Assembly: GCF_026130545.1 (NCBI RefSeq)
Contig: NZ_JAMOIM010000008.1
Coordinates: 153,038 to 217,037, forward strand
Origin: Lichenifustis flavocetrariae
Lineage (GTDB): Bacteria; Pseudomonadota; Alphaproteobacteria; Rhizobiales; Beijerinckiaceae
Direction of reading: 5' to 3'
Length of the DNA stretch: 64,000 nt
Shown here: positions 1 through 64,000 of the stretch, in pieces
Position numbering within the stretch: position 1 is the stretch's first letter
Layout: every line of letters begins with the position of its first letter
The notes under the pieces: model-generated
The model's database searches: none
Told to the model about the DNA's origin: nothing
Seen by the model: only the letters and a program-made list of their open reading frames with translations
Program-made: the position numbers and the translations under genes

Positions 1-113
1 CCTCTTTCGTGACCTGCGCGCGCGCTCAGGCTACCATACCGACCGCTTGGCGAAGTTCGAGGGAATTTGAGGTGCCGCATCCGGAAAACCCGTCGTCACC
101 GGCGTTCCCGATC

Positions 114-347
114 ATGTCACCGAGCCAGCCGGTCGACCTCGATCTGCGCCATCTGCGCTGCCCCATGCCCGTGCTCCTGACCCGCAAACGACTGGCCGCC
201 GTGCAGCCAGGTACGCTATTGCGTGTTCTCTGCACCGATCCGCTGGCGGGGATCGACATCCCGCATCTCCTTCGGCAATCCGGCGATGAGCTGATCGAAC
301 ATGATATCGATGGCGTGACGCAGGTCTTCGTCATTCGTAAGGCCTGA
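114..347 (+). CDS. TusA-like sulfurtransferase (CPxP motif protein)
   Basis: Within ORF 9..347, from the internal Met 'MSPSQPVDLDLRHLRCPMPVLL': canonical TusA Cys-Pro-x-Pro motif, ~77 aa as typical for the TusA/SirA family. Start codon choice is inferred. Confidence 0.65.
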   Translation: MSPSQPVDLDLRHLRCPMPVLLTRKRLAAVQPGTLLRVLCTDPLAGIDIPHLLRQSGDELIEHDIDGVTQVFVIRKA

Positions 348-366
348 CGCCCGTGACGTGAGGGCT

Positions 367-1050
367 TCAACTGCTTCGGCCGCTGGCCAGCATGGCGGCA
401 ATCGACGTGGCTTCGGCAATGTCCGAAGAACTGTTGAGATTGAAGAAGGGATCGTAGGAAGACTCCGGCCACTCGGCCTCGCCGACGCCAATCTCCTCCT
501 GAAACGCCATCACGCGCCGCACATCGCGCATGACGAGCGCATCCCGCAACGCCGATCGAACCGAAGGTGACCACAGCGCCACGACAGGGTGCGACCGGCC
601 CGCCGAAGTCGCACGGGCGATCCGAACGCCGCTCTCCTTGGCGGTCGCAGCCAGCCGCGCCGCGAGGTCGAACGGGATGAAGGGCGTGTCTCCTGGCACC
701 GTGAGAAGCCAATCGGATCGTGCTTGTGACGCAAGATACTCCAGGCCTGCCAAGACTCCCGCCAAAGGGCCCGCGTAGGATCCGTGAACGTCGGTGATCA
801 CGGCGAGACCCAAGGCCGCGAAACGACCAGGATCGCCATTGGCACTGATGGCTAGTTGCGCACACTGCGGCTTCAAGCGGTCGCGGAGGATCGACAAGGG
901 CGAGCCACCCGGTAGTGGAAGAAGCGTCTTGTCCTGGCCCCCCATTCGGCGCGACAAACCACCCGCGAGCAGGAGCCCGAAGGGGGGAGGGGCGGACGGT
1001 GAGGTCAGAGTCTCCCCACCGCGTCTTGGTGCTCTGGCCACATCGGGCAA
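367..1050 (-). CDS. mobA: Molybdenum cofactor guanylyltransferase MobA
   Basis: 'GLLLAGGLSRRMGGQDKTLLPL' is the MobA nucleotide-binding signature; length ~200 aa. The real start may lie downstream of the first Met, because the ORF overlaps the tsaA stop by 46 nt. Confidence 0.7.
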   Translation of the reverse strand: MPDVARAPRRGGETLTSPSAPPPFGLLLAGGLSRRMGGQDKTLLPLPGGSPLSILRDRLKPQCAQLAISANGDPGRFAALGLAVITDVHGSYAGPLAGVLAGLEYLASQARSDWLLTVPGDTPFIPFDLAARLAATAKESGVRIARATSAGRSHPVVALWSPSVRSALRDALVMRDVRRVMAFQEEIGVGEAEWPESSYDPFFNLNSSSDIAEATSIAAMLASGRSS

Positions 1051-1586
1051 TGCATCGGCTTGATGTCGATGAGCGGTGTGCCGTCAATGCAATCGAGACC
1101 GCGAACGACAAGCCCCTCCGCCTCGATCGACACAAGAGTGACGACCGACGACGAAATCGGGTTCGGCCGCATGGGCGAGCGAAGCGCGAAGGTGCCGAAC
1201 AATTCGCCCCGCGACTTCGGGTTCTGCATCACCAGGTCACGCCGGGCGAGGTGCATCCAGTAGAGGATTTCGAGATGCCTGAGCCGATGGAGACCCGCCA
1301 AGGCCTCGCGCCAGCGCGGATCCAACTCGACCCGGCAAAGCGGCCCAGTCTCGGCATCACCGCGTCTCGGACATTGGGACCGTTCCGACCAGGGTGTCCG
1401 CAGCCGCCCCAGAAAATACACGCTGGCGTCCGACGACGCCGGGAGGTCGGCGATTTGTTCGCCTGCCCGCAGATCGGAGTTGGCCGCCGTCACGGTAGGA
1501 ACTCCACGGCGCCCGGTGACCGCGTCAGCAGTCTTGGCGGCGCGCTGACCTGATCCAGGCGAAGGACACGCGGAGACTGGCCCCAC
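1005..1586 (-). CDS. tsaA: tRNA m6t6A37 methyltransferase TsaA (YaeB family)
   Basis: 'ILYWMHLARRDL', 'FALRSPMRPNPISSSVV' and 'GLDCIDGTPLIDIKP' match conserved TsaA/YaeB blocks. Start uncertain; the ORF overlaps the asmA 3' end. Confidence 0.6.
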   Translation of the reverse strand: MGPVSACPSPGSGQRAAKTADAVTGRRGVPTVTAANSDLRAGEQIADLPASSDASVYFLGRLRTPWSERSQCPRRGDAETGPLCRVELDPRWREALAGLHRLRHLEILYWMHLARRDLVMQNPKSRGELFGTFALRSPMRPNPISSSVVTLVSIEAEGLVVRGLDCIDGTPLIDIKPMHCPMWPEHQDAVGRL

Positions 1587-3280
1587 TGACCTGCGAAACT
1601 CGTCGTGACGACATCGCGCCCGGCCGCGAGAGCCTCGGGCGTCGCATCGGCCGTTGCGAGCGACATCGAGTGGTCGAGAAAGGAGATCTCACCCCGAAAC
1701 ACCCGCTCGAACGCGGGGCCGAGCAGCCGACCGTTTTCGATCTTGAGCAGCCCCTTGTCGACGTCGAGGTCCGCCGTCCCGAGATCGAATTGCTGAAGCG
1801 ATCCGAGCGGGCTCAGCACGGCTGTCCGCTCCTGGGTCGCGGAAAGATCCGCAATAGTCTGGAGCGGCGGTAGCGAACCCTGCCGGACGCTGATCTGGCC
1901 GTGGCCGGTTAAACTTTCGATCAGGGCTTTCGGACTGCCACCATGCGCGTCGCCTTGAAAATGGCCCGATGCGGAGCCCGTCAAGCCGCGGGGAGCCTTC
2001 GGCCCGGATAGAGGCTCGAGATCCAGTTGCGACATCGACAGATCGACTTTGAGATCCACAGCAGATGCCCCGAGACTGGCGACAGCGCGACCGCGAATGA
2101 GTCCGTCGAGACTGCGGGCTTCACTCAGGCTGATTTCAACCCGGCCGTCGCGGCACAGTGCCGAAAAGGCGGCGTCCTCGACGTCGATCGGTCCGAAAGT
2201 CGCGCGGTTCGCCGAGACCCGCAGATCGACGTCGTCCCACAAGGAAGCGTCGAGAGCCCAATGCTTGTCACTCCACCGACCGTCGCGGCTCCGTGCGTCG
2301 GGTAGGGTATCAAACGCATGGGTGAGGTCGAGCCGGTCGGTCGCGAAGGTCCCGGTCCAGGCACCATGGCCCTGGTTCGGTTGCCAGGCCAGGCTGCCTT
2401 CGAAATCGGTCTTGTCGAGCACGAGATGCGTGTCCGAGAACGTGAGGCTGTCCTGATTCGCAACGCCGCTCCCGCTGAAACTTGCTTCGCCCACGACCCT
2501 GCCGATCCCGGCCGGCAAGTCGTTTGACCGCAGCAGCGTCGCCAGCGAGGCCGTGGAGGCGGACACCTTGCCGTCGAAGCCCCCACGAATGCCGGCGTGC
2601 AACTGACCGTCGACAGACGCCGAGAGAAGCGGGAGATGCAGTCTCACGGACCCGGAGGTTTCGCGGCCAAGCAGGAAATCGAAGAATGGCGCGAGATGCG
2701 CCGACATCTCCACCCGCTGGCCACGCCACGTGCCATGGCCTGAAAGGGCCGCCACACCGTTGCGGTCGAGCCCTTCCACCACGGCGTTCAATCCGATCAG
2801 CAATCCGCTGGCAGCGGGATTGCTCGAACGCAGCGCGACCACGCCTGAAGACAGAACGATCCGCCCCGGAAAGGCATGTCCGAGGAGGGCAATGGCCGAT
2901 GACGCGGGCAGGCTCGACAAACGATCCTCATCGATCGAGGCCGTTGGCTCGCTGAGCCGCAATTGGCTGAAGCCCAGGCGGCCGGTCACCAGCGAGGTAA
3001 GGCTTTGCGTCGCTTCGAGCTGCGGGACGTCCAGCCGCACACCGTGCCCGTCGTCATTCAGGCTGATGTCGGTCATGACGATATGCGGGCGCGGAAACAA
3101 GCGAGCTTCGATGGGACCGCCGATCGTCACTCGTGATCCGAAGAGGCGTTGCAGGGCGTGAGGGGCTGATGCCGCCATCCTGCCTTCCAACCGCTTTACC
3201 TGTGCCAATGCCAGGACGGCAAAGGCCAATAAAGCCAGCAAGACAAGGGATCGCTTCACGCTGCCACGCCCGTTCACCAC
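1490..3280 (-). CDS. AsmA-family outer-membrane assembly protein
   Basis: N-terminal TM helix 'SLVLLALLAFAVLALA' followed by 'RLFGSRVTIGGPIEARLFPRPHIVMTDISL', typical of the AsmA N-domain; long beta-rich body ~600 aa. Confidence 0.6.
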   Translation of the reverse strand: MVNGRGSVKRSLVLLALLAFAVLALAQVKRLEGRMAASAPHALQRLFGSRVTIGGPIEARLFPRPHIVMTDISLNDDGHGVRLDVPQLEATQSLTSLVTGRLGFSQLRLSEPTASIDEDRLSSLPASSAIALLGHAFPGRIVLSSGVVALRSSNPAASGLLIGLNAVVEGLDRNGVAALSGHGTWRGQRVEMSAHLAPFFDFLLGRETSGSVRLHLPLLSASVDGQLHAGIRGGFDGKVSASTASLATLLRSNDLPAGIGRVVGEASFSGSGVANQDSLTFSDTHLVLDKTDFEGSLAWQPNQGHGAWTGTFATDRLDLTHAFDTLPDARSRDGRWSDKHWALDASLWDDVDLRVSANRATFGPIDVEDAAFSALCRDGRVEISLSEARSLDGLIRGRAVASLGASAVDLKVDLSMSQLDLEPLSGPKAPRGLTGSASGHFQGDAHGGSPKALIESLTGHGQISVRQGSLPPLQTIADLSATQERTAVLSPLGSLQQFDLGTADLDVDKGLLKIENGRLLGPAFERVFRGEISFLDHSMSLATADATPEALAAGRDVVTTSFAGQWGQSPRVLRLDQVSAPPRLLTRSPGAVEFLP

Positions 3281-3632
3281 TCTGGATTGACTTTCGCGAC
3301 GCCGCTTGAGCGTTCCAACGCCTGCTATTGCGGAGCATTTATGACAATTGCATGGGCACCGGTCTACCGTCAGGTGCGTGGACTCGGCTCCAAAACCACA
3401 TGGTTAATGAAGTATCAACCCTGTGACTGCAGGATCACGCCTAGCAAATCGACGCGGCGCCAGAGAGAAAACGCCTTAAAAAGGTCGTACTGGACCCGCT
3501 CTTGTGATTGCGTGCTGGCAGTTGTTTTGGGTCTTGAAGGCAACAGCAAGTCCCGAATTTTATTGCCGAAATGTCGTCAGTCCGTCCGAGGCGGGTCCTC
3601 TGGACTTGCTCATATAATTTGGAGCGCGGTTA

Positions 3633-4958
3633 GTGATTCACGTTGCTTTGCTGGGTCGGTCCGGAACACGGGCGTCGCACAGGTTAGCCCTGATGCTGAG
3701 CCTTTCGGCTGTTGCGCTGGCGCTGGGCGGCGGGCTCGCCAGAGCCGGAGACGACGATCAGGGTAACGCATCGTCACAAGCTGAATGGGCTCAGAAATAC
3801 GACTCGGATCCTCGACTCGAAGTGAAGCGATCCTCGACCCCGACGCTGTCGCCACAGACGGTCGCCGCTACAGAACAGGCCGTGCAAACCTACCAGGACA
3901 TCGTGTCGCGAGGTGGCTGGACTCCGGTCCAAGCGCCCGCCAACCTGCATGTCGGCTCGAAGGGACCGGCCGTGGCAGCCCTTCGCCAACGGCTCGCCTT
4001 GTCGGGTGATCTCGACAAGGAGGCCGGAATGTCTCCCGTCTTCGATACGTTCGTGGAAGCCGCCGTCAAAAGATTCCAGGCACGCCACGGCATCGGTCAG
4101 ACTGGCGTTGTTTCTGCCGCGACACTTGCCGAAATGAATGTGCCGGCCGAAACTCGGCTGAAGCAGCTCGAAACCAACCTCGTTCGCTTGCGATCGTTCT
4201 CAGCCAATCTGGGCGATCGTTTCGTTATGGCCAATATTCCGGCCGCGATGGTCGAGACGGTCGAAAACGGGGTTGTGTTCAGCCATCATGCGGCTGGTGT
4301 GGGCAAGATCGACCGGCAGTCTCCAGTGATGCAGACAAAGGCGATCGACATCAACTTCAACCCCTTCTGGACGGTCCCTGCCTCGATCATCCGCAAGGAT
4401 CTGATCCCCAAGATGCAGGCTGATCCGACGTATCTGACGTCGAACCACATCAGGACCTACAACAAGGACGGGCAGGAGGTTTCTCCCTCGACGATCAACT
4501 GGAACTCGCTCGAGGCCACGAATTACAAGTTCCGCGAAGACCCCAGTGTCGAGAATTCGCTCGGTGTCGTCCGCATCAACATTGCCAATCCCTATGGCGT
4601 GTATATGCACGATACGCCCACGAAGGGCGTTTTTGGCGACGATTTCCGCTTCGTGTCGTCCGGCTGCATCCGCGTCCAGAACGTCCGGGATTACGTTGCG
4701 TGGTTGCTCAGGGACAATCCGGGTTGGGATCGCGCCCATATCGACGAGGCGATTCGCTCTGGAGAACGCATCGACGTGAAGTTGACGCAGCCGGTCCCGG
4801 TCTATTGGGTTTACATCACAGCTTGGGCGACCCCAGACGGGGTCGTGCAGTTCCGCGATGATATCTACCAGCGTGATGGCTTTGGCACCGTGACGGCCGC
4901 GAATGTGACCTCCGACGACCAGAACAACGCCGTCGAACCGGCGATCTCGCAGGAATAG
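3633..4958 (+). CDS. L,D-transpeptidase (YcbB/ErfK/YkuD family) with peptidoglycan-binding domain
   Basis: Signal peptide; PG-binding-like 'GSKGPAVAALRQRLALSGDL...FVEAAVKRFQARHGIGQTGVV'; catalytic 'YMHDTPTKGVFGDDFRFVSSGCIRV' (YkuD His/Cys motif). Confidence 0.75.
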   Translation: MIHVALLGRSGTRASHRLALMLSLSAVALALGGGLARAGDDDQGNASSQAEWAQKYDSDPRLEVKRSSTPTLSPQTVAATEQAVQTYQDIVSRGGWTPVQAPANLHVGSKGPAVAALRQRLALSGDLDKEAGMSPVFDTFVEAAVKRFQARHGIGQTGVVSAATLAEMNVPAETRLKQLETNLVRLRSFSANLGDRFVMANIPAAMVETVENGVVFSHHAAGVGKIDRQSPVMQTKAIDINFNPFWTVPASIIRKDLIPKMQADPTYLTSNHIRTYNKDGQEVSPSTINWNSLEATNYKFREDPSVENSLGVVRINIANPYGVYMHDTPTKGVFGDDFRFVSSGCIRVQNVRDYVAWLLRDNPGWDRAHIDEAIRSGERIDVKLTQPVPVYWVYITAWATPDGVVQFRDDIYQRDGFGTVTAANVTSDDQNNAVEPAISQE

Positions 4959-5083
4959 GTCGCCCCCGCGACACGGGAGGGCGCCGGGCGAGCTTCCCTG
5001 GCCTCGGGACTGCATGTTAAGAACATTGGAACCGGCACGCTTCGGCGTGCCGTTTTCTTTTTCTCTGCTGATAAGAGGGCGAC

Positions 5084-6400
5084 ATGACCGATCTGGCCTT
5101 TGCCGAGCCGAAGCAGCGCGAATCGCGCCTGTCCAACAGCTTCTTCGGTGCGGGTCTCGCGTCGACCGATCCCGAGATCGCGCAGGCGATCGCCTCGGAG
5201 TTGGGGCGGCAGCGCGATGAAATCGAACTCATCGCCTCGGAAAACATCGTGTCGCGCGCCGTGCTCGAAGCGCAGGGCTCGGTGATGACCAACAAATATG
5301 CCGAAGGCTACCCGGGCCGGCGCTACTATGGCGGCTGTCAGTTCGTCGACATTGCCGAGGATCTCGCGATCAAGCGCGCCAAGGCGCTGTTCGGCTGCGG
5401 TTTCGCCAACGTCCAGGCTAATTCTGGCAGCCAAGCCAACCAGGCCGTGTTTCTCGCGCTGATGCAGCCGGGCGACACGTTCATGGGCCTCGACCTCGCC
5501 GCAGGCGGGCACCTGACGCACGGATCGCCGGTCAATATGTCGGGTCGCTGGTTCAAGCCGGTCCCCTATACGGTCGACCGCGAGACACATCTGGTCGACA
5601 TGGACACCCTGGCCGCGACGGCGCGCGAGCACCGGCCGAAGATCATCATCGCGGGCGGATCGGCCTATTCGCGGCATTGGGACTTCGCCCGCTTCCGCGA
5701 GATCGCCGACGAGGTGGGCGCCACTTTCTTGGTCGATATCGCGCATTTCGCCGGACTGGTGGCCGGCGGCGCGCATCCCTCGCCGTTCCCGCACGCCCAT
5801 GTGGTGACCTCGACCACGCACAAGACGCTGCGCGGCCCGCGCGGCGGATTGATTCTCACCAACGATGAGGCGCTGGCCAAAAAGATCAACTCGGCCATCT
5901 TCCCGGGCCTGCAAGGTGGCCCACTGATGCATGTGATCGCCGCCAAGGCGGTTGCGTTCGGGGAGGCCCTGACGCCTGACTTCAAGACCTATGCCCAACA
6001 GGTTGTGGATAATGCAAAGGCGCTTGCCGATGCCGTCGTGGCGGGCGGCTTCGCCATCGTGTCGGGCGGCACCGACAATCACCTGATGCTTGTCGATCTG
6101 CGCTCAAAGAAACTGACCGGAAAGGCCGCCGAGATCGCTCTTGGGCGGGCCCATATCACCTGCAACAAGAATGGCGTCCCGTTCGATCCGGAGAAGCCGG
6201 CCATCACGTCGGGCATACGTCTCGGGTCGCCAGCGGCGACGTCGCGCGGGTTCGGCACGGCTGAGTTCAAGGAAGTCGGCCGGCTGGTCGTCAAGGTTCT
6301 CGACGGTCTGGCGCAGCACGGCGAAGACGGCAATGGCGCCGTGGAGTCCGAGGTCAAGGACGAAGTGTCTGCCCTGACCCGGCGTTTCCCGATCTACTGA
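5084..6400 (+). CDS. glyA: Serine hydroxymethyltransferase
   Basis: Full-length SHMT: '[37 protein letters not shown]' and the PLP lysine region '[16 protein letters not shown]'. Confidence 0.95.
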
Positions 6401-6403
6401 ACC

Positions 6404-7537
6404 ATGGCAGGCGGCGGGGACCTCGCCGAGCACACGCGCTGGATGCGAGCGGCCCTGGCCCTCGGCAGGCGTTCCATGGGCTTGGCCGCTCCCAATCCGG
6501 CGGTCGGCGCCATTGTGGTCAAGAACGGCATCGTTCTTGGCCGTGGCGTGACGGCTCCCGGGGGACGACCGCATGCCGAGCCCCAGGCTCTTGCCGAAGC
6601 CGGTGTCGCAGCCAGGGGTGCGACCCTCTACGTTACGCTGGAGCCCTGCAATCACCACGGTCGCACGCCGCCCTGCACGGAGGCCGTGCTCGAAGCCGGG
6701 ATCGCGCGCGTGGTCTTCGGCTTGCGTGACCCGGACCCGCGTGTCGCCGGGAGCGGCCTCGAACGCCTGCATCACCATGGTGTGGCCGTCATCGGGCCGG
6801 TTGCCGAAGATGAGGCACGTCGAGATCATCTGGGGCATCGGCGGCGCGTAAGGAAAGGACGGCCGGCCATTACGGTCAAGATGGCCGAAACAGCCGACGG
6901 GTTCGCGGGCGACGGCCCGGGCGCCGGGCGCCTCCTCATCACGGATGCGGACGCCAACCGCGCTGTTCATCGGCTTCGAGCCCTGAGCGATGTCGTGATG
7001 GTCGGCAGCGGGACGGCTTTGTCCGACGATCCCCTCCTGACGGTGCGGCTGCCGGGTGTCGCGCGCAGGCCGGTTCGTCTTGTGCTCGACACGCATCTGC
7101 GGTTGCCGGAACAAAGCGCCTTGATCCGCAGCATCTCAGCAGCCCCGCTTATCATCGCGACGGCCGAGGAGACCGAGCCGGAGCGGATCGAGCGCCTGGA
7201 GGCTCTCGGCGCGACCATCATGCGGGTAGGGTCCGATCGGGGTCGTCTTGCCTTCGGCGACCTCTTCTCTCAGCTCGTCCAGCGCGGCTTCACACGTGTG
7301 TTGTGTGAGGGCGGCCCAACTCTCGCTTCGGCCCTGATCGGGGAGGAGTGGGCCGATGGCATCATTCTCATCACTTCCGATCGCCGCCTTGACCGGAATG
7401 GCATCCCTTCAGTCACGCCCGATGCTCGCGATGCCTTGGCCGATCCCGCGACATTCGCGTTGCACAAAGATGTCCGGCGCGGGGCCGACCGGTTCCGCTG
7501 TTACGAAAGGATCGAAAACCCATGTTCACCGGATTAG
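6404..7537 (+). CDS. ribD: Bifunctional riboflavin biosynthesis deaminase/reductase RibD
   Basis: Cytidine/dCMP deaminase zinc motif 'HAE...LEPCNHHGRTPPCTEA' plus C-terminal RibD reductase domain; immediately follows glyA, as usual in alphaproteobacteria. Confidence 0.9.
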   Translation: MAGGGDLAEHTRWMRAALALGRRSMGLAAPNPAVGAIVVKNGIVLGRGVTAPGGRPHAEPQALAEAGVAARGATLYVTLEPCNHHGRTPPCTEAVLEAGIARVVFGLRDPDPRVAGSGLERLHHHGVAVIGPVAEDEARRDHLGHRRRVRKGRPAITVKMAETADGFAGDGPGAGRLLITDADANRAVHRLRALSDVVMVGSGTALSDDPLLTVRLPGVARRPVRLVLDTHLRLPEQSALIRSISAAPLIIATAEETEPERIERLEALGATIMRVGSDRGRLAFGDLFSQLVQRGFTRVLCEGGPTLASALIGEEWADGIILITSDRRLDRNGIPSVTPDARDALADPATFALHKDVRRGADRFRCYERIENPCSPD

Positions 7538-8160
7538 TCAGTGATGTCGGCGAAGTGGTCGCTGTCGAAGTCCGGAACGACATCCGGCGTCTGCGCATCG
7601 CCTGTCATTATCCGGCTGAGGGCATTGCGCTCGGCGCCTCGATCGCCTGCTCGGGCCCTTGCCTGACTGTCGTCGGTGTGGGTACGGCCGAGGGGCGGAC
7701 ATGGTTCGATATCGACGCGGCCTGGGAGACGCTCGACAGAACGACGCTCGGGGCGTGGGGAGCGGGCCAAAAAATCAACCTGGAACGATCCCTCAAGGTG
7801 GGCGACGAACTTGGCGGGCATCTGGTCTCGGGTCACGTCGACGGTATCGCGACGATCCTCGATCGTGAGGACCTGGGCAGCACCACCCGATTTACCCTCG
7901 AAGCGCCCCGACACCTGGCGCGGTTCATCGCTGAGAAGGGCTCGGTCGCTCTCGACGGCACGTCGCTGACCGTCAATTCCGTCGAGGATTCGCGTTTCAC
8001 GGTTCTGCTCATCCCTCATTCGCTCGAAGTCACGACGTGGGACGCCCGGCAGAAGGGAGATCGTGTCAACATCGAGATCGACACAATGGCCCGCTACGCG
8101 GCCCGCCTGGCCGAGACGGCAGACTGGGATGCACCGGACCGTCAAGGCAAGGGCGCCTAA
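7522..8160 (+). CDS. ribE: Riboflavin synthase alpha subunit
   Basis: 'MFTGLVSDVGEVVAV' N-terminus and an internal duplicated lumazine-binding repeat; overlaps the ribD stop by 16 nt. Confidence 0.9.
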   Translation: MFTGLVSDVGEVVAVEVRNDIRRLRIACHYPAEGIALGASIACSGPCLTVVGVGTAEGRTWFDIDAAWETLDRTTLGAWGAGQKINLERSLKVGDELGGHLVSGHVDGIATILDREDLGSTTRFTLEAPRHLARFIAEKGSVALDGTSLTVNSVEDSRFTVLLIPHSLEVTTWDARQKGDRVNIEIDTMARYAARLAETADWDAPDRQGKGA

Positions 8161-8178
8161 GGCGCTGCGGAGGGCACG

Positions 8179-8691
8179 TTGCACAACCACTTTCGCATGA
8201 TGGCCGCCTACAATGCTTGGGCCAACGACAGGCTGTATGCCGCCGCAGCAGCGCTGTCGAATGTCGACTACAGGGCGGATCGCGGCGCCTTCTTCAAATC
8301 CGTGCACGGGACGTTCAATCATCTGCTCGTCACCGATCGCATCTGGATGCGTCGTTTTACGGAGATCGGGCCTCAGCCGATCAGGCTCGACGAGATCCTC
8401 TTCGACGACCTGGCTGGGCTGCGTCCGGCGCGGGACGCTGAAGACCGGCGCATTGCAGCCTATGTCGATACGCTACAGGCGCTGGATCTCGACCGCGTCA
8501 TTCGTTACACGCGTGCTTCGACGCCCGAACCGATCGAGCAGCGGCTCGCGCCGGCTTTGGCGCACCTGTTCAACCACCAGACGCATCATCGTGGACAGGT
8601 CCATGCGGTTTTGACCGGCCTGACCGGAAAGGCGCCGGAACTCGATCTGCTGTTCTTCCAGCGCACACCCGCGGGCCGAAGCTTCGGCTGA
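8179..8691 (+). CDS. DinB/YfiT-family damage-inducible metal-dependent protein
   Basis: 'MMAAYNAWANDRLY...HLFNHQTHHRGQVHAVLTGL': DinB_2 His-triad pattern. Confidence 0.65.
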   Translation: MHNHFRMMAAYNAWANDRLYAAAAALSNVDYRADRGAFFKSVHGTFNHLLVTDRIWMRRFTEIGPQPIRLDEILFDDLAGLRPARDAEDRRIAAYVDTLQALDLDRVIRYTRASTPEPIEQRLAPALAHLFNHQTHHRGQVHAVLTGLTGKAPELDLLFFQRTPAGRSFG

Positions 8692-8808
8692 TGCAGGGGT
8701 GCTTTGTGCAGCCCTTGCTTGCACGCCTCACAGGCGGGCTCTATTGACGGAACCCGAAGCGCGAGACCCAAAGGTCCCGGTCGCCCTCCTGTTCCGAGCA
8801 TCCCGCCC

Positions 8809-9291
8809 ATGGCTGAACCAAGCCGCACCCCATCGACGACTCAACATCCACGGCTGCAGGCCCACGTCCTGATCGTCGAGGCACGGTTCTATGATGCGAT
8901 CATGGACCAGCTACTCCAAGGCGCGACCGAGGCTCTGGAAGCCGCTGGCGTGAGCTACGATGTCGTGACCGTGCCGGGAGCCTTGGAAATTCCCGGTGCC
9001 GTGGCGATCGCCTATGACGCGGCAGGCCCCGCCTATGACGCCGTCGTGGCGCTCGGTTGCATCATCCGAGGTGAAACCTATCATTTCGAAATCGTCGCAA
9101 ATGAGAGCGCCCGAGGCCTGACCGATTTCGGCATGGCGCATGCCTTCCCGATCGGCAATGCCATCCTGACGGTCGAGACCGAGGAGCAGGCCGTGGTGCG
9201 GGCCGATCCCGCCCGAGGCAACAAGGGTGGCGAGGCGGCCGAGGCAGCGCTCGCTTTGCTGCGCCTCAAACGCCTGATGGGTACCCGGTAA
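8809..9291 (+). CDS. ribH: 6,7-dimethyl-8-ribityllumazine synthase
   Basis: From the internal Met 'MAEPSR': '[21 protein letters not shown]...[12 protein letters not shown]...[17 protein letters not shown]' is typical RibH. The 5' part of ORF 8704..9291 is probably not translated. Confidence 0.85.
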
Positions 9292-9764
9292 TGTCGCGCC
9301 CCGATCAACGCTCGGCCGCTCGCCTCGCGGCCGTACAGGCGCTCTACCAGATGGACCTCGCCGGAACGGGGCTGAACGACATCCTGGCGGAGTTCGAAGC
9401 GCATTGGATCGGCCAGGAGGTCGAGGGCGATCAGTACAAGCCCGCCGATATCGCGCTATTCCGAGACATCTTGCACGGTGTCCTCGAGCACCAGCGCGTA
9501 CTCGACGTAATGGTGAACGAAGGGCTGCAGAGCGGCTGGCCGCTCGCGCGTGTCGAGAACATTCTTCGGGCGATCCTGCGGGGCGGCGCCTATGAATTGC
9601 GGCAGCGAGGGGATATTCCGGCGCGTGTCGTGATTAAGGAATATACCGATGTCGGCGGCGCCTTCTTCGGCCGTGACGAGGTCGGAATGGTCAATGCCGT
9701 CCTCGACGGCCTCGCGCACCGGCTGCGGCCGGATGAGTTCGACGTGAAGGCGAAGATAGGCTGA
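9291..9764 (+). CDS. nusB: Transcription antitermination factor NusB
   Basis: 'RSAARLAAVQALYQMDL' is the NusB N-terminus; ATGA overlap with ribH, as in the conserved ribH-nusB pair. Confidence 0.9.
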   Translation: MSRPDQRSAARLAAVQALYQMDLAGTGLNDILAEFEAHWIGQEVEGDQYKPADIALFRDILHGVLEHQRVLDVMVNEGLQSGWPLARVENILRAILRGGAYELRQRGDIPARVVIKEYTDVGGAFFGRDEVGMVNAVLDGLAHRLRPDEFDVKAKIG

Positions 9765-9779
9765 GAGTGGGGGGCACGG

Positions 9780-10796
9780 ATGACGGGGTCGGTTCGCGAG
9801 TTCGGGGAGATGGACGGCACGGCCGTTCAGGAGATCGTCATCCGCTCGGCGGCGGGGCTTGAAGCCCATATCATCACCTGGGGCGCCGTCATCCGCGATC
9901 TCGCGGTGCCGGTGAATGGGGTGAGGCAGACGACCGTCCTGGGCCTGAACAGCCTTGCGGACTATCGGGCTCATTCTCCGAGCTTCGGAGCCGTGCCCGG
10001 CCGATACGCGAACCGCATCGCCCGTGGGCAATTCACGCTTGATGGCAAAAGCTTCCAGCTGCCTTGCAACGAGAAGGGCAAGAACACGCTGCATGGCGGC
10101 CCGAAAGGGTTCAACAAGCTTCCCTGGCGCCTTGTCGGCTCGACGGCCGATAGCGTGACGCTCGCGCTCACGTCCCCCGATGGTGACTCAGGCTTCCCGG
10201 GCACGCTGGAAACGACCTGTCACTATGTCGTAAAGGGCCTCACTCTGCGCATGGAGCTGACGGCGACGACGGATGCCCCGACTGTGGTCAATCTGACCAA
10301 CCACGCGTATTTCAACTTGGATGGATCCAACGACGTTCGCGATCACGAGCTCATGGTGGCTGCAGCGTTCCGAACCGCGGTTGACGAAGAGTTGATCCCG
10401 ACCGGCGAAATCGTGCAGGTCGCTGGGACGCCCTTCGATTTTCGCGCGCCGAGGATGGTGCGCGATGAGTCAGGCCAGACTTACGACATGAACTACGTGC
10501 TGGCGCGCCAGCCGGATCCCGATACGGGCCTCGCTCACGCCACCACACTTCGCTCGAAAAAGAACGGTCTGGCGCTCGAAATCGCCACGAACCAATTGGG
10601 TGTCCAGATCTACGATGGCGCCAAGGTCCACGTGCCTGTCGAAGGGCTGGCCGGCGCACGCTACGGCGCCTTTGCAGGCCTCGCTATGGAAACGCAGAAC
10701 TTCCCCGACGCCCCCAATCGACGGCATTTCCCGTCGAGCGTCCTCCGTCCGGGGGAAACATACCGGCAGATCACCGAATATCGGTTCAGCGTTTAA
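9780..10796 (+). CDS. galM: Aldose 1-epimerase (galactose mutarotase)
   Basis: 'VPGRYANRIARGQFTLDGKSFQLPCNEKGKNTLHGGPKGF' is the aldose-epimerase signature; ~338 aa. Confidence 0.8.
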   Translation: MTGSVREFGEMDGTAVQEIVIRSAAGLEAHIITWGAVIRDLAVPVNGVRQTTVLGLNSLADYRAHSPSFGAVPGRYANRIARGQFTLDGKSFQLPCNEKGKNTLHGGPKGFNKLPWRLVGSTADSVTLALTSPDGDSGFPGTLETTCHYVVKGLTLRMELTATTDAPTVVNLTNHAYFNLDGSNDVRDHELMVAAAFRTAVDEELIPTGEIVQVAGTPFDFRAPRMVRDESGQTYDMNYVLARQPDPDTGLAHATTLRSKKNGLALEIATNQLGVQIYDGAKVHVPVEGLAGARYGAFAGLAMETQNFPDAPNRRHFPSSVLRPGETYRQITEYRFSV

Positions 10797-10798
10797 GA

Positions 10799-10826
10799 TT
10801 GTGTCCCCCGCAGAAGCGGGGGACAC
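10799..10826. terminator. GC-rich perfect hairpin between convergent galM and rplI (bidirectional terminator candidate)
   Basis: 'TGTCCCCCGC-AGAA-GCGGGGGACA': 10-bp perfect stem with a 4-nt loop, 3 nt after the galM stop and 10 nt after the rplI stop. Confidence 0.55.
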
Positions 10827-10835
10827 GCTTCGTCC

Positions 10836-11405
10836 CTATCGGTCGCCGAAGCTGCCGCCGGTTTCAGCCAGGGCCGCGCCCACTTCCAGGCCGAGATCGT
10901 CGAGCGAGGTTTCCTCGCGGACGTTGATCTCCTCACCCTTGGTCTGACGCTCGGCTTCCGCCTCGGAGCGTGCGACATTAATCGTGACGCCGACTTCGAC
11001 TTCCGGATGCAGATGCAGCGGGACCGGATGCAATCCGATTGTCTTGATCGGGTTGCTGACGGCGATCTGGTTGCGTTCGATGCTGAAGCCGGCCTTCGAG
11101 ATGGCTTCGGCGATATCGCGCGGCGACACGGAACCGTAGAGCTGGCCCGTCTCACCCGCCTGACGGATGATCGTGAAGCTTGCGCCCTCGATCCGTGTGG
11201 CGACCGCCGAGGCCTCTTCCTTCAGTTCCAGGTTGCGTGCCTCCAGCTGAGCGCGCTGCGTCTCGAAGACTTTGGCGTTCTTTTCGGTCGCTCGCATCGC
11301 CTTGCCACGAGGCAACAGGAAATTGCGGGCAAAGCCGTCCTTGACCCGGACCTTCTCGCCCATCTGGCCGAGCTTGGGTACGCGTTCGAGCAAAATCACT
11401 TCCAT
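10836..11405 (-). CDS. rplI: 50S ribosomal protein L9
   Basis: '[32 protein letters not shown]' is the canonical L9 N-domain. Confidence 0.9.
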
Positions 11406-11419
11406 GGGACTCTCCTAAA

Positions 11420-12391
11420 TCAGGTTGCGGTTGGGGAGGGGGTTGGCGGCTGCGTCCGACGGAGCGGCAGCAAGCAGTCCACAACGCCGAGCACGGCCAG
11501 CGCCAGAAGCGAGGGCACGATGCTCAGCGTGATGAAGTAAATGGTGAAAAGGATCAGGCGGCGCGCCGCGAGCCCTCGGGTCAGCGTATGTGCGGCACCC
11601 AGTCCCTGGAGGATAAAGGCAACGCCGAACGGCGCGACGATGACGCCGGACGCGACGCCGACGAGCCCACCAGCGAAAACCGCGATTCCAGCGGCCAGGA
11701 ACACGAAGGCCACCGCTCGCGGCAGTCGCAGGTTTTCGGGCAGAGCCGGCCAAGGGCGCGAAAGGAGACCGGACGCCTGCACCACACGGGCCGCGAGCCA
11801 CAGGTTGACCATCAACATCAGGAAAGTCGAGCCGCCCATCAGGGCCGGAAGCAATCGAACCACCGTCTTCGACGATTCGGAGAACGAGCGTTCGGCGGCA
11901 TTCACGTCGATCAGGACGTTCTTAAGATGGGCGGTCAGCGACGCCAGGGTCGCGGCATATCCGCCATAGTGAATGACGACCGCGGCTCCGACGGCGAGAA
12001 CCGCGCCAATCACGATGGCCGCACCCCAAGCAACGACCCGGCCCAAGGGATACCAGGCGAAGATGGAGGTTGCGGCCTGACCGGACTGAGAGGTCACCGG
12101 ACGGGCTAAGAGCAGCAGGTAACCAAGCCACCAGGAGGGAAAGCCGATGAGCACGCCGAAGAATCCCCCGGCGAGAACACCAAGCAGCACGGCGATGCCG
12201 CAGCAAGCGACGCCAGCCGCAAGCAGGCCCGTCGCCTGCCCGAATCCCAGGGCCGCGATCATGATCGGCAAGGGTGTGACATAGGCGATCACGAGCGCCA
12301 AAGCTCCGCCCTTCGCAGAAGCTGCGAAAAGAAGTGCTGAGGCCAGGCCTGCGCCTGCCGCGATGCCGATGGTTCGAAGTGCTGGCGTCAT
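11420..12391 (-). CDS. Polytopic membrane protein (DUF2232-like) conserved between rpsR and rplI
   Basis: ~8 predicted TM helices and no catalytic motifs. A membrane-protein gene at this position is inferred from the gene order here. Confidence 0.55.
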   Translation of the reverse strand: MTPALRTIGIAAGAGLASALLFAASAKGGALALVIAYVTPLPIMIAALGFGQATGLLAAGVACCGIAVLLGVLAGGFFGVLIGFPSWWLGYLLLLARPVTSQSGQAATSIFAWYPLGRVVAWGAAIVIGAVLAVGAAVVIHYGGYAATLASLTAHLKNVLIDVNAAERSFSESSKTVVRLLPALMGGSTFLMLMVNLWLAARVVQASGLLSRPWPALPENLRLPRAVAFVFLAAGIAVFAGGLVGVASGVIVAPFGVAFILQGLGAAHTLTRGLAARRLILFTIYFITLSIVPSLLALAVLGVVDCLLPLRRTQPPTPSPTAT

Positions 12392-12511
12392 GCTGTCCCG
12401 CGCCGGAGGCGGTTAGGCGAGCCAACTAGAGCTGGTCCGCCAACAAAGCCTGGGGCGACAGCCCCAAGCCGACGAAATGACGGCCGGATCCAATCCAGCC
12501 GTCACGGATCC

Positions 12512-12748
12512 TTAGCGGATGACGTAGGGGAGTAGCCCCAGAAAACGCGCGCGCTTGATGGCTTGGGCCAGCTCACGCTGCTTCTTGGCCGAGACAGCCG
12601 TGATGCGCGAGGGAACGATCTTGCCACGCTCGGACACGTAGCGCGACAGGAGGCGCGTGTCCTTGTAGTCGATCTTCGGCGCGCTCGGGCCGGAGAACGG
12701 GCAGGACTTGCGACGACGGAAGAAGGGGCGGCGTGGAGCTGTCGACAT
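12512..12748 (-). CDS. rpsR: 30S ribosomal protein S18
   Basis: '[60 protein letters not shown]' is S18. Confidence 0.95.
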
Positions 12749-13206
12749 CAGGCTTCTCCCCCTTGGAACCCACCTTCGGAACGCGGCGGACGTGGGCCGC
12801 GATCGGGACGGTCACCCCGATCGAACCGCCCGGGGCCTCCACGCCGGTCACCCCGGTCACCACGATCGTCGCGGTCGCTTTCCTCGCGCTTGCGAAGCAT
12901 CGCCGATTGGCCCTCTTCGAGCTCGTCGACCCGGATCGTCATGATCCGCAGCACGTCCTCGTTGAGGCCAAGCTGACGTTCCATCTCGGCGACGGCGGCC
13001 GACGGCGCGTCGATGTTCAGAAGCGTGAAATGCGCCTTGCGGTTCTTCTTGATCCGGTAGGCGAGAGACTTGACGCCCCAATATTCCACCTTGCCGACGG
13101 AGCCGCCGCCAGCCTGGATCACGGATTTCATCTGTTCGGTCAGGGTTTCCACCTGTTGGGCGGTCACGTCCTGGCGCGCGAGATACACATGCTCATAGAG
13201 AGCCAT
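12748..13206 (-). CDS. rpsF: 30S ribosomal protein S6 (with Arg/Asp/Gly-rich C-terminal tail)
   Basis: '[25 protein letters not shown]' is the S6 N-terminus; start/stop overlap with rpsR. Confidence 0.9.
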
Positions 13207-13434
13207 GCTCGATGCCTTTCTGTTCGAAGCACACCCTGGCGCGAAGCCCTTCGAGCCCCGGAAAGGCCCGAACAGAGATCAACGAAGGCGGGAACACCGA
13301 GAGGCGGATCGAAATCCTCTTTCCACTGAAACAGCAAAAAGCTCCCGTTCAGCCCCCGGCCAGGGTCTGCGGAGCGCTCTCACTAAGCGAAAAGTCCGCG
13401 TCTGCCAAGGGAAAAGAGTTGCCCCTTCAGAGCC
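13207..13434 (-). promoter_or_regulatory. rpsF 5' leader/promoter region (possible S6:S18 autoregulatory leader RNA)
   Basis: 228-nt non-coding gap upstream of rpsF. Bacterial rpsF leaders commonly carry an S6:S18-binding structure; not verified structurally here. Confidence 0.3.
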
Positions 13435-14304
13435 TCAGCTGGCGGCCCGCGGTCTCATGCCGCCGGAAAGAAACCAAAGCACCGACGTGAGGACGACCGC
13501 ACCGCCGACCAGTACGGTCCGGCCGGGTTGCTCGGCGAAAAACAGCCAGACCCACAGGGGACCGAGAATGACGTCCAGCATCGAGATGAAGCCGGCCTCG
13601 CCGGAGCCGATGCGGCGACTGCCATCGAGCGCCAGTGTGTAGGCGACGCCCGTCGTCAAAATGCCGAAGGCCGCCAGGATCGTGAGCTGCTGGAGACTTG
13701 GAACGGCGACTGCCATCAGTGGCCAGCTGATGACGGCGCAGAGCCCCGCCGCAATGGCGATCACCAGCGTCATGTTGATGTCGGGATGCCGCTTGGCATG
13801 GACGAGCTGGGTCCCGAAGCCGACCGTCATCGCGAAGGCCGCCAGATTGCCCGCGATGTCCTTCGGCTCGGTCGCCGAGCCCGCCATGATCGCGATTCCA
13901 ACCAGCGCAATGGCACTGGCGATGAGGATGCGGGTGCTCGCCCGCTCGCCCAGCCACACGAAAGCGATCCCGGCCGCCACGAAGGGCAGCGTCGCGTAGA
14001 TCGTCATCACATTGGCGACGGTGGTCAGCTTCAGGGCGAACACGTAGCAGATCGTGGCCATGATCGAGGTCGCGACCATGAACAGCTCCGACCATCCCAG
14101 AGACGTGGCATCCCGGATGGCGCGAGGGCCTGATTGAATCGAGAACAGGCCACCGAGGAAGATCGCCGAAAACAGCGACCGCCACCCCAGCACGGTCCAG
14201 GCGTCGAGATCCGCCATGCGGACGAACAAACCGGCCGTGCTCCACAACACCGCGGAGAGCGCGACGAGCGCCATCCCGGTGGGCCGGCTACCCGAGAGTT
14301 GCAT
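13435..14304 (-). CDS. EamA/DMT-superfamily transporter
   Basis: 10 TM helices; 'ALSAVLWSTAGLFVRM' resembles the EamA duplicated domain. Confidence 0.7.
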   Translation of the reverse strand: MQLSGSRPTGMALVALSAVLWSTAGLFVRMADLDAWTVLGWRSLFSAIFLGGLFSIQSGPRAIRDATSLGWSELFMVATSIMATICYVFALKLTTVANVMTIYATLPFVAAGIAFVWLGERASTRILIASAIALVGIAIMAGSATEPKDIAGNLAAFAMTVGFGTQLVHAKRHPDINMTLVIAIAAGLCAVISWPLMAVAVPSLQQLTILAAFGILTTGVAYTLALDGSRRIGSGEAGFISMLDVILGPLWVWLFFAEQPGRTVLVGGAVVLTSVLWFLSGGMRPRAAS

Positions 14305-14406
14305 TGCAGGATGGCCTTCGCTCGAATGTCCCGGGCAATCCTAACTGCCGCGCCTTGCCCTAGCTTGAGCCGGACCGACGAGGCCCGTCAACCGCCCGAC
14401 ACTTGG

Positions 14407-16290
14407 TCAGCGGTGGTCATCCTGTCCCAATGCTTTCAGCAGCGGTTGCAGCGAGGCCTCATAAGCGCGCCAGCGGCCGACCGAACTCCTGTATATTTTT
14501 TGCCGCACCTGTGTGGCGCTGGCTGTCGATACCGCGTGTCTGCCTTCCGTAAAGTTGAGGCAACCTGGATCCCAGGCAAGCCCACAATGGGCGATGATGC
14601 GCCTGGCCTGGCCTTCGAGATCATCGACCACGTCTTCGTATTCCACGTCGAGGATCGTGTCGGGAGGCAGAACGGCGCGCCAATGGGCCATGAGAGCCTC
14701 ATAGGCCCGGTAGTAACGGCCGAGCTCTGCGAGATCGTAGGTGAAGGGCTGGTGGCCGAAGAACAGTGTCGAGAAGCAGGACACGCAGGTGTCGATGGGA
14801 TCGCGGCGCGTGTGAATGATCCGTGCTTTGGGCAGAGCGAGGTGGATCAGGCCGGCCAGCCTGAAATTGTCCGGTAGCTTGTTGGTGACCCGCAAAGCCT
14901 CCGGTGCGATCTCCTGAAGATGCGCCGCATAGGTGGCCCCAATGCGCGCGAATGCGCTACGTGACATACGCGATGCCATTTCGGGCTCGTCGACGCAGCG
15001 TGTCTCTCCGCCACCCAGGGTCGCGACGGAAGCTTGAAACGCGCCGGTTTCACCCGCCGCATGCACGTCGGGGTGGGCAGCCAGAATCTGCTCGACGAGC
15101 GTGCTTCCCGAACGCGGCATGCCCAGGATGAACACTGGGAGATGGGAAGGATCACCGCACCCCGCGGCGTCTTCGACAAAATCCCGATCGAAGACGGATC
15201 TGATCCTGTCGAACATCGAGAGCGCCGAGCCTTCGTCGTAGGCCGTCTCGCGTCGCTTCAGGCTGTTGGCATCGCGGAAGTGGCGAAACGAAAGCTCCTT
15301 CGCGCCGGTGTCGGCCAACACCTTCCCGAGCGCGAAGCCGGCCTCGATGCGATCTTGCGCACATCGCGTCGCCTCGCTCGTGACCTGCGTCATGGTCTCG
15401 ATGAGAGCGGCATCCGAGGGCGTGAACCGCTTATACTGGGAGAGAACATAAAGAAGTCGGGCGTTTTTCGGATCGTTCCGGACGGCGCCTTCGATCGTGG
15501 CAAGGCCCTCCTGCAACCGGCCGAGTTCCGTCAGCAGAATGCTCTTGTTCGCCAGTGTGCTGGAATCATTGGGTTTGAGGGTGAGCGCGGTGTCGAAGGC
15601 CATCAGGGCCTCCGTTGGGCGCCCAAGGCTCTTCAGTGCGTTGCCGCGGAAATTATGGGCATCTGCCAGGGTGGGCACGAGCGCGATAGCTCGGTCGCAA
15701 CTCGCCAGCGCCTCGTCAAGGCGGAGGAGGTCGAGCAGGATCATGGCCCGGTTGCTGTGTGCCTCAGCATAGTCGGGCTTGTAGCCGATCGCTCTGTCGC
15801 AGCTTTTGAGCGCCTCCGCTGGACGTGCCAACTCGCGAAGGAGGTTGGCGCGGTTGTTGTGCGCTTGCATGTAGTCCGGCTTGAGGCTGATCGCCTTATC
15901 GTAGCTCACGAGCGCCTCCACTCGCCGGCCCAGCAGTTTGAGCGCGACGCCCTGATTGTTGAAGGCATCGGCCGCGAGAGGGTTGAGCTTGGTGGCCTTT
16001 TTGTAGGAGCGCAACGCCTCTTCGACACGCCCGAGATCCTTGAGGACATTGCCGCGATTGCTGTGCGCTGCCGCAAACCCGTTGTTGAGGGCGACCGCGC
16101 GATCGAAACTGGCAAGCGATTCTTGAAAGCGCGCCAGATTCGCCAATGCCACGCCCTGGGCATTGTACAATTGTGCGAGATCGCCGCCGGCCGGCATCGG
16201 TGAGGTGCTGCGCATAGGGTAAGCATGTGTCAGCAGGCTTAACGAATGGTAAAAGCCTGCCAGTTCGGCTCCCGCGACACAGTCTCTCAA
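14407..16290 (-). CDS. TPR-repeat protein fused to C-terminal sulfotransferase domain
   Basis: N-terminal TPR units ('AHSNRGNVLKDLGRVEEALRSYKKATKLNP' x ~7); C-terminal PAPS-binding 5'-PSB motif 'FILGMPRSGSTLVEQILAAHPDV' and 3'-PB region 'IHTRRDPIDTCVS'. Start may be at an internal Met (~16215). Confidence 0.75.
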   Translation of the reverse strand: MRDCVAGAELAGFYHSLSLLTHAYPMRSTSPMPAGGDLAQLYNAQGVALANLARFQESLASFDRAVALNNGFAAAHSNRGNVLKDLGRVEEALRSYKKATKLNPLAADAFNNQGVALKLLGRRVEALVSYDKAISLKPDYMQAHNNRANLLRELARPAEALKSCDRAIGYKPDYAEAHSNRAMILLDLLRLDEALASCDRAIALVPTLADAHNFRGNALKSLGRPTEALMAFDTALTLKPNDSSTLANKSILLTELGRLQEGLATIEGAVRNDPKNARLLYVLSQYKRFTPSDAALIETMTQVTSEATRCAQDRIEAGFALGKVLADTGAKELSFRHFRDANSLKRRETAYDEGSALSMFDRIRSVFDRDFVEDAAGCGDPSHLPVFILGMPRSGSTLVEQILAAHPDVHAAGETGAFQASVATLGGGETRCVDEPEMASRMSRSAFARIGATYAAHLQEIAPEALRVTNKLPDNFRLAGLIHLALPKARIIHTRRDPIDTCVSCFSTLFFGHQPFTYDLAELGRYYRAYEALMAHWRAVLPPDTILDVEYEDVVDDLEGQARRIIAHCGLAWDPGCLNFTEGRHAVSTASATQVRQKIYRSSVGRWRAYEASLQPLLKALGQDDHR

Positions 16291-16296
16291 GACGGC

Positions 16297-18393
16297 CTAC
16301 ACCGCCTCACGTGAGAGTTCGGCCAAGAGAGGCTGTAGGTAGGCCTCATACGCGTGCCAACGGCCGACGGATTGCCGGTAGAGGGGTTGTCTGACCTGGC
16401 TCGCGCTGGCCGTGAGAACAGGCCGGATCGCGTGCTGGAAGTCGAGGCAGCGGTCGGTCCATTCCAGCCCGCAATGCGCCAAAAGCCGGCGCGACTGGCC
16501 TTCAAGGTCGTCGACCACGTCCTCGTAGTCGATGTCGAGCATAACATCGGCCGGCAGGATCGCGCGCCAATGGTTCATCGTGGCCCGGTAGGCCGCATAA
16601 TAGCGGCCAAGTTCGCCGAGATCGTAGGTGAAGGGCTGGTGGCCCGTGAACCGTGTCGCGAAGCAGGACAGGCAGGTGTCGACAGGGTCGCGGCGCGTAT
16701 GGATGATCCGGGCGTCCGGCAGCATCAGCCGAATCAGGCCGACGAGTCGGAAGTTGTCGGGTGTCTTGTTGCTGACCCGCTTGGCGTTCGGTGCAACGGC
16801 GTCGAGCCGAGCCAGATAGTCTGCCCCCACCTGCTGCCAGTCCTCGGGCGAGAGGCTCGTCAAAGGCTCGGCCGCTTCGAGCAGGCGATCACCTTTCGGA
16901 CCAAGCGAGCGGATGGAAAGCCGGAGGTCGTCGATCTCTCCGGCCGCGAACACGTCGGGGTGACCGGCCAGGATCTGCTCGACGAGGGTGCTGCCTGAGC
17001 GCGGCATGCCCAGGATGAAGATGGGTCGTCGATCACCGTTGCCTCGTTCCGACCCTACCTTGAGTGACGTCGGCGTAAAGGCCGCCCGCATGCGGGCCAG
17101 GGCATTGAGGGTGGAGACCTCATCATAGCGGATCTGCGTGCGCTGTCGCCGGTTTCCGGCCAGCAGATGTTTGAACGCCGCCGCGGGGTCGCCGATGTCC
17201 GCATGGGCCTTTCCCAACCCGAAATGCAGATCGATCCGTTCGCGCGTCGAGAGGGACGTGTCGTGCGTAGCGCGCGCTTCCATCTCTCCGATCAGAGGAT
17301 CACCCTGGCGCATCCGTTTGCACTGCGTCAGGCTGTAGAAGAAGCCAGCTGTGCCGGGTTCGAGCACGAGAGCGGTTTCAAGCGCCACGCATCCCTCGGC
17401 GGTTCTGCCTATTTCCGTGAGGAGAAGACCCCGATTGGCGTGGGCGTCGGCGTAGGTAGGCTTGAGCGCCAGGGCTTCATCATAGGCGGCCAACGCTTCA
17501 GGGAGACGCTTCAGGTGCTTGAGGACGTTGCCCCGCATGTTGTGGGCCTCGGCATAGCCGGGGGAAGCCGCAAGGGCCGCATCACATGCTGCCAGAGCCT
17601 CGTCAAACCTCGCCACATCGATCAGCACGTCGGCGCGGTTGATGTGACCGTCGACATAGTCGGGTTGAAGCGTCAGCGCCGCGTCGTAGCTGGCCAGGGC
17701 CCGATCCAGATGGCCCAGGTCTCTCAACGCATTGCCGCGATTGTTGAGGGCGCTGACATAAGTCGGGCTGATCGCCAGGGCCTGGTCGTAGCTGGCCAGA
17801 GCCGCACCGGTGCGGCGCATCGCCTTGAGAACATTCCCCCGATTGTTGTGGGCCGCGGCCAGTCCAGGCTGGCAGGCGATCGCGGCATCGAAGGCGCCGA
17901 GAGCTTCCTCGAACCGCTTCAGCCCGGTCAGCAGATTGCCGCGATTGTTATGCGCTTCGGCGAAGATCGCGTTGCGCAGGATCGCTCGACCAAAGGCCTC
18001 CAGGGCCTCATCGACGCGGCCCAAGATCGCGAGGGTGTTGCCATGGTCGTTGTGCAACTCGGCCCAGTCGGGCCGCGCCGCAAGAGCTTGCTCGAAGGCA
18101 TGCAGTGCGGCGTGAGATTGTCCGAGCTTTGAGCGTACAAGCCCTGAAACCCGCAAAGCCGCCGCATCGCCGGGCCGGAGCTCCAGGCAGGCATCAAGCT
18201 GGGTGAGCGCTGCCTCATATCGTCCTTGCTCCATCAACACCGCGCCCAGGAGATAGCGGCTGTCGAAATGGACCGGGTCTTCAAGGAGAACCTGGCCATA
18301 CAGAGCCTCGGCATCTGAAAGGCGACGGGCTTGATGACTGGCGACGGCACGTTGGAAAGTCCTGGAGGACGCGCCCTTCAGCTTCGGCCTCAT
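16297..18393 (-). CDS. TPR-repeat protein fused to C-terminal sulfotransferase domain (paralog)
   Basis: Same architecture as 14407..16290 ('FILGMPRSGSTLVEQILAGHPDV', 'IHTRRDPVDTCLSCF'), ~50% identical by eye. Start placed at the internal Met 'MRPKLKG' to avoid overlap with the upstream GT41 gene. Confidence 0.75.
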   Translation of the reverse strand: MRPKLKGASSRTFQRAVASHQARRLSDAEALYGQVLLEDPVHFDSRYLLGAVLMEQGRYEAALTQLDACLELRPGDAAALRVSGLVRSKLGQSHAALHAFEQALAARPDWAELHNDHGNTLAILGRVDEALEAFGRAILRNAIFAEAHNNRGNLLTGLKRFEEALGAFDAAIACQPGLAAAHNNRGNVLKAMRRTGAALASYDQALAISPTYVSALNNRGNALRDLGHLDRALASYDAALTLQPDYVDGHINRADVLIDVARFDEALAACDAALAASPGYAEAHNMRGNVLKHLKRLPEALAAYDEALALKPTYADAHANRGLLLTEIGRTAEGCVALETALVLEPGTAGFFYSLTQCKRMRQGDPLIGEMEARATHDTSLSTRERIDLHFGLGKAHADIGDPAAAFKHLLAGNRRQRTQIRYDEVSTLNALARMRAAFTPTSLKVGSERGNGDRRPIFILGMPRSGSTLVEQILAGHPDVFAAGEIDDLRLSIRSLGPKGDRLLEAAEPLTSLSPEDWQQVGADYLARLDAVAPNAKRVSNKTPDNFRLVGLIRLMLPDARIIHTRRDPVDTCLSCFATRFTGHQPFTYDLGELGRYYAAYRATMNHWRAILPADVMLDIDYEDVVDDLEGQSRRLLAHCGLEWTDRCLDFQHAIRPVLTASASQVRQPLYRQSVGRWHAYEAYLQPLLAELSREAV

Positions 18394-18442
18394 GGCATTG
18401 CGACCGCTTGAGAGTGCGCCGAGGCGATGTCCGATCTCCGCC

Positions 18443-20413
18443 TCACGGGATCGCAACTCGGGCATCCGGAGGGAGCGGAAATGCCCGGTTCCATTCCGCA
18501 CGTTTTTCCCGGTAGAGGGCTTCGTAGTCGGCCTGACTCATCCCTTGAGCCGTCTCGATGTCCATGTTCAGCGCGATCTGATGATACACGTCGAGGTTGG
18601 TCAGGTCCGGAGGCGGCAATGTGCCGGCTTCATACATCGCCCACATGTCCTGGAAGGCCCGCTCCAGATGCGACACGAGACGCGGCGTGTCGAACAGCAG
18701 GCAGGTGTCACGCCCATCACGCAACCGCTCCTTGAGGCTTGCCAGTAGATCGCGATCCTGACCGAGTTCGACCGCACGGGCCACATAGGTCTCCGTGCTC
18801 TCACAGACGAGATCGGGCATCCCCGCCGCGGTGACCAGACTTGCGCAGACCCGGGACGCAAAACCGCGTCCCGGATGGGTCAGCACCGGGACCCCCATCC
18901 ACAAGGCATCCGCCGCCGTCGTATGGGCGCCATAAGGGCTGTTGTCGAGAAACAGATCCGCGAGCTGGTAGCGGGCCACGTGCTGCGGGTTGGTCGTCTT
19001 TTGCGCGAAGACCAGGCGGTCAGGCGCAATGCCGCGTGCGTTCGCCCAATCGCGCAGGCGACCTTGTGTCTCCGGCGTGCCACCGAGCAGCCAGAGCACG
19101 CTGTGAGGCACTTGTTCGAGGATCTTCATCCACAGTGTGAATGTCGCTTCCGTCAATTTCTGCAGACCGTTCAGGCAGCAATAGACGATCGCATCGTCGG
19201 GCAAGTGCTCGTTCTGCCGTGACGGCGACTGGCTCGCCACGACCCGCTTGCGGTCGTTGGGCTGGTAACACGGCAGACGTAGGACGGTTTCCGAGAAGTA
19301 GCGTTCATGGCCGTCCGGGACCGTCTGGGAATCGGCCAGGATGAAGTGGTGATAAGGGCTTCCCATGGTGGCAGGAAACCCGAACCAATTCACAGCGATC
19401 GGCGCCGGCCGCAAGGCGAATACCCGCGTTCGCGCGTCCTTGGTGTAGCCGTTGAGGTCGATCAGAATGTCGATGCCGTCGTCGCGGATTTTCTGCGCCG
19501 CCGCTTCGTCAGACAGCCCGCTGATGTCCGTCCAGTGATCGACCGCCGCCTTGGTCCGCGCCTTGGTCGGGTCGTCGCGTGAAATACCGCAATAATAGGC
19601 ATGGATGACGAAGCGGTTCCGATCGTGCAGTTCGAGCGTCTCGACGATCGAGAAGCCGACAGCATGTTCGCGCATGTCGGAGGATACGTAGCCGACTCGC
19701 AACCGTGTTTTCGACCCGGGCACCGGAGGGGGCGGAGGTTCCATCGGGGTGACCCGGCCCACCAGAGCCTTGTTGTAGTGGCAGGCGTTGGCGAGCTGGA
19801 ACAGCGGATCGTCGACCAGCGTCGCGAGCGACAGGGGCGAGATCCCGGCCAGGAGATCGCGCCGCGTGATCCGGTCGAAGGGTGTCAGCACCGGCCAGCG
19901 GCATTGCCGCATACGGAGCGCGATCCAGTGCTGGATCACCTTGTCGTCGCGCGCGAGTTCGAGGCGCCGTCTGAGCGCATCCTCGGCCGGGCCATCCTGG
20001 TCAAGCCCTTCAAGGACCCGGCCCGTGTTTTCGAGTGCCATGATCTTATGAGTCAGGCTCTCGGCATTGACGGCCACAAGATCTTCCGCGACGGCGAGCC
20101 AGTGCCTGATGGCCGGCCCGTTCTGGCCGGTTTTTTCGAGTGCGAGCCCAAGACTCAGCTGGGCTTGGTGAAAATCCGGCTTGAGCCGGGCCGATTCCCG
20201 GAACGCGATGATGGCGCCGGCCGTGTCCGGCGCCTCGTTCAGCGATGTCCCATAGTTGAAATAAGCGGCGTAGAGGAGCGGATCGTCCTCGTGGCAGGCG
20301 ATCCACATCTTGTAGAGGTCGATGACCGCCGATGGTTGCCCGGATCGCTTCGTGATCTCGGCCAAACCGAACAATTCACCGATCGAGAGGTTTTGGAAGG
20401 CTCCAACGTCCAT
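18443..20413 (-). CDS. TPR-containing GT41-family glycosyltransferase (O-GlcNAc transferase / SPINDLY-like)
   Basis: C-terminal OGT-like catalytic blocks 'VYCCLNGLQKLTEATFTLWMKILEQVPHSVLWLL...RLVFAQ...YQLADLFLDNSPYGAHTTAADALWMGVPVLT' preceded by TPR repeats. Starts 62 nt after the giant repeat gene stop. Confidence 0.8.
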   Translation of the reverse strand: MDVGAFQNLSIGELFGLAEITKRSGQPSAVIDLYKMWIACHEDDPLLYAAYFNYGTSLNEAPDTAGAIIAFRESARLKPDFHQAQLSLGLALEKTGQNGPAIRHWLAVAEDLVAVNAESLTHKIMALENTGRVLEGLDQDGPAEDALRRRLELARDDKVIQHWIALRMRQCRWPVLTPFDRITRRDLLAGISPLSLATLVDDPLFQLANACHYNKALVGRVTPMEPPPPPVPGSKTRLRVGYVSSDMREHAVGFSIVETLELHDRNRFVIHAYYCGISRDDPTKARTKAAVDHWTDISGLSDEAAAQKIRDDGIDILIDLNGYTKDARTRVFALRPAPIAVNWFGFPATMGSPYHHFILADSQTVPDGHERYFSETVLRLPCYQPNDRKRVVASQSPSRQNEHLPDDAIVYCCLNGLQKLTEATFTLWMKILEQVPHSVLWLLGGTPETQGRLRDWANARGIAPDRLVFAQKTTNPQHVARYQLADLFLDNSPYGAHTTAADALWMGVPVLTHPGRGFASRVCASLVTAAGMPDLVCESTETYVARAVELGQDRDLLASLKERLRDGRDTCLLFDTPRLVSHLERAFQDMWAMYEAGTLPPPDLTNLDVYHQIALNMDIETAQGMSQADYEALYREKRAEWNRAFPLPPDARVAIP

Positions 20414-20474
20414 CTACGAGTCCGATTTCGCAGCGGCCGCGCGACCTCCACGTCTACGACAGGTCCCCTGCATT

Positions 20475-23400
20475 CTACGAGGCGGCCTCGCTCAATGCGG
20501 CCAGTTGTGCGGCAGTCATGACGGCGGTTTGTGTGGTTGTGAGGGCGGCGATCTGGACCCCGTTCAAGGCCTCGATTTCGGTCACTGTCAGGTTGGAGAT
20601 CGTGGTCGTGCTGAGCGTCGACACCTGGGTCGTGGTCAGGCCGCTGAGCTGTACGGCACTCAGCTGTGCGAGCGTCGTCGCGCCGAGATTGCTGAGCTGC
20701 AGCGTCGACAGGCCGCTGATCTGCGTCGGCGTCAAGGCGCTGAAAAGCGTCGAGGTCAGGCCGGAGAGTTCCGTCGTCGTCAGGTTGACCATCTGCGTGG
20801 TCGTCAGCGATGCGATCTGGCTCGCCGACAAAGCGTTGAGCTGACTGGTCGACAAGGCGCGAAGCTGATCGCGCGCCAGCCCTGTCAGCTGGCTGGCGGT
20901 GAGCCCGGCCACCTGCGTGGTGCTCAGGGCCGCCACGTCGGCCGACGAGAAGGCCTGCAGCTGGACCGCCGTGAGCCCCGCGAACTGGGTCGACGTGAGT
21001 GCCGCGAGCGCCGTCGGGGCCAGGCCCGCGATGGCCGCGCTGGAGATCCCGCCGATCTGGGTCGCGGAGAGCACCGCGAATTGCGTCGTGGTCAAGGAAG
21101 CGATCTCGGTGGCCGACAGGCCGCTCATCTCGGTCGCCGACAGAAGACCGATCTGTGTCGTGTTCAGGCTCGCGAACTGGGTCGCGGTCAGTGCCGAGAT
21201 GGCGGAGGCCGAGAGGCTGCTGAACTGCGTCGAAGAGAGGGCGGCGATCTGTGTCGTGGTAAGCTCGGAGACGGCCGTAGTCGAGAGGGCGGACATCTGC
21301 GTCGCGGTCAGCGCACTCACCTGGGTCGACGACAAGGAGGCGAGCTGGCTCTGGCTCAGGCCCGCGACACCCGTGGTGGAGAGCGCCGCGATCTGGGTCG
21401 CGCTAAGCGCCGCGAGATCGTCCTCGGAGAGCGTCGCGATCTCGGCCGAGGTGAAGCCGCTCATCTCGGTGGCCGTCAGAAGCCCGAGTTGTGTCGTGGT
21501 CAGCGCTGCGAACTGGGTCGACGTGAGCGCGCCGATTTCCGTCGAATTGAAGCCTTGCAACTGCGTGGTGGTGAGCGCCCCGATCTCGGCGAGCGTCAGG
21601 CCCGCGATGGCGGTCGTCGGCAACCAGGAGAGCTGGGTGGAGCTCAAGGCGCCGAGCTGATTTGGCGACAGGGCGCCGAGCTGGGTCGATGTGAGCCCGC
21701 TGAGACCTGTGGTCACGAGTGCCCCAATCTGCGTCGCGTTCAGGGTCGCGAGTTGCGTCGGCGTCAGTGCCCCGACCTGCGTTGCCGTCAAGCCGCCCAT
21801 CTCGGTGGTCGACAGAAGCGCGATCTGGCTTGTCGTAAGACCGGCGAATTGCGTGGACGACAGGGCCGCAATGCCGGTCGCCGAGAGACTGGCGAACTGT
21901 GTCGTCGTCAGCGCGGCGAGTTCGGCGTTGCTGAGACCACTGAGCGCAGTGGTCGATAGCCCCGCGATCTGTGTCGACGTAATGGCCCCGAGTTGCGTCG
22001 TCGACAGCAGCCCGATCTCGGTGGAGGTCAAGCCGCCGACCGCCGTCGTGCTGAGGGCTCGCAGAGCCGTCGTCGTCAGGGCCGCGACTTGCGCGGCGCT
22101 GAGGTCCGACACTTGCGTGGCGGTCAGACCCTGGGCCTGCGTGGTCGTGAGGGCGGCGATCTCCGAGGCCGTAAAGGCGTCCATCTGCACCGTTGAGAGC
22201 GCACCGATCTGCGTGGAACTCAAGGCGCCAAGCTGATCCGGCGTGAGGGCGGCGATCTGGCTGGTTGTGATGCCGCTGACGCCAGCCGTGGACAAGGCTG
22301 CAAGCTGCGTCGTTGTGAGGGCGTTGAATTGGCTGGCGGTCAGCGCGGAAGCCTGGGTTTGCGTCAGCCCCGCGATGCCGCGAGTCGTGAAGGCGCCAAG
22401 CTGTGTCGTGGTCAGCGCCGCGACGACCTGACTGCTGAGCGCGCCAACCTGAGTCGACGTGAGGCCACGGATTTGCAGGATCGTCAGGCCGGTCGCTTCG
22501 CTCGTCGTCAGGGCCGCGATGGCTGTGGTGGAGAGGCCCGAGATCTGCGTTGAGGAGAACGCACCGAACTGGCCCGCGCTCAAGCCGACGATCTGCTGGT
22601 CGTTGAGCGCCGACATCTGCGTCGCCGTAAGGGCCTGAACCTGTGTGATCGTCAGGGCCGCGAGTTCCGTGGTCGTCAAGCCGCTCACGGCCGAGGTGGA
22701 GAGCGCCGCCACCTGGGTGTCGGCAAGCGCGCCGATTTGCGTCAGTGTAAGTGCTGCCGCCTGCGCATTCGTGAGGCCGCCGAGTTCGGCCGAATTCATG
22801 GCCGCGACTTGCGTGGCCGTGAAGGCCGAGATTGCGGTCGTGCCGATCGCGCCCAACAAGGTGGGCGTCAGGCCGCGCACCTGGGTTGTGCTGAGCGCGG
22901 CGAGTTCGGTCGTCGTCAGCCCCGTGATGGCGCCGGGATCGATCGCCGCGATCTGCGTCGACGACAGGGCGGCGAGTTGGCCGATCGTCAAGGCGCCAAG
23001 TTGGGTGTCGGCGAGCGCATCCATCTGTGTGGTGCCGAGCGCCGCGATCTGGGTACTGGTCAAAGCTGCGATATCAGAGATCGACAGCCCGCCAAGGCCG
23101 GTCGTCGACAAGCCGGCGATTTGGCTTGCGGCGAGCGCGGCCAGCTGGCCTGTGCTCAAGGCGGCGACCTGGGTATCGACCAGCGCGGCCACCTGCGTGC
23201 TGCCTAGGGCCCCGAGCTGTGTTGCGCTCAAACCCGCGAGTTCGCTCGACGTGAACCCGGAGACAGCCGCCGCCGACAAGGACGAGATCTGGGTCGTCGC
23301 CAGGGTCGAGAGCTGAGCGGTAGTCAGCGCCGCGACCTGGGTCTGGTTGAGACCGCCCATCGCGGTCCGGGTCAGAGCCTGAATTTGTGCCGTACTGAGG

Positions 23401-26400
23401 GCGGCGATCTGCGTGTTGGCGAGTGTGCCAATCTCGGTGACGGTCAGGTTTGCGATTTGCGTGGAGGTCAGCGCCGCAATGGTGGTGGTCGTGAGGCCGC
23501 TGACGCCGGTCGTCGACAGGGCAGCCGCCTGCGCGGCCGTCAATGCGCCCACTTGCGTGGCTGTCATGGCCGAGATCTGCGTGTCCGTGAGGGCACCGAT
23601 CTGCGTCGTTGTCAGGGCGCCGATCTGCGTCAGCGTCAGCGCCGCGATATCGGTGCTGGTTAGGCCGCCGATGCCGGCGGTCGAAATGCGCGCGACCTGC
23701 GTGGACGTCAGGTTGCCGAGCTGCGTCGTCGAGAGCTGGGAAATGAGGGTCTGGGTCAGCCCCGAGATCGCGGAGGTGCTGAGGGCGGCGATCTGCGCCG
23801 CGCTCAGGGCGGCAAGCTGAGTCCCGGCAAATGCGCTCGCCTCAACCGCGGTCAGGGCCGAGACTTGCGTGGTCGTCAGGCCCGAAATTTGGGTCGCCGT
23901 CAGTCCGCTGAGGCCGGTGGCCGAAAGGGCGGCGATCTGCTGCGTCGAGAGCTGCCCCAATTGCGTCGCCGAGAGGCTGCCGATCTGTGTATCCGTCAAG
24001 GCTGTGATCTGGCTTGGCGTCAACGCCGCGAGTTGCGTCGTGTTCAGGGCCTGCATGGCGGACGTGCTGAGCCCGGGAAGGCTATTGGTGGAAAGGGCTG
24101 TGGCCTGTCCGGTCGTGAGGGCTGCGATCTGGCTCGTCGTCAACTGGCCGAGTTCGGTGGGGGTGAGGGCCGTCGCCGCCGTGGTGGTGAGGGCCGCGAC
24201 CTGGGTCGTCGAAAGAGCGGCCAATTGCGTCCCGCTGAGAGCCGCCGCTTCGGTCGCGGTCAGAGCGCCGACCTGGGTCGTGCTGAGGCTCGTGACCTGG
24301 GTCGCCGTGAGACCGCTGATTCCGGTCGTCGAGAGCGAGGCGACCTGGCCCGGCGAAAGATTGGCGATCTGGCTCGTCGACAAAGCGGCGACCTGCGTGT
24401 CCACAAGGGCGTTGGCCTGCGCGCTCCCGAGGACGGCCACCTGGGTCGTCGCCATTGCGGCGATCTGGCTCGTCGTCAATCCGCCAAGACCCGTCGACGA
24501 GAGGGCCGCGATCTGGGTGATCAGGAGCGCGGCGATCTGGGAGGTGCCGAGAGCCGCCACTTGGGTGCCGAGCAGCGCTTTGATCTGGGTCGCTCGCAGC
24601 GCCGTCAGCTGGCTCGTCGTCAGGTTCATCAGATCGGATGAAGAAAGGCCTTGCAGGCCGGCGACCGAGAGCGCCCCGACCTGTGTCGTGGTGAGGGCCG
24701 CCATTTGAGCCGAGGTCAGGGCCGTGACCTGCGTCTGGTTCAGTCCACCGACCGCCGTCTGGCTGAGCGACGGGATCTGCGTGGTGGTGAGCGACTGGAT
24801 CTGGGTGCCCGCAAAACCGCCGAGCTCAATGGCGGTCAGTTGGGCCACCTGTGTCGTGGTGAGGGCCGCGATCGTGCTGGTCGCGAAGCCACCCACGCCG
24901 GTGGCCGACAGTGCCGCGAATTGGGCCGCCGACAGCACGCCGATCTGTGTCGCCGTCAGGGCCGCCACCTGGGTCGCCCCCAGGGCGCCGACCTGCGCGG
25001 GTGTGAGGGCGTTCAGCTGGGTCGAGGTCAGAGCGCCGATCTGTGTGGCGGTCAAGCCGGTCACGCCGCTGCTCGACAGCCTCGCGATCTGCGTCGTGGC
25101 GAGATTGCCGAGCTGGGTGATCGTCAGATCAGCGACCAGGCTCGCCGTCAGTCCCGAAATCCCGGAAGTTGTCAGCGCGCCGATCTGAGCCGGGCTCATG
25201 GCCTCGATCTGCGTATCGGCAAGCTGACCGACTTCCGTGGCCGTCAGGGCCGCGACCTGTGTGGTCGTCAAAGCGCCGATCTGCGTCACGGCCAAGCCGC
25301 TGAGGCCGGTCGAGGTGAGAGCCGCGATCTGCTGCGCCGAGAGTTGGCCGAGTTGGGCCGGCGACAGACTGGCGATCTGGGTGTCCGCCAGGGCTTTCAC
25401 CTGCGTGGCGGTGAGGGCGGAGATCTGCTGGGTGCTGAGGGCCGCGACCGCGCCTGTGCTGAGGGCCGCGACGGCGGTGGTTGACAAAGCCGCGACCTGG
25501 CGCGTCGTCAACGCGCCGAGCTGTGTGGTGCTGAGAGCCGACACCGCCGTCGTGGCGAACCCGCCCACCGCCCGGGTGCCGAGTGAAGCCACCTGCGTGG
25601 TGCTCAAGCTCGCGATCTGGGTTTGGCCCAGCGCTTGACCCTCAGTCGTCGTCAGCGCCGCAAGTTGGGTCGTGCTGAGGGCGCCCATCAAGGTTTCGGT
25701 CAGGCCGCTGAGGCCGGTCGTCGACAAGGCCGCGATCTGCGTCGTCGACAGCACGCCGAGTTGCGTCGTCGACAGCGCGCCGACCTGGGTGTCATCGAGA
25801 CTATTGACCTGGGTGCTGGTCAGCGCACCGAGTTGCGTGCCGCCAAGTGCCGCGATAGCGCTGGAATCCAGGCCGTTGATGCCGGTCGTCGACAGGGCTG
25901 AAACCTGGCTTTGATAAAGCGACGTCAGCTGGCTGGTGCTCAGGGACGCCACCTGGGTGTCGACCAATGCCGTGATCTGGACCGTTCGCAGGGCGGCGAG
26001 TTGCGTTGCCGCGAGGGCGGCAAGTTCGGTCGAGGTCAGGCCCGCGATCGCCGTTGTGGTGAGGGCCGCGATCTGGGTGGCCGCGAGAGCCGCCACTTGG
26101 GTGGTGGTCAACGTGGCGATCTGACTTTGGCTCAATCCGGCGAGTGCCGAGCGGGTCAATGCCGCGATTTGCGTCGGCGTCAGAGCGTTGATCTGTGTCA
26201 GCGCGAAGGCGGTAAGTCCGGTCGAGGTCAGCGCGCCGACCTGTGAGGTCGTCAGTGCCGAAACCGTGTCGGTGGTCAGGCCAGCGATCCCGGAGGTCGA
26301 CAGTGACGAAACCTGAACGGTGGTCAGTGCTGCGGTCTGCGTGGCCGTCAGGGCGCCAATCTGGGTCGCCGTGAGGGCGGCAACCTGTGTGCTGCTCAGG

Positions 26401-29400
26401 GCGCCGAGTTGCGTCAGCGCCAACGCCGAAAGCTGGGTATCGGACAGACCGCTCAGTCCCGTCGCGGTCAATTTGGCGATCTGGGCTGTCCCTAGGCTCG
26501 CAAGCTGAGCGGTGCTGAGATCGGACACGAGCGACGTCGTGAGGCCTGAGATTCCGGACGTGCTGAGGGCGCCGATCTGCGTCGCGCTCATCGCCTGGAT
26601 CTGTGTATCCGCGAGTTGGCTCGCCTCGGTCATGGTCAGAGCCGAGACCTGGGTCGTCGTCAGAGCCGCCACCTGGGTCACGGCAAGTCCGCTGAGGCCG
26701 GTCGACGACAGGGCGGCGATCTGCTGAATGGAGAGCTGCGCGAGCTGTGTTTGCGAAAGGTTGGCGATCTGCGTGTCGACCAGCGTCCGCATCTGCGTGG
26801 TCGTCAGAGCGCCGATCTGCTGCGTGCTCAAGGCCGCAAGGGCGGACGGCGTGAGCGCCGTGATGCCGGTCACCGACAGTCCGGTGATCTGCTGGGTCGT
26901 GAGCGCGCCGATCTGCGTCGCGCTGAGTGAGGTCAGGGCTGTCGTGGCCAGGCCGCTGGCCGCCGTCGTGCTGATCGCGGCCACTTGCGTCGTGCTGAGG
27001 GCCGCGAGTTGCGTTTGGGTCAGTGCGCCGATGCTTGCCGAGGTCAGGGCGCCCAATTGTGTCGTGTTGAGCGCTGCCAGTAATGAAACCGTAAGGCCCG
27101 TGACGCCGGTGGTGGACAGCCCCGCGATCTGGGTGACGTTCAGGCTACTCAGTTGCGTGATGCTGAACGCGCCGATCTGGGTATCCACCAGACCGCTGAC
27201 GGCGCTTCGCGTCAGTCCGCTGAGTTGGACATTGGTCAGCGCGGCGATCTGGTCGCTGGTGAGCGCCGACGATTCCGTGCTGGTCAACCCCGACATCTGG
27301 GTGACGCTGAGCTGCCCGATCTGATCGAGGGTCAAACCGCCGATCTGCGTTGTCGTCATCGCGCCGATTTCGGCCGAGGTCAGCGATGCGAATTGCGTCA
27401 ACGACAGATTGCCGAGCGAGGTCGCGCTCAGGTTTGCGACCTGGGTCGCCGAAAGAGACTGGACCGCCAGGGCCTGGATCGTGGCCTGGCTCATATCCGT
27501 CAACTGCGTGGCCGTGAACCCGCGGATCTGCGCGCCCGTCAAACCGGTCAATTGGGCGGTCGTCAGCTCGGCGAGGGCGGTATCGCTCATCCCTGAGATC
27601 TGAGTGGCGGTGAGGCCGGCCAGTTGGGTCGTCGTGAAGGACTGGACCTGAGTGGCCGCCAGTCCGTTCAACACCGTGGTGCTCATGGCGGCGATTTGCG
27701 AGGCCGTGAGTGCCGAGAGCTGGCTTGCCGCGAAGGCGCCGATGCTGTCCGTGCCCAGGCCGGCGATCTGGCTGGTGGCGAGCCGGGATGCCGTCAGAGC
27801 CTGGAGCGACGTCGTCGACATATCGGCCAGCTGAACCGTCGAGAAACCGGCCATCTGGGCCGCCGTCAGCGCCGCGAGTTGCGTCGTCGTCAGTTCGGCG
27901 ATCGTCGTGTCGCTGAGCCCGGCGAGCTGCAGGGCTTGCAGGCCCGCCACTTGCGTGGTCGTCATGGCCTGGATCGCGGCGGCCGAGAGGTTGCTGAGAG
28001 ACGTGGTTGAGAGGGCGCCGACCTGCGTTGACGTCAGGGCCGCCAACTGGGCATCGGAGAGGTTCGCCAGGGCCGTGGCGCTCAGATTGGCGACCTGTGT
28101 TGTCGATAGGAATGAAGCCGGCAAAGCGTTGAGCGAGGACGGAGCCATGTCACTCAGCTGGGTTGACGTCAGCCCCTGTACTTGAGGCGCTGTCAGCCCG
28201 GACAGGAGTGTCGTCGTCAAAAGACCTAGCGTCGTATCGGTCATGTTGCCGAGTTGGCGCGGCGCCAGTCCGGCCGCCTGCGTGGTGGTCAGAGCCTGGA
28301 TCTCGGTCGGCGTCAGATTGTTCAAGACGTCGCTGCTCAAAGCGCCGATCTGCGCCGCGGACAGCGACGTGACCTGGTCACTCGTGAGATTGGCGACCGC
28401 CGTCGTGCTGAGGGAAGCGACCTGGATTGTGCTCAGCGATCCGACCGTGAGAGCCTGGATCATCTCGGCTGGCAAGTCGGTCAACTGGGTCGCGGTCAAT
28501 CCTCGGATCTGGCCGGTCGTGAAGGCCGCGATCTGGGCCGGCGTGAAGGCGGCCAGTGTGGCGTCGGTCAGGCCAGAGATCTGGGTTGAGGTGAGCGCCC
28601 CGGTCTGCGTGCTGGTCAGCGCTTGCACTTCGTCCGTTTGCAGCGCGTTGAGGGAAGGAATCGAGAGGGCCTGGACTTGTGCGGCCGACAAGCCGGCGAT
28701 CTGCGTCGCCGAAAGGTTGGCGAAGGCCGTCGACGACAATTGCCCGATCTGCGTTGCCGAGAATGTTGCGACCGGAATCGCCTGCATGGCGGCGGTCGAC
28801 AACCCCGAGAGCTGGTTCGGCGTCAGCCCACGCACTTGCTGGGTCGTCAGCGCGGCCATCTGGGTCGTCGTCAGTTCGGCAAGGCTCGTGCTGGTGAGAC
28901 CTGTGATTTGGCTCGCTGTGATCCCGGCTTCCTGCGTGGCGGTGAGCGCCTGCATTTCATCCTGCGACAGCGCATTGAGACCGGAAACCGACAAGGCCCC
29001 GACCTGGGTCGCGGCCAGCGAGGCGACCTGCGTGGAGGAGAGGTTCTGGACCTCTGTCGCGTTGAGACCCGACATTTGCGATGCGGTCAGATTGGCGGGA
29101 TCGAGCGCCAGGATCTGGTTCAGGAGCAGGCTGTTGAGTTGTGCGGTCGACAGGGTACCGACCTGCGTGGCGTTCAACTGGCCGAATTGCGTGGCCGTCA
29201 AATTCGACAGGGTCGTCGTGGACAGGCCGGCGATCTGGGGTCTGATCAACGCACTGAGTTGCTGGACACTGAGGGATTGAACTTCTCCCGGATCGAGCGA
29301 ATTCAGTTCCTGCGCCGACAACGCCGACATCTGGCTCGACGTGAAGGCCGAGAGATCGCTGGCGGCGAGCGCGTTGAAGGACGCCAGTGAGAGCCCGGAG

Positions 29401-29606
29401 AGAGCCGAGGGCGAGATGCCGCTCACCTGGTTTGCCGAAAGTGCTTCGAGATTGGTGGTGCTGAATTCGATCAGTTCGACCGAGGTCAGCGCCGCGACTT
29501 CCGTGGTTTCGAAGCTTTCGACGTCGCTGGTCGTGAATTGCTGGATGGTGGTCGCACTCAGCCGCGCGATCTGCGCTGCCGTCATCGACGAAAGGATCGA
29601 TGTCAT
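20475..29606 (-). CDS. Giant (3043 aa) Ser/Thr/Gln-rich protein composed of ~380 tandem octapeptide repeats
   Basis: Uninterrupted 9132-nt ORF. Translation is almost entirely 8-aa units such as ALTTTQIA / ALSTTQVG / GLTATQIS (consensus [AGS]L[ST][ST][ST]Q[IV][AG]). No N-terminal signal peptide, no Cys, almost no charged residues. Confidence 0.8.
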   Translation of the reverse strand: MTSILSSMTAAQIARLSATTIQQFTTSDVESFETTEVAALTSVELIEFSTTNLEALSANQVSGISPSALSGLSLASFNALAASDLSAFTSSQMSALSAQELNSLDPGEVQSLSVQQLSALIRPQIAGLSTTTLSNLTATQFGQLNATQVGTLSTAQLNSLLLNQILALDPANLTASQMSGLNATEVQNLSSTQVASLAATQVGALSVSGLNALSQDEMQALTATQEAGITASQITGLTSTSLAELTTTQMAALTTQQVRGLTPNQLSGLSTAAMQAIPVATFSATQIGQLSSTAFANLSATQIAGLSAAQVQALSIPSLNALQTDEVQALTSTQTGALTSTQISGLTDATLAAFTPAQIAAFTTGQIRGLTATQLTDLPAEMIQALTVGSLSTIQVASLSTTAVANLTSDQVTSLSAAQIGALSSDVLNNLTPTEIQALTTTQAAGLAPRQLGNMTDTTLGLLTTTLLSGLTAPQVQGLTSTQLSDMAPSSLNALPASFLSTTQVANLSATALANLSDAQLAALTSTQVGALSTTSLSNLSAAAIQAMTTTQVAGLQALQLAGLSDTTIAELTTTQLAALTAAQMAGFSTVQLADMSTTSLQALTASRLATSQIAGLGTDSIGAFAASQLSALTASQIAAMSTTVLNGLAATQVQSFTTTQLAGLTATQISGMSDTALAELTTAQLTGLTGAQIRGFTATQLTDMSQATIQALAVQSLSATQVANLSATSLGNLSLTQFASLTSAEIGAMTTTQIGGLTLDQIGQLSVTQMSGLTSTESSALTSDQIAALTNVQLSGLTRSAVSGLVDTQIGAFSITQLSSLNVTQIAGLSTTGVTGLTVSLLAALNTTQLGALTSASIGALTQTQLAALSTTQVAAISTTAASGLATTALTSLSATQIGALTTQQITGLSVTGITALTPSALAALSTQQIGALTTTQMRTLVDTQIANLSQTQLAQLSIQQIAALSSTGLSGLAVTQVAALTTTQVSALTMTEASQLADTQIQAMSATQIGALSTSGISGLTTSLVSDLSTAQLASLGTAQIAKLTATGLSGLSDTQLSALALTQLGALSSTQVAALTATQIGALTATQTAALTTVQVSSLSTSGIAGLTTDTVSALTTSQVGALTSTGLTAFALTQINALTPTQIAALTRSALAGLSQSQIATLTTTQVAALAATQIAALTTTAIAGLTSTELAALAATQLAALRTVQITALVDTQVASLSTSQLTSLYQSQVSALSTTGINGLDSSAIAALGGTQLGALTSTQVNSLDDTQVGALSTTQLGVLSTTQIAALSTTGLSGLTETLMGALSTTQLAALTTTEGQALGQTQIASLSTTQVASLGTRAVGGFATTAVSALSTTQLGALTTRQVAALSTTAVAALSTGAVAALSTQQISALTATQVKALADTQIASLSPAQLGQLSAQQIAALTSTGLSGLAVTQIGALTTTQVAALTATEVGQLADTQIEAMSPAQIGALTTSGISGLTASLVADLTITQLGNLATTQIARLSSSGVTGLTATQIGALTSTQLNALTPAQVGALGATQVAALTATQIGVLSAAQFAALSATGVGGFATSTIAALTTTQVAQLTAIELGGFAGTQIQSLTTTQIPSLSQTAVGGLNQTQVTALTSAQMAALTTTQVGALSVAGLQGLSSSDLMNLTTSQLTALRATQIKALLGTQVAALGTSQIAALLITQIAALSSTGLGGLTTSQIAAMATTQVAVLGSAQANALVDTQVAALSTSQIANLSPGQVASLSTTGISGLTATQVTSLSTTQVGALTATEAAALSGTQLAALSTTQVAALTTTAATALTPTELGQLTTSQIAALTTGQATALSTNSLPGLSTSAMQALNTTQLAALTPSQITALTDTQIGSLSATQLGQLSTQQIAALSATGLSGLTATQISGLTTTQVSALTAVEASAFAGTQLAALSAAQIAALSTSAISGLTQTLISQLSTTQLGNLTSTQVARISTAGIGGLTSTDIAALTLTQIGALTTTQIGALTDTQISAMTATQVGALTAAQAAALSTTGVSGLTTTTIAALTSTQIANLTVTEIGTLANTQIAALSTAQIQALTRTAMGGLNQTQVAALTTAQLSTLATTQISSLSAAAVSGFTSSELAGLSATQLGALGSTQVAALVDTQVAALSTGQLAALAASQIAGLSTTGLGGLSISDIAALTSTQIAALGTTQMDALADTQLGALTIGQLAALSSTQIAAIDPGAITGLTTTELAALSTTQVRGLTPTLLGAIGTTAISAFTATQVAAMNSAELGGLTNAQAAALTLTQIGALADTQVAALSTSAVSGLTTTELAALTITQVQALTATQMSALNDQQIVGLSAGQFGAFSSTQISGLSTTAIAALTTSEATGLTILQIRGLTSTQVGALSSQVVAALTTTQLGAFTTRGIAGLTQTQASALTASQFNALTTTQLAALSTAGVSGITTSQIAALTPDQLGALSSTQIGALSTVQMDAFTASEIAALTTTQAQGLTATQVSDLSAAQVAALTTTALRALSTTAVGGLTSTEIGLLSTTQLGAITSTQIAGLSTTALSGLSNAELAALTTTQFASLSATGIAALSSTQFAGLTTSQIALLSTTEMGGLTATQVGALTPTQLATLNATQIGALVTTGLSGLTSTQLGALSPNQLGALSSTQLSWLPTTAIAGLTLAEIGALTTTQLQGFNSTEIGALTSTQFAALTTTQLGLLTATEMSGFTSAEIATLSEDDLAALSATQIAALSTTGVAGLSQSQLASLSSTQVSALTATQMSALSTTAVSELTTTQIAALSSTQFSSLSASAISALTATQFASLNTTQIGLLSATEMSGLSATEIASLTTTQFAVLSATQIGGISSAAIAGLAPTALAALTSTQFAGLTAVQLQAFSSADVAALSTTQVAGLTASQLTGLARDQLRALSTSQLNALSASQIASLTTTQMVNLTTTELSGLTSTLFSALTPTQISGLSTLQLSNLGATTLAQLSAVQLSGLTTTQVSTLSTTTISNLTVTEIEALNGVQIAALTTTQTAVMTAAQLAALSEAAS
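20484..29590 (-). repeat. 24-nt-period tandem coding repeat array (~380 units)
   Basis: Nucleotide-level 24-bp periodicity underlying the octapeptide repeats. Every alternative frame on both strands also gives long periodic pseudo-ORFs. Confidence 0.85.
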
Positions 29607-30004
29607 GGCCCGCTCGCTTCCACCGTCTCAGACATTGTCGCCTCCGGTCACAACGTTACGAAACGTAAGTCGCCAGATGGCATCCCGTTTTCCTTTAGCG
29701 TCCCGGCATTGCGCGAAGCTGTCCTGCGCCTCGCGATGAGCCCAAAAGACGAAGCACGACCGAAGCGGTGCAGAACCGAATCGCGCGGCCACTATCGCGA
29801 CGCTCTCGCCGTCCAACAATACCCGGATTCTTCGAGCCGCAATCTTGTGCCGTTTGTCGCGGACACAACACGCTGCGGCCAATGCGATGGCCCCGGGGGA
29901 GTTCCTGCCATCAACGATTGCAGCGCCGGACCGAGAGATTGAGCGCGCCTGTAACGGCGACCCAGGCCAAGTGCGGCGGGAACAGGGTCGCGGCCAAGCT
30001 GACG
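29607..30004. promoter_or_regulatory. Divergent intergenic region between the giant repeat gene and a GNAT gene
   Basis: ~400 nt non-coding, lower GC than surroundings; must carry the promoter(s) of the repeat-protein operon and the divergent GNAT gene. Confidence 0.35.
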
Positions 30005-30802
30005 ATGCGATATCAGATCGGCATGGGCCTCGATCTCAAAAGTCGCGATTTCCTGTGGGACGTCGAAGAAGCGTGTTCAAACGCTTTCCCGGCGGCCCGC
30101 GAAATCATCCTCGAAGGATGGCTTCTGCGTGCCGCGGGCGGGCGCACGCGGCGGACCAATTCCGTCAATCCGCTGCGTTTCGGGCCGCGCGATCCGACCG
30201 GCATCGTGCCCGAAGCCGAGGCGATCTACGCGTCACTCGACCGTCCGGCTTTGTTTCGCGTTCCGTCGCTCGTACCAGACATGGACATCGCTCTGCGGCG
30301 GCTCGGCTACGAGGCACAGGGTGAGGTCTGCACGCTCTTCGCCGACCTTACGGGGTTCGTTCCCGGCGAAGGCGCCGACTTCGCCCTCGCGTCGACACCT
30401 CACACGGGATGGTACGAGGCTTGGGCGGAGCTCGGCGAGAATCCATCACCGGCGATCGTTGCGGATTATCGGCGGTCGGTCGACACGCTGCTCTTGCCGA
30501 AGGCTTTCGCGTGCCGCCACGTCGACGGCACCCCCGTCGCGGTGGCCTATGCTGCCTTGTTTCGCGGGCTCGTAGTTCTGGAATCGGTGCTGACCCATCC
30601 GCTGCACCGGCAGCAAGGGCATGGGGGCGCGATCGTCCGGCGCCTCATGGCCTGGGCCAAGGAGAAGGGGGCCCAAGGCGTCTGTCTCCAAGTCACGGCC
30701 GACAATGGTCCGGCCCGTCAGCTCTACGCCCGGGCGGGCTTTACGACGGAACTCTACCGCTACCATTACCTGAGAGCGGGGACCACCTCTCACCAGTCGT
30801 AG
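30005..30802 (+). CDS. GNAT-family N-acetyltransferase
   Basis: C-terminal acetyl-CoA binding block 'HPLHRQQGHGGAIVRRLMAWAKEKGAQGVCLQVTADNGPARQLYARAGF' (motif A Q/RxxGxG/A). Start at the internal Met 'MRYQIG'. Confidence 0.6.
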   Translation: MRYQIGMGLDLKSRDFLWDVEEACSNAFPAAREIILEGWLLRAAGGRTRRTNSVNPLRFGPRDPTGIVPEAEAIYASLDRPALFRVPSLVPDMDIALRRLGYEAQGEVCTLFADLTGFVPGEGADFALASTPHTGWYEAWAELGENPSPAIVADYRRSVDTLLLPKAFACRHVDGTPVAVAYAALFRGLVVLESVLTHPLHRQQGHGGAIVRRLMAWAKEKGAQGVCLQVTADNGPARQLYARAGFTTELYRYHYLRAGTTSHQS

Positions 30803-30998
30803 CCGCCACTATTCGGGGGTGGAGTACCTACAAAATCGCAGTTGGATCATCAAGCTGCTCTTTCGCAGCTGCGAGATCGGGCTTATATTATGGGCGACCT
30901 CTAAAGGGAGGTTGGCCGACGTTTGACGCGGCCCGCCGGGACAGCCCACGGTCCGAAAGGGACCATGACGAGGCGCCGGCCGACGGACGTTCTCTCCC

Positions 30999-32969
30999 AT
31001 GTTTGATCCTGATACTATGAGCGCCGCAGCGATGACGCATGCGTTGGCGCTAGGGCTTGTCTTCCTTTTGGCCCTCCTTGTGCTGAGGGTCGCGTTCGCG
31101 GCCTTCGTCTACATTCCAAACACTCACTTCGGGGTGATAGAACGAAAATGGTGCGCCCAACGCTCACCCGAGCCGTTTGGCCCTATGGCTCTGCGCGGCA
31201 ACGCCGGCTTCCTGCCGGACGTCATCCGCGGCGGCTGGCATGTTCTCGTGCCGTTTCAATACCGGGTCTACAAGCAGCCGCTGATCAACGTCGATCAGAT
31301 CGGCTACCTCGTGGCGCGTGTCGGCCGCACGCTCGAACCCGGTCAAGCCCTGGGTGAATGGCCGGCCGAGGTGCAGGTCGACGATGCCCGCGGCTTCCTG
31401 GAACAGGGAGGTCAGGCCGGACCGCAGCGCCGCATCCTCCGCTCGGGCACCTATGCGATCAACACGGCTCTGTTCGCGGTGATCGGGGACGACACGATCC
31501 ACCATCTGGTCGAGGCCAAGAAGGATGACGCACAATTCCAAGCCCTGTTGCAAGAGCGCGGCGGCTTCACGCCGATCGTCATCAAGGACGACAAGATCGG
31601 TATCGTGACGGTCCAAGACGGGCCGGCCCTGCAGCACGGCGAGATCATCGCGCCGACTGTCGGCACCGATGCCAACAACCCGGCCCATTTTCACAATTCG
31701 TTTCAGGACATCGGCCGCTTTTTGGCGGCTGGTGGGCGGCGCGGGCGGCAGGAGCAGGTGCTGGTTGAAGGCACCTATTTCCTCAATCGCCTGTTCGCGA
31801 CCGTCGAAGTCACGGGCAAGCGTCGCATCGAGATCGGCACCGTTGGCGTGATCAACTCCTTTGTCGGACGCGAAACCGAGGAGGCCATCACGGCCGAAAA
31901 TGGACGCGGCCGCACAGTCGAGGTCGGCCAGCGCGGTATCTGGCGACGGCCGCTCGAACCCGGCAAATATGCCGTCAACCCTTATGCGGCCGAGGTGATC
32001 GACGTGCCGACCACGAACTTTCAGCTGCGCTGGATCGCGGGGGTCGTCAGCGCCGCGGCCCTGCCGAACGGCAAGAGCTATGACAACGACCTCAAGGAGA
32101 TCCCGGTGATCACGCGTGATGCCTTCGAGATCCTGGTGCCGTTGTCGATCGTGGCTCATATCGCGCCCGTCAACGCGCCGCATGTGATCCAGCGCTTCAG
32201 CCAGATCGAGCGGCTGGTGAACCAAACACTCGATCCATTCGTGTCCTCCTATTTCAAGGATACGGCTCAGCGGAACACGTTGCTCGACTTCATCGAGAAG
32301 CGTGTCGAGATCGGCAAGGAGGCCCTGAAGGCCATGAAGGAGCGACTGGCCGAGCATCGGATCGAGATCGAGGAGGTGATGATCGGCACCCCGAAACCCA
32401 CGCCCGGCGACACCCGCATGGAAGCGATGCTCGAACAGCTCCGAGCGCGACAACTCGCCAAGGAGGAACAGAAGACCTTCGTCGACCAGCAGGAGGCCGC
32501 GACGAAGCGCAAGGCTCTCAATGAGCAGCTGGCCTTGGCGGATCAGCAGGCCGGCATCACCAAGTCGGAACTGTCCATCCGCATTGCCGAGAACGAGGGG
32601 GCGGCCGAAACGGCCCGCAAACGTAAGGCGGCCGACGGCATCCGGATCATGGCCGAAGCGGAAGGCTCGGCCGAAACCGCGCGCAAAAGCCGTGCGGCCG
32701 AGGGCATCCGGGTGATGGCGGAAGCCGAGGCCTTCGCGGCCAAGGCCAAGGCCGAGTCGATTGGCGGCACCGACAACCTGATCCGTCAAGCTGTGATCAG
32801 TGCGCTGGTCGAGATTGCACGGGAGACGAAGATGCCGCTCGTGCCTTCAGTGGTGGTCGGCGGCGAGACTGCGAATGGCATCGGCGGTCTTCCCGGACTG
32901 TTGCTTGCGATGGCGGGCAGAGACCTGCTGCCGTCGACCGACTCATTGGCGGAGAGCCGAAGCCGCTGA
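30999..32969 (+). CDS. Flotillin-like SPFH/Band-7 domain protein (YqiK/FloA-like)
   Basis: N-terminal TM helix, SPFH core, and a long Glu/Ala/Lys/Arg-rich coiled-coil tail containing the internal duplication '[21 protein letters not shown] / [21 protein letters not shown]', typical flotillin EA-repeats. Confidence 0.75.
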
Positions 32970-33214
32970 ATGGCATTTTGGCCGGTCCCGCCAAAGGACC
33001 GGCCAAAAGCAGTTTCGTTCCGAGGCGGCGAAGCCAAGCCCGAAACCGGTGTGCGACGGTTTTGGACGCCGATGTTTTCGGGTCAAGCTTCGCTGGGTTG
33101 TTTCGCGGGGCAAGAACGCCACTTCTCCCACGTTTCTATGTTGAGGCAACAACGCCTGCGTCGATTGGCGGTCTCCTGAGCCGCGTCTCGACTTCGAATG
33201 TAAGGAACTTGCCG

Positions 33215-33997
33215 ATGCCGATCCGTGTCGTCGTTTGGAATGAATTCATCCACGAGCGTGAGAACGAGGCCGTCAAGTCGATCTACCCTGACGGCATTCA
33301 TGCCGCCATCGCAGCGGCCTTGGGCGGCGGCGACCTGCAGGTTTCGACCGCGACCCTCGATGAACCCGAGCACGGTTTGCCTCAGGGACGGCTCGATGAC
33401 ACCGACGTTCTTCTCTGGTGGGGCCACAAGGCCCATGGGCAAGTGTCCGATGAGGTGGTCGAACGTGTCGCCCAACGTGTCTATGAGGGCATGGGCCTGA
33501 TCGTCCTCCACTCCGGCCATTTCTCCAAGATCTTCAAGCGGCTCATGGGCACGCCCTGTTCGTTGCGGTGGCGCGAGGCGGGTGAGCGCGAGAGGATGTG
33601 GGTGATCAACCCGAGCCACCCCATCACCCAGGGGCTCGGCGCGCAGATCGAGATTCCGAATTCGGAAATGTACGGCGAGCCCTTCCTGGTTCCCGAGCCT
33701 CTGGAGACTATCTTCGTCTCCTGGTACCAGGGCGGTGAAATTTTCCGCTCGGGCCTCACCTACAAGCGGGGCGCCGGGAACATCTTCTATTTCGGCGCGG
33801 GCCACGAAACCTACCCGATCTACCACAATCCGGAGGTCCAGACGGTGCTGCGCAACGCCGTACGCTGGGCCTATAATCCAGTGCCACGCTGGGCCGATGT
33901 CGAGAAGGCGCCGAATCGGCCGATCGATCAGGCCCTGGAGAAAATCGAGGCGCGGGGTCTTTCGCTCCATACGGCTGGCCAGGAGGGATTCCGGTGA
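33215..33997 (+). CDS. thuA: ThuA-like protein (trehalose/3-ketoglycoside utilisation, class-I glutamine amidotransferase-like fold)
   Basis: '[36 protein letters not shown]...[19 protein letters not shown]...[19 protein letters not shown]' closely matches the ThuA family. Confidence 0.8.
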
Positions 33998-35067
33998 GCC
34001 AAGCGCAACGCATCCTGATCCTTGGGACGGGCCACATCGCGCACAAGCATGCCGAGCAATTCGGCTCCAATCCCGGATGTACACTCGTCGCGGCCGTTGA
34101 TGCGAATGGGGAACGAGCCCGCGCCTATGCGTCCAGCTATGGCATTCCGCACGTCTTCGAGGATCTCGAGGCGGCGATCCGCTGGAATGGCTTCGATGCC
34201 GCCGTCAATGCGACGCCCGATGCGGTCCACAAGCCGACCAGCCTCCGGTTGATCGCGGCCGGGAAATCCGTGTTCTGCGAAAAGCCGCTCGCGCTCACCG
34301 AGGTGGATGCCTTCGAGATGACCGAGGCGGCCGAAGCGGCCGGCATCATCGCCATGGTCAATCTCACTTACCGCAATGCCCATGCCATCCAGCGGGCGCG
34401 GCAGATGATCGATGCGGGTGAGATCGGCATCGTACGCCACATCGAAGCGAGTTATTTGCAGAGCTGGCTCACCGCCAGCCATTGGGGCGATTGGCGGACC
34501 GAGGAGCGTTGGTTGTGGCGCCTGTCCACTGCTCATGGCTCCAACGGCGTGCTCGGCGACATCGGCATTCATCTCGTCGACTTCGTGACGTTCGGGACGG
34601 GTCTTGACGTCGCGACGTTGCAGGCGCGTCTGAAAACCTTCGACAAGGCGGAGGGCGGACGCATCGGCGCCTACCGGCTCGACGCCAACGATTCCGTCGC
34701 CGTGACGGCCGAAATGAGCAATGGCGCGCTGGCTTCCATCCACATGACGCGCTTCGCCACCGGCAAGCTCAACGACCTCAACCTCGCCATCTACGGCACG
34801 GGAGGCGCGCTGAAAGTCTGGGCCAACCACCTCGAATCGCGTCTCGACGCCTGCCTGGGCGCGGACATGGAAACGCAAAGTTGGCGGACTCTCCCTTGCC
34901 CGGAGACGCCGCGCAACGAGGCGCGTTTCGTGACGGCGCTACAAGCTGGTCGGAATGGTGACCCTACCTTTCGGCGCGCGGCCGAGATGCAACGTCTGCT
35001 CGACCTTTGCCTGGTATCCGGCAAGACCGGTCACCTGATCGCGGTCCGGGACACGATCCAGGGCTAG
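33994..35067 (+). CDS. thuB: Gfo/Idh/MocA-family oxidoreductase (ThuB-like)
   Basis: Rossmann motif '[17 protein letters not shown]', '[11 protein letters not shown]'; ATGA overlap with thuA. Confidence 0.8.
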
Positions 35068-36300
35068 GGTGACCAAAAAGCGGCTGCCGACGTCATTCGC
35101 TCCTCCCGCGCAGCTGACACGCCCGCCGTGGCGGGCGGCGATCTGCCGGACGAGCGAGAGACCGAGACCCCAGCCGCCGCCCTGTTCGCTACGCCCCAGC
35201 GGGCGATAGAACGGCTCGAAGACCCGCTCCCGTTCCTCGGGCGGAATACCGACGCCCTGATCCGAGACGACGATCTGGGCTTCCGCACCAAGATCGGAGA
35301 CGGCTACATGGACTGGAGCCTTGCCGTGACGGAGGGCATTTTCCAGGAGATTGCGCAGGAGGCGTCGCAGCAGGGCGGCATTGCCGGCGATCTCGACCGC
35401 ATCGCCGCCCACACTCGCCCCCACCCGCGTCGCCTCTTCCGCCGCCAAGCCGAGTAGGTCGACGCGCTCCGTGAGCCCCACGAATGAACTGGGATGGTCG
35501 AGCCGGCTGGAAAGCAGGATTTCGTCCACGAGGACGTCGACTTCCGCCAGGTTGCGCACGATCTCGGCGTGGGTCGCAGGAATTGGATCCTGCAGCCAGA
35601 GTTCCATTCCGATTCGGAGGCGGGCGAGCGGCGAGCGAAGCTCGTGGCTGGCATTGGCCAGCAAGGCCTTCTGCGATGTCAGAAGCAGATCGAGCCGCTC
35701 GGCCGCGCTGTTGAATGTGCGCGCCACGAGGGCGACCTCGTCGCTCCCGCTTTCGTCCACGCGCGCCGCGGTCTCCCCCGCCCCCCACCGCGCCATACCG
35801 GATCGGAGCGCTTCGAGGCGGCGCGTGAGGCGGGCCGTCACCGGAAAGGCCGCGAGGCCGACACCCCCGGCGACCACAATCACGACGGTCAGGATCCGCA
35901 ATCCGGGGTCCTGCAGGGGCGGCCGTAAGCGGGCCACGACAGCCCGCCCGTCCGGCAGGTCGATCCGCATCACGCGGTGAAACTCGTGCTGGGCGGCGCC
36001 GTCTCGCAGAAACACCGGGCGTCCTTCCGCAACGATCAGGTGGCCATCCCTGGCATAAACCGAAACATCCGCTCCGATCTCGTTGCTCAGGTGCCGGACC
36101 GCCTGTGCGATCGTTCCGCTCGGGGTGTCCTGGTCCGGGATCAGTTCGTTGGTGACACGAATCCGGAACGCCCCCAGGCGTTCCTGGGTCGTCTGGCCGA
36201 GCATCCACCAGATGGCTCCCATCGAGACAGCCACGACAACGAGGCTGGCCAGCAGTGTGAGATAAACCTTCCAGAAGAGGCTGCGATGCAGCGCGATCAT
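34939..36300 (-). CDS. Two-component sensor histidine kinase (HAMP-HisKA-HATPase)
   Basis: Two TM segments; H-box 'LANASHELRSPLARLR'; N, G1, G2 boxes ('LRNLLENALRHGK', 'SDQGVGIPPEERERVFEPFYR', 'GGWGLGLSLV'). The 3' end overlaps the convergent thuB by 129 nt. Confidence 0.8.
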   Translation of the reverse strand: MIALHRSLFWKVYLTLLASLVVVAVSMGAIWWMLGQTTQERLGAFRIRVTNELIPDQDTPSGTIAQAVRHLSNEIGADVSVYARDGHLIVAEGRPVFLRDGAAQHEFHRVMRIDLPDGRAVVARLRPPLQDPGLRILTVVIVVAGGVGLAAFPVTARLTRRLEALRSGMARWGAGETAARVDESGSDEVALVARTFNSAAERLDLLLTSQKALLANASHELRSPLARLRIGMELWLQDPIPATHAEIVRNLAEVDVLVDEILLSSRLDHPSSFVGLTERVDLLGLAAEEATRVGASVGGDAVEIAGNAALLRRLLRNLLENALRHGKAPVHVAVSDLGAEAQIVVSDQGVGIPPEERERVFEPFYRPLGRSEQGGGWGLGLSLVRQIAARHGGRVSCAGGANDVGSRFLVTLALDRVPDRDQVTGLAGYQAKVEQTLHLGRAPKGRVTIPTSL

Positions 36301-36998
36301 GGATCGCCGTCCTGTTTCTTGGCGAATACATAGCCGCTGCCGCGAACCGTGATGACGCGGCGTGGGCGCTTTGGATCGTCCTCGATCGCCGAGCGGATGC
36401 GCGAGATATGTACGTCGATCGAGCGGTCGAACGCCTCCAGCTCCTCACCCTTGACGAGATCGAGGATGCGCTCGCGGTTGAGTACCCGCCCGGCATTCTG
36501 CGCCAGGGCGACAAGAAGATCGAATTGGTAGCTCGTGAGCAGTCGGTCCTCGCCGTCGATCCTGACCCCGCGTGATCCTCGATCGATCTGCAGGCGGCCA
36601 AACGACAGGACCGTATCGGCCACGGCCTGGGTGCCGCGATTGCGCCGCAGGATGGCACGCAACCGGGCGAGAAGTTCGCGCGGGTTGAACGGTTTGGGCA
36701 GATAATCGTCGGCCCCGATCTCCAATCCGACGATCCTGTCCGTGTCGTCGCCCCGAGCGGTCAGCATCAGGATCGGGATATCCGAGCGCATCCGGATCTG
36801 GCGGCACACTTCGAAGCCGTCGAGATCGGGCAGCATGATGTCCAGGATGATCGCTTGGAAGTCCGTGCGGCCGATGACGTCCAGGGCGCCGCGGCCGGTG
36901 AGGCTGCGGTCGACCCTGTATCCGGCAGCCGAGAGATATTCCGACACCATGCCGGCCAGACGCGCATCATCATCGACCAGAAGCAGATGCTCAGTCAT
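36297..36998 (-). CDS. OmpR/CpxR-family response regulator
   Basis: Receiver 'LLLVDDD...ILDIMLPDLDGFEVC...LMLTARGDDTDRIVGLEIGADDYLPKPFNPRELLARLRAILRR' plus winged-helix C-terminus; 4-nt overlap with the HK gene. Confidence 0.85.
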   Translation of the reverse strand: MTEHLLLVDDDARLAGMVSEYLSAAGYRVDRSLTGRGALDVIGRTDFQAIILDIMLPDLDGFEVCRQIRMRSDIPILMLTARGDDTDRIVGLEIGADDYLPKPFNPRELLARLRAILRRNRGTQAVADTVLSFGRLQIDRGSRGVRIDGEDRLLTSYQFDLLVALAQNAGRVLNRERILDLVKGEELEAFDRSIDVHISRIRSAIEDDPKRPRRVITVRGSGYVFAKKQDGDP

Positions 36999-37022
36999 CG
37001 GCGCGGGTGTCCGAAATGACGA

Positions 37023-37682
37023 TCAGCCCGGGTTGCGGTCGGCGCCGTGATCCGGATCGGCATGATCCTGATCCTCCGGGCCATGACGATGCATGCCGCC
37101 TTCCATATTGCCCCCATCGTCCCGTCCCTCCCGGTGCCACGGGCCCATGCCGCGAGCCATCATGGCTTCGGCGCGATCCGCGAGCGCCGCGCGCTGATCG
37201 GGCGTGAGCTGATCGGCCGAGTCGAGTACCATGCCGACGATGGTTTTGCTCTTCGCATCGAATTTGGCCACTTGTTCGGCACGAAGCTTTTCGACGGCGG
37301 CGCGATCGATGGTCGGCGCCCGCAGGAGGTCGAGCACCTGCTTGCGCATGGCCATGCGGTCTGGGCCGTCCTCGGTCATGCTGCCGAAGCCGGTTGCGAT
37401 GATGTCGTGAACCTTGTCTTCCTGGACCGTCGTGGCTCCGACAGAGTCCAGGGCACCGTGCACCATGCGCTGGATGTGCTCGAGACGGTGGCCTGCCCCC
37501 CAGACGACATGTCCGGTCACGGTCGCCGCATAGGCAAAGCCACCGGCTCCCAGCCCCAATCCGCTGACGAGCGCGCCCGCGAGCAGAACCGGGCGCTGCC
37601 ATCTGGGTCGGCGCGCCGACGCGACATCGCGGGAGCCTGATGCTTCAGGTCCACTTGGTTGATGTTCGAGTGCCTCACTCAT
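37023..37682 (-). CDS. Periplasmic Spy/CpxP-family (LTxxQ motif) protein with Met/His-rich tail
   Basis: From the internal Met 'MSEALEH': signal-anchor-like hydrophobic segment, 'LTPDQRAAL' (LTxxQ), and C-terminal 'MMARGMGPWH...MEGGMHRHGPEDQDHADPDHG' (Met/His/Asp-rich). First gene of the RR-HK operon. Confidence 0.55.
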   Translation of the reverse strand: MSEALEHQPSGPEASGSRDVASARRPRWQRPVLLAGALVSGLGLGAGGFAYAATVTGHVVWGAGHRLEHIQRMVHGALDSVGATTVQEDKVHDIIATGFGSMTEDGPDRMAMRKQVLDLLRAPTIDRAAVEKLRAEQVAKFDAKSKTIVGMVLDSADQLTPDQRAALADRAEAMMARGMGPWHREGRDDGGNMEGGMHRHGPEDQDHADPDHGADRNPG

Positions 37683-37842
37683 GTTACTCTCCTGGCATTG
37701 GCATCGTCTCGGTGCCTGACGCCAAGTTAAAGGTCCGCGGTTTCCGCCTTCCGGCCGCAATGTAAAGTTCCATGAAGCGATTGTGGTGCGCGACGGCCGT
37801 GAGCCGAAGGCTCTTCAACGCCTGTCGCATCGGTTGCAACCT

Positions 37843-38547
37843 TCAGGCCGTGCGGCCCGGTCGAGCCGCGACCCAGATCATGTGGCGCGCGCCCTTCTTG
37901 CCGTGCGCGCGGACAGTGTGTTCTGCCACTATAAACCCTGCTCTGGCGAGCAATTGACTAAAGGCGCGATCGGGGAAAGCCGACCACACCGCGAGGGCTC
38001 CGCCGGGCGCAAGCGCTGTCCAGGCGGCGCGCAGTCCGGCCAGGCTGTAGAGCGCTTCGTTACCGTCTCGAGTCAGACCTTGAGGTCCATTGTCAACGTC
38101 GAGCAGGATCGCGTCATAGATGCCGCGCGCGGCCCGGATCGGCTGGGCGACATCGGCCTGATGGACCCGGACACGGGGGTCCGCAAGCGCGTCACCCGAC
38201 AGATGAGCCAAGGGGCCTCGGACCCATCCCACGACGGCCGTGACGAGCTCGGCCACCTCCACCGAAGCGGCGGGGCCAAGCAGGTCCAGAGCGGCGCGAA
38301 GCGTGAAGCCCATGCCCAGACCGCCGATGAGGAGACGAAAGCTGGTTCCGCGCGTCAGCGCATCCGCGCATCCCAATCGCGCCAGCGCTTCCTCCGAACC
38401 ACGCATGCGGCTCCCCATCAGCAATTCGCGTCCGAGATTGATGGCGAATTCGGTGCCCCGCTGCATCAATCGGAGTTCCTCCGTGCTGCCGGGGATCGGG
38501 GCCGCTTCGATCAAGGTCCAATACTGCACGCGCGCTCCTGGTGTCCG
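37843..38547 (-). CDS. Spermidine-synthase-like (PABS fold) methyltransferase-family protein
   Basis: 'FRLLIGGLGMGFTLRAALDLLGP...VEVAELV' is a Rossmann SAM/dcSAM-binding GxGxG; '...ILLDVDNGP' matches the spermidine synthase acidic motif. Start very uncertain: the ORF extends to 38712 with no convincing Met. Confidence 0.45.
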   Translation of the reverse strand, partial: RTPGARVQYWTLIEAAPIPGSTEELRLMQRGTEFAINLGRELLMGSRMRGSEEALARLGCADALTRGTSFRLLIGGLGMGFTLRAALDLLGPAASVEVAELVTAVVGWVRGPLAHLSGDALADPRVRVHQADVAQPIRAARGIYDAILLDVDNGPQGLTRDGNEALYSLAGLRAAWTALAPGGALAVWSAFPDRAFSQLLARAGFIVAEHTVRAHGKKGARHMIWVAARPGRTA

Positions 38548-38590
38548 CTGCCGGCAAAGCCCATGACATCCTGAGGGGCCGACGTCCAAC

Positions 38591-39325
38591 TCAGGGCAGG
38601 GCAGCCCGCAAGGCGCGAATCGCGTCGAAGCTCGTCGCGAAACATCGATCACCGGCAAAGCCCCAGCGGACGATGTCCGGCGGCGGCAAGGCGACGACCT
38701 TGCCGGAGGCATGCACCTCCGCGACGCCGGTGCGGTGGACGAGAGCCGTCAGGTTCTCCGGACGTATGCCGCCGCCGGCCATGATGGCGATGCGCCCCCG
38801 CGCTTGAATGACCAGCGCCGCAAGGCCATCGCTGCCCGATGGGGCATCGGATGCGCCGCCTGAGGTGAGGATCCGCTCGAAGCCGAGTGCGACGGCAAGC
38901 TCCAGCGCTACGCTCTTGCTCGGCGTGAGATCGAATGCGCGGTGCAGCGTCCGTCCGAGCGTGCCGGCCTCGGCGCACAAATCGGCGAGGGTCTGCTCAT
39001 CGAGCGAATGGTTGGGCCGCGAGGCACCGATCACCACGCCGGCGAGGCCAGCCCGACGAACGGCCGTGATGTCGGCACGCATCGCGGCAAGATCTTGCGT
39101 GCCGTAGACGAAGTCGCCCTGTCGCGGGCGGATCATGGCGTAGACCGGCACGGGCGAGTCGCTTGCCAGCGCAATCAGGCCGGGGGACGGCGTCAATCCG
39201 CCGACATCGAGGCTCGAACACAGTTCGATGCGGTCGGCCCCGGCCGCGATGGCGATCGCCAGACCGTCCGGCGTGTCGACGCAGATTTCCAAACGCGTTC
39301 GAGACGAAGGGGGGACGGGAATCAT
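38591..39325 (-). CDS. cutC: Copper homeostasis protein CutC
   Basis: 'RLEICVDTPDGLAIAIAAGADRIELCSSLDVGGLTPSPGL' is typical of the CutC TIM-barrel family. Confidence 0.85.
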   Translation of the reverse strand: MIPVPPSSRTRLEICVDTPDGLAIAIAAGADRIELCSSLDVGGLTPSPGLIALASDSPVPVYAMIRPRQGDFVYGTQDLAAMRADITAVRRAGLAGVVIGASRPNHSLDEQTLADLCAEAGTLGRTLHRAFDLTPSKSVALELAVALGFERILTSGGASDAPSGSDGLAALVIQARGRIAIMAGGGIRPENLTALVHRTGVAEVHASGKVVALPPPDIVRWGFAGDRCFATSFDAIRALRAALP

Positions 39326-39487
39326 GTGACTTCATGCAAGCCGGCGCGGAAAACCAGCATCGAGACATCCATTGCGGCATCCTTGACATGACATTCAAGG
39401 GGAAGGACCACAAGCGAACAAAGATCCGTGTGCATGGTTGCGTCAGTCAGGGCGACCGCCCTCCAGCGCACCCGACCTGCGAGCGAC

Positions 39488-40456
39488 ATGAGCGGACCCG
39501 AATCCATTCCCGCGCGGCCGGTTGGTTCGGCCTCTCTCCAGCCCCGGTTGGGCTTCTGCGCCGATGTCGGCGGTTCCTTCATCAAATTCGCTTCCGTGCA
39601 ACCGGACGGAACCTGTGTCGAGATGGAGAAATGCCCGACCCCGTCGAAGGATTGGGCGGAGTTCTGCGCCGTTTTGCAGACGCTCTGCGCGGGGCGTGAC
39701 CCACGCCTCGCCCTCTCGCTGTCGATCGCCGGTGTGGTCGATCCCGACGCCGGTCTCGCCTTGAGCGCCAATATCCCGTGTATCAGCGGCCATCGGCTGG
39801 GCGCGGAACTCACTGCCGCGCTCGGACGCCCCGTGCTGGTCGCCAATGACGCGGATTGCTTCGTCTTGGCCGAGGCCCTGCGCGGGGCGGGGGCGGGCCG
39901 ACGCATCGTGTTCGGGATCATTCTCGGGACAGGTGTCGGTGGCGGGCTGGTCGTCGAAGGTCGAATCATCGAGGGGGAGGGCGGCATTACAGGGGAGTGG
40001 GGGCACGGCCCGATCCTCGGCTCGCTCCGGGTTGGCGCGGCTGAACTCCCGTCCATGCCGTGCGGATGCGGCCAAAGCGGTTGTCTCGATACGCTGGGAA
40101 GCGCGCGGGGCTTGGAAAGGATCGACACATTCCTGCACGGCGGATCCCGCGACAGTCTTCGCATCATCGAAGCCTGGGAGCGTGCAGAAGCCGCGGCCAG
40201 CCAGACGGTGAGCACGTGGCTCGGCGTCGTGGCCGGCCCCCTCGCCATGGTGCTCAACCTGACGGGCGCCTCGATCGTGCCGGTCGGCGGCGGCTTGTCG
40301 AACAGCCGTGCGCTGGTCGACGCGCTTGACGCTGCCGTTCGGGCTTGCGTTCTGCGGCGCTCCGAGACGGCGATCGTGGTTCCGTCGGAGCTTGGCGCCG
40401 ATGCCGGCCTGCTCGGCGCGGCCTTGCGGCTTGTGGATCGTGCTTCGACGCTTTGA
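39488..40456 (+). CDS. ROK-family sugar kinase (N-acetylglucosamine kinase NagK-like)
   Basis: 'VLVANDADCF...GIILGTGVGGGLVVEGRIIEGEGGITGEWGHG...PCGCGQSGCLDT': ROK signature with the Cys-rich zinc motif. Confidence 0.65.
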   Translation: MSGPESIPARPVGSASLQPRLGFCADVGGSFIKFASVQPDGTCVEMEKCPTPSKDWAEFCAVLQTLCAGRDPRLALSLSIAGVVDPDAGLALSANIPCISGHRLGAELTAALGRPVLVANDADCFVLAEALRGAGAGRRIVFGIILGTGVGGGLVVEGRIIEGEGGITGEWGHGPILGSLRVGAAELPSMPCGCGQSGCLDTLGSARGLERIDTFLHGGSRDSLRIIEAWERAEAAASQTVSTWLGVVAGPLAMVLNLTGASIVPVGGGLSNSRALVDALDAAVRACVLRRSETAIVVPSELGADAGLLGAALRLVDRASTL

Positions 40457-40463
40457 ACGTCGT

Positions 40464-41027
40464 TCAGGTCGTCGGGCGGTTCAGATCTTTGTCGTCACGG
40501 CGCAGTTCGTCATGCACCCACGTCAGGATCGTCTCGATGGCCAACGGCCTGCTTGTGTCGACGTCGAAGACCGGCGCCCGGCCTGTCGGGGTGGCGCAGC
40601 CGTTCAGCACGATCAGTTCGGGGATGTAGGCTTCTCCCGGGTGTCCAGGACTGCGATCTCCCAGGCGCGAGCGGTAGCGCTCGGCCACCACCGAGTCCGG
40701 CGCATGGCACCAGATCTCGATGACGCGGCCGATGCCGGCCGCCGCGAGATGGCGATCGAGAACTTCGAGCGGCTGAAAGCCGAACCAGGCATCGATCACG
40801 ACCGTTGTCTTGTCGGGCCAATCCCCGATGGCGTTGAAGATGATCGCATAGCTGGCGCGTCCGAGCTTGCGATTGTGCTCCCGATCTCCCGTTCCGAAAT
40901 GCTCGAACAGAGGATCCTTGACGGTATCGAGCGTCATCAGCGGGCATCCCAGTCGATCCGCGATGCCGTGCGCCACGGTGCTCTTGCCGGACGCCGGTAC
41001 GCCATTGACCAGAATGGCCGTCTTCAC
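40464..41027 (-). CDS. P-loop NTPase/kinase (AAA_33-like) of unknown specificity
   Basis: Walker A 'LVNGVPASGKSTVA' near the N-terminus when started at GTG 'VKTAIL'. That GTG overlaps the upstream ROK gene stop (GTGA), suggesting translational coupling. Confidence 0.5.
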   Translation of the reverse strand: MKTAILVNGVPASGKSTVAHGIADRLGCPLMTLDTVKDPLFEHFGTGDREHNRKLGRASYAIIFNAIGDWPDKTTVVIDAWFGFQPLEVLDRHLAAAGIGRVIEIWCHAPDSVVAERYRSRLGDRSPGHPGEAYIPELIVLNGCATPTGRAPVFDVDTSRPLAIETILTWVHDELRRDDKDLNRPTT

Positions 41028-41956
41028 CGCCGCGCCTCGGGGAGCGTTCGAGCCACGAGGCCGGTCGGCTCGGGTTCGATCATATGCTCGATCAGTGCCG
41101 AGACCGCGCCGCCGATGACGCCGGCATCGTCGCCGAGCTGTGCAGCCGCGATCGGACACTGATACCAGGGCGACAAAGCCGGGGCTCGCGCCAGGGCGCG
41201 AAGCGCGGCGCTTCCCAAGCCGCCGCCCAGCAAAACGAGTTCGGGATCGACCGCGGCCACCATGCTGTCGATCGCGGCCCTGAGTGGAAACACCCAGGCG
41301 TCGAGAAGTTGCCCGACCAGGACATCGCCAGCCGCATCACGCTCGAACAACGTGTCGGCCCGCGTCCCTTTCGGCAAGCCGGCTTCCGCGATCAGGCGGC
41401 CGAGCGCCGTGCCCGAACTCGTCGTTTCGACACAGCCGCGGCGCCCGCAAGCGCAGGGGAGCCCATCGTGCCGGACCGTGATATGGCCAAGTTGCCCGGC
41501 GGTCTCGCGCCCCCGCACGATCTTGCCATCGAGAACCACGGCACCGCCGATGCCCGTGCCGATCGTGAACATGACCACGTCGTCGGCACCCTGCGCCGCC
41601 CCGGTCGCCATCTCGGCCACGAGGGCCATGTTGCAATCATTGTCGATCACGACCGGCTTCTCGATTGCCTGTTCGATCTGTTCGGCCAGGCGCGCCCCCG
41701 CAAGATCGAGATAGCCACCCGACAGAACGGTGCGGGTCCGTGCGTCGACGCGACCCGGCACACCGATGCCGATGCCGGCGACGGTCGCATCGTCGAGCTG
41801 CCGACACAAGGCAACGATGCGGCTCAAAACCAGGGCAGGATCCCGTGCGATCGGCTCGGCGTGCCAGTCGAGGATCTCGCCAGAGCTCGAGACCCGCCCG
41901 GCCCGGAGATTGGTGCCGCCGATGTCGATGCCGATCGCCGTTGCGGTGGTGCGCAT
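41024..41956 (-). CDS. ROK-family glucokinase/sugar kinase
   Basis: 'IGIDIGGTNLRAG', 'NDCNMALVAE', 'IGTGIGGAVVLDGKIVRGRETAGQLGHITV...CACGRRGCVETTSSG': complete ROK signature. Confidence 0.75.
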   Translation of the reverse strand: MRTTATAIGIDIGGTNLRAGRVSSSGEILDWHAEPIARDPALVLSRIVALCRQLDDATVAGIGIGVPGRVDARTRTVLSGGYLDLAGARLAEQIEQAIEKPVVIDNDCNMALVAEMATGAAQGADDVVMFTIGTGIGGAVVLDGKIVRGRETAGQLGHITVRHDGLPCACGRRGCVETTSSGTALGRLIAEAGLPKGTRADTLFERDAAGDVLVGQLLDAWVFPLRAAIDSMVAAVDPELVLLGGGLGSAALRALARAPALSPWYQCPIAAAQLGDDAGVIGGAVSALIEHMIEPEPTGLVARTLPEARR

Positions 41957-41984
41957 GGCGGCCTCCTTGATGTAATGCCGGCCG

Positions 41985-42902
41985 TCAGGCTGCGGCGCGG
42001 CCCTGGGAGGAACGGCAGCGCTCCACCACGGATTGAATCTGGCGCAGGCGCGGCACGGCGATCTTGGTCAGACGCTCCCGTGTTACCGCGCGGTCGAGCG
42101 AGATGCAGTCCTTCCAGAGCGCGCGGCCCGCAATGACTCCGGAGGCGCCGTTTTGCATCGCGATCTCGACCTGGCCCACGAAGGTCTCATGGTCGACGCC
42201 GGCCGACAGAACGGCCCATGGCACCTCACCGCACATGGCGGAAATTCGGGCGCAGGTTTCTGCGTTGCCGGGGTAGGGCAGCTTAAGGACCTTGGAGCCG
42301 AGATCGAGGCAGATCTTCGTACCGTCTTCGATGAGCTTCGGGAAGGCTGCGAGATAGTCGGCCTTGCTTTCTCCCGGCAGCTCGTAGGTGAGGAATTCGA
42401 CCACGAGCAGAAGGTCCTCGCGGCCGAAATCCTCGATGCAACGGCGCAGGATCTCGATGTTGGCGGAATTCGCGTCCGGACGGTCCGAGCGGAGGTAGAC
42501 CATGATCTTGCCGCCGGTGCCGCCCAATGCCCGCACGCGCCGTGCATCGATGCCCGGCACGAGCTTGGACAATCGATAACCCTCCGGCGTCGTGTCGAAG
42601 CCAGAGGCATCGAGCCCGATCAGCAGAGCCGTATCGCGGGCCAGCACGCCCGTATCCACCACGCCCGGCACCGCGCAGACCGGATCGAGGAGGATGCAGG
42701 ATGCTTGGCTGGCCAGGAAGCGCGTCAGGTCGGCCTTGGTTTCGCCGAGCATCGCTTCGGTAATCTTGCTTTCGTCGGCCGGGCTGGCCGCCATGATCTT
42801 GCGCATGCCGCCGCGCTGGTCGGCCGCGATCACCATCATGGCCCCGTCGCGGCCGCAGATCTGCTGATAGCCGCGGAATTCGGCTGTGGTCATCTTGGTC
42901 AT
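41985..42902 (-). CDS. LacD-family class I aldolase (tagatose-1,6-bisphosphate / sulfofructose-phosphate aldolase-like)
   Basis: 'VIAADQRGGMRKIM', 'ILLDPVCA', 'GGKIMVYLRSD', 'LLLVVEFLTY', 'LSAGVDHETFVGQVEIAMQNGASGVIAGRALW' parallel the conserved LacD/YihT blocks. Confidence 0.65.
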   Translation of the reverse strand: MTKMTTAEFRGYQQICGRDGAMMVIAADQRGGMRKIMAASPADESKITEAMLGETKADLTRFLASQASCILLDPVCAVPGVVDTGVLARDTALLIGLDASGFDTTPEGYRLSKLVPGIDARRVRALGGTGGKIMVYLRSDRPDANSANIEILRRCIEDFGREDLLLVVEFLTYELPGESKADYLAAFPKLIEDGTKICLDLGSKVLKLPYPGNAETCARISAMCGEVPWAVLSAGVDHETFVGQVEIAMQNGASGVIAGRALWKDCISLDRAVTRERLTKIAVPRLRQIQSVVERCRSSQGRAAA

Positions 42903-42949
42903 GAGATCATCCAGAGTTCGCCCGGCCCGAGGTCCGGGTCAAGGAGGGG

Positions 42950-43708
42950 TCAGCCGCCGATCATCAGCTTCACGACCTCGTCGTGATTGGTGTCCTGGAT
43001 CCGGCGTTCACCCGCGAGGCTGCCACGCAGAAGGACGATGATGCGGTCCGAGACGGCAAAAATGTCTTGCAGATTGTGTGAGATGAAAATGACGCCGCGC
43101 CCTTGGTCCTTGAGCATTTTGATCAGGGAGATCACCTTGCGCTGCTCGGGCACGCCAAGCGCGGCGGTCGGCTCGTCCATCAGGATCACGCGCGCGTTCC
43201 AGTAGATGGCGCGCCCGATCGCGACGGCCTGACGCTGCCCGCCCGAGAACCGCCCGACCGGCGCGTCGAGCCGGTCGACGTGAAAGTCGAGCGTCGCCAT
43301 CGTCTCCTTGGCGGCGACCGCCATGGCCCGTCTGTCAAGCACCGGCAGGAACCCAAAGGCACGCCGCATCGGCTCGCGGCCGAGGAAGATGTTGGCGCCG
43401 ATCGACAGATTGTCGGCCAGGGCGAGGTCTTGATAGATCGTCTCGATCCCCTCGCGCCGTGCAGCCTCCGGGGTTGCAAACGAGACCGGCTTTCCGTCGA
43501 GCCGGATCTCGCCGCCATCGGCGGCATAGACGCCGGAGATCATCTTGGTGAGGGTCGATTTGCCGGCGCCATTGTCGCCCGCGAGCGCCACCACTTCACC
43601 GGGATGGAGCTGCAGGGAGACGCCCTTGAGTGCCTCGACGCCACCGAACCGCTTGGACACGCTACGCACGTCCAAGATGGGCTGGCTGGATGCTGACACG
43701 GCGCTCAT
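42950..43708 (-). CDS. Sugar ABC transporter ATP-binding protein
   Basis: Walker A 'GDNGAGKST', signature 'FSGGQRQ', Walker B 'ILMDEPTAAL'; single ATPase domain ~250 aa. Confidence 0.85.
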   Translation of the reverse strand: MSAVSASSQPILDVRSVSKRFGGVEALKGVSLQLHPGEVVALAGDNGAGKSTLTKMISGVYAADGGEIRLDGKPVSFATPEAARREGIETIYQDLALADNLSIGANIFLGREPMRRAFGFLPVLDRRAMAVAAKETMATLDFHVDRLDAPVGRFSGGQRQAVAIGRAIYWNARVILMDEPTAALGVPEQRKVISLIKMLKDQGRGVIFISHNLQDIFAVSDRIIVLLRGSLAGERRIQDTNHDEVVKLMIGG

Positions 43709-44778
43709 CAGCGGTCTCCTCCGAATTTACGCTGTGTCTGGTCCACCAGGACCGAGATGATGATGACGATGCCGACCGCCACGAATTGCCAGAAGGGTTC
43801 GACGTCGATGAAGACGAGACCGTACTGGATCACCGCGATGACCAGCGAGCCCGCGACAGTGCCCAGGATGGTGCCCGAGCCGCCGAAGAGGCTGGCGCCG
43901 CCGATCACCACGGCGGCGATCGAGTCGAGCAGGAGCGGCTCACCTGCCTGCGCCGCACCCGCCGTGAAACGGGCCGTATACAGAACCCCACCGAGCCCGG
44001 CGCAGAGCGCCGACAGGAGATAGAGTTTGCGGGTGTGACGCCCGACGCCGATGCCGGCCCGGACCGCCGCCTGCTCGCTCGCACCCAGCGCATAGGTGTG
44101 CTGGCCGAAGCGCGTCTGACCGAGCAGGTAGTGCATGACGAGAACGAACAAGGCCGCGATGATCACGATCACCGGGAAGCCGAGAAAGCGCCCATTGCCG
44201 AGGGCCGCGAACCAACTGTTCGAAACCGGCACCGTGGTGCCGCTCGCCAGGATGAAGGCCGCCCCGCGTGCCACGCCGAACATGCCGAGCGTGCCGATGA
44301 AGGGAGGCACCTTCAGTTTAGAGATCAGCCAGCCGTTGACGGCGCCCGGCACAAGGGAAACCCCAAGCCCGGCCGCGATGCCGGCCAGCATGGCCGGAAA
44401 CGGCGGCAACACGGCGCCCGCCTTGTTGGTGACGAGCGCCGCGATAACGGCGGACAGCCCCATGATGAAGCCAACCGAGAGGTCGATGCCGCCCGCGATG
44501 ATCACGAAAGTCTCGCCCAAGGCCAGCAGCAGAGGTGCCACGGCGAAGATAGTGATGGACTGGGCGTTGTAGCTCGACAGAACGAAGGTTGTGCCGTAGC
44601 TGAGGCGCGACCAGATCTCGAAGACAATCAGCAGGAGCGCCAGGAATAGCCAGGCCCGCATAGCCGCGACCCAAAGGATCCAGCGTTTCGCGGGTGTCCC
44701 GGGCTTGCGTGGGACGAGAACTTTTGAAGACATTTGGGCGACCATGCGCCACTCCGCTGAGAACGGGAGGGGTTCCAT
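43708..44778 (-). CDS. Sugar ABC transporter permease (branched/AraH-RbsC type)
   Basis: ~10 TM helices; 'IAGGIDLSVGFIMGLSAVIAAL' is the BPD-transport permease motif; start overlaps the ATPase stop. Confidence 0.85.
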   Translation of the reverse strand: MEPLPFSAEWRMVAQMSSKVLVPRKPGTPAKRWILWVAAMRAWLFLALLLIVFEIWSRLSYGTTFVLSSYNAQSITIFAVAPLLLALGETFVIIAGGIDLSVGFIMGLSAVIAALVTNKAGAVLPPFPAMLAGIAAGLGVSLVPGAVNGWLISKLKVPPFIGTLGMFGVARGAAFILASGTTVPVSNSWFAALGNGRFLGFPVIVIIAALFVLVMHYLLGQTRFGQHTYALGASEQAAVRAGIGVGRHTRKLYLLSALCAGLGGVLYTARFTAGAAQAGEPLLLDSIAAVVIGGASLFGGSGTILGTVAGSLVIAVIQYGLVFIDVEPFWQFVAVGIVIIISVLVDQTQRKFGGDR

Positions 44779-44945
44779 TGTATTGCAATGGAACGATACT
44801 GAGGATTTACTTCATGCTCACAGCGCGGACTGGTCGCGCCGTGTCGTCAGGGCTCCGTCGGCCTTAAGAGGGTGGGGTCCTTCACTGAACTCCTGTCCTC
44901 AGAACCTCGGGCGGTTTGCCACATAATTCGTCATAGCCCCGGCCT

Positions 44946-44969
44946 GAGCCTTCTTCCCCTCCCCCAAGA
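44946..44969. repeat. GC-rich imperfect palindrome in the ABC operon intergenic region (REP-like hairpin)
   Basis: 'CCCCTCCCCC-AAGA-GGGAGAGGGG' (9/10 bp stem) inside a 330-nt gap between the binding-protein and permease genes. Confidence 0.4.
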
Positions 44970-45109
44970 GGGAGAGGGGAAACCCGGTGTTTGGCCAGAT
45001 CAGCGAACGCGGTCGTGGCTTGCGGGGCGAAGGAGAACCGGCTTCGATTTACTAGAAACGAACCGGCCCGTACTGCGAAAAGGCAGTCTACGCTCGCCAA
45101 GGTAACTTA

Positions 45110-46129
45110 TTAATCTTTGTAGATGAACTTCGCCACGTCGGGCTGGTCGATATTCTCCTTGTCCATGACCGTGAATCCGGTCCCGATGGTGGTCGGAATG
45201 GATTGGCCGGTCAGGTGTGCATAGGCAGAGATCACGCCGTAATAGCCAATCTCGGCCGGATGCTGTGCGATAGCGCCGTCGATCAGGCCCGATTTGATGT
45301 TGCCCACGATGGTGGTCGGTGCATCGAAGGCGATGACCTTGACTTTGCCGGCCTGCCCGGCCTGCTGCACGCCATTGGCAGCGCCGAGTGCCGAGAACAG
45401 ATTGGCGCCGAACACGCCCGCGAGATCCGAGTTGCGCGCATAAACGGATTGCAATTGCGAGGCCGCCTTGTTGGCGTCGTCGTCGTTAAACTGCGTCTGC
45501 AGCACCGTGATGCCGGGATGGGCCTTCATCTCTTCCTTGAAGCCTTCCTCGCGCTGATCCGTCGTCGAGACGCCAGGCTTCACGTTCGACACATAGACCT
45601 TGCCCTTGTCGCCAATGGCCTTGGCCAAGGCCCGGGCAGCCATCTTGCCGCCCATCACATTGTCCGAGGCGATGTAGGCCAACGGGAAGTCCGCGTCGCC
45701 GCTGCCTGTCTGGTAATTGCCGGTGCCGATGAACGTGTCGACGGTGATGACCGGGATGCCGGCATCGGCCGCCTTCTTGAGCGGCTGCACAAGCTGGGTC
45801 TTATCGGTCGGTGCGATCAAGATCGCGTCGGGGTGGCGGGCAATCACGGCATCCAGAACCGGCGCCTGCTGCACCGGGTTGAACTCAGGTGCGCCCTGAA
45901 ACACGAGATCCGCGCCGACCGCCTTGGCGGCAGCCTCGGCTCCCTTGCGCATCGTGATGTAGAACGCATCCGTAGTCAGCCCCGGAACCAAGGCGATGGT
46001 AAACTTTTTCTTGTCTTGTGCTTGCGCGCTGCCGAGAACCGCAGATGCGCTAAAGACTACGGCAGCCAGCGCCGTCATGGTTTTCTTCAATGTACCCTCC
46101 CAATACTGGTTCGACCTGTGATCGCCCAA
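45110..46129 (-). CDS. Periplasmic sugar-binding protein of ABC transporter (RbsB/LacI-fold family)
   Basis: Signal peptide 'MTALAAVVFSASAVLGSAQA'; periplasmic binding protein type-I fold ('ALVPGLTTDAFYITMRKGAEAAA...IPVITVD'). Confidence 0.85.
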   Translation of the reverse strand: MGDHRSNQYWEGTLKKTMTALAAVVFSASAVLGSAQAQDKKKFTIALVPGLTTDAFYITMRKGAEAAAKAVGADLVFQGAPEFNPVQQAPVLDAVIARHPDAILIAPTDKTQLVQPLKKAADAGIPVITVDTFIGTGNYQTGSGDADFPLAYIASDNVMGGKMAARALAKAIGDKGKVYVSNVKPGVSTTDQREEGFKEEMKAHPGITVLQTQFNDDDANKAASQLQSVYARNSDLAGVFGANLFSALGAANGVQQAGQAGKVKVIAFDAPTTIVGNIKSGLIDGAIAQHPAEIGYYGVISAYAHLTGQSIPTTIGTGFTVMDKENIDQPDVAKFIYKD

Positions 46130-46341
46130 CCGCTCAATTCGAGCTTGTTATTGCAGGTCCAAGCTAGATTGGCAGATCGCTCGCGTCAATCCAAAAGTTG
46201 ACGCGCGCAAAGTTTTGCCGCATGCCTGACGCCGACGAGAGAACTGAGGATGTACGAATTGGTCGAGAGACAGGCCATCGTTTCGCTGGGGCCGCGGGTG
46301 AGCGGTGCGCCTTGTCCGTGAACGACCAAGCGGTTCGGAAC

Positions 46342-47352
46342 ATGGTCGAGTTCTCGCAACTCAGCGGGATTTCGCGGCCGACCTTGTCCAAATATTTCAA
46401 CGATCCCACGAGCGTCCGACCCTCGACCCGTGCGCAGATCGAAAAGGCTCTGCAGCGCTACGACTATCGTCCCAACCTCTTTGCGGTAAATCTCAATAAG
46501 CGCCGGCCCAAGATCATCGGCATGATCGTGCCCGATCTCACTGATCCGTTTTTCTCTCAGATGGTTCAGCACATCGAGGGGCGCTGCAAAGCGCTGGGCC
46601 TGTTCCTTCTCGTGCTCAGTTCACGCGGCGACGCCAAACTCGAAGCGAGGGCGATCGAGACCCTCCTGTCGCTCAAGATTGCGGGGGCCGTGATGGCGCC
46701 CCTCGGACAGGCTTCGAAAGTCTCCCTGATCCATAGCCTGCAGGCCCGTATCCCGATCGTGTTTCTGGATTCGCGGCTCGACGAAACGACGCCATTCGTC
46801 GGCACCAACAATTATCAGAGCGTGCCGCTGATCACCGAATATCTGTGCCGGACGGGCGAGCGGCCGACCTTCTTCGAAATGCCGGCCGTGAACCATAATG
46901 CCTCCGAACGCCGAGATGCCTATCTGAAGACGATGGAGCGCCTCGGCCTTCAACCGGAATTCATCACGGTGCCGCCCCGCCGCGACTGGCGCTTCGAAGA
47001 TGTCGGCTATACCGAAGCCTTGCGGGTCATCGACAGCAAGGGTGGGCTGCCCAGCCGGACGCTGCTCTGCGCGAATGACCGGATCGCGATGGGCGTGGTG
47101 GCCGCAGCCTTCCAGCGCGGTCTCAAGGTCGGCCGTGAGCCCGATTGCCATCTCCGTATCGCGGGACATGACGATCAGCCTTCGAGCCGCTACCTCTGCC
47201 CGCCTCTGACCACCGTCGCCCAGGAGTTCGACCGCCTCGGGCAGGTGTCGCTCGATCTTCTGATGACGCGGATCGATGCTGGCGAGAACCGCTCGACCCT
47301 TCCTGAGCAGATCCGCCTCGACGCGCGGCTGGTGATGCGCGCTTCGGCCTGA
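46342..47352 (+). CDS. LacI-family transcriptional regulator
   Basis: From the internal Met: HTH 'MVEFSQLSGISRPTLSKYFN' followed by a periplasmic-binding-like effector domain ('KIIGMIVPDLTDPFF'). Divergent from the ABC operon. Confidence 0.8.
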   Translation: MVEFSQLSGISRPTLSKYFNDPTSVRPSTRAQIEKALQRYDYRPNLFAVNLNKRRPKIIGMIVPDLTDPFFSQMVQHIEGRCKALGLFLLVLSSRGDAKLEARAIETLLSLKIAGAVMAPLGQASKVSLIHSLQARIPIVFLDSRLDETTPFVGTNNYQSVPLITEYLCRTGERPTFFEMPAVNHNASERRDAYLKTMERLGLQPEFITVPPRRDWRFEDVGYTEALRVIDSKGGLPSRTLLCANDRIAMGVVAAAFQRGLKVGREPDCHLRIAGHDDQPSSRYLCPPLTTVAQEFDRLGQVSLDLLMTRIDAGENRSTLPEQIRLDARLVMRASA

Positions 47353-47397
47353 TCGCGCCGGACTGTCCCGGGCAGTGACTTCTGCTATGGGAGTGGG

Positions 47398-48219
47398 ATG
47401 ACGTTCAGTGAGACTTCCCCGTCCCTCGGCCAAGATTCGGAGCCCGGTTCGAGTGCCCTTCCGGCGGCCCGGCAGAACCGGCTGCTGGAGCTTCTGCGGC
47501 AGCGCGGGCAGGCCACGGTCGCTGAACTTGTCGCCTTGCTCGATGTCTCGCGCGATACGATCCGGCGCGACCTCGACCTGATGGAACGGCGCGGGCTCTT
47601 GGTGCGGACCCATGGGGGGGCGATCGATAAAACCCGTATGGTCCGGGTCGACACGAGCCTGCGCAGCCGCATGGATGAGCATGCCGACGCCAAGCAGCGC
47701 ATCGGACGTGCCGCGGCGGGCCTCGTCCGCGATAGCGAAACCCTGATTCTGAATGGCGGATCGACCACATGCGCCTTCGCGGCAGCCCTGACGGAGCGCC
47801 GCAACCTGACGGTGGTGACCAACAATCTCCGCGTCCCTCCCGTGACGCCGGAAGGCGCGGTGCGTGCCGTCTATGTCATGGGAGGGACCTACTGGGCCGT
47901 CTCCCAGGTCACCATCGGGCCGATCGGTCTGCCCGGCATTGCCGGATTCGGCGCCGACACGGCTGTGATCGGTGTCACGGGGATCACGGCCGCCGGCATC
48001 ACGATGGGGCGGCTCGAGGAAGCGACTGAAACGGCCGGAATGATCGAGGTGGCCAAGCGAAGCATCGTTCTTGTCGACCGCAGCAAATTTGGCGTCACGG
48101 CCTTCGCGCAGATCGCGCCCCTGGACAGGATCGAGCATCTCGTCACCGACGCCGAGCCGCCCCCCGATGTGGCGGCGGCGCTGGAAGCCGCCGGCGTGCA
48201 GGTGCTGGTCTGCCGTTAG
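47398..48219 (+). CDS. DeoR/GlpR-family transcriptional regulator
   Basis: 'RQNRLLELLRQRGQATVAELVALLDVSRDTIRRDLDLMERRGLLVRTHGGA' is the DeoR HTH; C-terminal sugar-phosphate-binding domain. Confidence 0.8.
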   Translation: MTFSETSPSLGQDSEPGSSALPAARQNRLLELLRQRGQATVAELVALLDVSRDTIRRDLDLMERRGLLVRTHGGAIDKTRMVRVDTSLRSRMDEHADAKQRIGRAAAGLVRDSETLILNGGSTTCAFAAALTERRNLTVVTNNLRVPPVTPEGAVRAVYVMGGTYWAVSQVTIGPIGLPGIAGFGADTAVIGVTGITAAGITMGRLEEATETAGMIEVAKRSIVLVDRSKFGVTAFAQIAPLDRIEHLVTDAEPPPDVAAALEAAGVQVLVCR

Positions 48220-48253
48220 GCCGACATTCTGTGCCGTTCGGTCGATGCTCGCT

Positions 48254-49357
48254 TCAGGCCGCGCGTTCCTCTCCGGGAAACAACGACAGGAGGCCGGCTT
48301 CTGAGGCGGCGCAGACGCCGCGCTCGGTGATCAGACCTGTCACAAGCCGGGCCGGCGTCACGTCGAAGCCGTAGTTGAGGGCAGGGCTGTTCTTCGGGGT
48401 GACACGGATCGTGGCGATGTCCCCTTCCGCGGTCTCGCCTGACATGTGGGTGACTTCCGTCGCCTCGCGTTCTTCGATCGGGATCTCCTTGACACCGTCG
48501 CGCATGCGCCAATCGATCGTCGAGGCCGGCAGGGCGACATAGAACGGTACGCCATTGTCGTGCGCCGCGAGCGCCTTGAGATAGGTGCCGACCTTGTTGC
48601 AAACGTCGCCGGTCCGCGTCGTGCGATCGGTGCCGACGATGCACAGATCCACCATCCCATGCTGCATGAGATGGCCGCCGACATTGTCGACCACGACCGT
48701 ATGCGGCACGCCCTCGCTGCCGAGCTCGTAGGCCGTCAGGCTGGCGCCTTGGTTGCGGGGCCGGGTCTCGTCCACCCAGACATGCACAGGCACGCCGGCG
48801 CGGTGGGCCTTGTAGACGGGGGCAAGCGCGGTGCCCCAATCGACTGTTGCGAGCCAACCGGCGTTACAATGGGTCAGCACGTTCACGGGCTGGCTGCGGC
48901 CCGTCCGGCGCCAGGCCGCAGCGATCAGTTCGGCGCCATGCTGGCCGAGCGCGGAGCAGACTGCGACATCCTCGTCGGCGATTGCGGCCGCCTCGGCATA
49001 GGCGGCGTTGCGACGCCGATCCGGAGCGATCGGGCCGAGATGACCACGCATGCGTTCGAGCGCCCAACGCAGGTTGACGGCCGTCGGGCGCGCCACCAGG
49101 AGCTGGTCGAAGGCACTCTGCAAATGGGCATCAGAGGGATCTTGGTTCATCGCAAGCGCGAGACCGTAGGCGCCCGCGGCGCCGATCAGCGGCGCCCCTC
49201 GGACGGTCATGTCGCGGATCGCGAGAGCCGCGTCCGTCGCGGAGTGCAGGGTCTTTATCGCGAACCTGTGCGGCAGGACCGTCTGATCGATGACGTTGAC
49301 CACGCGCGAGTCCCCATCACACCAAATGGTCCGGAATGCCGAGTCGCCGATCTTCAT
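48254..49357 (-). CDS. mtnA: S-methyl-5-thioribose-1-phosphate isomerase
   Basis: eIF-2B-like family: '[21 protein letters not shown]...[22 protein letters not shown]' and '[21 protein letters not shown]'. Confidence 0.85.
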
Positions 49358-49446
49358 GTAAGCCTGTTCGGAAATGTGCGGCTCACATGCCGCGGTTTGC
49401 GCTGCAACCTAGCGAAAGCCTGTCGGGACGGAAAGCACCTGCCAGC

Positions 49447-51177
49447 TCAGGCCGCCAACGGCGTCCGCAACTTAAGCGCGATATCCCGCGCCTTTGGAAT
49501 AAAAACCACCGGAATGGCCTCGTTCAAACCGCGGACCTCCCGCTGTTCCGTGTGGAAGTCCGTGACATCGAGGCCAGCACAGGCGGCGACTTCCGCCGAC
49601 AAGGCGATCTGCACACCGGCAGCCTTGGCCATGGCTTCGAGCCGGCTCGCGACGTTCATGGCGAGTCCGATCACCGACAGGGATTGCGATTCGCGATAGC
49701 CGACCCGGCCCATCACGTGCGGTCCGGCGTGCAATCCCATGGCGATGCCGATGGGTGACTGCAGCTCATCGGCGATTTCTGCATTCAGGCTGGCGACCGC
49801 TTCGTCAATGCGCGAGGCCGCGAGCAGCGCAGCCCGGCATGCCGCGTCGAGACCGGATTCGCCCGAGAAAAGGGCGATCATGCCGTCGCCGGCATAATTG
49901 GAGATCCATCCGCCCATGTCATAGACGGGCTGCCCCACTGTGGCGAAGAACCGGTTGAGGATGAATACGACATCAAAGGGAAGCTTGCGCTCCGTAAGCG
50001 CCGTGAACCCGCGCATGTCGACAAACAGGACCGCAAGATCCTGCTCCACGCCGGAGGAGTCATCATGGGTAAGCTGTTGCGTGAGGGGATGTACGGGGTT
50101 CGGCGCGGCGCCGACGCGGAGAAGCGGCATGACGGTGACGTCGACCAGTGGCCGCGCCTGACAAGCCAGCCGAATGCCGGGGCCGGCCTTGATGGCTCGC
50201 AAAGTCGCCAACTCGGCCGGACCGGGTGGGCTCAATCCGCTCTGTGCCGTCATCACCAGCACGCGGCAGGTGGAGCAGCGCCCCCGTCCACCGCACACTG
50301 ACATGTGGGGAATGCCGTTCGCACGGCTGATCTCAAGCAGTGTCGGTCCGGCCTGGGTCTTGACCTGAGGGCCTGCCACATAGCGGACCAGCAGGTTTCG
50401 AGCCCGGCGCTGGAGCAGAAGGCGCAAAGCGATGCCGGCAAGGATGACCAAGATCAGCGCGAGTGTCGCGATCTGCGCGCGGTCACGCAATGTGGTGATG
50501 CGCGTCTGCGTCGCCGGATCGGGCCATTTGGTGTCGGCCTTGAAGGCCGCAAAGGATTTTGGCTCCGCAATGGCGGAACTGATGGCTCGCCCCTGGACCG
50601 AAATCCCCGTGAAAGCCGCGAAAGGCAGGAGAACCGCGAGCGCGAGAAGAACGGGCGTCGTGCGCTGATAAAAGGATGAGAGCCGAAGCCAGAAATGGAC
50701 GCCGATGCATCCGTGAATCCAGACGACCAACATGAGAACCGTCTGAATGTCGATGGCCGATGGCCAGATGCGCAGGAGTTCGTACGGATAGGTTGTGTTG
50801 ATGCCGAAGAGAACCGCCGAGACACGCGTGTTGACGATGTGCGGGACGAGAAGCACCGGGATCATGAGGCCGAGAGCGATTTGACCGGCCTCCCAGGCCG
50901 GCATCCTCAGCGTTCGGCGTCGCGATAATTTCATGATGGACAGGATCATGTGAGCGAGGAAAGCCGCGAGCAGAACGAGTGTACCGGGCACTGAACGGAT
51001 CACCGCGACGCGCCAGCCATCGAACGCGATCATGGCGTCGAGGCTGACAAGACCAAGCGCGTGGTTGAGAAAATGAGTGGCGGCAAACACGAACAGGATC
51101 AGGCCGGACGCGAGCCGGATCCGTTGCGTCGTGGAGCCGCGCCAAAGCACCTTCATCTGCGACCCCGCTTCATTCAT
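49447..51177 (-). CDS. Membrane-anchored class III adenylate/guanylate cyclase with internal 2Fe-2S ferredoxin domain
   Basis: N-terminal ~6 TM helices; plant-type ferredoxin cluster 'CGGRGRCSTCRV...LACQARP'; C-terminal CHD cyclase 'LAVLFVDMRGFTALTE...YAGDGMIALFSGE...LSVIGLAMNVASRLEAMAK'. Confidence 0.75.
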   Translation of the reverse strand: MNEAGSQMKVLWRGSTTQRIRLASGLILFVFAATHFLNHALGLVSLDAMIAFDGWRVAVIRSVPGTLVLLAAFLAHMILSIMKLSRRRTLRMPAWEAGQIALGLMIPVLLVPHIVNTRVSAVLFGINTTYPYELLRIWPSAIDIQTVLMLVVWIHGCIGVHFWLRLSSFYQRTTPVLLALAVLLPFAAFTGISVQGRAISSAIAEPKSFAAFKADTKWPDPATQTRITTLRDRAQIATLALILVILAGIALRLLLQRRARNLLVRYVAGPQVKTQAGPTLLEISRANGIPHMSVCGGRGRCSTCRVLVMTAQSGLSPPGPAELATLRAIKAGPGIRLACQARPLVDVTVMPLLRVGAAPNPVHPLTQQLTHDDSSGVEQDLAVLFVDMRGFTALTERKLPFDVVFILNRFFATVGQPVYDMGGWISNYAGDGMIALFSGESGLDAACRAALLAASRIDEAVASLNAEIADELQSPIGIAMGLHAGPHVMGRVGYRESQSLSVIGLAMNVASRLEAMAKAAGVQIALSAEVAACAGLDVTDFHTEQREVRGLNEAIPVVFIPKARDIALKLRTPLAA

Positions 51178-51336
51178 CGTGGTGATGGTCTACATCCTTG
51201 CCGACGGCCGGGCGAGGATCGGTTCTGCGTTGGGCGAATCGAGCGATCCGCGCCTAAAGAGCTCAAAAACAAGGCAGGCAAACCGACAATTCCGCACAAC
51301 GTCTCGGCTTGACAAGAACCATTCCAAACTGAAAAC

Positions 51337-52737
51337 TTGACCGTACGGTCAGATTTCGGCCGTGAGGACCGGAGGGGTGCGATGGCTTATGCCTCGGACG
51401 GGATCGCCAGCCACCGGCTGCCGCCCGACGACTATGTCAGGAATTTTGCCGACCTGACGCCCCCTCTTTCCCGACACGAAGCAACCGTTGCGGCCGACCG
51501 CTGCTACTTCTGCTACGATGCGCCTTGCGCCCAGGCGTGCCCGACCCACATCGACATTCCGCTGTTCATCCGGCAGATCACCACCGCGAACCCGCATGGC
51601 GCGGCCGAGACCATTCTCGGCGCCAATATCATGGGCGGCATGTGCGCCCGCGTCTGTCCGGTGGAGCAACTCTGCGAAGAGGCCTGCGTGCGTGAGCATG
51701 CCGAAGGCAAGCCGGTGCAGATCGGGCTCCTCCAGCGCTACGCGACCGACACGCTGATGGCCGAGCGTGAGGGGCAGCCCTTCGTCCGGCAACCTGACAC
51801 CGGAAAAAGGATCGCTGTCGTTGGAGCAGGCCCGGCGGGTCTCTCCTGCGCGCACCGGCTCGCGATGCTCGGCCACGGTGTGACCGTGTTCGACGCCAAG
51901 CCGAAGGCGGGCGGCCTCAATGAATACGGCATCGCCACCTACAAGACCACGAACGACTTTGCCCAGCGCGAGGTCGACTTCATCCTGTCGATCGGGGGCA
52001 TCTCGGTCGAAACCGGCAAGGCGCTCGGACGCGACGTCACTCTCACCCAATTGCAGGCCGATTACGATGCCGTTTTCCTCGGCATGGGCCTCGCGGGCTT
52101 CAACAGCCTGAGCGGGATGCCGGAATTCGCGCAGGTCACCGATGCGGTGCCGTTCATCGAGGAGCTGCGGCAGGCGTCCGACAAGGCCACCGTTCCCGTT
52201 GGCCGTAAGGTGGTGGTGATCGGGGGCGGCATGACGGCCATCGATGCCGCCGTGCAGGCCAAGAAGCTTGGAGCCGAAGAGGTCACCATCGCGTACCGGC
52301 GTGGACCGGAGCACATGAAGGCGAGCCAGTTCGAGCAGGATTTAGCCAAGACGAGTGGGGTCACGATCCGGCATTGGGCCGTCCCCAAAAGTTTTGATGG
52401 CACCGATGGCCGGTTGACGACGGTCCTGTTCGATCATGCCCCACCCGGCCTGAACGGCCCGCCCGAGACCGTCGCGATCCAGGCCGACATGGTCTTGGCT
52501 GCGATCGGTCAGAGCCTGTTCGACGAACCGCTCGGGCGAACGGTGGCGCTCTCTGGGGGCCGTATCGTGGTCGACGCGGAGCGGCGCACCTCGCATACGG
52601 GCGTTTGGGCGGGCGGCGACTGCGTGTTCGGCGGCCAGGACCTCACGGTCGCGGCAGTCGAGGACGGCAAACAGGCGGCTCTGTCGATCGATCGGTTCCT
52701 GCGCGGCGCGCAGGCTCTTCCTCAAGCGGCGGAGTGA
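51337..52737 (+). CDS. preT: NAD-dependent dihydropyrimidine dehydrogenase subunit PreT (GltD-like)
   Basis: N-terminal Fe-S cysteines 'CYFCYDAPCAQACPTHIDIP...GMCARVCPVEQLCEEAC', FAD/NAD Rossmann 'RIAVVGAGPAGLSCAH'. Possible alternative start at 51382. Confidence 0.85.
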   Translation: MTVRSDFGREDRRGAMAYASDGIASHRLPPDDYVRNFADLTPPLSRHEATVAADRCYFCYDAPCAQACPTHIDIPLFIRQITTANPHGAAETILGANIMGGMCARVCPVEQLCEEACVREHAEGKPVQIGLLQRYATDTLMAEREGQPFVRQPDTGKRIAVVGAGPAGLSCAHRLAMLGHGVTVFDAKPKAGGLNEYGIATYKTTNDFAQREVDFILSIGGISVETGKALGRDVTLTQLQADYDAVFLGMGLAGFNSLSGMPEFAQVTDAVPFIEELRQASDKATVPVGRKVVVIGGGMTAIDAAVQAKKLGAEEVTIAYRRGPEHMKASQFEQDLAKTSGVTIRHWAVPKSFDGTDGRLTTVLFDHAPPGLNGPPETVAIQADMVLAAIGQSLFDEPLGRTVALSGGRIVVDAERRTSHTGVWAGGDCVFGGQDLTVAAVEDGKQAALSIDRFLRGAQALPQAAE

Positions 52738-52742
52738 CGCCC

Positions 52743-54056
52743 ATGGCCGACCTGTCGACCAATTTCCTTGGCATCAAATCCCCGAACCCGTTCTGGCTCG
52801 CCTCGGCGCCGCCGACCGACCGCTACGTCAATGTGACCCGCGCCTTCAAGGCCGGATGGGGCGGCGTCGTCTGGAAGACGCTCGGCGAGGACCCGCCAGT
52901 CGTCAATGTGTCGGGCCCCCGCTATGGCGCGATCCATGGAGCAGATCGACGTTTGATCGGGCTGAACAATATCGAATTGATCACCGACCGGCCGCTCGCG
53001 ATCAACCTGCAGGAGATCAAGCAGGTGAAGCGGGAGTTCCCCGACCGGGCCATGGTGGTCTCGATCATGGTGCCCTGCGAGGAAAAGAGCTGGGCGCACA
53101 TCCTGCCGATGATCGAGGAGACGGGCGCCGACGGCATCGAGCTGAACTTCGGCTGTCCGCATGGGATGTCCGAGCGAGGGATGGGATCGGCCGTGGGTCA
53201 GGTCCCCGAATATATCGAGATGGTGGCGCGCTGGTGCAAGCACTACACCCGCATGCCCGTGATCGTGAAGCTGACCCCGAACATCACCGACATCCGCCGA
53301 CCGGCCCGTGCCGCCAAGGCGGGCGGCGCCGATGCGGTGTCGCTGATCAATACCATCAATTCCGTGATGGGTGTCGACCTCGACCGCATGTGCCCGAGCC
53401 CGCATGTCGACGGCAAGGGCACGCACGGCGGCTATTGCGGCCCGGCCGTGAAGCCGATCGCGCTCAGCATGGTCAGCGAAATCGCGCGCGACGCCGAGAC
53501 ACAGGGACTACCGATCTCGGCCATCGGTGGGATCACAACTTGGCGCGACGCGGCCGAGTTCATCGCCATGGGCGCAGGCACCGTCCAGGTCTGCACCGCT
53601 GCGATGACCTACGGCTTCAAGATCGTCGAGGAGATGATCACCGGGCTCAAGAGTTGGATGGATGCCAAGGGCTACGCCTCTCTTGATGAGTTTCGGGGCA
53701 GGGCGGTCGGCAACACCACCGACTGGCAATACCTGAACCTGAACTATGTCGTGAAGGCCCGCATCGATCAGGATCTCTGCATCAAATGTGGGCGATGCCA
53801 TATCGTCTGCGAGGATACCTCGCATCAGGCGATCTGGCCCATCGTCGACGGGGTGCGCAAATTCGTGGTGAACGACGCGGAATGCGTCGGCTGCAATCTC
53901 TGCGCGGATGTTTGCCCGGTCGAAGGCTGCATCACCATGGAGCACCAGACCGAGGGCACCGACCCGCGCACCGGCCTGCGGTATGACCGGCCCTACGCCA
54001 ACTGGACCACCCATCCCAACAATCCGGCCTCGACGGTGAAGATCGCGGCGGAGTAA
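52743..54056 (+). CDS. preA: Dihydropyrimidine dehydrogenase subunit PreA (DHOD-like TIM barrel + 2x[4Fe-4S])
   Basis: From Met 'MADLSTNFLGIKSPNPFWLASAPP': 'IELNFGCPHGM' resembles the DHOD active site; C-terminal ferredoxin motifs 'CIKCGRCHIVC' and 'CVGCNLCADVCP'. Confidence 0.85.
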   Translation: MADLSTNFLGIKSPNPFWLASAPPTDRYVNVTRAFKAGWGGVVWKTLGEDPPVVNVSGPRYGAIHGADRRLIGLNNIELITDRPLAINLQEIKQVKREFPDRAMVVSIMVPCEEKSWAHILPMIEETGADGIELNFGCPHGMSERGMGSAVGQVPEYIEMVARWCKHYTRMPVIVKLTPNITDIRRPARAAKAGGADAVSLINTINSVMGVDLDRMCPSPHVDGKGTHGGYCGPAVKPIALSMVSEIARDAETQGLPISAIGGITTWRDAAEFIAMGAGTVQVCTAAMTYGFKIVEEMITGLKSWMDAKGYASLDEFRGRAVGNTTDWQYLNLNYVVKARIDQDLCIKCGRCHIVCEDTSHQAIWPIVDGVRKFVVNDAECVGCNLCADVCPVEGCITMEHQTEGTDPRTGLRYDRPYANWTTHPNNPASTVKIAAE

Positions 54057-54195
54057 GGCCCGTTCCCCGTGCGAAATCGTGATGGCCGCGCCTGTCGCGG
54101 TCACGCGCGCCTCGGAGATCAACCGAACGGGCGTCGCCCAGGCTGCGTGGATGCCCGGCTCAAGGCCGGGCATCACAACTGGAGAGGGCGGGATG

Positions 54196-54714
54196 TCAGT
54201 GCTCTTTCGGCAGAACTTCGATCTTCAGCGTTTGGGTTGCCGCGTCGCTGATTTCGACGGTGGCCGGGCCAACCTTCAGATCAAAGCGCACACTTTTGTG
54301 GATGGCTTTGCACGTATGGCTGCCCGTGAACCCGACCTGTTTCACGATCTTGCCATCCTGAACGACATCGACCCAGGCATCATCCGATAACGTGACCTGG
54401 TAGGTGTCGGCCGAAGCGATGGGCGGCAGCGCGAACGTGCCCGCATAGGCGGGATCGTGCTTCGGATGATGGGTGGGAGCCACCGGAAAAGCGACGCCAT
54501 CCTGCTTGCCGAGTTGCAGGTTCGCGGCTTCCATGAGACCAGGCAGCGGTGTCCCGTTGACGACGGTCGGGAGCCCTTCCGCCGCGAAAGCCGTGGTTTC
54601 CCGTGTCAGCGGCCACTTAAAATCAGAGCAATCGGTCTGCTGCGCGGCGGCCGGCAAGGTCGTGATCAGAGCAAGCGCGACAGCGACGCCGGCTCGGAGA
54701 GAAGTCAATTGCAT
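54196..54714 (-). CDS. Secreted hypothetical protein
   Basis: Signal peptide 'MQLTSLRAGVAVALALITTLPAAAQ'; 2 Cys; no recognisable family. Confidence 0.45.
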   Translation of the reverse strand: MQLTSLRAGVAVALALITTLPAAAQQTDCSDFKWPLTRETTAFAAEGLPTVVNGTPLPGLMEAANLQLGKQDGVAFPVAPTHHPKHDPAYAGTFALPPIASADTYQVTLSDDAWVDVVQDGKIVKQVGFTGSHTCKAIHKSVRFDLKVGPATVEISDAATQTLKIEVLPKEH

Positions 54715-54920
54715 CAGTCCACCGCAACCATGACGTCCGACGCCTTGATGACCGCATAGGCATCCTGGCCCGGTTTCAACCCGAGGTCGTCGACGGCCTC
54801 ATTGGTGATCGAGGCCGTCACGATCGTCCCACCGACATCGATGCGAACGTGCGACGTTGTCTGCCCCTTGGTGACCTCAACGACCTTTCCCTTGAGCTGA
54901 TTGCGGGCACTGAGACGCAT
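54714..54920 (-). CDS. mop: Molybdopterin/molybdate-binding TOBE-domain protein (Mop)
   Basis: 68 aa; 'RNQLKGKVVEV...VRIDVGGTIVTASIT...GLKPGQDAYAVIKASDVMV' is the classic Mop/TOBE fold sequence. Confidence 0.8.
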   Translation of the reverse strand: MRLSARNQLKGKVVEVTKGQTTSHVRIDVGGTIVTASITNEAVDDLGLKPGQDAYAVIKASDVMVAVD

Positions 54921-55010
54921 GTATTTTCCTCACTCACGATGGGCTTGTCGCTCGACTTCCGTCGCGCGCGCCCGGCAAGCTTAACAGGCGCTTCGGATGA
55001 TGGGAATGTC

Positions 55011-55646
55011 TCACCCCTTCGGGCCAGGACGCAGCACGCCGGCAGTGATGAGCTCGACCACCTGACGTTTCGCTGTGTTGAAATCTTCGTCACTCAAGGG
55101 ATCGCCACCGTTCAACGTCGTGATCTGGTGCGCGAAATCGGCGTAATGCTGCGTCGTCGCCCAGATCATATACAACAGCGTCTTCGGCTCGATCGGCTTC
55201 AGTGCCCCGGCCGCGATCCACTTTTGCACGATGCTGCCGCGGGACTCGACCCATTGCCGGAGCGTGGTGTCCAGGAAGTCCTGGATCTCCGGCGCACCGC
55301 GCAGAATCTCGCTGGCGAAGATGCGGGAGCCCTGGGGCCGCTGCCGCGCGAGATCCATCTTGGCCGCGATGTAGCGACCGAGGGCTTCGGCCGGATCACT
55401 GCTGCTCTCGAATGTACCGGCCGCCGACAGCCACGCATTGAGCACGCCGGCGAGCACACGCCGGTAAAGCTCGGCTTTGGTCGCGAAATAATAATGCAGG
55501 TTCGCCTTCGGCAGTCCTGCGCGGGCCGCGATCTCGGCCATGGTGGCGCCATCGAAACCGCGTTCGGCAAACACCGCCTCGGCAGCGAGAAGAATGCTGT
55601 CTTCATGTGCGGCCCGGATCGATGAAGACACTCGCACCTTGCCCAT
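55011..55646 (-). CDS. TetR-family transcriptional regulator (RutR-like pyrimidine-utilisation regulator)
   Basis: HTH 'ILLAAEAVFAERGFDGATMAEIAARAGLPKANLHYYFATKAELY'; divergent to the pyrimidine-catabolic genes. Confidence 0.75.
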   Translation of the reverse strand: MGKVRVSSSIRAAHEDSILLAAEAVFAERGFDGATMAEIAARAGLPKANLHYYFATKAELYRRVLAGVLNAWLSAAGTFESSSDPAEALGRYIAAKMDLARQRPQGSRIFASEILRGAPEIQDFLDTTLRQWVESRGSIVQKWIAAGALKPIEPKTLLYMIWATTQHYADFAHQITTLNGGDPLSDEDFNTAKRQVVELITAGVLRPGPKG

Positions 55647-55768
55647 AATTTCTGCGGTCGACCCTTGGCCATGATGCGGAAAACAGCCGAGCGACAGTTT
55701 GACCAAGCGGTCAGAAAGACGCTAGTTTTTGCTGCCATCGCATCATCGCGACGAGCCCACAAGAGGCC

Positions 55769-57019
55769 TTGATGTCCGACCTCTCCAACATCCGTATCGA
55801 CGGCGCTCGGCTATGGGACAGCCTGATGGAGATGGCCAAGATCGGCGGCACCGAGAGGGGTGGCTGCCGGCGCCTCACGCTCACGGACGTGGATAAACAG
55901 GGACGCGAGCTCTTCGCTCGGTGGTGCGAGGAGGCGGGCCTGGCGCTGGCGGTCGACGACATGGGCAACATGTTCGCGCGGCGGCCCGGCGAAGACGACA
56001 GCGTCGCCCCCGTGATGATGGGGAGCCATCTCGATACCCAGCCGACCGGCGGCAAATTCGACGGCGTTCTCGGCGTGCTGGGGGCCCTCGAAGTGGTCCG
56101 GTCCCTGAACGACCTCAAGATCAAAACCAAGCGCCCGATCGAGATCGCCAATTGGACGAATGAAGAAGGATCCCGTTACGCGCCCGCGATGGTCTCTTCG
56201 GGCGTCTTTGCAGGGGCCTATACCAAAGACTTCGCCTATAATCTCACCGATGCCGAAGGGCTGAAGTTTGGCGACGAACTCGAGCGCATCGGCTTCAAGG
56301 GAAGCGAGCCTGTGGGCCAGCGTCCGATCCACGCTTTTTTCGAGCTGCATATCGAACAAGGCCCCATTCTGGAGGACGAAGCGATCGATGTCGGCATCGT
56401 CACGCACGGGCAGGGGCAGCGCTGGTTCGAAGTGACGCTGACGGGCTTCGAGAGCCATGCGGGCTCCACACCGATGCCGCGTCGCAAGGATGCGCTGCTC
56501 GGCGCCGCGCGGGTGGTCGAGCTCGTGAACGGTCTCGGTCTCGCGCATCCGCCGCTCGCCATGGCGACGTGCGGCATGCTCAATCCGTACCCGAACAGCC
56601 GCAACGTCATCCCCGGTCAAGTCTTCCTGACCTGCGAGTTTCGCCACCCCGATGCCTCTGTCCTCGATGCGATGGACCATGCACTGCGGGAAGGCATCGC
56701 CCGGATCGCCAAGGAGATCGGCCTCGAAGTCGACCTCAAGAAGGTGTTCGACTACCCGCCCGTGCCCTTCGACGCGAGCTGCATCGCCGCGGTGCGGCGG
56801 GGCGCGGAAAAGTTCTGCTACAGTCATCGCGACATCGTGTCGGGTGCCGGGCACGATGCCTGTTACATTTCCCGCGTGGCACCCACCTCGATGATCTTCA
56901 CGCCTTGCGTCGACGGTGTCAGCCACAACGAATTGGAAGACATCAAGCCCGAATGGGCAACGGCAGGCACGCAGGTGCTGATGCATGCCGTGCTGGAGAA
57001 AGCCGAGATCGTCGGCTGA
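55769..57019 (+). CDS. M20-family Zn amidohydrolase (beta-ureidopropionase / N-carbamoyl-amino-acid / allantoate amidohydrolase family)
   Basis: 'MGSHLDTQPTGGKFDGVLGVLGALEVVRSL...IANWTNEEGSRYAPAMVSSGV' matches the AmaB/AllC family metal-binding blocks. Confidence 0.8.
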   Translation: MMSDLSNIRIDGARLWDSLMEMAKIGGTERGGCRRLTLTDVDKQGRELFARWCEEAGLALAVDDMGNMFARRPGEDDSVAPVMMGSHLDTQPTGGKFDGVLGVLGALEVVRSLNDLKIKTKRPIEIANWTNEEGSRYAPAMVSSGVFAGAYTKDFAYNLTDAEGLKFGDELERIGFKGSEPVGQRPIHAFFELHIEQGPILEDEAIDVGIVTHGQGQRWFEVTLTGFESHAGSTPMPRRKDALLGAARVVELVNGLGLAHPPLAMATCGMLNPYPNSRNVIPGQVFLTCEFRHPDASVLDAMDHALREGIARIAKEIGLEVDLKKVFDYPPVPFDASCIAAVRRGAEKFCYSHRDIVSGAGHDACYISRVAPTSMIFTPCVDGVSHNELEDIKPEWATAGTQVLMHAVLEKAEIVG

Positions 57020-57049
57020 ACGGCAACCTGCGGAACAACGGAGTTATCC

Positions 57050-58477
57050 ATGTCGCTGGTCATCAAGGGAGGCACGGTCGTGACGGCCGACAGGACGTTC
57101 GCGGCCGATGTGCTGATCGAGGGCGAGACCATCGCGGCCGTGGGCTCGGGTCTCAGCGGCGACACGGTGGTGGATGCCGCCGGCTGTTTCGTCATGCCGG
57201 GCGGCATCGACCCGCACACCCATCTCGAAATGCCTTTCATGGGCACGACCACGGTCGATGATTACGAGACCGGTACCAAGGCGGCGCTATCTGGCGGCAC
57301 CACAATGGTGGTGGATTTCTGCATCCCCAACCACGGCCAGTCCTTGATGGATGCGATGGCGGACTGGGACCGGCGCGGCGAGGGTGCGGCGGCCGACTAC
57401 TCTTTCCACATGGCGATTTCCGAGTGGAACGAGCGCGTCAACGAAGAGATGACCAAGGTGGTGGCGCGTGGCGTGACGACCTTCAAATATTTCATGGCCT
57501 ACAAGGGCGCCCTCATGGTCGATGACGCGCAGATGTTCGCGTCGTTCCAACGCTGTGCCGAACTCGGCGCCATGCCGCTCGTCCATGCCGAGAATGGCGA
57601 TGTCGTTGCGGCGCTGCAGCAGCATTACATGGCGATCGGCATCACCGGCCCCGAGGCGCACGCCTATTCGCGGCCGCCGGATGTGGAGGGTGAGGCGGCG
57701 AACCGTGCCATCATGCTGGCCGATCAGGCCGGCGTGCCGCTCTACATCGTCCACACCTCCTGCATCCCTGCTCACGAGGCGATCAAGCGGGCGCGGGCGC
57801 TTGGCAAACGCGTCTATGGTGAGCCCCTGATCCAGCATCTGACCCTCGACGAGAGCGAGTATTTCCACCCTGATTGGGACCATGCCGCCCGCCGGGTGAT
57901 GTCGCCACCCTTCCGGGCCAAGCATCATCAGGACGACCTCTGGGCTGGCCTGCAATCGGGCTCCTTGCAGGTCGTTGCGACCGACCATTGCGCCTTCATG
58001 ACGGACCAGAAGCGCTTCGGGCGCGAGGATTTCACCAAGATTCCCAACGGGACCGGCGGGTTGGAAGACCGCATGCCGGTGCTCTGGACAAAGGGCGTGA
58101 ACACCGGTCGCCTGACCATGCAGGAATTCGTGGCGGTCTCCTCGACCAACATTGCCAAAATCCTGAACCTCTATCCGCGAAAGGGCGCCATTGCGGTCGG
58201 CGCCGATGCCGACATCGTGGTCTGGGACCCGAAGGCGACCAAGACCATCTCGGCCAAAACACAGAAATCGGCCATCGACTACAACGTCTTTGAGGGAATC
58301 TCCTGCGAAGGGCTGCCGCGTGTGACGCTGTCGCGGGGTGAGATCGCCTACAAGGAGGGCGAGGTGCTGGCCAAGCGGGGCAGGGGCAAATTCATCGCCC
58401 GCGAGCCCTTCCCGGCGGTCGCCAAGGCGATCAAGCGGTGGAAACAGGAAACGGCGCCCAAGAAGATCGCGCGGTAG
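57050..58477 (+). CDS. Dihydropyrimidinase (D-hydantoinase)
   Basis: 'GGIDPHTHLEMPFMGT' metal-binding HxH, carboxylated-Lys region 'FKYFMAYKGALMVDD', 'VATDHC'; cyclic amidohydrolase family. Confidence 0.9.
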   Translation: MSLVIKGGTVVTADRTFAADVLIEGETIAAVGSGLSGDTVVDAAGCFVMPGGIDPHTHLEMPFMGTTTVDDYETGTKAALSGGTTMVVDFCIPNHGQSLMDAMADWDRRGEGAAADYSFHMAISEWNERVNEEMTKVVARGVTTFKYFMAYKGALMVDDAQMFASFQRCAELGAMPLVHAENGDVVAALQQHYMAIGITGPEAHAYSRPPDVEGEAANRAIMLADQAGVPLYIVHTSCIPAHEAIKRARALGKRVYGEPLIQHLTLDESEYFHPDWDHAARRVMSPPFRAKHHQDDLWAGLQSGSLQVVATDHCAFMTDQKRFGREDFTKIPNGTGGLEDRMPVLWTKGVNTGRLTMQEFVAVSSTNIAKILNLYPRKGAIAVGADADIVVWDPKATKTISAKTQKSAIDYNVFEGISCEGLPRVTLSRGEIAYKEGEVLAKRGRGKFIAREPFPAVAKAIKRWKQETAPKKIAR

Positions 58478-58566
58478 CACGGCAGGGGATACGGTGACCG
58501 ACGAAACAGGTTTGATGCTCCGCTGAGGCCGGGTTATCGTTCGGCGCCCTTAAGTCGAACACCTCT

Positions 58567-59169
58567 GTGGAAAGCCGCATCGCCTTGTCAGTCCTCGAAG
58601 CCCTGATCCTCGGCTATCTTCTCGGCTCCATCCCGTTCGGCCTGATCTTGACCCGCCTCGCGGGCACACGCGACATCCGTTCCATCGGATCCGGGAATAT
58701 CGGGGCCACCAACGTTCTCCGCACGGGCCGCAAGGATCTGGCGGCCGCGACGCTGCTGCTCGATGGATTGAAGGGCACAGCCGCAGTCCTCCTCGCAGGT
58801 TACCTTTGGGGCATCGACGGTGCTGTGGCGGCGGCTTGCGGCGCCTTTGTGGGGCACGTGTTCCCGGTGTGGCTCGGGTTTCGGGGAGGCAAGGGCGTCG
58901 CGACTTATCTCGGCTGCCTGTTGGGCATCTATTGGCCGGCCGGGCTGATCTTCGCCGTGGCGTGGCTCGTGATTGCCTTTTCGACGCGCTATTCATCGCT
59001 GTCGGCGCTGGTCGCGAGCCTTGTCAGCCCCGCCGCGCTGCTGCTTGCCGGGCAAACGGAAGCCGCTGCCGTGTTCATCGTGTTGACGGTCGCGCTCTGG
59101 CTCACGCACCGCGCCAATATCGGGCGCCTGCTCGGCCGCACGGAGGGCAAGATCGGCCAGGCTTCGTGA
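58567..59169 (+). CDS. plsY: Glycerol-3-phosphate acyltransferase PlsY
   Basis: '[13 protein letters not shown]...[16 protein letters not shown]...DGLKG' are the PlsY conserved motifs; 5 TM helices. Confidence 0.85.
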
Positions 59170-60359
59170 CGCCCGTTTTCGGGCCGCTCGACGAACCGGA
59201 GCGCATCGCTTGGCTGCGGTTGAGCCGGTCCGACGGGATCGGCCCGCTGACCTTCATGGGACTGCTGCAACGGTTTGGGACCGCGACGGAGGCGCTCGCG
59301 GCCCTGCCAAATCTCAGCCGGCAGGCGGGGCGGGCCGTGCGGGTAGCCGATCGTGACGTCGTAATGCGGGAGATCGAGCAGGCGACGAAGCGAGGACTTC
59401 GCTTTGTGGCCTGGGGCGAACCGGACTATCCATCGGCCTTGCGGGCGATCGAGGCCGCCCCACCTGTTCTCTGTGTTCGCGGCGACCTTGCGGTTCTGAA
59501 ACGCCCGATGGTCGCGGTGGTCGGCTCGCGCAACGCATCGGCGGCCGGGCTGCTATTCACTGAGAGACTGGCGCACGGCATCGGCACCGCGGGCTATGTC
59601 GTCGTGTCCGGCCTTGCGCGCGGGGTTGACGGCAAAGCGCATCGGGCGGCTCTGATGACCGGCACGGTCGCGGTGCTGGCCGGCGGGCATGCGCGAATAT
59701 ACCCGCCCGAGCATGAGGGATTGGCGCGGGAGATATCGGAGGCTGGGGCAGTTCTCAGCGAAATGCCGTTGGCCTGGGAACCGCGCGGTCGCGATTTCCC
59801 CCGCCGCAACCGGATCGTCTCCGGGCTCAGTCTTGGGACAGTGGTCGTGGAGGCGGCTCGCCGGTCTGGTTCGCTCATCACGGCCCGGCTCGCCAACGAG
59901 CAGGGCCGGGAAGTGTTCGCGGTTCCGGGTTCGCCGCTCGATCCGCGCGCGGAGGGCACCAACGATCTGATCCGGCAGGGCGCTACATTGTGCACCCGGC
60001 CCGAGGATGTGGTCGAAGCGCTCAGCCCGGGCGCCGCTGCGCCGCTGATGCAACACACACCACATCGGCTGCGGGATGACCCTGGCTTCGACTTTCGCGC
60101 ATTGATCGAGGACACCGATGACGAGGCGGATGGCGCCGGCGATACGGAGTCGACTCCGCCAGGGAATTTCCGAGCGGCGCACCTGGATGCCGAAGCACGT
60201 GTGATGCAATTGCTCGGCCCGGCACCGACCACCATCGATGATCTTGTCAGACTGTCCGGTCTCAGTGCCGCCGAAATCCGCACCGTCTTGATGGATCTGG
60301 AACTCACGGGCGTGCTGGATCGGCGAAACGATGCCTTTGTGTCCAAGGCTCGCGGCTGA
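59166..60359 (+). CDS. dprA: DNA-processing protein DprA (Smf)
   Basis: From in-frame GTG overlapping the plsY stop (GTGA): '[21 protein letters not shown]...[19 protein letters not shown]...TVAVLAGG' is the DprA Rossmann domain, with a C-terminal winged helix. Confidence 0.8.
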
Positions 60360-60458
60360 TCCGCTCGATCCCATGCGGTCCATTGCTTGACCGTGCCGTT
60401 TCAGGCAGAACAGCCGCGCCCAAGCCGCCGCCAGAGCGGTCGAATCGACGGATCACTC

Positions 60459-61772
60459 ATGCCTTCCCTTTTGCGCGTCGGACTTGCAGGACTTGGCACA
60501 GTCGGGGCCTCCGTGCTCAACCGGATCCGTCTGCAACAGGCGGCTCTTGAAGAGACCACGCACCGGCGCATCGTGGTAACCGGGGTGTCGGCACGCAGCA
60601 AAGCTAAGGCAGCGTCTCTCGATCTCGGCGAGGCGACATGGTTTGACGATCCAATCGAGCTCGCTCGCTCCGGCGACATCGATCTTTTCGTCGAACTTAT
60701 GGGAGGGTCAGGCGACCCCGCGCTCACAGCCGTGCGCCACGCGTTGAGCAGCGGCAAAGCCGTCGTGACAGCCAACAAAGCCCTTCTGGCAGCTCATGGG
60801 ATGGAACTCGCGACCCTCGCTGAGGAACGCCGCGTGCCGCTCGGCTTCGAGGCGTCTGTGGCGGGAGGCATCCCGGTGGTGAAGACGCTGCGCGAAGGGC
60901 TCGCCGGCAACGTCATCGACCGCGTCTACGGTATCCTGAACGGGACCTGCAACTACATCCTGTCCCGCATGGAACTGGAAGGTCTCGGGTTCGAACAATG
61001 TCTCGCCGAGGCCCAACGGCTCGGTTACGCCGAGGCTGACCCAACCTTCGATATCGACGGGTTCGACACCGCACACAAGCTGGCGATCCTATCGACGCTC
61101 GCCTTCGGGACAGCCATCGCGGCTGATGCCATTCACGTCGAAGGCATTCGCACCATCAGTCTGGCGGATATCCGGGCGGCGGACGAACTGGGCTTTAGGA
61201 TCAAGCTTCTCGGTGTGGCGCAGCGGGTTGCAGGTGGCATCGAAAGCCGCGTGCATCCGACCATGGTGCCGAAATCGTCCGCCATCGCTCAGGTCATGGG
61301 CGTGACCAATGCCGTGACGGTCGATGCCGACGCGGTGCGGGAACTCACACTCATCGGCCCCGGCGCGGGTGGAGAAGCGACGGCTTCGGCGGTCGTGGCC
61401 GATATCGCGGATATTGCCCGCGGCGTGCGCTCGGCCCCATTCGGCCGGCCCGTCGCGGCGCTTGTCCCTACGGCGCCTGTGCCGCTGCAGCGGCATGAGG
61501 GCGGCTACTACATCCGGCTCAATGTCGAAGATCGTCCTGGCGCAGTCGCGGCCATCGCGGCCCGCATGGCCGAACGCGGCATCTCGTTCGAAAGCATCGT
61601 GCAGCGCCAGCCCTTCGGCAAGGCGGCGGATATCACTCCGGTGCGCGCGGTTCCCGTGGTGTTGATTACCTATGCGACCACCGAGGAGGTGATCCGGCAG
61701 GCGATCGAGGCCATCATGCAAGACGGCTGGGTCACCGGCCGACCGCAATCGATCCGCATCGAGCGAGAATAA
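60459..61772 (+). CDS. hom: Homoserine dehydrogenase
   Basis: From Met 'MPSLLRVGLAGLGTVG': NAD-binding GxGxxG, 'VVTANKALLA', 'NGTCNYILSRM', C-terminal ACT domain. Confidence 0.9.
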   Translation: MPSLLRVGLAGLGTVGASVLNRIRLQQAALEETTHRRIVVTGVSARSKAKAASLDLGEATWFDDPIELARSGDIDLFVELMGGSGDPALTAVRHALSSGKAVVTANKALLAAHGMELATLAEERRVPLGFEASVAGGIPVVKTLREGLAGNVIDRVYGILNGTCNYILSRMELEGLGFEQCLAEAQRLGYAEADPTFDIDGFDTAHKLAILSTLAFGTAIAADAIHVEGIRTISLADIRAADELGFRIKLLGVAQRVAGGIESRVHPTMVPKSSAIAQVMGVTNAVTVDADAVRELTLIGPGAGGEATASAVVADIADIARGVRSAPFGRPVAALVPTAPVPLQRHEGGYYIRLNVEDRPGAVAAIAARMAERGISFESIVQRQPFGKAADITPVRAVPVVLITYATTEEVIRQAIEAIMQDGWVTGRPQSIRIERE

Positions 61773-61795
61773 CAACCGCGAGCCGTGAGGAAAGC

Positions 61796-62791
61796 ATGAC
61801 CGATCTCGTCATCCAACAACAGGATATCATCGAGCGTATTCTCACGCTCGAACTCGTGCGCGTCACCGAACGGGCGGCTGTGTCCTCGGCGCGCTGGCGG
61901 GGGCGCGGCGATGAGAAAGCCGCCGACCAAGCGGCTGTCGACGCAATGCGGCGGGAGCTCAATCGCTTGCCGATCGACGGCACGATCGTGATCGGCGAAG
62001 GCGAGCGCGATGAGGCTCCCATGCTGTTCATCGGCGAGCGGGTTGGCACCCGGACTGGTCCCAAGGTCGATATCGCGGTCGATCCGCTGGAAGGAACGAC
62101 GCTCTGCGCCAAGGATATGCCCGGCTCGATCGCCGTGATGGCGATGGCCCAGGCGGGGTCGCTCCTGAATGCGCCCGATGTCTATATGGAAAAGGTCGCG
62201 ATCGGGCCGGGCTATCCGAAAGGCATCGTCGATCTCGACATGTCACCCGAGGAGAACATCCGGGCACTGGCCAAGGCCAAGGGGGTACGCCCCAACGACA
62301 TCACGGTCTGCGTTTTGGACCGGCCGCGGCATGAAGCTCTGATTGAGTCCTGCCGCCGGGCCGGGGCCTCCCTTCGCCTATTGACCGATGGCGACGTCGC
62401 GGGTGTGATCCTGACGGCTCAACCCGATGAGACGGGTATCGACCTGTACCTCGGCACAGGCGGTGCGCCTGAAGGCGTGCTGGCGGCAGGTGCCCTGCGC
62501 TGTGTGGGCGGCCAGATGCAGGGACGGCTGATTCTCGATACGCCGGAAAAGGTCGAGCGCGCCAAGAAGATGGGCATCTCGGATCCCAAGAAGACCTATG
62601 ACATGAAAGAACTCGCGTCTGGCGATGTGGTCGTGGCCGCCACGGGCGTCACCGATGGCGGGCTGCTCTCGGGCGTTAGATTCAAGCAGCACACGATCGA
62701 GACCGAGACGCTCATCTACCGCTCGGTGACCGGGACGGTCCGGCGCATCCGGGCCGAGCACCGCGAACTTGGAAAGTTCCGGCTCGATTGA
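61796..62791 (+). CDS. glpX: Fructose-1,6-bisphosphatase class II
   Basis: 'ERAAVSSARWRGRGDEKAADQAAVDAMR', 'VIGEGERDEAPMLFIGERVG', 'DIAVDPLEGTT' are GlpX family blocks. Confidence 0.9.
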   Translation: MTDLVIQQQDIIERILTLELVRVTERAAVSSARWRGRGDEKAADQAAVDAMRRELNRLPIDGTIVIGEGERDEAPMLFIGERVGTRTGPKVDIAVDPLEGTTLCAKDMPGSIAVMAMAQAGSLLNAPDVYMEKVAIGPGYPKGIVDLDMSPEENIRALAKAKGVRPNDITVCVLDRPRHEALIESCRRAGASLRLLTDGDVAGVILTAQPDETGIDLYLGTGGAPEGVLAAGALRCVGGQMQGRLILDTPEKVERAKKMGISDPKKTYDMKELASGDVVVAATGVTDGGLLSGVRFKQHTIETETLIYRSVTGTVRRIRAEHRELGKFRLD

Positions 62792-62861
62792 GGAATGGTC
62801 TTCGTCTGATGCGGAACGATGGTCGTGAAGCGCCGGCTCGTGACACCCGGGTTGCTGATCT

Positions 62862-63386
62862 GTGAGCCTTTCAGATCTCGGGAGTTCCGCGCTCGCGCTG
62901 GTTCGTGAGCATCATGCCTGGGCCGGGCCGATCTGCTTTGTCCTCGCATTCCTCGAGTCTCTGGCGTTCGTTTCGCTGATCGTGCCCTCGGCCGTGCTGC
63001 TCATCGGCATCGGCGGTCTCGTGCCTTTGTCGAACATCTCCTTCGTGGAGATCTGGGGTGGAACGGCGCTGGGCGCGATCCTGGGTGATTGGCTGTCCTA
63101 TTGGATCGGTCATCGCTTCGAGCATAGGATCAGCGGCCTGTGGCCCTTCACGCGCTATCCGGAGATGCTGGAAAAGACGCACCGGTTTTTTGAGCGCTGG
63201 GGCGTCCTGGGTGTTTTCGGCGGCCGTTTTCTTGGGCCACTTCGCGCCACGATCCCGCTCGTGGCCGGGATGGGCGGCATGCCGATGTTAAGGTTTCAAA
63301 TCGCCAATGTGACGTCAGCTCTGCTCTGGGCGGCCGGATTGCTGTTTCCGGGCGCATTCGGCGTGGCCTGGCTCAAAGGCGAATGA
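62862..63386 (+). CDS. DedA/SNARE-associated family membrane protein
   Basis: 'FVLAFLESLAFVSLIVPSAVLLIGIGGLV' and 'RFLGPLRATIPLVAGMGGMP' match the DedA family. Confidence 0.75.
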   Translation: MSLSDLGSSALALVREHHAWAGPICFVLAFLESLAFVSLIVPSAVLLIGIGGLVPLSNISFVEIWGGTALGAILGDWLSYWIGHRFEHRISGLWPFTRYPEMLEKTHRFFERWGVLGVFGGRFLGPLRATIPLVAGMGGMPMLRFQIANVTSALLWAAGLLFPGAFGVAWLKGE

Positions 63387-63437
63387 CCTGAAGCTGACCG
63401 GCCGGCAGTCGGTCGGTTGATCCTGAGCTTCAGGTGG
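63387..63437. terminator. Inverted repeat between convergent dedA-like and aldehyde dehydrogenase genes
   Basis: 'CCTGAAGCT...(internal GACCGGCCGGCAGTCGGTCGG)...AGCTTCAGG': 9-bp outer stem with a nested GC stem, immediately after the DedA stop. Confidence 0.4.
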
Positions 63438-63489
63438 CACCAACTGTCGCGAGAACCACTTATGGCGGCCACGTCGAACCGCCGACAAC

Positions 63490-64000
63490 TCACGCGTTTG
63501 CCGAACCTTCTTCCACATTGAAGGTGACGCCCTGCGCGAGCGGCAAGGTGCGCCCATAGTTGATCGCATTCGTTTGCCGCCGCATATAGGCTTTCCAAGC
63601 GTCGGAGCCGCTTTCGCGACCCCCGCCCGTCTCCTTCTCGCCACCGAAGGCACCGCCGATTTCGGCTCCCGATGGTCCCATATTGACGTTGGCGATGCCG
63701 CAGTCCGAACCCTGGGCCGAGAGGAAGAGTTCGATCTCGCGCAGATCATTGCCGAAAATGGAGGACGACAGACCCTGGGGCACGCCGTTCTGCAATGCGA
63801 TCGCTTCCTCGATCTGCCGATACTTTAGAATGTAGAGGATAGGCGCGAAGGTCTCCTCGACGACAGGGCCCACCTGCTGCGGCATCTCCACGACGGCAGG
63901 GCGCGCGTAGAACGATCGCTCGCCGTTGACGTCGACCCGCTCGCCACCGTGGACGGTGCCGCCCGCTGCGCGAGCCTTGCTGAGGGCCGCCTGCATAGCC
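63490..64000 (-). CDS. Aldehyde dehydrogenase (ALDH7/AmaB-like), C-terminal part; continues beyond window end
   Basis: C-terminal ALDH catalytic region: '[14 protein letters not shown]' (the Glu in 'VEETF' is the typical ALDH general base), 'GLSSSIF', '[47 protein letters not shown]'. N-terminus lies outside the window. Confidence 0.75.

Follow-up and report, generated by a model that had tools for sequence, protein, structure and literature searches.

A conserved pair of genes for a giant ALTTAQ-repeat protein and an OGT-like GT41 glycosyltransferase, accompanied by TPR-sulfotransferases in Lichenifustis flavocetrariae

Does a gene cluster of Lichenifustis flavocetrariae encode a dedicated system in which a giant Ser/Thr-rich protein is glycosylated and sulfated by the products of its neighbouring genes? 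The stretch of 64 kb analysed here (the window) contains four co-directional open reading frames on the minus strand. They encode a giant ALTTAQ-repeat protein (20475..29606, 3043 aa), a GT41 glycosyltransferase (18443..20413, 656 aa) and two TPR-sulfotransferases, ST1 (16297..18393, 698 aa from the ATG at 18393) and ST2 (14407..16215, 602 aa from the ATG at 16215). The stop codon of the giant gene and the start of the GT41 gene are separated by 61 nt. The gap between GT41 and ST1 is 49 nt with the ATG at 18393; the earlier start candidates at 18456, 18465 and 18501 create an overlap of 14–59 nt with the GT41 gene, and the NCBI model of ST1 (719 aa) starts at 18456. ST1 and ST2 are 81 nt apart with the ATG start of ST2 or 6 nt with an alternative TTG at 16290 (627 aa). 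An earlier note on this DNA gave gaps of 62, about 50 and 7–80 nt, and its description of four co-directional genes with short gaps holds: the reading frames are real, and a consensus scan detected no terminator-like site between them.

An EamA/DMT-family transporter gene (13435..14304, minus strand; Pfam EamA, E 4e-23, with only a weak NCBIfam match) follows co-directionally 102 nt downstream of ST2 and may be the fifth and last gene of the same transcript; an EamA gene was found beside the giant–GT41 pair in no other locus examined. On the minus strand downstream of the cluster, the only terminator-like site outside coding sequence is a hairpin just 3' of the EamA stop codon (13421..13433); it is weak evidence since the scan found such sites at chance level (11 versus 9.8 expected). 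The giant gene and a divergently oriented GNAT acetyltransferase gene are separated by 161 nt (29607..29767). The promoter of the cluster is presumed to lie in this interval, although the consensus scan located no sigma-70-like site in it. An exporter, a sugar-nucleotide gene or a PAPS-synthesis gene was absent from the 64-kb window, which counts against the mechanism proposed below.

The giant affiliates with the ALTTAQ_rpt family (PF20080, E 1.6e-294, 75 stretches). Its repeats span residue 1 to the C-terminus in a strict period of eight residues (369 clean units, about 370 in all) with the consensus L-[TS]-[TAS]-[TS]-[QE]-[ILV]-[AGS]-[AG], in agreement with the regular array ascribed to this 3043-aa protein. 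No signal peptide and, by Pfam, no RTX nonapeptide repeats were detected. The protein is acidic (net charge about -77) and contains no Cys or His, one Tyr and three Lys. Ser and Thr add up to 931 residues (30.6%), fewer than the >1000 claimed previously. A folded alpha-solenoid with one 5-residue helix per repeat was predicted with high confidence by AlphaFold2 (residues 1–471, pLDDT 87). Ser and Thr occupy the helix N-cap and first-turn positions: repeat position 2, a Ser or Thr in 78% of the units, is the N-cap and forms a capping box with the Gln/Glu at position 5. This is a sufficient structural reason for the Ser/Thr pattern, so Ser/Thr richness alone is no sign of glycosylation, a point that also weighs against the mechanism. 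The predicted fold, these positions and a Pro content of 1.1% contradict the mucin-like product envisaged in the earlier note. In a gapless alignment with the 3043-aa orthologue from locus L001 (63.9%), hydroxyls were kept at 90% of positions 2, 84% of positions 4 and 72% of positions 3, and at 37% of positions 7–8, a pattern that speaks for the giant as substrate.

The GT41 enzyme had been described as OGT/SPINDLY-like, and its matches agree: PF13844 (E 2e-82), XcOGT as best PDB match (2jlb, E 1e-81, residues 130–564), human OGT (3e-78) and SPINDLY (8e-48), versus only 1e-3 for HMW1C/NGT structures. By sequence comparison it is XcOGT/OGT-like and not an NGT; a listed protein of Lichenifustis flavocetrariae is 100% identical with it. 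The match with XcOGT (XCC0866) from Xanthomonas campestris takes in the two catalytic lobes as well as the TPR-like region. As in XcOGT and eukaryotic OGT, the catalytic His, Lys and HTT are kept: H250 aligns to H218 of XcOGT, K419 to K388 and H497-T498-T499 to the HTT motif, all of them invariant in alignment A2. The N-terminal domain had no significant Pfam TPR match; residues 42–108 weakly match the OGT TPR domain (1w3b, E 2.7e-7), the domain also weakly matches the short TPR-like region of XcOGT, and the orthologues display faint TPR matches. The domain is thus TPR-like but short and degenerate, more so than the TPR part of OGT; of the three enzymes to which TPRs had been assigned, ST1 and ST2 have clear ones and GT41 has this degenerate form. 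The C-terminal tail is subfamily-specific, and a signal peptide is absent. XcOGT reportedly served as a structural model, and to our knowledge no natural substrate has been identified for it. Unlike XcOGT, the GT41 of the window is genetically linked to a specific substrate candidate.

This linkage is widespread: dozens of bacteria from soil and lichens retain the pairing of giant and GT41. The two genes are adjacent in seven related Hyphomicrobiales loci (L001, L002, L003, L006/L007, L008, L010 and L012; divergently oriented in L002). The flanks of the pair vary: its neighbour is dnaA in both Methylosinus and Methylocapsa, and the genes that flank it in the window are all missing from L001–L005. 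A metagenome scan yielded 57 loci with a GT41 at least 45% identical, 45 of them informative (at least 300 nt upstream). In 41 of the 45 (about 90%) an ALTTAQ ORF adjoins the GT41 gene: directly upstream on the same strand in 39 (gaps 57–435 nt), upstream and divergent in one and downstream in another. The internal control comprised 22 loci whose GT41 relatives share 32–43% identity; just one of them had such an ORF. The linkage survives inversions and transpositions (L002, L019, L023, L027 and L036), no gene besides the giant is conserved beside GT41 across loci, and the conserved core is the giant and GT41 only. Counting against the mechanism are four loci of the subfamily in which GT41 has no ALTTAQ protein beside it; L026, one of the four, lies inside a flagellar cluster. 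In the distant lineage of L016, the neighbours of a 657-aa ALTTAQ/Ca-binding protein are a C39-like-TPR-GT41 fusion (E 4e-85 and 32% identity with the window GT41), a C39-ABC exporter and an HlyD protein; this link was assembled independently. Adjacency across Hyphomicrobiales families despite rearrangement, the distant recurrence and the conserved catalytic residues support the functional link between giant and GT41 that had been suggested, with the giant as candidate substrate.

ST1 and ST2 were rightly regarded as paralogous TPR-sulfotransferases. Both consist of many TPR repeats and a Sulfotransfer_3 domain (PF13469; ST1 E 4e-46, ST2 E 1e-49), which in ST1 is C-terminal and PAPS-type. Their pairwise identity of 51% indicates that ST2 is an old paralogue, not a recent duplicate. 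Both retain the 5'-PSB loop PRSGST, the GE (catalytic base in TPST), the lysine of NK and the RRD of the 3'-PB. They share with TPST1/2 the PAPS-binding motifs and the positions of the catalytic Glu and Lys. Unlike TPST1/2, the two proteins are bacterial and cytoplasmic, have their domain fused to 7–10 TPRs and share low identity with them. The best solved relative of the domain is the protein-tyrosine sulfotransferase 8w5z (E 7e-10), and the family also matches polyketide sulfotransferases (4gox); the acceptor is therefore not readable from homology. The domain is nearest to tyrosine sulfotransferases, yet the adjacent candidate substrate has a single Tyr, which counts against its sulfation.

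Sulfotransferases accompany the pair in three Lichenifustis/Lichenihabitans loci: the window, L001 and L012. An ST1 orthologue directly follows GT41 in L001 (52% identity, 4-nt overlap) and L012 (56%, 7-nt gap). None was found beside the pair in the 57 metagenome loci, 30 of which extend at least 2.5 kb downstream, or in L002, L003, L006–L008 and L010; the sulfotransferases are lineage-specific. Across genomes and metagenomes, giant and GT41 thus co-occur widely, and the sulfotransferases join them within Lichenifustis/Lichenihabitans only. Other modules include FkbM methyltransferases (L010, L027 and L036) or NDP-sugar SDR enzymes (L010, L044, L051, L056 and L068). In L088, a cluster unrelated to the ALTTAQ cluster, an RTX protein, a TPR-sulfotransferase and a TPR-GT41-GT2 protein are encoded in a row, so the sulfotransferase–GT41 enzyme pair recurs; TPR-sulfotransferases adjoin other TPR-GT41 genes in L082 and L078 as well. 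The earlier note is hence upheld in part: the giant–GT41 link stands, the mucin-like product does not, and the coupling in L001 and L012 together with L088, set against the absence from other loci and a mostly solitary family, weakly suggests that the sulfotransferases belong to the system. Sulfation of the giant is plausible.

Our preferred reading, to which we assign a probability of roughly 0.55, is that the giant and a dedicated cytoplasmic OGT-like GT41 constitute a glycosylation module, with the sulfotransferases as lineage-specific tailoring enzymes of the same protein. The analysis shows the gene anatomy, the domain families, conserved catalytic motifs, conserved linkage and a predicted fold; that the giant is the acceptor, which sugar is donated, what is sulfated and how the product is exported are inferred as follows. 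GT41 would dock on the repetitive giant via the short TPR-like domain at its N-terminus, via its subfamily-specific tail or via both, and move a sugar from a nucleotide sugar, putatively and most simply UDP-GlcNAc, onto many exposed Thr/Ser hydroxyls at repeat positions 3–4. Transfer would occur before or during folding of the giant and ahead of any export because GT41 lacks a signal peptide and the donor is cytoplasmic. The Lichenifustis/Lichenihabitans lineage has gained TPR-fused PAPS sulfotransferases, one in Lichenihabitans and two in the window, whose target may be the sugar on the giant or, with lower likelihood, its Ser/Thr hydroxyls; other lineages have FkbM methyltransferases or sugar-nucleotide enzymes at the corresponding position. 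The expected product is an acidic rod or fibre of great length that would be glycosylated, in this lineage probably also sulfated, and that probably leaves by a non-Sec route. OGT-type enzymes bind extended peptides, and the folded state predicted for the giant counts against this mechanism.

Parts of this scheme have precedents. In Haemophilus influenzae, the modification of HMW1 by HMW1C takes place in the cytoplasm (PMC2877744); HMW1 is the dedicated substrate of this enzyme and is multiply modified ahead of its export (PMC2877744, PMC3012730). The window shares the logic of a cytoplasmic GT41 beside a very large repetitive protein, here a candidate substrate only; the analogy drawn in the earlier note fails for the enzyme type, OGT/XcOGT-like and not NGT-like. 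Unlike HMW1, a beta-helical two-partner-secretion protein, the giant is a predicted alpha-solenoid of 8-residue repeats, and its cluster has sulfotransferases and no TpsB partner. FlmG of Caulobacter crescentus, a soluble protein, binds flagellin by its TPR N-domain ahead of export and O-glycosylates Ser/Thr by its GT-B C-domain (PMC7591256); docking by the TPR-like domain and cytoplasmic O-glycosylation by GT41 would be similar, whereas FlmG belongs to another glycosyltransferase family, with pseudaminic acid as donor and flagellin as substrate. Like type I-secreted RTX adhesins, the giant is a very large, repetitive and acidic protein devoid of Cys and of a signal peptide, and in some relatives the module is bordered by type I exporter genes (ABC and HlyD in L016, L028 and L042); unlike RTX adhesins, it lacks their nonapeptides, and the window lacks an exporter.

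Possible, though clearly less probable than the preferred reading, is a glycosylation pair of giant and GT41 whose sulfotransferase neighbours are unrelated, sharing only the transcript or insertion site and acting on another acceptor, for example a polysaccharide, a lipid or the Tyr of a different protein or peptide. The 57 metagenome and six genome loci without a sulfotransferase beside the pair, the TPST-like domain and the single Tyr of the giant fit this explanation. So does the size of the TPR-sulfotransferase family (4887 matches at E <= 1e-30), whose close members are solitary amid housekeeping genes in Methylocystis heyeri (L013) and L014. The M. heyeri gene lies a few kb downstream of an SHMT-ribD-ribE block, with an EamA gene nearby, and the same block flanks the window's cluster, so ST2 could be an older resident there. 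Mere neighbourhood explains less well that an ST1 orthologue accompanies the pair in three genomes with different flanks, translationally coupled to GT41 in L001 and L012, and that TPR-sulfotransferases adjoin TPR-GT41 genes in three further loci, in L088 directly after the large RTX protein.

It is unlikely that GT41 leaves a merely co-regulated giant unmodified and serves other targets, such as flagellar components or, like Yersinia HmwC, many cytoplasmic proteins, or acts as a TPR chaperone or regulator. Flagellar genes beside the pair (L012, L037, L049 and L070), the GT41 of L026 in its flagellar cluster without a giant, the awkwardness of a folded solenoid for OGT and known bacterial GT41 enzymes with several substrates (PMC11329713) speak for such a role. 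They are outweighed by a giant in about 90% of informative subfamily loci and not beside distant GT41s, by a linkage that outlasts rearrangement, by the independent assembly in L016 and by the lack of any other conserved neighbour. Very improbable is an N-glycosyltransferase adding hexoses to Asn in N-X-S/T sequons of the giant, as HMW1C does on HMW1. This precedent of a GT41 beside a giant substrate (PMC2877744, PMC3012730) and 29 sequons among 59 Asn would fit; however, sequons arise automatically where position 2 is mostly Ser/Thr, the NGT equivalog model scored 24 bits against a cut-off of 1000, and the E-values of about 1e-3 for HMW1C/NGT lie far from those for XcOGT and OGT. Under the preferred reading, the linked giant is a natural-substrate candidate for bacterial OGT-type enzymes that is open to direct testing.

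The four co-directional minus-strand genes described for this region in the earlier note were borne out by the ORF map and translation. They encode the giant repeat protein (20475-29606, 3043 aa), a GT41 glycosyltransferase (18443-20413, 656 aa) and two TPR-fused, TPST-like sulfotransferases, ST1 (16297-18393, ~700 aa) and ST2 (14407-16215, ~600 aa); a co-directional EamA transporter gene (13435-14304, minus strand) comes next after ST2. The intergenic gaps measure 61 nt between giant and GT41, 49 nt between GT41 and ST1 (an overlap under an earlier ST1 start) and 6-81 nt between ST1 and ST2. A consensus scan detected no terminator-like hairpin between the four genes and one just 3' of the EamA gene, such sites being overall at chance level. 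The shared direction, gaps of at most 81 nt and absence of internal terminator-like sites are consistent with a single putative operon. Housekeeping genes surround the cluster: the rib operon, nusB and rpsF-rpsR-rplI to one side, GNAT, SPFH and ThuA genes to the other. Within the window, neither ABC nor HlyD genes were found, and Rfam and tRNA scans gave no matches. GT41 and ST1 were 100% identical to Lichenifustis flavocetrariae proteins in the protein collection. Between 20001 and 30000, across the giant gene only, the GC skew is +0.09 to +0.12 and the AT skew negative, a compositional footprint of minus-strand Thr/Ala/Gln/Leu codon repeats and not a replication signal. An ordinary pyrimidine-degradation-like set at 51337-58477 (PreT/PreA-type dihydropyrimidine dehydrogenase subunits, an M20 peptidase and an amidohydrolase), with DprA, homoserine dehydrogenase and GlpX downstream, bears no relation to the giant and GT41.

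The giant affiliates with the ALTTAQ_rpt family (Pfam PF20080; E 1.6e-294, 949.7 bits versus a cut-off of 26.4, 75 stretches). Its repeats run from residue 1 through the C-terminus, ~370 eight-residue units of which 369 are clean, with the consensus L-[T/S]-[T/A/S]-[T/S]-[Q/E]-[I/L/V]-[A/G/S]-[A/G], and neither a signal peptide nor a distinct end domain was recognized in the protein. The DNA repeats are old and diverged; only a 24-nt periodicity with 60-80% match is seen at this level. A regular Ser/Thr array had been proposed from the first reading, and the eight-residue regularity holds, whereas composition gives 931 Ser/Thr (30.6%) instead of the more than 1000 stated there. The protein contains no Cys or His, one Tyr, one Trp, three Lys and 1.1% Pro, and its net charge is ~-77.

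An AlphaFold2 model of residues 1-471 (pLDDT 87, pTM 0.69) predicts a regular helix-turn solenoid. On this model, Leu1 and Ile/Val6 of the repeat would lie in the core, Ser/Thr2 would form the helix N-cap and Thr3 and Thr4 would occupy the first helical turn, while Gln/Glu5 at N3 would complete a classical S/T-x-x-E/Q capping box with Ser/Thr2. The Ser/Thr richness would thus be explained structurally by N-cap and first-turn positions, and positions 3-4 would still provide each repeat with two hydroxyls in that turn, presumably exposed to solvent. A mucin-like glycoprotein had been expected as the product. Mucin-like repeat regions are disordered and rich in Pro, Thr and Ser, and this reading was rejected on the predicted folded solenoid, the low Pro content and the predicted N-cap and first-turn location of Ser/Thr. 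As an alpha-solenoid of eight-residue repeats without a solved relative, the giant would represent an uncharacterized fold type.

The orthologue from Lichenihabitans sp. Uapishka_5 (locus L001, 844-9975) also has exactly 3043 aa; it aligns with the giant as a single block without gaps, 63.9% identical. Between the two, hydroxyls are kept at 90% for position 2, 84% for position 4, 72% for position 3 and 37% for positions 7-8. Although ~370 units stand in tandem, their number has stayed fixed between Lichenifustis and Lichenihabitans; this points to selection on length as such, as would be expected of a ruler or spacer. When the protein collection was searched with the N-terminal 471 residues, the matches listed were smaller ALTTAQ proteins (400-800 aa, P0121-P0240) and no giants. 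These are fused to a calpain-type Peptidase_C2, to the Ca-binding 'SPM' domain (PF26745) or to DUF4347, and further partners are DUF4351, a type IV pilin N-methylation motif and DUF1217. ALTTAQ thus acts as a general-purpose stalk or spacer, and the proteins that contain it are probably secreted or located at the surface. A full-text literature search for ALTTAQ or PF20080 returned nothing relevant.

The neighbouring glycosyltransferase belongs to Pfam PF13844 (Glyco_transf_41; E 2e-82, 277.5 bits versus a cut-off of 25). Its best structural match is XcOGT (2jlb, E 1e-81, residues 130-564), followed by human OGT (3e-78) and SPINDLY (8e-48). H250, K419 and H497-T498-T499 align with H218, K388 and the HTT motif of XcOGT and are invariant among 12 subfamily members; in the published OGT and XcOGT structures, catalysis and UDP binding are assigned to H218 and K388 (H498 and K842 in the human enzyme) together with the H-T-T motif. 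Membership in the HMW1C/NGT group was rejected, the NGT equivalog NF049992 scoring 24.3 bits versus 1000 and the structures 3q3e and 8j30 matching at E ~9e-4. TPR domains had been assigned to all three enzymes of the cluster; ST1 and ST2 carry them, whereas the N-terminal 200 residues of GT41 appear, judged by similarity, to form only a weak, degenerate TPR-like domain. No Pfam TPR match was obtained for GT41 at E <= 0.01, the match to the OGT TPR domain 1w3b is weak (E 2.7e-7), the alignment to XcOGT starts at chain residue 97 of the latter, and orthologues show faint TPR matches.

A joint function of giant and GT41 is supported by their linkage across genomes. An orthologous GT41 gene adjoins a giant ALTTAQ gene in three Lichenihabitans loci (L001, L003, L012), lies divergently on the opposite strand in Beijerinckia sp. 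L45 (L002), and accompanies the giant beside dnaA in Methylosinus (L006, L007) and Methylocapsa aurea (L008). The two genes are also adjacent in a 'Rhizobiales bacterium GAS' genome (L010). None of the genes flanking the cluster in the window was found in L001-L005. Metagenomes were then scanned by GT41 alignment (79 loci among the matches listed), and the six-frame ORFs of these loci were searched with an ALTTAQ HMM built from the giant. GT41 was at least 45% identical in 57 listed loci, 45 of which extend at least 300 nt upstream. Among these 45 informative loci, which share phylogeny with one another and are not independent samples, an ALTTAQ ORF adjoins GT41 in 41: directly upstream on the same strand in 39 (gaps 57-435 nt), upstream and divergent in one (L019) and downstream in one (L027). 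No ALTTAQ neighbour was detected in the other four (L026, L050, L059 and L065; only ~235 nt upstream in L050). The giant also lies downstream of GT41 in L023 and L036. Among the listed loci with a more distant GT41 (32-43% identical), only one of 22 (L075) contained an ALTTAQ ORF. All-against-all clustering of the neighbouring ORFs yielded no third gene conserved beside the pair. That the pair persists at GT41 identities of 45-72%, amid changing flanks and through several rearrangements, speaks for selection to keep the two genes together.

In a separate lineage, locus L016 (1298-11997) encodes a protein of 657 aa that joins ALTTAQ repeats to a Ca-binding C-terminal region, and next to which, on one side and divergent, lies the gene for a 1208-aa C39-like-TPR-GT41 fusion (32% identical to the window's GT41, E 4e-85; no Pfam match in its C-terminal ~450 residues) and, on the other, a C39-ABC exporter followed by an HlyD-family protein; the arrangement suggests a type I system in compact form that would 'glycosylate then secrete'. 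GT41 does not accompany all ALTTAQ proteins: the ALTTAQ-calpain fusion of L015 has no GT41 neighbour, and a DUF1217-ALTTAQ protein is encoded in a flagellar cluster in L017.

Beside the constant pair, the place taken in the window by the sulfotransferases is filled in other lineages by different accessory genes. FkbM methyltransferases occur in L010, L027 and L036, and SDR enzymes of the NDP-sugar epimerase/dehydratase type in L010, L044, L051, L056 and L068; no specificity could be assigned to the SDR enzyme, which scores below every NCBIfam equivalog cut-off. In view of these variable genes, the donor may not be plain UDP-GlcNAc in all lineages. An NDP-sugar SDR encoded in the upstream fragment of L059 carries GDGSQTRSFCYVDDL, which we take to resemble a UDP-xylose synthase motif. 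HlyD and ABC genes accompany the pair in L028 and L042, and MacB-type ABC genes in L027 and L035. RTX nonapeptide repeats, a mark of type I secretion substrates, are absent from the giant (no HemolysinCabind match); exporter genes flank ALTTAQ-GT41 modules in L016, L028 and L042, so that type I export of the giant is possible. Flagellar genes recur as well (L012 12157-13389, L037 4793-6334, L070 1-534, L049 14743-18700), and FlgE either comes right after GT41 or after the sulfotransferase, or precedes the giant; in L049, FlbT, FlaF and three flagellin genes follow 3-7 kb downstream. A subfamily GT41 without a giant is located inside a flagellar cluster in L026, and a DUF1217-ALTTAQ-DUF1217 protein is encoded after FlaF in L017 (6001-7650). 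Giant and GT41 may be connected with the flagellum or with flagellar export.

ST1 and ST2 combine many TPR repeats with a Sulfotransfer_3 domain (PF13469; 158.5 and 169.8 bits versus a cut-off of 27). Both contain the PAPS-binding motifs PRSGST (5'-PSB) and RRD (3'-PB), and their GE and NK align to catalytic positions of TPST. The nearest solved structures are protein-tyrosine sulfotransferases (8w5z, E 7e-10; TPST2, 1e-4); with low identity, and with a polyketide sulfotransferase among the matches as well, these similarities do not reveal the acceptor. Bulk tyrosine sulfation of the giant was rejected for its single Tyr in 3043 residues, with two to three in the orthologous giants of sulfotransferase-bearing loci. 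A recent tandem duplication was likewise discarded, since ST1 and ST2 are 51% identical in pairwise comparison, no closer than either is to homologues in other genomes. With 4887 matches at E <= 1e-30, TPR-sulfotransferase fusions form a very large, uncharacterized family. Stand-alone homologues were found in Methylocystis heyeri and one other genome. In M. heyeri (L013 1-2512, 8001-10706), the gene lies a few kb downstream of SHMT-ribD-ribE, with EamA nearby, and the same block flanks the cluster in the window (5084-9764). ST2 may be an older resident of the neighbourhood, beside which the triad of giant, GT41 and ST1 landed.

The conserved co-occurrence raised earlier as a check extends to giant and GT41 and not to the sulfotransferases: beyond the window, an ST1 orthologue follows GT41 only in L001 (52% identity, 4-nt overlap) and L012 (56%, 7-nt gap). 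No sulfotransferase domain was detected in the 57 listed subfamily loci, 30 of which extend at least 2.5 kb downstream, or in L002, L003, L006-L008 and L010. The main rival explanation builds on this distribution, taking the glycosylation pair as real and the sulfotransferases as unrelated neighbours; we consider it somewhat unlikely. A constant core of substrate and transferase with variable tailoring genes resembles glycan-diversifying loci, and this is the main reason why ST1 and ST2 are placed in the system. Independent support comes from TPR-sulfotransferase genes that adjoin TPR-GT41 genes of non-ALTTAQ type in L088, L082 and L078. In L088 (2-11023), the gene for a large RTX (HemolysinCabind) protein of at least 1470 aa precedes one for a TPR-sulfotransferase, which is followed by one for a TPR-GT41-GT2 protein of 1430 aa, and the locus ends in a HlyD fragment; here the two enzyme types accompany another class of large repeat protein. 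In L078 (6886-18789), on a metagenome contig of 49% GC, three TPR-GT41 genes and one for a TPR-sulfotransferase form an island without an ALTTAQ protein.

Beyond the gene linkage itself, we infer the following course throughout. GT41 would most likely glycosylate the giant in the cytoplasm on Thr/Ser of the repeats, probably before folding is complete; in the Lichenifustis lineage, ST1 and ST2 would then add sulfate to glycan or hydroxyl groups; and the resulting fibre, long and acidic, would leave the cell by a non-Sec route. We assign the statement as a whole a probability of about 0.55. Among its parts, a functional link between giant and GT41 is likely, the role of the giant as the GT41 acceptor somewhat less so but more probable than not, while action of ST1 and ST2 on the same molecule is proposed tentatively. 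A bolder version, which we regard as unlikely, sees a proteoglycan-like bacterial fibre, a ~370-repeat solenoid O-glycosylated by an OGT-type GT41 on hundreds of regularly spaced Thr/Ser to which TPST-like enzymes, guided by their TPRs, would then add sulfate, either on the sugar or on Ser/Thr itself.

In logic, the pair of giant and GT41 resembles HMW1/HMW1C (PMC2877744, PMC3012730) and FlmG/flagellin (PMC7591256). As an enzyme, GT41 is akin to XcOGT and OGT, and ST1 and ST2 are akin to TPST-like Sulfotransfer_3 proteins. Literature searches that joined GT41 with TPR, sulfotransferase and type I secretion returned only papers on HMW1C, FlmG, OGT and Yersinia HmwC, and in the literature no description was found of an ALTTAQ giant as partner of a dedicated GT41 subfamily, of its short-helix solenoid fold or of added TPR-sulfotransferases.

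Bacterial OGT homologues such as XcOGT serve as structural stand-ins for human OGT. To our knowledge, the natural substrates of these homologues are mostly unknown, and the cluster offers a testable candidate together with a possible bacterial glycoprotein sulfation system. If the proteoglycan-like version is true, a dedicated system of protein glycosylation plus sulfation would be seen in bacteria for the first time, and a bacterial OGT homologue would gain its first bulk substrate from nature. If ST1 and ST2 act on the giant, this would be a rare case of bacterial protein or glycoprotein sulfation and a first handle on the very large TPR-sulfotransferase family; if they do not, giant and GT41 would still be a new conserved substrate-enzyme pair. 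A whole GT41 subfamily, widespread in Hyphomicrobiales of soil, peat and lichens and carried also by the methanotroph Methylosinus, has an obvious, genetically linked candidate substrate.

Follow-up and report, generated by a model that had tools for sequence, protein, structure and literature searches.

Here, we describe a gene for a giant repeat protein of Lichenifustis flavocetrariae and the glycosyltransferase gene that follows it. The window referred to below is the whole stretch of DNA analysed, with a length of 64 kb. In our overall reading, to which we give about an even chance, the giant protein would be a 299-kDa helical-screw rod that is O-glycosylated by the GT41 enzyme encoded downstream, perhaps sulfated, and then exported as a surface fibre. 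This reading draws on sequence, prediction and gene context. The repeat anatomy, the family membership, the predicted fold, the purifying selection, the gene pair and the type of the enzyme are direct results of computation. Coordinates of all features are given in Table 1.

Table 1. Features of the giant gene and its neighbours; positions count from the first nucleotide of the window.
Feature	Position	Strand	Evidence
Giant ALTTAQ-repeat (helical-screw, predicted) protein gene	20475..29606	(-)	ORF and translation, GC3, PF20080 match
N-terminal heptapeptide MTSILSS, aa 1-7	29586..29606	(-)	ortholog N-termini
N-terminal modular region, aa 8-750	27357..29585	(-)	register shifts, lag-109 identity
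Unbroken-register array, aa 694-3043	20478..27527	(-)	phase table, position counts
Higher-order repeat, aa ~720-2200	23007..27449	(-)	lag identity
AlphaFold-modelled segment, aa 1494-1813	24168..25127	(-)	pLDDT 95.4, pTM 0.85
OGT-type glycosyltransferase GT41, 656 aa	18443..20413	(-)	PF13844, E=2e-82
TPR-sulfotransferase 1, 734 aa	16297..18501	(-)	Sulfotransfer_3, 4e-46, and TPR families
TPR-sulfotransferase 2, 627 aa	14407..16290	(-)	Pfam; paralog of sulfotransferase 1
EamA-family membrane transporter	13435..14304	(-)	PF00892, 4e-23; last same-strand gene

The frame of the giant gene is open throughout its 9.1 kb and translates into 3043 aa, which confirms the single uninterrupted ORF of the original prediction. 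Its GC3 of 0.84 is the top value among the ORFs of the window, and thus the minus-strand frame is the coding one, whereas the long ORFs that overlap it on the plus strand are shadows. The protein has a computed mass of 299 kDa and a pI of about 4.05, and consists largely of T (18.7%), A (17.7%), L (15.5%), S (11.9%) and Q (9.9%). Cys is absent, as noticed before, and so is His; Trp and Tyr occur once each, and D, E, K and R together account for 4.2%. Ser, Thr and Ala, which had been put at more than half of all residues, sum up to 48.3%. No recognisable signal peptide was seen by eye, and the Pfam search returned neither an RTX domain (PF00353) nor a TPS domain (PF05860).

Residue identity within the protein is 0.35 at a lag of 8 and at its multiples (16, 24, etc.), compared to about 0.10 at other lags. 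With 3043/8 = 380 units, this is in good agreement with the continuous array of approximately 380 octapeptides reported at first sight, and the protein represents one solenoid-type repeat array. The unbroken array runs through 293 consecutive octads to the last residue with zero register breaks. Its consensus reads L (263 of the 293 units), [TS] (231), any residue, T (187), Q (187, plus 28 E), [ILV] (249), [AGS] and [AG], where position 2 is occupied by T in 128, S in 103, N in 11, D in 3 and G in 11 units. The N-terminal 750 aa also follow the period of 8, with a register shift of 5 residues approximately every 109 aa. This region is made of about six modules of 109 aa, each of which combines 13 octads with one 13-residue unit, QA[LI]xxxx[LF]S[AT]TQ, that moves the register by 5 residues. 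Shifts are located near aa 153, 265, 385, 489, 593 and 705, and the stutter motif itself was found at aa 275, 384, 602 and 711; identity in this region reaches 0.41 at lag 109, 0.39 at lag 218 and 0.37 at lag 327. A higher-order repeat of 464 aa (58 octads) is superimposed at aa ~720-2200 in about three copies of 45-76% identity, and identity is 0.49 at lag 464 and 0.46 at lag 928.

At the DNA level, neighbouring 24-nt units share only about 50% of their nucleotides, and patches of 2-5 copies were all that Tandem Repeats Finder reported in the gene. The ortholog of Lichenihabitans sp. Uapishka_5 likewise comprises 3043 aa and aligns without a gap at 64% identity, with only 48% identity at third codon positions and 86% conservation at unit positions 1 and 5. 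In this comparison, dN/dS is approximately 0.29/1.09 (about 0.26) for the giant gene versus 0.22/1.23 for the GT41 gene. Orthologs exist in at least 8 further genomes; they were found in Methylosinus, Methylocapsa and Beijerinckia as well as in many metagenomes of varied G+C content. Their lengths range from 953 to more than 3350 aa, and length differences are limited to part of the 464-aa repeat, with the deletions of loci L002 and L003 falling within aa 745-1866. The repeat array is old and under purifying selection. The exact giant protein is absent from a collection of 15 billion sequences in which the adjacent GT41 protein is present, as might be expected of an assembly artefact or a decaying pseudogene. 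Such an origin is extremely improbable, however, since adjacent DNA units share just half of their nucleotides and a separately assembled ortholog has the same length; the lack of indels, the low dN/dS, the open 9.1-kb frame and the orthologs in further genomes speak against it as well.

The giant protein had been regarded as akin to nothing known. It matches Pfam family PF20080 (ALTTAQ_rpt) over its whole length in 110 stretches (E=1.6e-294, 949.7 bits at a gathering cut-off of 26.4 bits), and the terminal 126-128 aa at either end each match the family; it is thus not an object without family. A profile search, of the kind proposed along with the original prediction, returned thousands of relatives: a 40-unit profile found 7162 cluster representatives at E<=1e-3, 847 of them at E<=1e-30, among 1.84 billion proteins. 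A literature search retrieved no paper using the word ALTTAQ. In most members of the family, the repeat forms one module alongside TPS, RTX, Ig-like, Calx-beta or peptidase domains, whereas the giant protein is repeat only, from residue 8 to the end and without any other domain, and is tied to GT41.

Structure prediction of a repeat segment, a further check proposed at the outset, yielded about one short alpha-helix per octad. In the AlphaFold model of 320 aa, 39 helices of 4-6 residues, mostly 5-6, are found, each of which begins at unit position 3, and 313 of the 320 residues reach a pLDDT of at least 90. The N-terminal 400 aa, modelled without an alignment, gave a pLDDT of 80 and the same mini-helix pattern from residue 3 onwards. 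The only solved sequence relative that we found is the designed protein HeliScrew4 (9zem_A), which matches aa 189-297 of the modelled segment over 109 residues, ungapped, with E=4e-14; 9ZEM was not among the returns of either structure library. HeliScrew-type criteria include 2.5-4 units per turn and clockwise winding, and the assignment made here is one by sequence and predicted secondary structure. Taken together, the high-confidence short-helix model and the HeliScrew4 match indicate an alpha-helical solenoid, predicted with high confidence, rather than a beta-solenoid or a disordered mucin. The beta-solenoid or fibrous fold suggested before thus holds with respect to the solenoid-type array, but its beta structure is replaced by predicted short alpha-helices. 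In the same way, heavy modification, as suggested for a mucin-like polymer, gains strong support from the gene context, with the GT41 and sulfotransferase neighbours and a widely conserved pair of giant and GT41 genes, while mucin-like disorder is at odds with a segment that is predicted to be folded in regular helices almost throughout.

Each of the approximately 380 octads would then form a one-and-a-half-turn helix within one continuous alpha-helical screw. In the unit L1-[T/S]2-x3-T4-Q5-[I/L/V]6-x7-x8, residue 2 would act as helix N-cap and Q5 would close the capping box. L1 and residue 6 would form a hydrophobic staple and together the apolar core, and positions 3, 4 and 7 would face the solvent. 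The folded chain would be a thin, stiff, near-uncharged and hydroxyl-rich rod; speculatively, its length may be roughly 90-150 nm if a turn holds 2.5-4 units and rises by about 1 nm. Much of the Ser/Thr of the protein, namely that at unit position 2, is accounted for by helix N-capping, and S/T occupies this position in all ALTTAQ groups compared. The L-T-x-x-Q string is likewise attributed to helix capping; the LTXXQ (CpxP/Spy) family is absent among the Pfam matches at E<=1. No ice-nucleation family occurs among these matches either, and the 16-residue AGYGSTxT repeat of ice-nucleation proteins differs from the present one in period (8) and consensus. Both likenesses, pointed out in the original prediction, are therefore formal only. 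A Thr-lined rod might nevertheless offer an ice-binding, ice-nucleating or water-structuring surface to a lichen-associated bacterium, given that the predicted solenoid is rigid, that each unit has its Thr residues in fixed places, and that the source organism is lichen-derived. We consider this very improbable. Beyond the missing Pfam match, the orthologs are spread over the genera and metagenomes named above, the conserved partners are glycosylation genes with none related to ice, and an alignment of Thr on a flat face hinges on the number of units per turn.

The giant gene is followed on its strand, after 61 nt, by the GT41 gene. The product of the latter has an N-terminal TPR match at residues 42-108, followed by the catalytic domain, and matches solved structures of XcOGT (2jlb, 1e-81, query residues 130-564) and human OGT (3e-78), whereas the N-glycosyltransferases HMW1C-like 3q3e and NGT 8j30 reach E values of about 1e-3 only. 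The translation contains the motifs GYVSSD..EH, NGLQKL and GAHTT, which we take to be equivalent to the catalytic motifs of human OGT. A Lichenifustis flavocetrariae protein of 100% identity bears the NCBI name O-linked GlcNAc transferase, SPINDLY family. Judged by sequence comparison, the enzyme belongs to the O-GlcNAc-transferase (OGT) branch of GT41 and not to the HMW1C/NGT branch. The donor might also be fucose, as for SPINDLY (PMC9715652), or a further sugar other than GlcNAc.

In each of the nine Hyphomicrobiales loci that include upstream DNA, namely the window, L001-L003 and L008-L012, the GT41 ortholog has as its neighbour a protein of period 8 whose N-terminus is of the MT(S)I type. 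Flanking genes other than this pair vary among lineages and are shared only by the near-duplicates L003/L009 and by L008/L011, which are linked to dnaA; dnaA is the gene adjoining the pair in Methylosinus and Methylocapsa. The pair is retained despite a different orientation in L002, L032, L060, L070 and L076. In metagenomes, a GT41 homolog (31-58% identity) was found in 30 of 80 loci, and in 26 of the 40 with at least 2.5 kb past the stop codon of the giant gene; these are raw counts without a background frequency of GT41, from loci, some of them duplicates, that were picked because their proteins resemble GT41-linked ones at the C-terminus. Sugar-nucleotide and methyltransferase genes often lie close by; the neighbours in these metagenome loci include an FkbM methyltransferase, a GT1-like transferase, DUF5672, a GDP-mannose-dehydratase-like enzyme, UDP-galactopyranose mutase, UDP-glucose dehydrogenase and SAM methyltransferases. 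ALTTAQ proteins of other architecture (L006, L007) have no GT41 neighbour. The GT41-linked proteins carry S/T at unit position 3 in 42-76% and at position 4 in 63-86% of their units, compared to medians of 22% and 26% in 101 other ALTTAQ proteins, and their K+R content is about 1% versus 4.1%. The giant protein belongs to a Thr-rich, charge-poor ALTTAQ subgroup tied to GT41.

The constant adjacency suggests that the giant protein is probably a dedicated and heavily glycosylated substrate of GT41. The acceptor positions are inferred as well: within the cytoplasm, GT41 would attach O-linked sugars to the additional Thr/Ser residues of the exposed unit positions 3 and 4, on a giant chain that is still unfolded or partly folded. 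Extended peptides are what OGT-type enzymes bind, and a well-folded screw would be a poor substrate for them if modification came only after folding. It is quite unlikely that the adjacency is real but GT41 modifies other proteins, or that the two genes share no more than their regulation. The compact predicted fold would agree with this, as would the acceptor sites, which are predicted ones, and the generally unknown or multiple substrates of bacterial OGT homologs (PMC11329713). Against it, the pair persists across lineages in which the other flanking genes mostly change, even in altered orientation, and the Ser/Thr enrichment at exposed positions is limited to GT41-linked proteins.

Two sulfotransferase genes follow on the strand of the giant and GT41 genes with gaps of at most 6 nt. 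The first product fuses an OGT-like TPR superhelix to a sulfotransferase domain: its TPR region matches the TPR domain of human OGT (1w3b) at 1e-55, and its catalytic domain a protein-tyrosine sulfotransferase (8w5z) at 4e-8. The second, encoded 6 nt further on, is 51% identical to it over 588 aa. Guided by their OGT-like TPR domains, both enzymes would modify the protein or its sugars in this genome, although the single Tyr of the giant protein leaves no obvious Tyr target for a TPST-like enzyme; we regard sulfation of the giant protein as speculative. Sulfotransferases were found beside the pair in only two of nine ortholog loci, and L001 has one copy after GT41. It is uncertain whether the EamA transporter belongs to the same unit as the giant gene and GT41; it was not found beside the pair in the other loci scanned.

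More speculatively, the rod, once modified, would leave the cell without a Sec signal and form a hydrophilic surface fibre or spacer layer. Secretion genes (T1SS, TPS, flagellar) were not present among the genes scanned in the window or in the flanks of 16 other loci. Together with the missing signal peptide, RTX and TPS domains this makes a cytoplasmic location possible, where the giant protein would be a scaffold, a ruler or a storage polymer that GT41 modifies as eukaryotic OGT modifies intracellular proteins. OGT and PAPS-dependent sulfotransferases act in the cytoplasm, which suits such a role, and so do the exact length kept between two species and the position of the pair next to dnaA in Methylosinus and Methylocapsa. 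On balance we find an intracellular role unlikely. Elsewhere, the ALTTAQ repeat serves extracellularly and is combined with TPS, ESPR, RTX, Ig-like or Calx-beta domains, among them export domains, and the variation in ortholog length speaks against a universal ruler. Moreover, genes for Galf mutase, deoxysugar enzymes and methyltransferases, as found among the neighbours, are typical of surface glycoconjugates.

Concerning a route for the exported rod, orthologs and distant GT41-linked relatives share the N-terminal motif M-[TAS]-[ST]-I-x-[ST]-[SN]. Judged from sequence, the heptapeptide MTSILSS may serve in export or recognition, as a signal, or may cap the end of the solenoid. The former would allow the glycosylated rod to be exported unfolded via the flagellar type III apparatus, like a filament-class protein, a route that appears rather unlikely to us. 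N-termini of the giant family (MTSILSS in the window, MTSIVSSLT, MASIVSSLT, MASLISSLT, MTSSINNVTS, MATINNLSTG and MTINISLGSS) resemble those of flagellar proteins in PDB sequences, namely FlaA MTSILTNNSAMAAL (7sn9), FliD MASISSLGVGS (9m6i) and FlgK MSSLINHAMSGLNAAQ (9go6). Among 120 Rhizobiaceae flagellins, 37 start with MTSILTN and 33 with MTSIMTN. Given the composition, 5 or more matches in 9 positions would arise by chance with a probability of about 1e-3, for a likeness that was noticed post hoc and covers 7-10 residues only. The giant protein is also Cys-free, rich in A/T/S/Q/L and without a Sec signal, as are flagellar substrates. TPR-containing transferases such as FlmG glycosylate flagellin, and cytoplasmic O-glycosylation by a TPR-glycosyltransferase would be parallel to this. 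On the other hand, the giant protein has no Flagellin_N or Flagellin_C match, its terminal 126-128 aa show no flagellin, FliD or FlgK domain at E<=10, and no flagellar gene lies beside any locus examined. The 120 flagellins compared come solely from Rhizobiaceae. The heptapeptide might instead shield the solenoid core as an end-cap; residues 3-6 are helical in the AlphaFold model. The most far-reaching version of our reading would be a giant natural helical screw, hyper-glycosylated by a dedicated OGT-type GT41, sulfated in some lineages and exported as a glycorod of about 100 nm via a flagellar-type N-terminal signal, with this locus as the type example of a widespread, undescribed system. 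We put it forward tentatively, as a rather doubtful proposal.

In December 2025, the helical screw was presented as a fold that can be designed but hardly occurs in nature, a piece of protein "dark matter" (10.64898/2025.12.04.691947). If our reading is true, nature uses a near-identical octad in thousands of proteins of the ALTTAQ family, here in a rod of 380 units, which would provide structural biologists with natural material and designers with a natural benchmark. The roles of O-GlcNAc in bacteria are called unclear in PMC11329713; a conserved two-gene module would name a candidate substrate for bacterial OGT homologs. The fold would thereby gain a biology, and these enzymes a defined natural substrate. 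The TPR-fused sulfotransferases would further suggest that the substrate-capture mode of OGT is reused for protein or glycan sulfation in bacteria. Should the reading fail, the giant protein would still be well annotated, as part of a Pfam repeat family that is uncharacterised.

From a structural point of view, HeliScrew4 (9ZEM) is the nearest known system. It is a designed 8-mer alpha-helical screw of 120 residues, derived from random repeats, and its crystal structure shows helices N-capped by S/T/D/N around an apolar core; 7QLR is the only natural PDB example according to its authors (bioRxiv 10.64898/2025.12.04.691947). The units ALTPEQIA of HeliScrew4 and ALTTTQIA of the giant protein are alike, both with short helices, S/T N-cap and apolar core, a likeness of fold by sequence and secondary structure and not by superposition. 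The giant protein is 25 times longer, has Thr for Pro/Glu at positions 3 and 4, and alone possesses periodic 5-residue stutters and linked modification enzymes.

A very large repetitive protein beside a soluble glycosyltransferase is also found in HMW1A-HMW1C, EtpA-EtpC, AIDA-I/Aah and the serine-rich-repeat adhesins with GtfAB. HMW1C and EtpC are GT41 enzymes, too, and modification in the cytoplasm precedes export, as is proposed for the giant protein (see also PMC3012730 and PMC3983070). In contrast to HMW1C, which represents the N-glycosyltransferase branch (1e-3), the enzyme described here falls into the OGT branch (1e-81). The giant locus also differs in having no TPS domain, TpsB partner, accessory Sec system or autotransporter domain, and the substrate is a predicted alpha-helical screw instead of a beta-helix or a disordered Ser-rich region. 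Two-partner secretion of the HMW1C type was rejected: GT41 adjacency is present, but the enzyme is of the OGT branch, and there is neither a PF05860 match in the protein nor a TpsB gene in the window. A type I secreted RTX adhesin was rejected as well, as the protein lacks a PF00353 match and the window lacks adjacent ABC/MFP/TolC genes; a non-RTX C-terminal signal would be possible. The flagellin/FlmG system of Caulobacter shares with the giant protein a Cys-free, A/T/S/Q-rich sequence without a Sec signal, and the N-terminus resembles MTSILTN, MASISSLG and MSSLINH. The giant protein has 8-10 times the length of an ordinary flagellin, and it comes without flagellin N-/C-terminal domains or flagellar genes nearby.

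To our knowledge, little has been established about what XcOGT and similar bacterial OGT homologs modify in nature. XcOGT of Xanthomonas campestris (2jlb, 2vsy) is the closest solved relative of the GT41 enzyme, and in both a short N-terminal TPR region precedes the GT-B catalytic domain. Compared to XcOGT, the gene context described here nominates one specific candidate substrate.

The giant repeat protein is encoded by 3043 open codons on the minus strand. From residue 694 to its last residue it comprises 293 successive octads without a single insertion or deletion, so that the original prediction of an uninterrupted repeat ORF is borne out. The product has a mass of 299 kDa and a pI of about 4.05. 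It was rightly described as free of Cys and nearly uncharged (4.2% charged residues); His is likewise absent, and Trp and Tyr occur once each. The claim that more than half of it is Ser, Thr and Ala is slightly too high, the sum being 48.3%. The third-position G+C of 0.84 is the highest among the ORFs of the window, and therefore the minus-strand frame is the coding one, and the plus-strand ORFs inside it, which lose the same comparison, are shadows. The giant is a real object, and its repeat family is already in Pfam.

A collection of 15 billion proteins lacks the exact 3043-aa sequence but contains the adjoining glycosyltransferase (GT41): its entry P0113, from Lichenifustis flavocetrariae, which was isolated from a lichen and belongs to the Hyphomicrobiales, is 100% identical to the window GT41. 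In public annotation, the giant gene may be uncalled, have a different start or carry a pseudogene flag. Exact-sequence look-ups of the window GT41, P0113, the giant and sulfotransferase 1 returned no record. Upstream lies a short uORF with a TGA stop that shares bases with the giant ATG (ATGA), an arrangement suggestive of translational coupling; the uORF was looked for in four related loci (L001, L002, L003 and L010) and is conserved in none of them. An Rfam search of the whole window found no RNA family, and scans for promoters and terminators gave background level only.

Residue identity within the giant is 0.35 at each multiple of eight and about 0.10 at other lags. The repeat extends from residue 8, following MTSILSS, to the stop codon, without a separate terminal domain, and its consensus is L-[TS]-x-T-Q-[ILV]-[AGS]-[AG]. 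Octads also make up the N-terminal 750 aa, which form about six modules of 109 aa (lag-109 identity 0.41), each with one 13-residue unit, QA[LI]xxxx[LF]S[AT]TQ. Between residues ~720 and 2200, a super-repeat of 464 aa (58 octads) is found with 45-76% identity. Adjacent 24-nt units share only about 50% DNA identity and Tandem Repeats Finder reports short patches only, which marks the array as old and diverged. The same low identity of neighbouring units rules out a slippage-prone perfect repeat or an assembly artefact.

The orthologue in Lichenihabitans sp. Uapishka_5 (locus L001) likewise has 3043 aa and aligns without gaps at 64% identity, such that the length is conserved exactly between the two organisms. 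The DNA identity of both genes is only 67%, and 48% at third codon positions, which is near saturation. Nei-Gojobori estimates are dN 0.29 and dS 1.09 for the giant (GT41: 0.22 and 1.23), showing that purifying selection acts on the array. More distant orthologues of 2768 aa (Beijerinckia sp. L45) and 2332 aa (uncultured Lichenihabitans) differ only through deletions inside aa 745-1866; 20 out of 27 are multiples of eight residues, and the rest resemble compensating alignment offsets. Proteins of the wider group have between 953 and >3350 aa, and thus any role as a "ruler" would be local to a lineage.

The Pfam model PF20080 (ALTTAQ repeat) matches the giant with E=1.6e-294 in 110 stretches; an NCBIfam search gave no match. 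Weak Pfam matches to CAAP1, LRR_EndoS and Sigma70_r4_2 were discarded as compositional. ALTTAQ is a known but uncharacterised repeat family, and no paper with this word was found in the searched literature. With a profile of 40 units, 7162 representatives of 1.84 billion clusters were retrieved at E<=1e-3, 2919 at E<=1e-10 and 847 at E<=1e-30. Other ALTTAQ proteins are very large and carry the repeat as a module beside two-partner-secretion (TPS, PF05860), ESPR, RTX, DUF4347, Ig-like, Calx-beta or calpain domains, so that most of them are predicted to be exoproteins.

For the fold, a beta-solenoid had been proposed. AlphaFold2, run on aa 1494-1813 with an alignment of 26 ungapped in-register rows (non-overlapping segments of the giant and its homologues), predicts short alpha-helices instead (pLDDT 95.4, pTM 0.85). 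The model has 39 helices of 4-6, mostly 5-6, residues, approximately one per octad, and aa 1-400 gave the same mini-helix pattern without an alignment (pLDDT 80). With the octad numbered L1-[T/S]2-x3-T4-Q5-[I/L/V]6-x7-x8, the N-cap is formed by T/S2 and preceded by L1; the helix takes up positions 3-7, in which Q5 corresponds to N3 and I/L/V6 to N4. A capping box has the pattern S/T-x-x-E/Q, and a hydrophobic staple links N4 to the residue that precedes the N-cap. On the model, the octad is a combination of both, which explains the conservation of positions 1, 2, 5 and 6.

A search of PDB sequences revealed a match of the giant to 9zem_A, "HeliScrew4" (E=4e-14, 109 residues, ungapped). This designed protein with ALTPEQIA-like octads was derived from random 8-mer repeats and solved at 2.2 A (10.64898/2025.12.04.691947, a December 2025 preprint). 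It forms an "alpha-helical screw", called new by its authors, with 2.5-4 units per superhelical turn, an apolar core and S/T/D/N at the N-cap; 7QLR is given as the single natural example in the PDB, and ALTTAQ is unmentioned (10.64898/2025.12.04.691947). Papers citing 7QLR hold no description of its identity. Taking the predicted model and the similarity to the solved design together, the giant is best regarded as a natural helical screw of great length. The suggested likeness to ice-nucleation proteins does not fit and was dropped, and neither does a mucin-like polymer fit the predicted helices. A relation to LTXXQ/CpxP was also rejected.

Four genes follow the giant on its strand, namely GT41, two TPR-fused sulfotransferases and an EamA transporter (see table). 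The GT41 protein belongs to the OGT branch according to its sequence matches: it hits the Xanthomonas campestris OGT homologue with 1e-81 and human OGT with 3e-78, versus only 1e-3 for HMW1C-type N-glycosyltransferases. It contains GYVSSD..EH, NGLQKL and GAHTT, which we take to be the His498 region, Lys842 and the UDP-binding motif His920-Thr921-Thr922 of human OGT. N-glycosylation of the HMW1C type was ruled out for this OGT-type enzyme, despite 29 NxS/T sequons in the giant. The sulfotransferases are 51% identical to each other, and their TPR region matches the TPR domain of human OGT (1w3b, E=1e-55) with a repeated AHNNRGN-type motif. In OGT, an asparagine ladder holds extended substrate peptides, and the repeated motif probably represents a ladder of this type. 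The nearest relative of the catalytic domains is protein-tyrosine sulfotransferase (4e-8). An OGT-like TPR superhelix joined to a sulfotransferase domain suggests protein-directed sulfation; tyrosine sulfation of the giant was rejected, as it has a single Tyr. The surroundings consist of housekeeping genes (glyA, ribD, nusB, rplI, rpsF), sugar transport and pyrimidine catabolism. Cyclase genes occur in the window and beside the giant in L017, a link that is probably coincidental.

Features of the window and of related loci (L numbers: loci from other genomes or metagenomes with homologues of GT41 or the giant)
Feature	Locus	Positions	Strand	Remarks
Giant gene	window	20475-29606	-	ALTTAQ repeat protein
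GT41	window	18443-20413	-	656 aa; 61-nt gap from giant
Sulfotransferase 1	window	16297-18501	-	paralogue of sulfotransferase 2; 6-nt gap between
Sulfotransferase 2	window	14407-16290	-	
EamA transporter	window		-	
Long ORFs (<=545 aa)	window	20322-29942	+	many; overlap giant; antisense shadows of high-G+C, stop-poor repeat
uORF	window	29603-29635	-	10 codons, MSETVEASGP
Shine-Dalgarno sequence	window	29641-29645	-	strong, GGAGG; 5 nt ahead of uORF ATG
GNAT acetyltransferase	window	29768-30802	+	Rv0428c_C-like domain; divergent from giant, starts 161 nt apart
Adenylate/guanylate cyclase	window	49447-51177	-	2Fe-2S ferredoxin domain
CHASE2-cyclase	L017	620-2803	+	directly upstream of giant gene
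Giant-GT41 pair immediately beside dnaA	L008	12123-13616		Methylosinus; replication-origin region
Giant-GT41 pair immediately beside dnaA	L011	12054-13532		Methylocapsa aurea; replication-origin region
NAD-dependent epimerase/dehydratase	L009	591-1505		GDP-mannose-dehydratase-like; beside giant or GT41
same	L010	3048-4115		same
same	L012	5525-6556		same
same	L054	7528-8793		same
same	L050	9112-10086		same
Tandem large ORFs, same strand	L016	2-5401, 5425-9267		downstream ORF an ALTTAQ-type giant
same	L021	1-3312, 3349-7272		same
FkbM methyltransferase, GT1-like transferase	L021			between/beyond giant and GT41
DUF5672, GDP-mannose-dehydratase-like enzyme	L054			same
UDP-galactopyranose mutase	L045			same
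Extra TPR proteins	L032			same

The association of both genes is conserved. In all nine loci with DNA upstream of the GT41 orthologue (the window, L001, L002, the near-duplicates L003/L009, L008, L010 from a Rhizobiales bacterium, L011 and L012), GT41 adjoins a protein of period 8 that consists solely of ALTTAQ repeats and has an N-terminus of the MT(S)I type. In L002 the two genes are divergent, the outer flanks vary between lineages, and a sulfotransferase follows GT41 in the window and L001 only. A metagenome scan with a four-sequence alignment of giant C-termini gave 80 loci (G+C 46% to 71%). A GT41 homologue of 31-58% identity is present in 30 of these, and in 26 of the 40 loci with >=2.5 kb past the giant stop codon; these loci were chosen by likeness to GT41-linked proteins and include duplicates, and the frequencies stand without a background GT41 rate. 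The gene mostly lies 55-400 nt downstream of the giant or is convergent. UDP-glucose dehydrogenase, SAM methyltransferases and a deoxysugar-type dehydratase are still encoded in loci where no GT41 is in range. No GT41 neighbour was found beside ALTTAQ proteins of other architecture (L006, L007). In the tandem arrangements of the metagenomic loci L016 and L021, the upstream ORF may be a paralogue of the giant.

The GT41-linked group has a sequence signature of its own when six of its proteins are compared with the median of 101 other ALTTAQ proteins. All ALTTAQ proteins have S/T at the N-cap (median 84%), and the groups differ at the solvent-facing positions: S/T amounts to 42-76% versus 22% at position 3 and to 63-86% versus 26% at position 4. 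K+R make up about 1% versus 4.1%, and D+E 2.6-6.2% versus 8.2%. Such an enrichment at positions 3 and 4 would be expected of acceptor sites. SPINDLY, also a GT41 member, is an O-fucosyltransferase. As GDP-mannose-dehydratase-like genes recur at these loci, there are hints that the sugar transferred or elaborated may be a deoxyhexose, as with SPINDLY, and not GlcNAc. Nothing relevant was found in literature searches on substrates of bacterial OGTs or on SPINDLY-family proteins of methanotrophs.

As to export, no Sec-type signal (by eye), TPS or RTX domain was found in the giant, and a Pfam scan of 40 ORFs of the window gave no secretion or flagellar genes. Conservation of the N-terminal heptapeptide reaches far past the orthologues (MTSILSS, MTSIVSSLT, MASIVSSLT, MASLISSLT, MSVISSFT, MTSSINNVTS, MATINNLSTG, MTINISLGSS). 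These termini resemble those of filament-class flagellar export substrates in the PDB, i.e., FlaA (MTSILTNNSAMAAL, 7sn9), FliD (MASISSLGVGS, 9m6i) and FlgK (MSSLINHAMSGLNAAQ, 9go6), in a likeness that spans 7-10 residues and was spotted post hoc. Among 120 flagellin N-termini, all of them from Rhizobiaceae, 70 start with MTSI[LM]TN, and a composition-based chance estimate is ~1e-3. No flagellin domain is present in the giant (Pfam), nor are flagellar genes nearby. We regard the resemblance as a lead to flagellar-type export; it is just as possible that the motif caps the end of the solenoid. Within subfamilies, C-terminal tails are kept (..ALNDAAS, ..ALVTLLS, ..GAQLIGLMGK, ..DDLLRQQPLI), which would also suit a C-terminal signal like those of type I secretion. 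In the high-G+C subfamily (L026, L030, L054, L055, L068, L078, L082, L089), a non-repeat tail is shared, of which ..LDDELRLQTPLL and ..DDDSNKPLPLI are further examples; this tail resembles a conserved C-terminal tag for sorting or secretion.

Implementing all facts, the most likely mechanism, to which we would give an even chance, is that the giant is a rod-like structural protein that is O-glycosylated in the cytoplasm. With respect to the searched literature, four points are new: the connection of the natural ALTTAQ repeat to the recently designed helical-screw fold, the explanation of its unit by capping motifs, the exact length kept between two diverged species, and the conserved module of an ALTTAQ-only giant and an OGT-type GT41, here also with sulfotransferases fused to OGT-type TPRs. 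In function, the system is similar to the known pairs of an adhesin and its dedicated glycosyltransferase; it differs from them in the enzyme branch, the secretion domain and the fold of the substrate.

Follow-up and report, generated by a model that had tools for sequence, protein, structure and literature searches.

Introduction

Several described systems bear on the locus analysed here. In Sinorhizobium meliloti, SMb21562, SMb21561 and SMb21560 were described as CpxP, CpxR and CpxA homologues, and their expression was induced 69-, 27- and 14-fold, respectively, in a tolC mutant, which was read as a Cpx-like response (Santos et al., 2010; PMC2912261). These genes are distinct from emmABC, a system given separately in PMC10659215. 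The CpxP protein of Pseudomonas aeruginosa (PA14_22740) is an LTXXQ protein encoded beside cpxR, and its promoter contains a CpxR box (PMC5063474). In the ZraSR system, ZraP acts as a chaperone that depends on zinc (PMC4987338).

A 64-kb stretch of DNA from Lichenifustis flavocetrariae (hereafter, the window) contains a gene for an LTXXQ/CpxP-like protein followed by genes for a response regulator and a histidine kinase. An earlier note on this DNA regarded the locus as a candidate copper-responsive envelope-stress module adjacent to the cutC gene. The gene organization, operator, protein families and genomic context of the locus were analysed, and the results are compared below with the described systems.

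Results

Organization of the locus

Five genes were located on the minus strand, namely cutC, a spermidine-synthase-like gene, the LTXXQ gene, an OmpR-type regulator gene and the gene of a HAMP histidine kinase (Table 1). The open reading frames and Pfam matches confirmed what the earlier note had claimed about the genes and their order, with the LTXXQ gene at the head of an operon that also encodes a kinase and an OmpR/CpxR-like regulator, and with cutC upstream beyond the spermidine-synthase-like gene. The peptides quoted in that note (LTPDQRAAL and MMARGMGPWH...MEGGMHRHGPEDQDHADPDHG) were also found in the sequence. The LTXXQ gene and the regulator gene were separated by a gap of 24 nt, and the regulator and kinase genes overlapped by 4 nt. 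The operon comprised these three genes, and 160 nt of intergenic DNA, bearing a conserved operator of its own, parted it from cutC and the spermidine-synthase-like gene. The start of the LTXXQ gene was the ATG at 37682, which was preceded by AGGAGA, and the 219-residue product was identical to the NCBI protein of L. flavocetrariae. For the spermidine-synthase-like gene, the NCBIfam matches were weak (37 bits, cutoff 472), and the Pfam search was empty. Its real start is internal to the 289-aa open reading frame, since a product of 225 aa was called in the closest relative.

Table 1. Coordinates of the genes, upstream elements and protein regions in the window.
Feature	Position	Strand	Description
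cutC	38591-39325	-	PF03932, 251.6 bits
Spermidine-synthase-like gene	end at 37843	-	289-aa ORF, weak NCBIfam matches
Operator TTCATGGAACTTTAC (TTYAY-N5-TTTAC)	37762..37776	-	Tandem direct repeat, conserved; presumed site of the operon's own regulator
GAAAC block	37740..37744	-	Starts 17 nt past the operator's last base (37762); near-invariant in 52 aligned regions
TAACTT	37724..37729	-	-10-like TAnnnT element; lines up with the orthologues' conserved 'gcTAgc.T' block
LTXXQ/CpxP-like gene	37023..37682 (ORF 37023-37760)	-	219 aa and stop; Pfam and NCBI protein match
LTXXQ protein, N-region	residues 1-30	-	Variable, positively charged
LTXXQ protein, hydrophobic segment	residues 31-53, nt 37524-37592	-	Gly/Ala-rich, AYA-A at end
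LTXXQ protein, putatively helical LTXXQ core	residues 63-176, nt 37155-37496	-	Core domain
LTXXQ protein, tail	residues 177-219, nt 37026-37154	-	Disordered (predicted); Gly/Asp/His/Pro/Met
OmpR-family response regulator	36297..36998	-	233 aa; receiver and winged-helix (PF00072, PF00486)
Sensor histidine kinase	34939..36300	-	453 aa; Pfam HAMP, HisKA, HATPase

The operator TTCAT-N5-TTTAC lay about 94 nt before the first gene and corresponded, in reverse complement, to the CpxR-type GTAAA-N5-GTAAA box, with one half-site degenerate. It was matched once in the 64-kb window, where 0.02 matches were expected. A search for a regulator-binding motif upstream of the operon had been proposed earlier, and this conserved CpxR-type box was the outcome. 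It was present in 54 of the 61 orthologous upstream regions and mostly stood 85-101 nt ahead of the start codon. The box suggests that the operon is autoregulated. When 52 distinct upstream regions were aligned without gaps, conserved blocks were also seen downstream of the operator (Table 1). The TAACTT element is a putative promoter -10, and a generic sigma-70 scan called no promoter at this region. The graded induction of SMb21562, SMb21561 and SMb21560 fits a single promoter ahead of the accessory gene.

Conservation of the three-gene arrangement

Of 82 related loci, 75 had the LTXXQ, regulator and kinase genes in this order on one strand; five others were truncated where the contig stopped, and two were exceptions. 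Among the loci with enough downstream sequence, the arrangement was thus kept in 75/77, which is far beyond chance. The carriers were mostly Hyphomicrobiales, together with some Betaproteobacteria. None of the other neighbours of the module was conserved in more than 12 loci.

This near-obligate position as first gene of a two-component operon argues against the LTXXQ protein being an output only, that is, a Spy-like periplasmic chaperone made on demand that sends no signal back to the kinase. Such a role would agree with its membership in the Spy/CpxP/ZraP chaperone superfamily and with locus L009, where an LTXXQ-related gene lacked an adjacent two-component system. The hydrophobic segment of the accessory protein (GAGGLA.AA) and the first transmembrane helix of the kinase (RLF..YLTLL) were both strongly conserved, and hence a physical partnership between the two proteins is suggested. 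An output-only protein is improbable.

The LTXXQ protein and its tail

The LTXXQ protein passed the Pfam model PF13801 (Metal_resist) with 31.9 bits against a threshold of 29.2 and fell just under that of PF07813 (LTXXQ), with 24.0 bits against 24.3. The alignment of the family profile with E. coli CpxP by hhalign covered 124 columns (E = 2.3e-5) and spanned both LTXXQ motif positions. Together with the PF13801 match, it bore out the earlier assignment of the first gene to the Spy/CpxP family. The second motif was intact (LTPDQ), with L159 invariant and T160, P161 and Q163 at least 90% conserved. The first was degenerate (ATTVQ, with A83 and Q87 invariant) and was paired by hhalign with LTEHQ of CpxP.

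The putative export signal consisted of an N-region of about 28 residues and a hydrophobic stretch of about 23, with a Kyte-Doolittle 19-residue maximum of 1.8. The hydrophobic segment came with an AxA motif in 118 of 120 homologues, and the protein would be either membrane-anchored or cleaved after this motif. A general Tat signal is unlikely because the twin-arginine pair was present in just 62 of the 120 homologues. The core of the family was without a conserved ligand set: H92 was the sole invariant His, being Trp in S. meliloti, and HxxxH was confined to the closest relatives.

The tail had been described earlier as Met/His/Asp-rich. A flexible tail that contains His and Met is real and family-wide; that of the window protein is better called Gly/Asp/His-rich than Met-rich. 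The last 39 residues of the window protein (181-219) included eight Gly, seven Asp, five His, four Pro, four Arg and two Met. Across 117 family tails, Gly, Asp and Pro made up 59% of the residues. Asp accounted for 15%, His for 7% and Met for 5.4%, and the His/Met/Trp content was moderate; 13 of the 117 were devoid of His. M-x0-3-M motifs were present in 31/117, and Cys was absent. The tail was predicted to be disordered (pLDDT about 50). Among 129 full-length representatives of the wider family, 62 had at least six His and Met residues within some 20-residue window, and these segments were N- or C-terminal of the core. The tail was also considered as a copper-binding domain like CopC, CusF or PcoE. 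Such a folded domain, suggested by the CopC/CusF resemblance drawn in the earlier note, was rejected, as the corresponding Pfam domain was absent, disorder was predicted, Cys was lacking and M-x0-3-M motifs occurred in that minority of tails. The tail may still convey some metal or pH signal, and it may bind metal as ZraP does.

The His and Asp content of the tail would suit a sensor of acid or pH, in which protonation between about pH 4 and 6.5 alters the charge of the tail and its interaction with the kinase and thereby reports periplasmic acidification. The interchangeable N- or C-terminal position of the segment suggests a flexible physicochemical sensor over a folded site. Many homologues stem from Roseiarcus, Methylocapsa, lichen-associated genera, or metagenome bins labelled 'bog' or SPRUCE, and these names and sample labels suggest to us acidic peat or lichen habitats. 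This argument is purely compositional, however, and rhizobial members from neutral soils also carried the module. A pH sensor is decidedly improbable.

Regulator and kinase

The regulator was 40% identical to E. coli CpxR and lay under every NCBIfam equivalog cutoff, the best being OmpR (233.2 against 331 bits), with CpxR at 175.8 against 341 bits. The kinase had two transmembrane helices, and its periplasmic domain spanned about 100 aa (residues 36-135). Its CpxA score was 113.6 against a cutoff of 486 bits, and its best NCBIfam match was RstB (149.9 against 478 bits). In the BLASTP comparison with E. coli CpxA, only residues 183-397 aligned, which correspond to the catalytic core, and the sensor domain remained unaligned. 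The two proteins are therefore not CpxR and CpxA equivalogs proper, because both missed the cutoffs and the CpxA sensor domain was not shared. Assignment to CusRS, CopRS or CzcRS (TIGR01386, TIGR01387) was likewise rejected, with 173.3 against 279.2 bits for the regulator and 110.1 against 292.55 bits for the kinase, and with a sensor lacking conserved His, Met or Cys. In the periplasmic domain of the kinase, no His, Met or Cys was conserved at 50% or more among 57 orthologues.

Neighbourhood of the module and metal sensing

The cutC gene lay about 900 bp upstream of the module and was surrounded by sugar-metabolism genes (ROK kinases, an aldolase and an ABC transporter). The cutC gene was missing within 8 kb of the module in all 82 other loci, and cutC and the intervening gene adjoined the module in just one very close relative, which is 85% identical. 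Copper genes flanked the module in one of 87 loci; this was L056 (Ensifer), where copA, cueR, a multicopper oxidase gene and a cusF-like gene were directly upstream. In E. coli, the copper-sensitivity phenotype from which cutC took its name is due to the sRNA MicL, and direct evidence for copper binding by bacterial CutC is lacking (PMC4102768).

These results did not support the reading of the earlier note, in which a copper-responsive module is tied to cutC, and nothing ties the module to copper. A copper-specific envelope-stress sensor, linked functionally to cutC and equipped with a CopC/CusF-like Cu-binding tail, would draw on the proximity of cutC and its kept arrangement in the close relative, on the presence of His and Met in the tail and on the known reaction of the E. 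coli Cpx response to copper (e.g., PMC11005409). It is highly improbable: besides the missing cutC genes and the kinase sensor without conserved His, Met or Cys, cutC is part of the ROK kinase/aldolase/ABC transporter block, the module has its own promoter region, and regulator and kinase stand far under the CusRS/CopRS-type cutoffs. Moreover, Met-pair motifs of Cu(I) type are limited to about a quarter of the tails, and the His/Asp-rich window tail is no particular pointer to Cu(I). The place of the module beside cutC is a local accident, and cutC stands outside the system.

Metals were also considered more broadly. In a module of the ZraP-ZraSR type, the His/Met/Asp/Trp-rich tail would bind Zn, Ni or Cu(II) and alter the action of the protein on the kinase, thereby reporting periplasmic metal excess. 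Pfam groups the LTXXQ protein in PF13801 with ZraP and CnrX, the ZraP ends HGGHGMW and GAGMGMGYGGCGGGGHMGMGHW are similar to the tail in composition and to the 'GMGGMGWGGWRHHHMM'-type tails found in relatives, and His/Met-rich segments recur on either side of the core in the wider family; the zinc dependence of the ZraP chaperone within ZraSR (PMC4987338) and the copper genes of the Ensifer locus point the same way. Such a module is rather unlikely, however. The profile similarity to ZraP or CnrX themselves was undetectable, the core and the kinase sensor lacked conserved ligands, and the tails were mostly Gly, Asp and Pro. Metal-resistance genes were not enriched near the module among the 87 loci (no RND or CDF transporters, and P-type ATPases at three loci), and the sole measurement of expression, made in the tolC mutant of S. 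meliloti, was not metal-related.

Discussion

Proposed mechanism

We consider it fairly probable that the trio is a self-contained, self-regulating three-component envelope-signalling module, which probably monitors the cell envelope. The kinase would phosphorylate the OmpR-type regulator, and the regulator would act at the TTCAT-N5-TTTAC box to turn on the whole operon. The first and most strongly induced product would be the CpxP-homologous helical protein, which would be exported to the periplasmic face. It would act back on the periplasmic or membrane part of the kinase as an inhibitor or co-sensor, giving negative feedback, and is probably also a chaperone. Envelope damage would titrate, unfold or degrade this protein, and the control would be relieved. 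The flexible tail, with Gly, Asp, Pro, His, Met and Trp, may tune the feedback by binding divalent metal ions or protons. We infer what the signal is, in which direction the feedback works and what the tail does; the mechanism in which CpxP inhibits CpxA is transferred by analogy, because the NCBIfam cutoffs were missed and the sensor domain did not align with that of CpxA.

The recurrent Gly/His/Met-rich segments (62/129) mean that the primary cue could be a metal and not generic envelope stress. A membrane-anchored LTXXQ protein might itself be the real ligand-binding part. Its GAGGLA.AA helix would pack on the first transmembrane helix of the kinase, and the flexible segment would capture divalent metal or protons and switch a kinase without its own ligand site. 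This arrangement is quite unlikely. If true, ZraP/CnrX-style sensing logic would be grafted onto an OmpR-type two-component system, and such sensing would be widespread in Hyphomicrobiales, many of them seemingly from acidic soil, peat or lichen habitats.

Comparison with known systems

CpxP of P. aeruginosa belongs to another lineage and arrangement; a Gly/His/Met tail and a long N-region are not reported in its description.

CnrX belongs to the CnrX-CnrY-CnrH nickel/cobalt sensor of Cupriavidus metallidurans. It resembles the window protein in its PF13801 membership and N-terminal membrane segment, and in the helical periplasmic domain predicted for the latter. The targets of CnrX signalling are an ECF sigma factor and an anti-sigma factor, whereas the partner in the window is a kinase of a two-component system. 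The metal ligands of CnrX are His42, His46, Glu63 and His119. A CnrX-type sensor was rejected, with an hhalign probability of 1%, no conserved counterpart of this ligand set and no CnrY or CnrH partner. A family member from M. nodulans is named 'periplasmic heavy metal sensor' by NCBI, which echoes the NCBI label 'periplasmic nickel sensor CnrX'; in our reading, the name derives from that label.

ZraP of ZraPSR, the zinc-associated envelope-stress system of E. coli and Salmonella, is also a small periplasmic PF13801 protein, with flexible ends rich in Gly, Met, His and Trp and a genetic tie to a two-component system. The PF13801 scores were 82 bits for ZraP and 91 bits for CnrX. In that system the regulator, ZraR, is an enhancer-binding protein of the sigma-54 type, and zraP and zraSR are transcribed divergently, whereas the window trio has an OmpR-type regulator and co-directional genes. 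Membership in ZraPSR was rejected, as there was no NtrC-type regulator and no divergent gene, and the family profile aligned with E. coli ZraP at an hhalign probability of 0.1%. ZraP thus shares only PF13801 membership and end composition with the window protein.

The E. coli Cpx system is alike in its LTXXQ accessory protein, which in the window is putatively helical and periplasmic, in its OmpR-family regulator and in the GTAAA-N5-GTAAA-type box before the accessory gene, which is the prime target of its own system. The cpxP gene of E. coli is divergent from cpxRA, whereas the cpxP-like gene of the window is the first in the operon. In contrast to the window protein, E. coli CpxP lacks a Gly/His/Met tail and is made with a short cleavable signal peptide, and the degenerate first LTXXQ motif of the window protein is a further difference. 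The sensor domain of CpxA is unrelated in sequence to that of the window kinase.

The SMb21562, SMb21561 and SMb21560 genes of S. meliloti have the gene order and single strand of the window trio. Identity between the SMb21560 kinase and the window kinase is 50% from end to end and extends to the sensor domain, the regulators are closely similar (333 bits), and the accessory proteins are approximately 34-41% identical in the core. The S. meliloti box, reported in PMC2912261, is a perfect TTTAC-N5-TTTAC at about -95 and of the same tandem type as that of the window. The S. meliloti accessory protein passed both Pfam models (71.3 and 60.0 bits), whereas the window protein was marginal (24 and 32 bits). 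In the former, the Gly/Met/His-rich stretch FGFGMGRFGMGGHVMHAHMGGGGFMEH separates the membrane segment from the core, and the C-terminus is short (RRGHGRW), whereas the low-complexity stretch of the window protein is C-terminal. Judged from these sequence comparisons, the trio is the Lichenifustis orthologue of SMb21562/SMb21561/SMb21560.

Organization and Conservation of the Module

Five genes were found at 34939-39325, all on the minus strand. The genes, their order and their family assignments in the earlier note were confirmed, and the peptides quoted there were all present in the translation of the window. The gene between cutC and the operon was weakly spermidine-synthase-like, and a Pfam search with it gave no match. 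A 160-nt intergenic region separated the three-gene operon from this upstream gene. Within the operon, the genes for the LTXXQ accessory protein and the OmpR-type regulator were 24 nt apart, and those for the regulator and the HAMP histidine kinase overlapped by 4 nt (ATGA). The LTXXQ protein began at an ATG (37682) with AGGAGA ahead of it, and its 219-aa product was identical to the Lichenifustis flavocetrariae protein listed at NCBI as "Spy/CpxP family protein refolding chaperone."

Features of the operon, its upstream region and the neighboring genes (window coordinates)
Feature	Position	Strand	Remark
SPFH/Band-7 domain protein	30999-32969		656 aa
GFO/IDH/MocA oxidoreductase	33994-35067	plus	convergent with kinase gene
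HAMP/HisKA/HATPase histidine kinase	34939-36300	minus	
First transmembrane helix of kinase	36196-36282		residues 7-35, RLF..YLTLL
OmpR-type response regulator	36297-36998	minus	
LTXXQ protein ORF	37023-37760	minus	
Hydrophobic segment of LTXXQ protein	37524-37592		motif GAGGLA.AA
TAnnnT element	37724-37729		TAACTT
GAAAC block	37740-37744		
Tandem repeat	37762-37776		TTCATGGAACTTTAC
Weakly spermidine-synthase-like gene	ends 37843	minus	NCBIfam only, 37 bits vs cutoff 472
cutC	38591-39325	minus	PF03932, 251.6 bits
ROK-family sugar kinase 1	39428-40456	plus	
ROK-family sugar kinase 2	41024-41956	minus	
AAA_33 kinase-like gene	within 38591-43708		
DeoC/LacD aldolase	41985-42902		
ABC ATPase	42950-43708		

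The module was compared in 82 related loci, i.e., 80 from a genome collection, the S. meliloti pSymB and a Methylobacterium nodulans plasmid. In 75 of the 82 loci, close homologues of the regulator and the kinase came after the LTXXQ gene in the same orientation; five ended too early for the gene order to be judged, and two were exceptions. The members came from Lichenihabitans, Roseiarcus, Labrys, Methylocapsa, Methylobacterium, Sinorhizobium, Rhizobium, Chelativorans and some Burkholderiales. When all neighboring ORFs were clustered for regulon members, nothing was conserved beyond the three genes, and the best other cluster covered 12 loci. An accessory protein, a regulator, a kinase and a conserved operator give the module a clean and testable three-gene definition. 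It is common in Hyphomicrobiales, where its functional record consists of one transcriptome observation in S. meliloti.

Several features of the surroundings were also recorded. The 3' end of the kinase gene overlapped that of the convergent oxidoreductase gene by 129 nt (34939-35067), and the last ~30 residues of the kinase had no counterpart in the S. meliloti orthologue. The SPFH/Band-7 gene lay ~2 kb past the 3' end of the operon, with ThuA and oxidoreductase genes (both on the plus strand) in between; its product is also envelope-associated and has a long, repetitive, Ala/Glu/Arg-rich C-terminal region. An orphan family member was present in the related locus L009 (7911-8576), where the 5.5 kb downstream to the contig end contained no regulator or kinase. 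It is apparently homologue P0035, the tail of which ends in Arg-Asp repeats (RDRDRDRDRD).

Operator and Putative Promoter

A search for a regulator-binding motif upstream, as proposed in the earlier note, returned a candidate. Alignment of the upstream regions revealed a tandem repeat, TTYAY-N5-TT(T/C)AC, the reverse complement of GTAAA-N5-GTAAA. Of 61 loci, 54 carried this repeat, mostly 85-101 nt upstream of the start codon. The copy in the window was the sole match in 64 kb (0.02 expected), and a relaxed search of the window for a second copy gave no credible site. Two more blocks, GAAAC and a TAnnnT element, were located downstream of the repeat in fixed register. TAACTT may tentatively be read from the sequence as the promoter -10, which would put the repeat center near -52. 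A generic sigma-70 and terminator scan gave no promoter, and terminators at chance level only; hence, the promoter assignment is tentative and is drawn only from cross-species conservation. Lying after the regulator box and ahead of the putative -10, the GAAAC block was near-invariant in almost all orthologous promoters; it could be a third half-site, be bound by another factor or form a promoter element of an unusual kind. Overall, the operon most likely activates itself via its own regulator, and the accessory gene would be its first output and its strongest.

Accessory Protein and Its Tail

The LTXXQ protein scored above the threshold of Pfam PF13801 (Metal_resist) and just below that of PF07813 (LTXXQ). 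Clustering at 90% left ~290 homologues, and a profile search returned 2,597 representatives at E <= 1e-3 (50% clustering), 1,530 of them with E <= 1e-10. The common architecture consisted of a variable, positively charged N-region of ~28 residues, a Gly/Ala-rich hydrophobic segment of ~23 residues whose motif was ~90% conserved, a helical core and a low-complexity tail. In the AlphaFold2 model, residues 63-176 formed a confident helical core (block-mean pLDDT mostly >80 and up to 93), and the tail was predicted to be disordered (pLDDT ~50). Structure searches gave matches to Spy and CpxP, weak only. The alignment of the family profile with E. coli CpxP by hhalign covered 124 columns (E = 2.3e-5, probability 76%), and the two LTXXQ motifs of CpxP were aligned with ATxxQ and LTPxQ of the family.

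The hydrophobic segment was compatible with both a retained anchor and a signal peptide cleaved after AYA-A. The first transmembrane helix of the kinase was at least 90% conserved among 57 orthologues, and the conservation of this helix and of the hydrophobic segment was unusually high for membrane segments, which hints that the segment may be retained in the membrane and contact the helix. A Tat signal was rejected as a general family feature; the twin arginine was present in 62 of 120 homologues and was out of register in the window protein. An electrostatic model has been proposed for E. coli CpxP. Charge complementarity of this type was without support here, with a net charge of -3 for the accessory core and 0 for the kinase sensor.

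A tail of 21-46 residues was present in 117 of the 120 homologues. It was composed of G (30%), D (15%), P (13.5%), R (7.7%), H (7.0%), M (5.4%) and W (4.3%), with a recurring core close to GPWGG(W)RHGPMMDG...PD..PDKD and only one Cys residue in the 117 tails together. The description "Met/His/Asp-rich" in the earlier note is acceptable for the window protein, whose tail is a His/Asp-rich variant. What the family shares is a flexible segment of Gly, Asp and Pro with scattered His, Met and Trp. The proposed likeness to copper-binding tails was not supported; the segment contained no recognizable copper site. The S. meliloti protein and many of the distant members had a similar Gly/Met/His stretch between the membrane segment and the core instead, and the two ends of ZraP resembled these stretches in composition. 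Many tails ended in ...GPD.GPDKD (PDKD in 19 of 117), and those of the window subgroup in ...NPG. Conservation at the very end of a tail that is disordered could point to a recognition tag, e.g., for a PDZ-domain protease. Should the flexible His/Met-rich segment bind metals or protons, this family would be well suited to studying how a sensor kinase obtains ligand specificity from an accessory protein.

Copper and Other Metals

The earlier note had proposed a copper-responsive module from its Met/His/Asp-rich tail and its proximity to cutC, and this reading is highly improbable. Apart from the window, the cutC gene and the intervening gene were beside the module in a single, very close relative (85% identical), and neither occurred within 8 kb of the module in any of the 82 other loci. 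The cutC neighborhood (38591-43708) contained two ROK kinases, a kinase-like AAA protein, a DeoC/LacD aldolase and an ABC ATPase. The copper sensitivity associated with E. coli cutC was traced to loss of the MicL sRNA encoded inside the gene, and copper binding by bacterial CutC is without direct evidence (PMC4102768). Moreover, no His, Met or Cys was conserved at >=50% in the kinase periplasmic domain among the 57 orthologues, and the regulator and the kinase scored well under the cutoffs of the heavy-metal two-component subfamilies. Homologues of copA, cusCFBA, cueO, cueR and fieF were almost absent near the module, with a handful in 87 sequences (the related loci and the window itself); P-type ATPases occurred in three of the 87 loci, and no RND or CDF transporter was seen.

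Two isolated cases were observed among these loci. In L056 (Ensifer sp. B1-9), a copper cluster with a copA-like P-type ATPase, a cueR-like MerR regulator, a multicopper oxidase and a cusF-like gene lay directly upstream of the LTXXQ module (1-5800), and in L081 (Aquamicrobium), a P-type ATPase lay just downstream of the kinase (10402-12405).

The ROK-AAA-ROK-CutC block was conserved in the close relative L085. Since cutC lies beside sugar kinases and the block is kept in this relative, the arrangement hints at a carbohydrate-related rather than a copper role of CutC.

The main rival is a metal-modulated variant, which is considered unlikely. The grounds for a general metal role, most naturally a ZraP-like one, are indirect, namely membership of PF13801 and the recurrent His/Met-rich segments. 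Two annotations in use imply metal roles that the present evidence does not support: family members are labeled "periplasmic heavy metal sensor," and CutC is labeled "copper homeostasis protein." A literature search on PF13801 and the former name found no functional study of the accessory family.

Comparison With Cpx and Other Systems

The S. meliloti copy of the module is SMb21562/61/60, and its kinase (SMb21560) was 50% identical to the window kinase over the full length, sensor domain included. The three genes were named CpxP/CpxR/CpxA homologues by Santos et al.; in a tolC mutant, their expression rose 69-, 27- and 14-fold, and a CpxR box of the E. coli type was reported upstream of them (PMC2912261). 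Equating the orthologue with emmABC was rejected, as EmmB-EmmC and CpxA-CpxR (SMb21560/61) are separate systems in a 2023 paper (PMC10659215). No meaningful similarity of the family profile to ZraP or CnrX was obtained by hhalign, although both belong to PF13801.

The window regulator was 40% identical to E. coli CpxR, yet it scored best against OmpR and fell under every NCBIfam equivalog cutoff. The best NCBIfam match of the kinase was RstB, far under the cutoff, and its likeness to E. coli CpxA was confined to the catalytic core. Furthermore, cpxP is divergent from cpxRA in E. coli. These differences argue for a system that, judged from sequence, is Cpx-like in its presumed working and not a Cpx orthologue. 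The likeliest mechanism, which we regard as fairly probable, is an envelope-stress loop under its own control: once exported, the LTXXQ protein would feed back on the kinase of its own operon. The module is a member of a Cpx-like three-component family that had already been noticed and is functionally uncharacterized.
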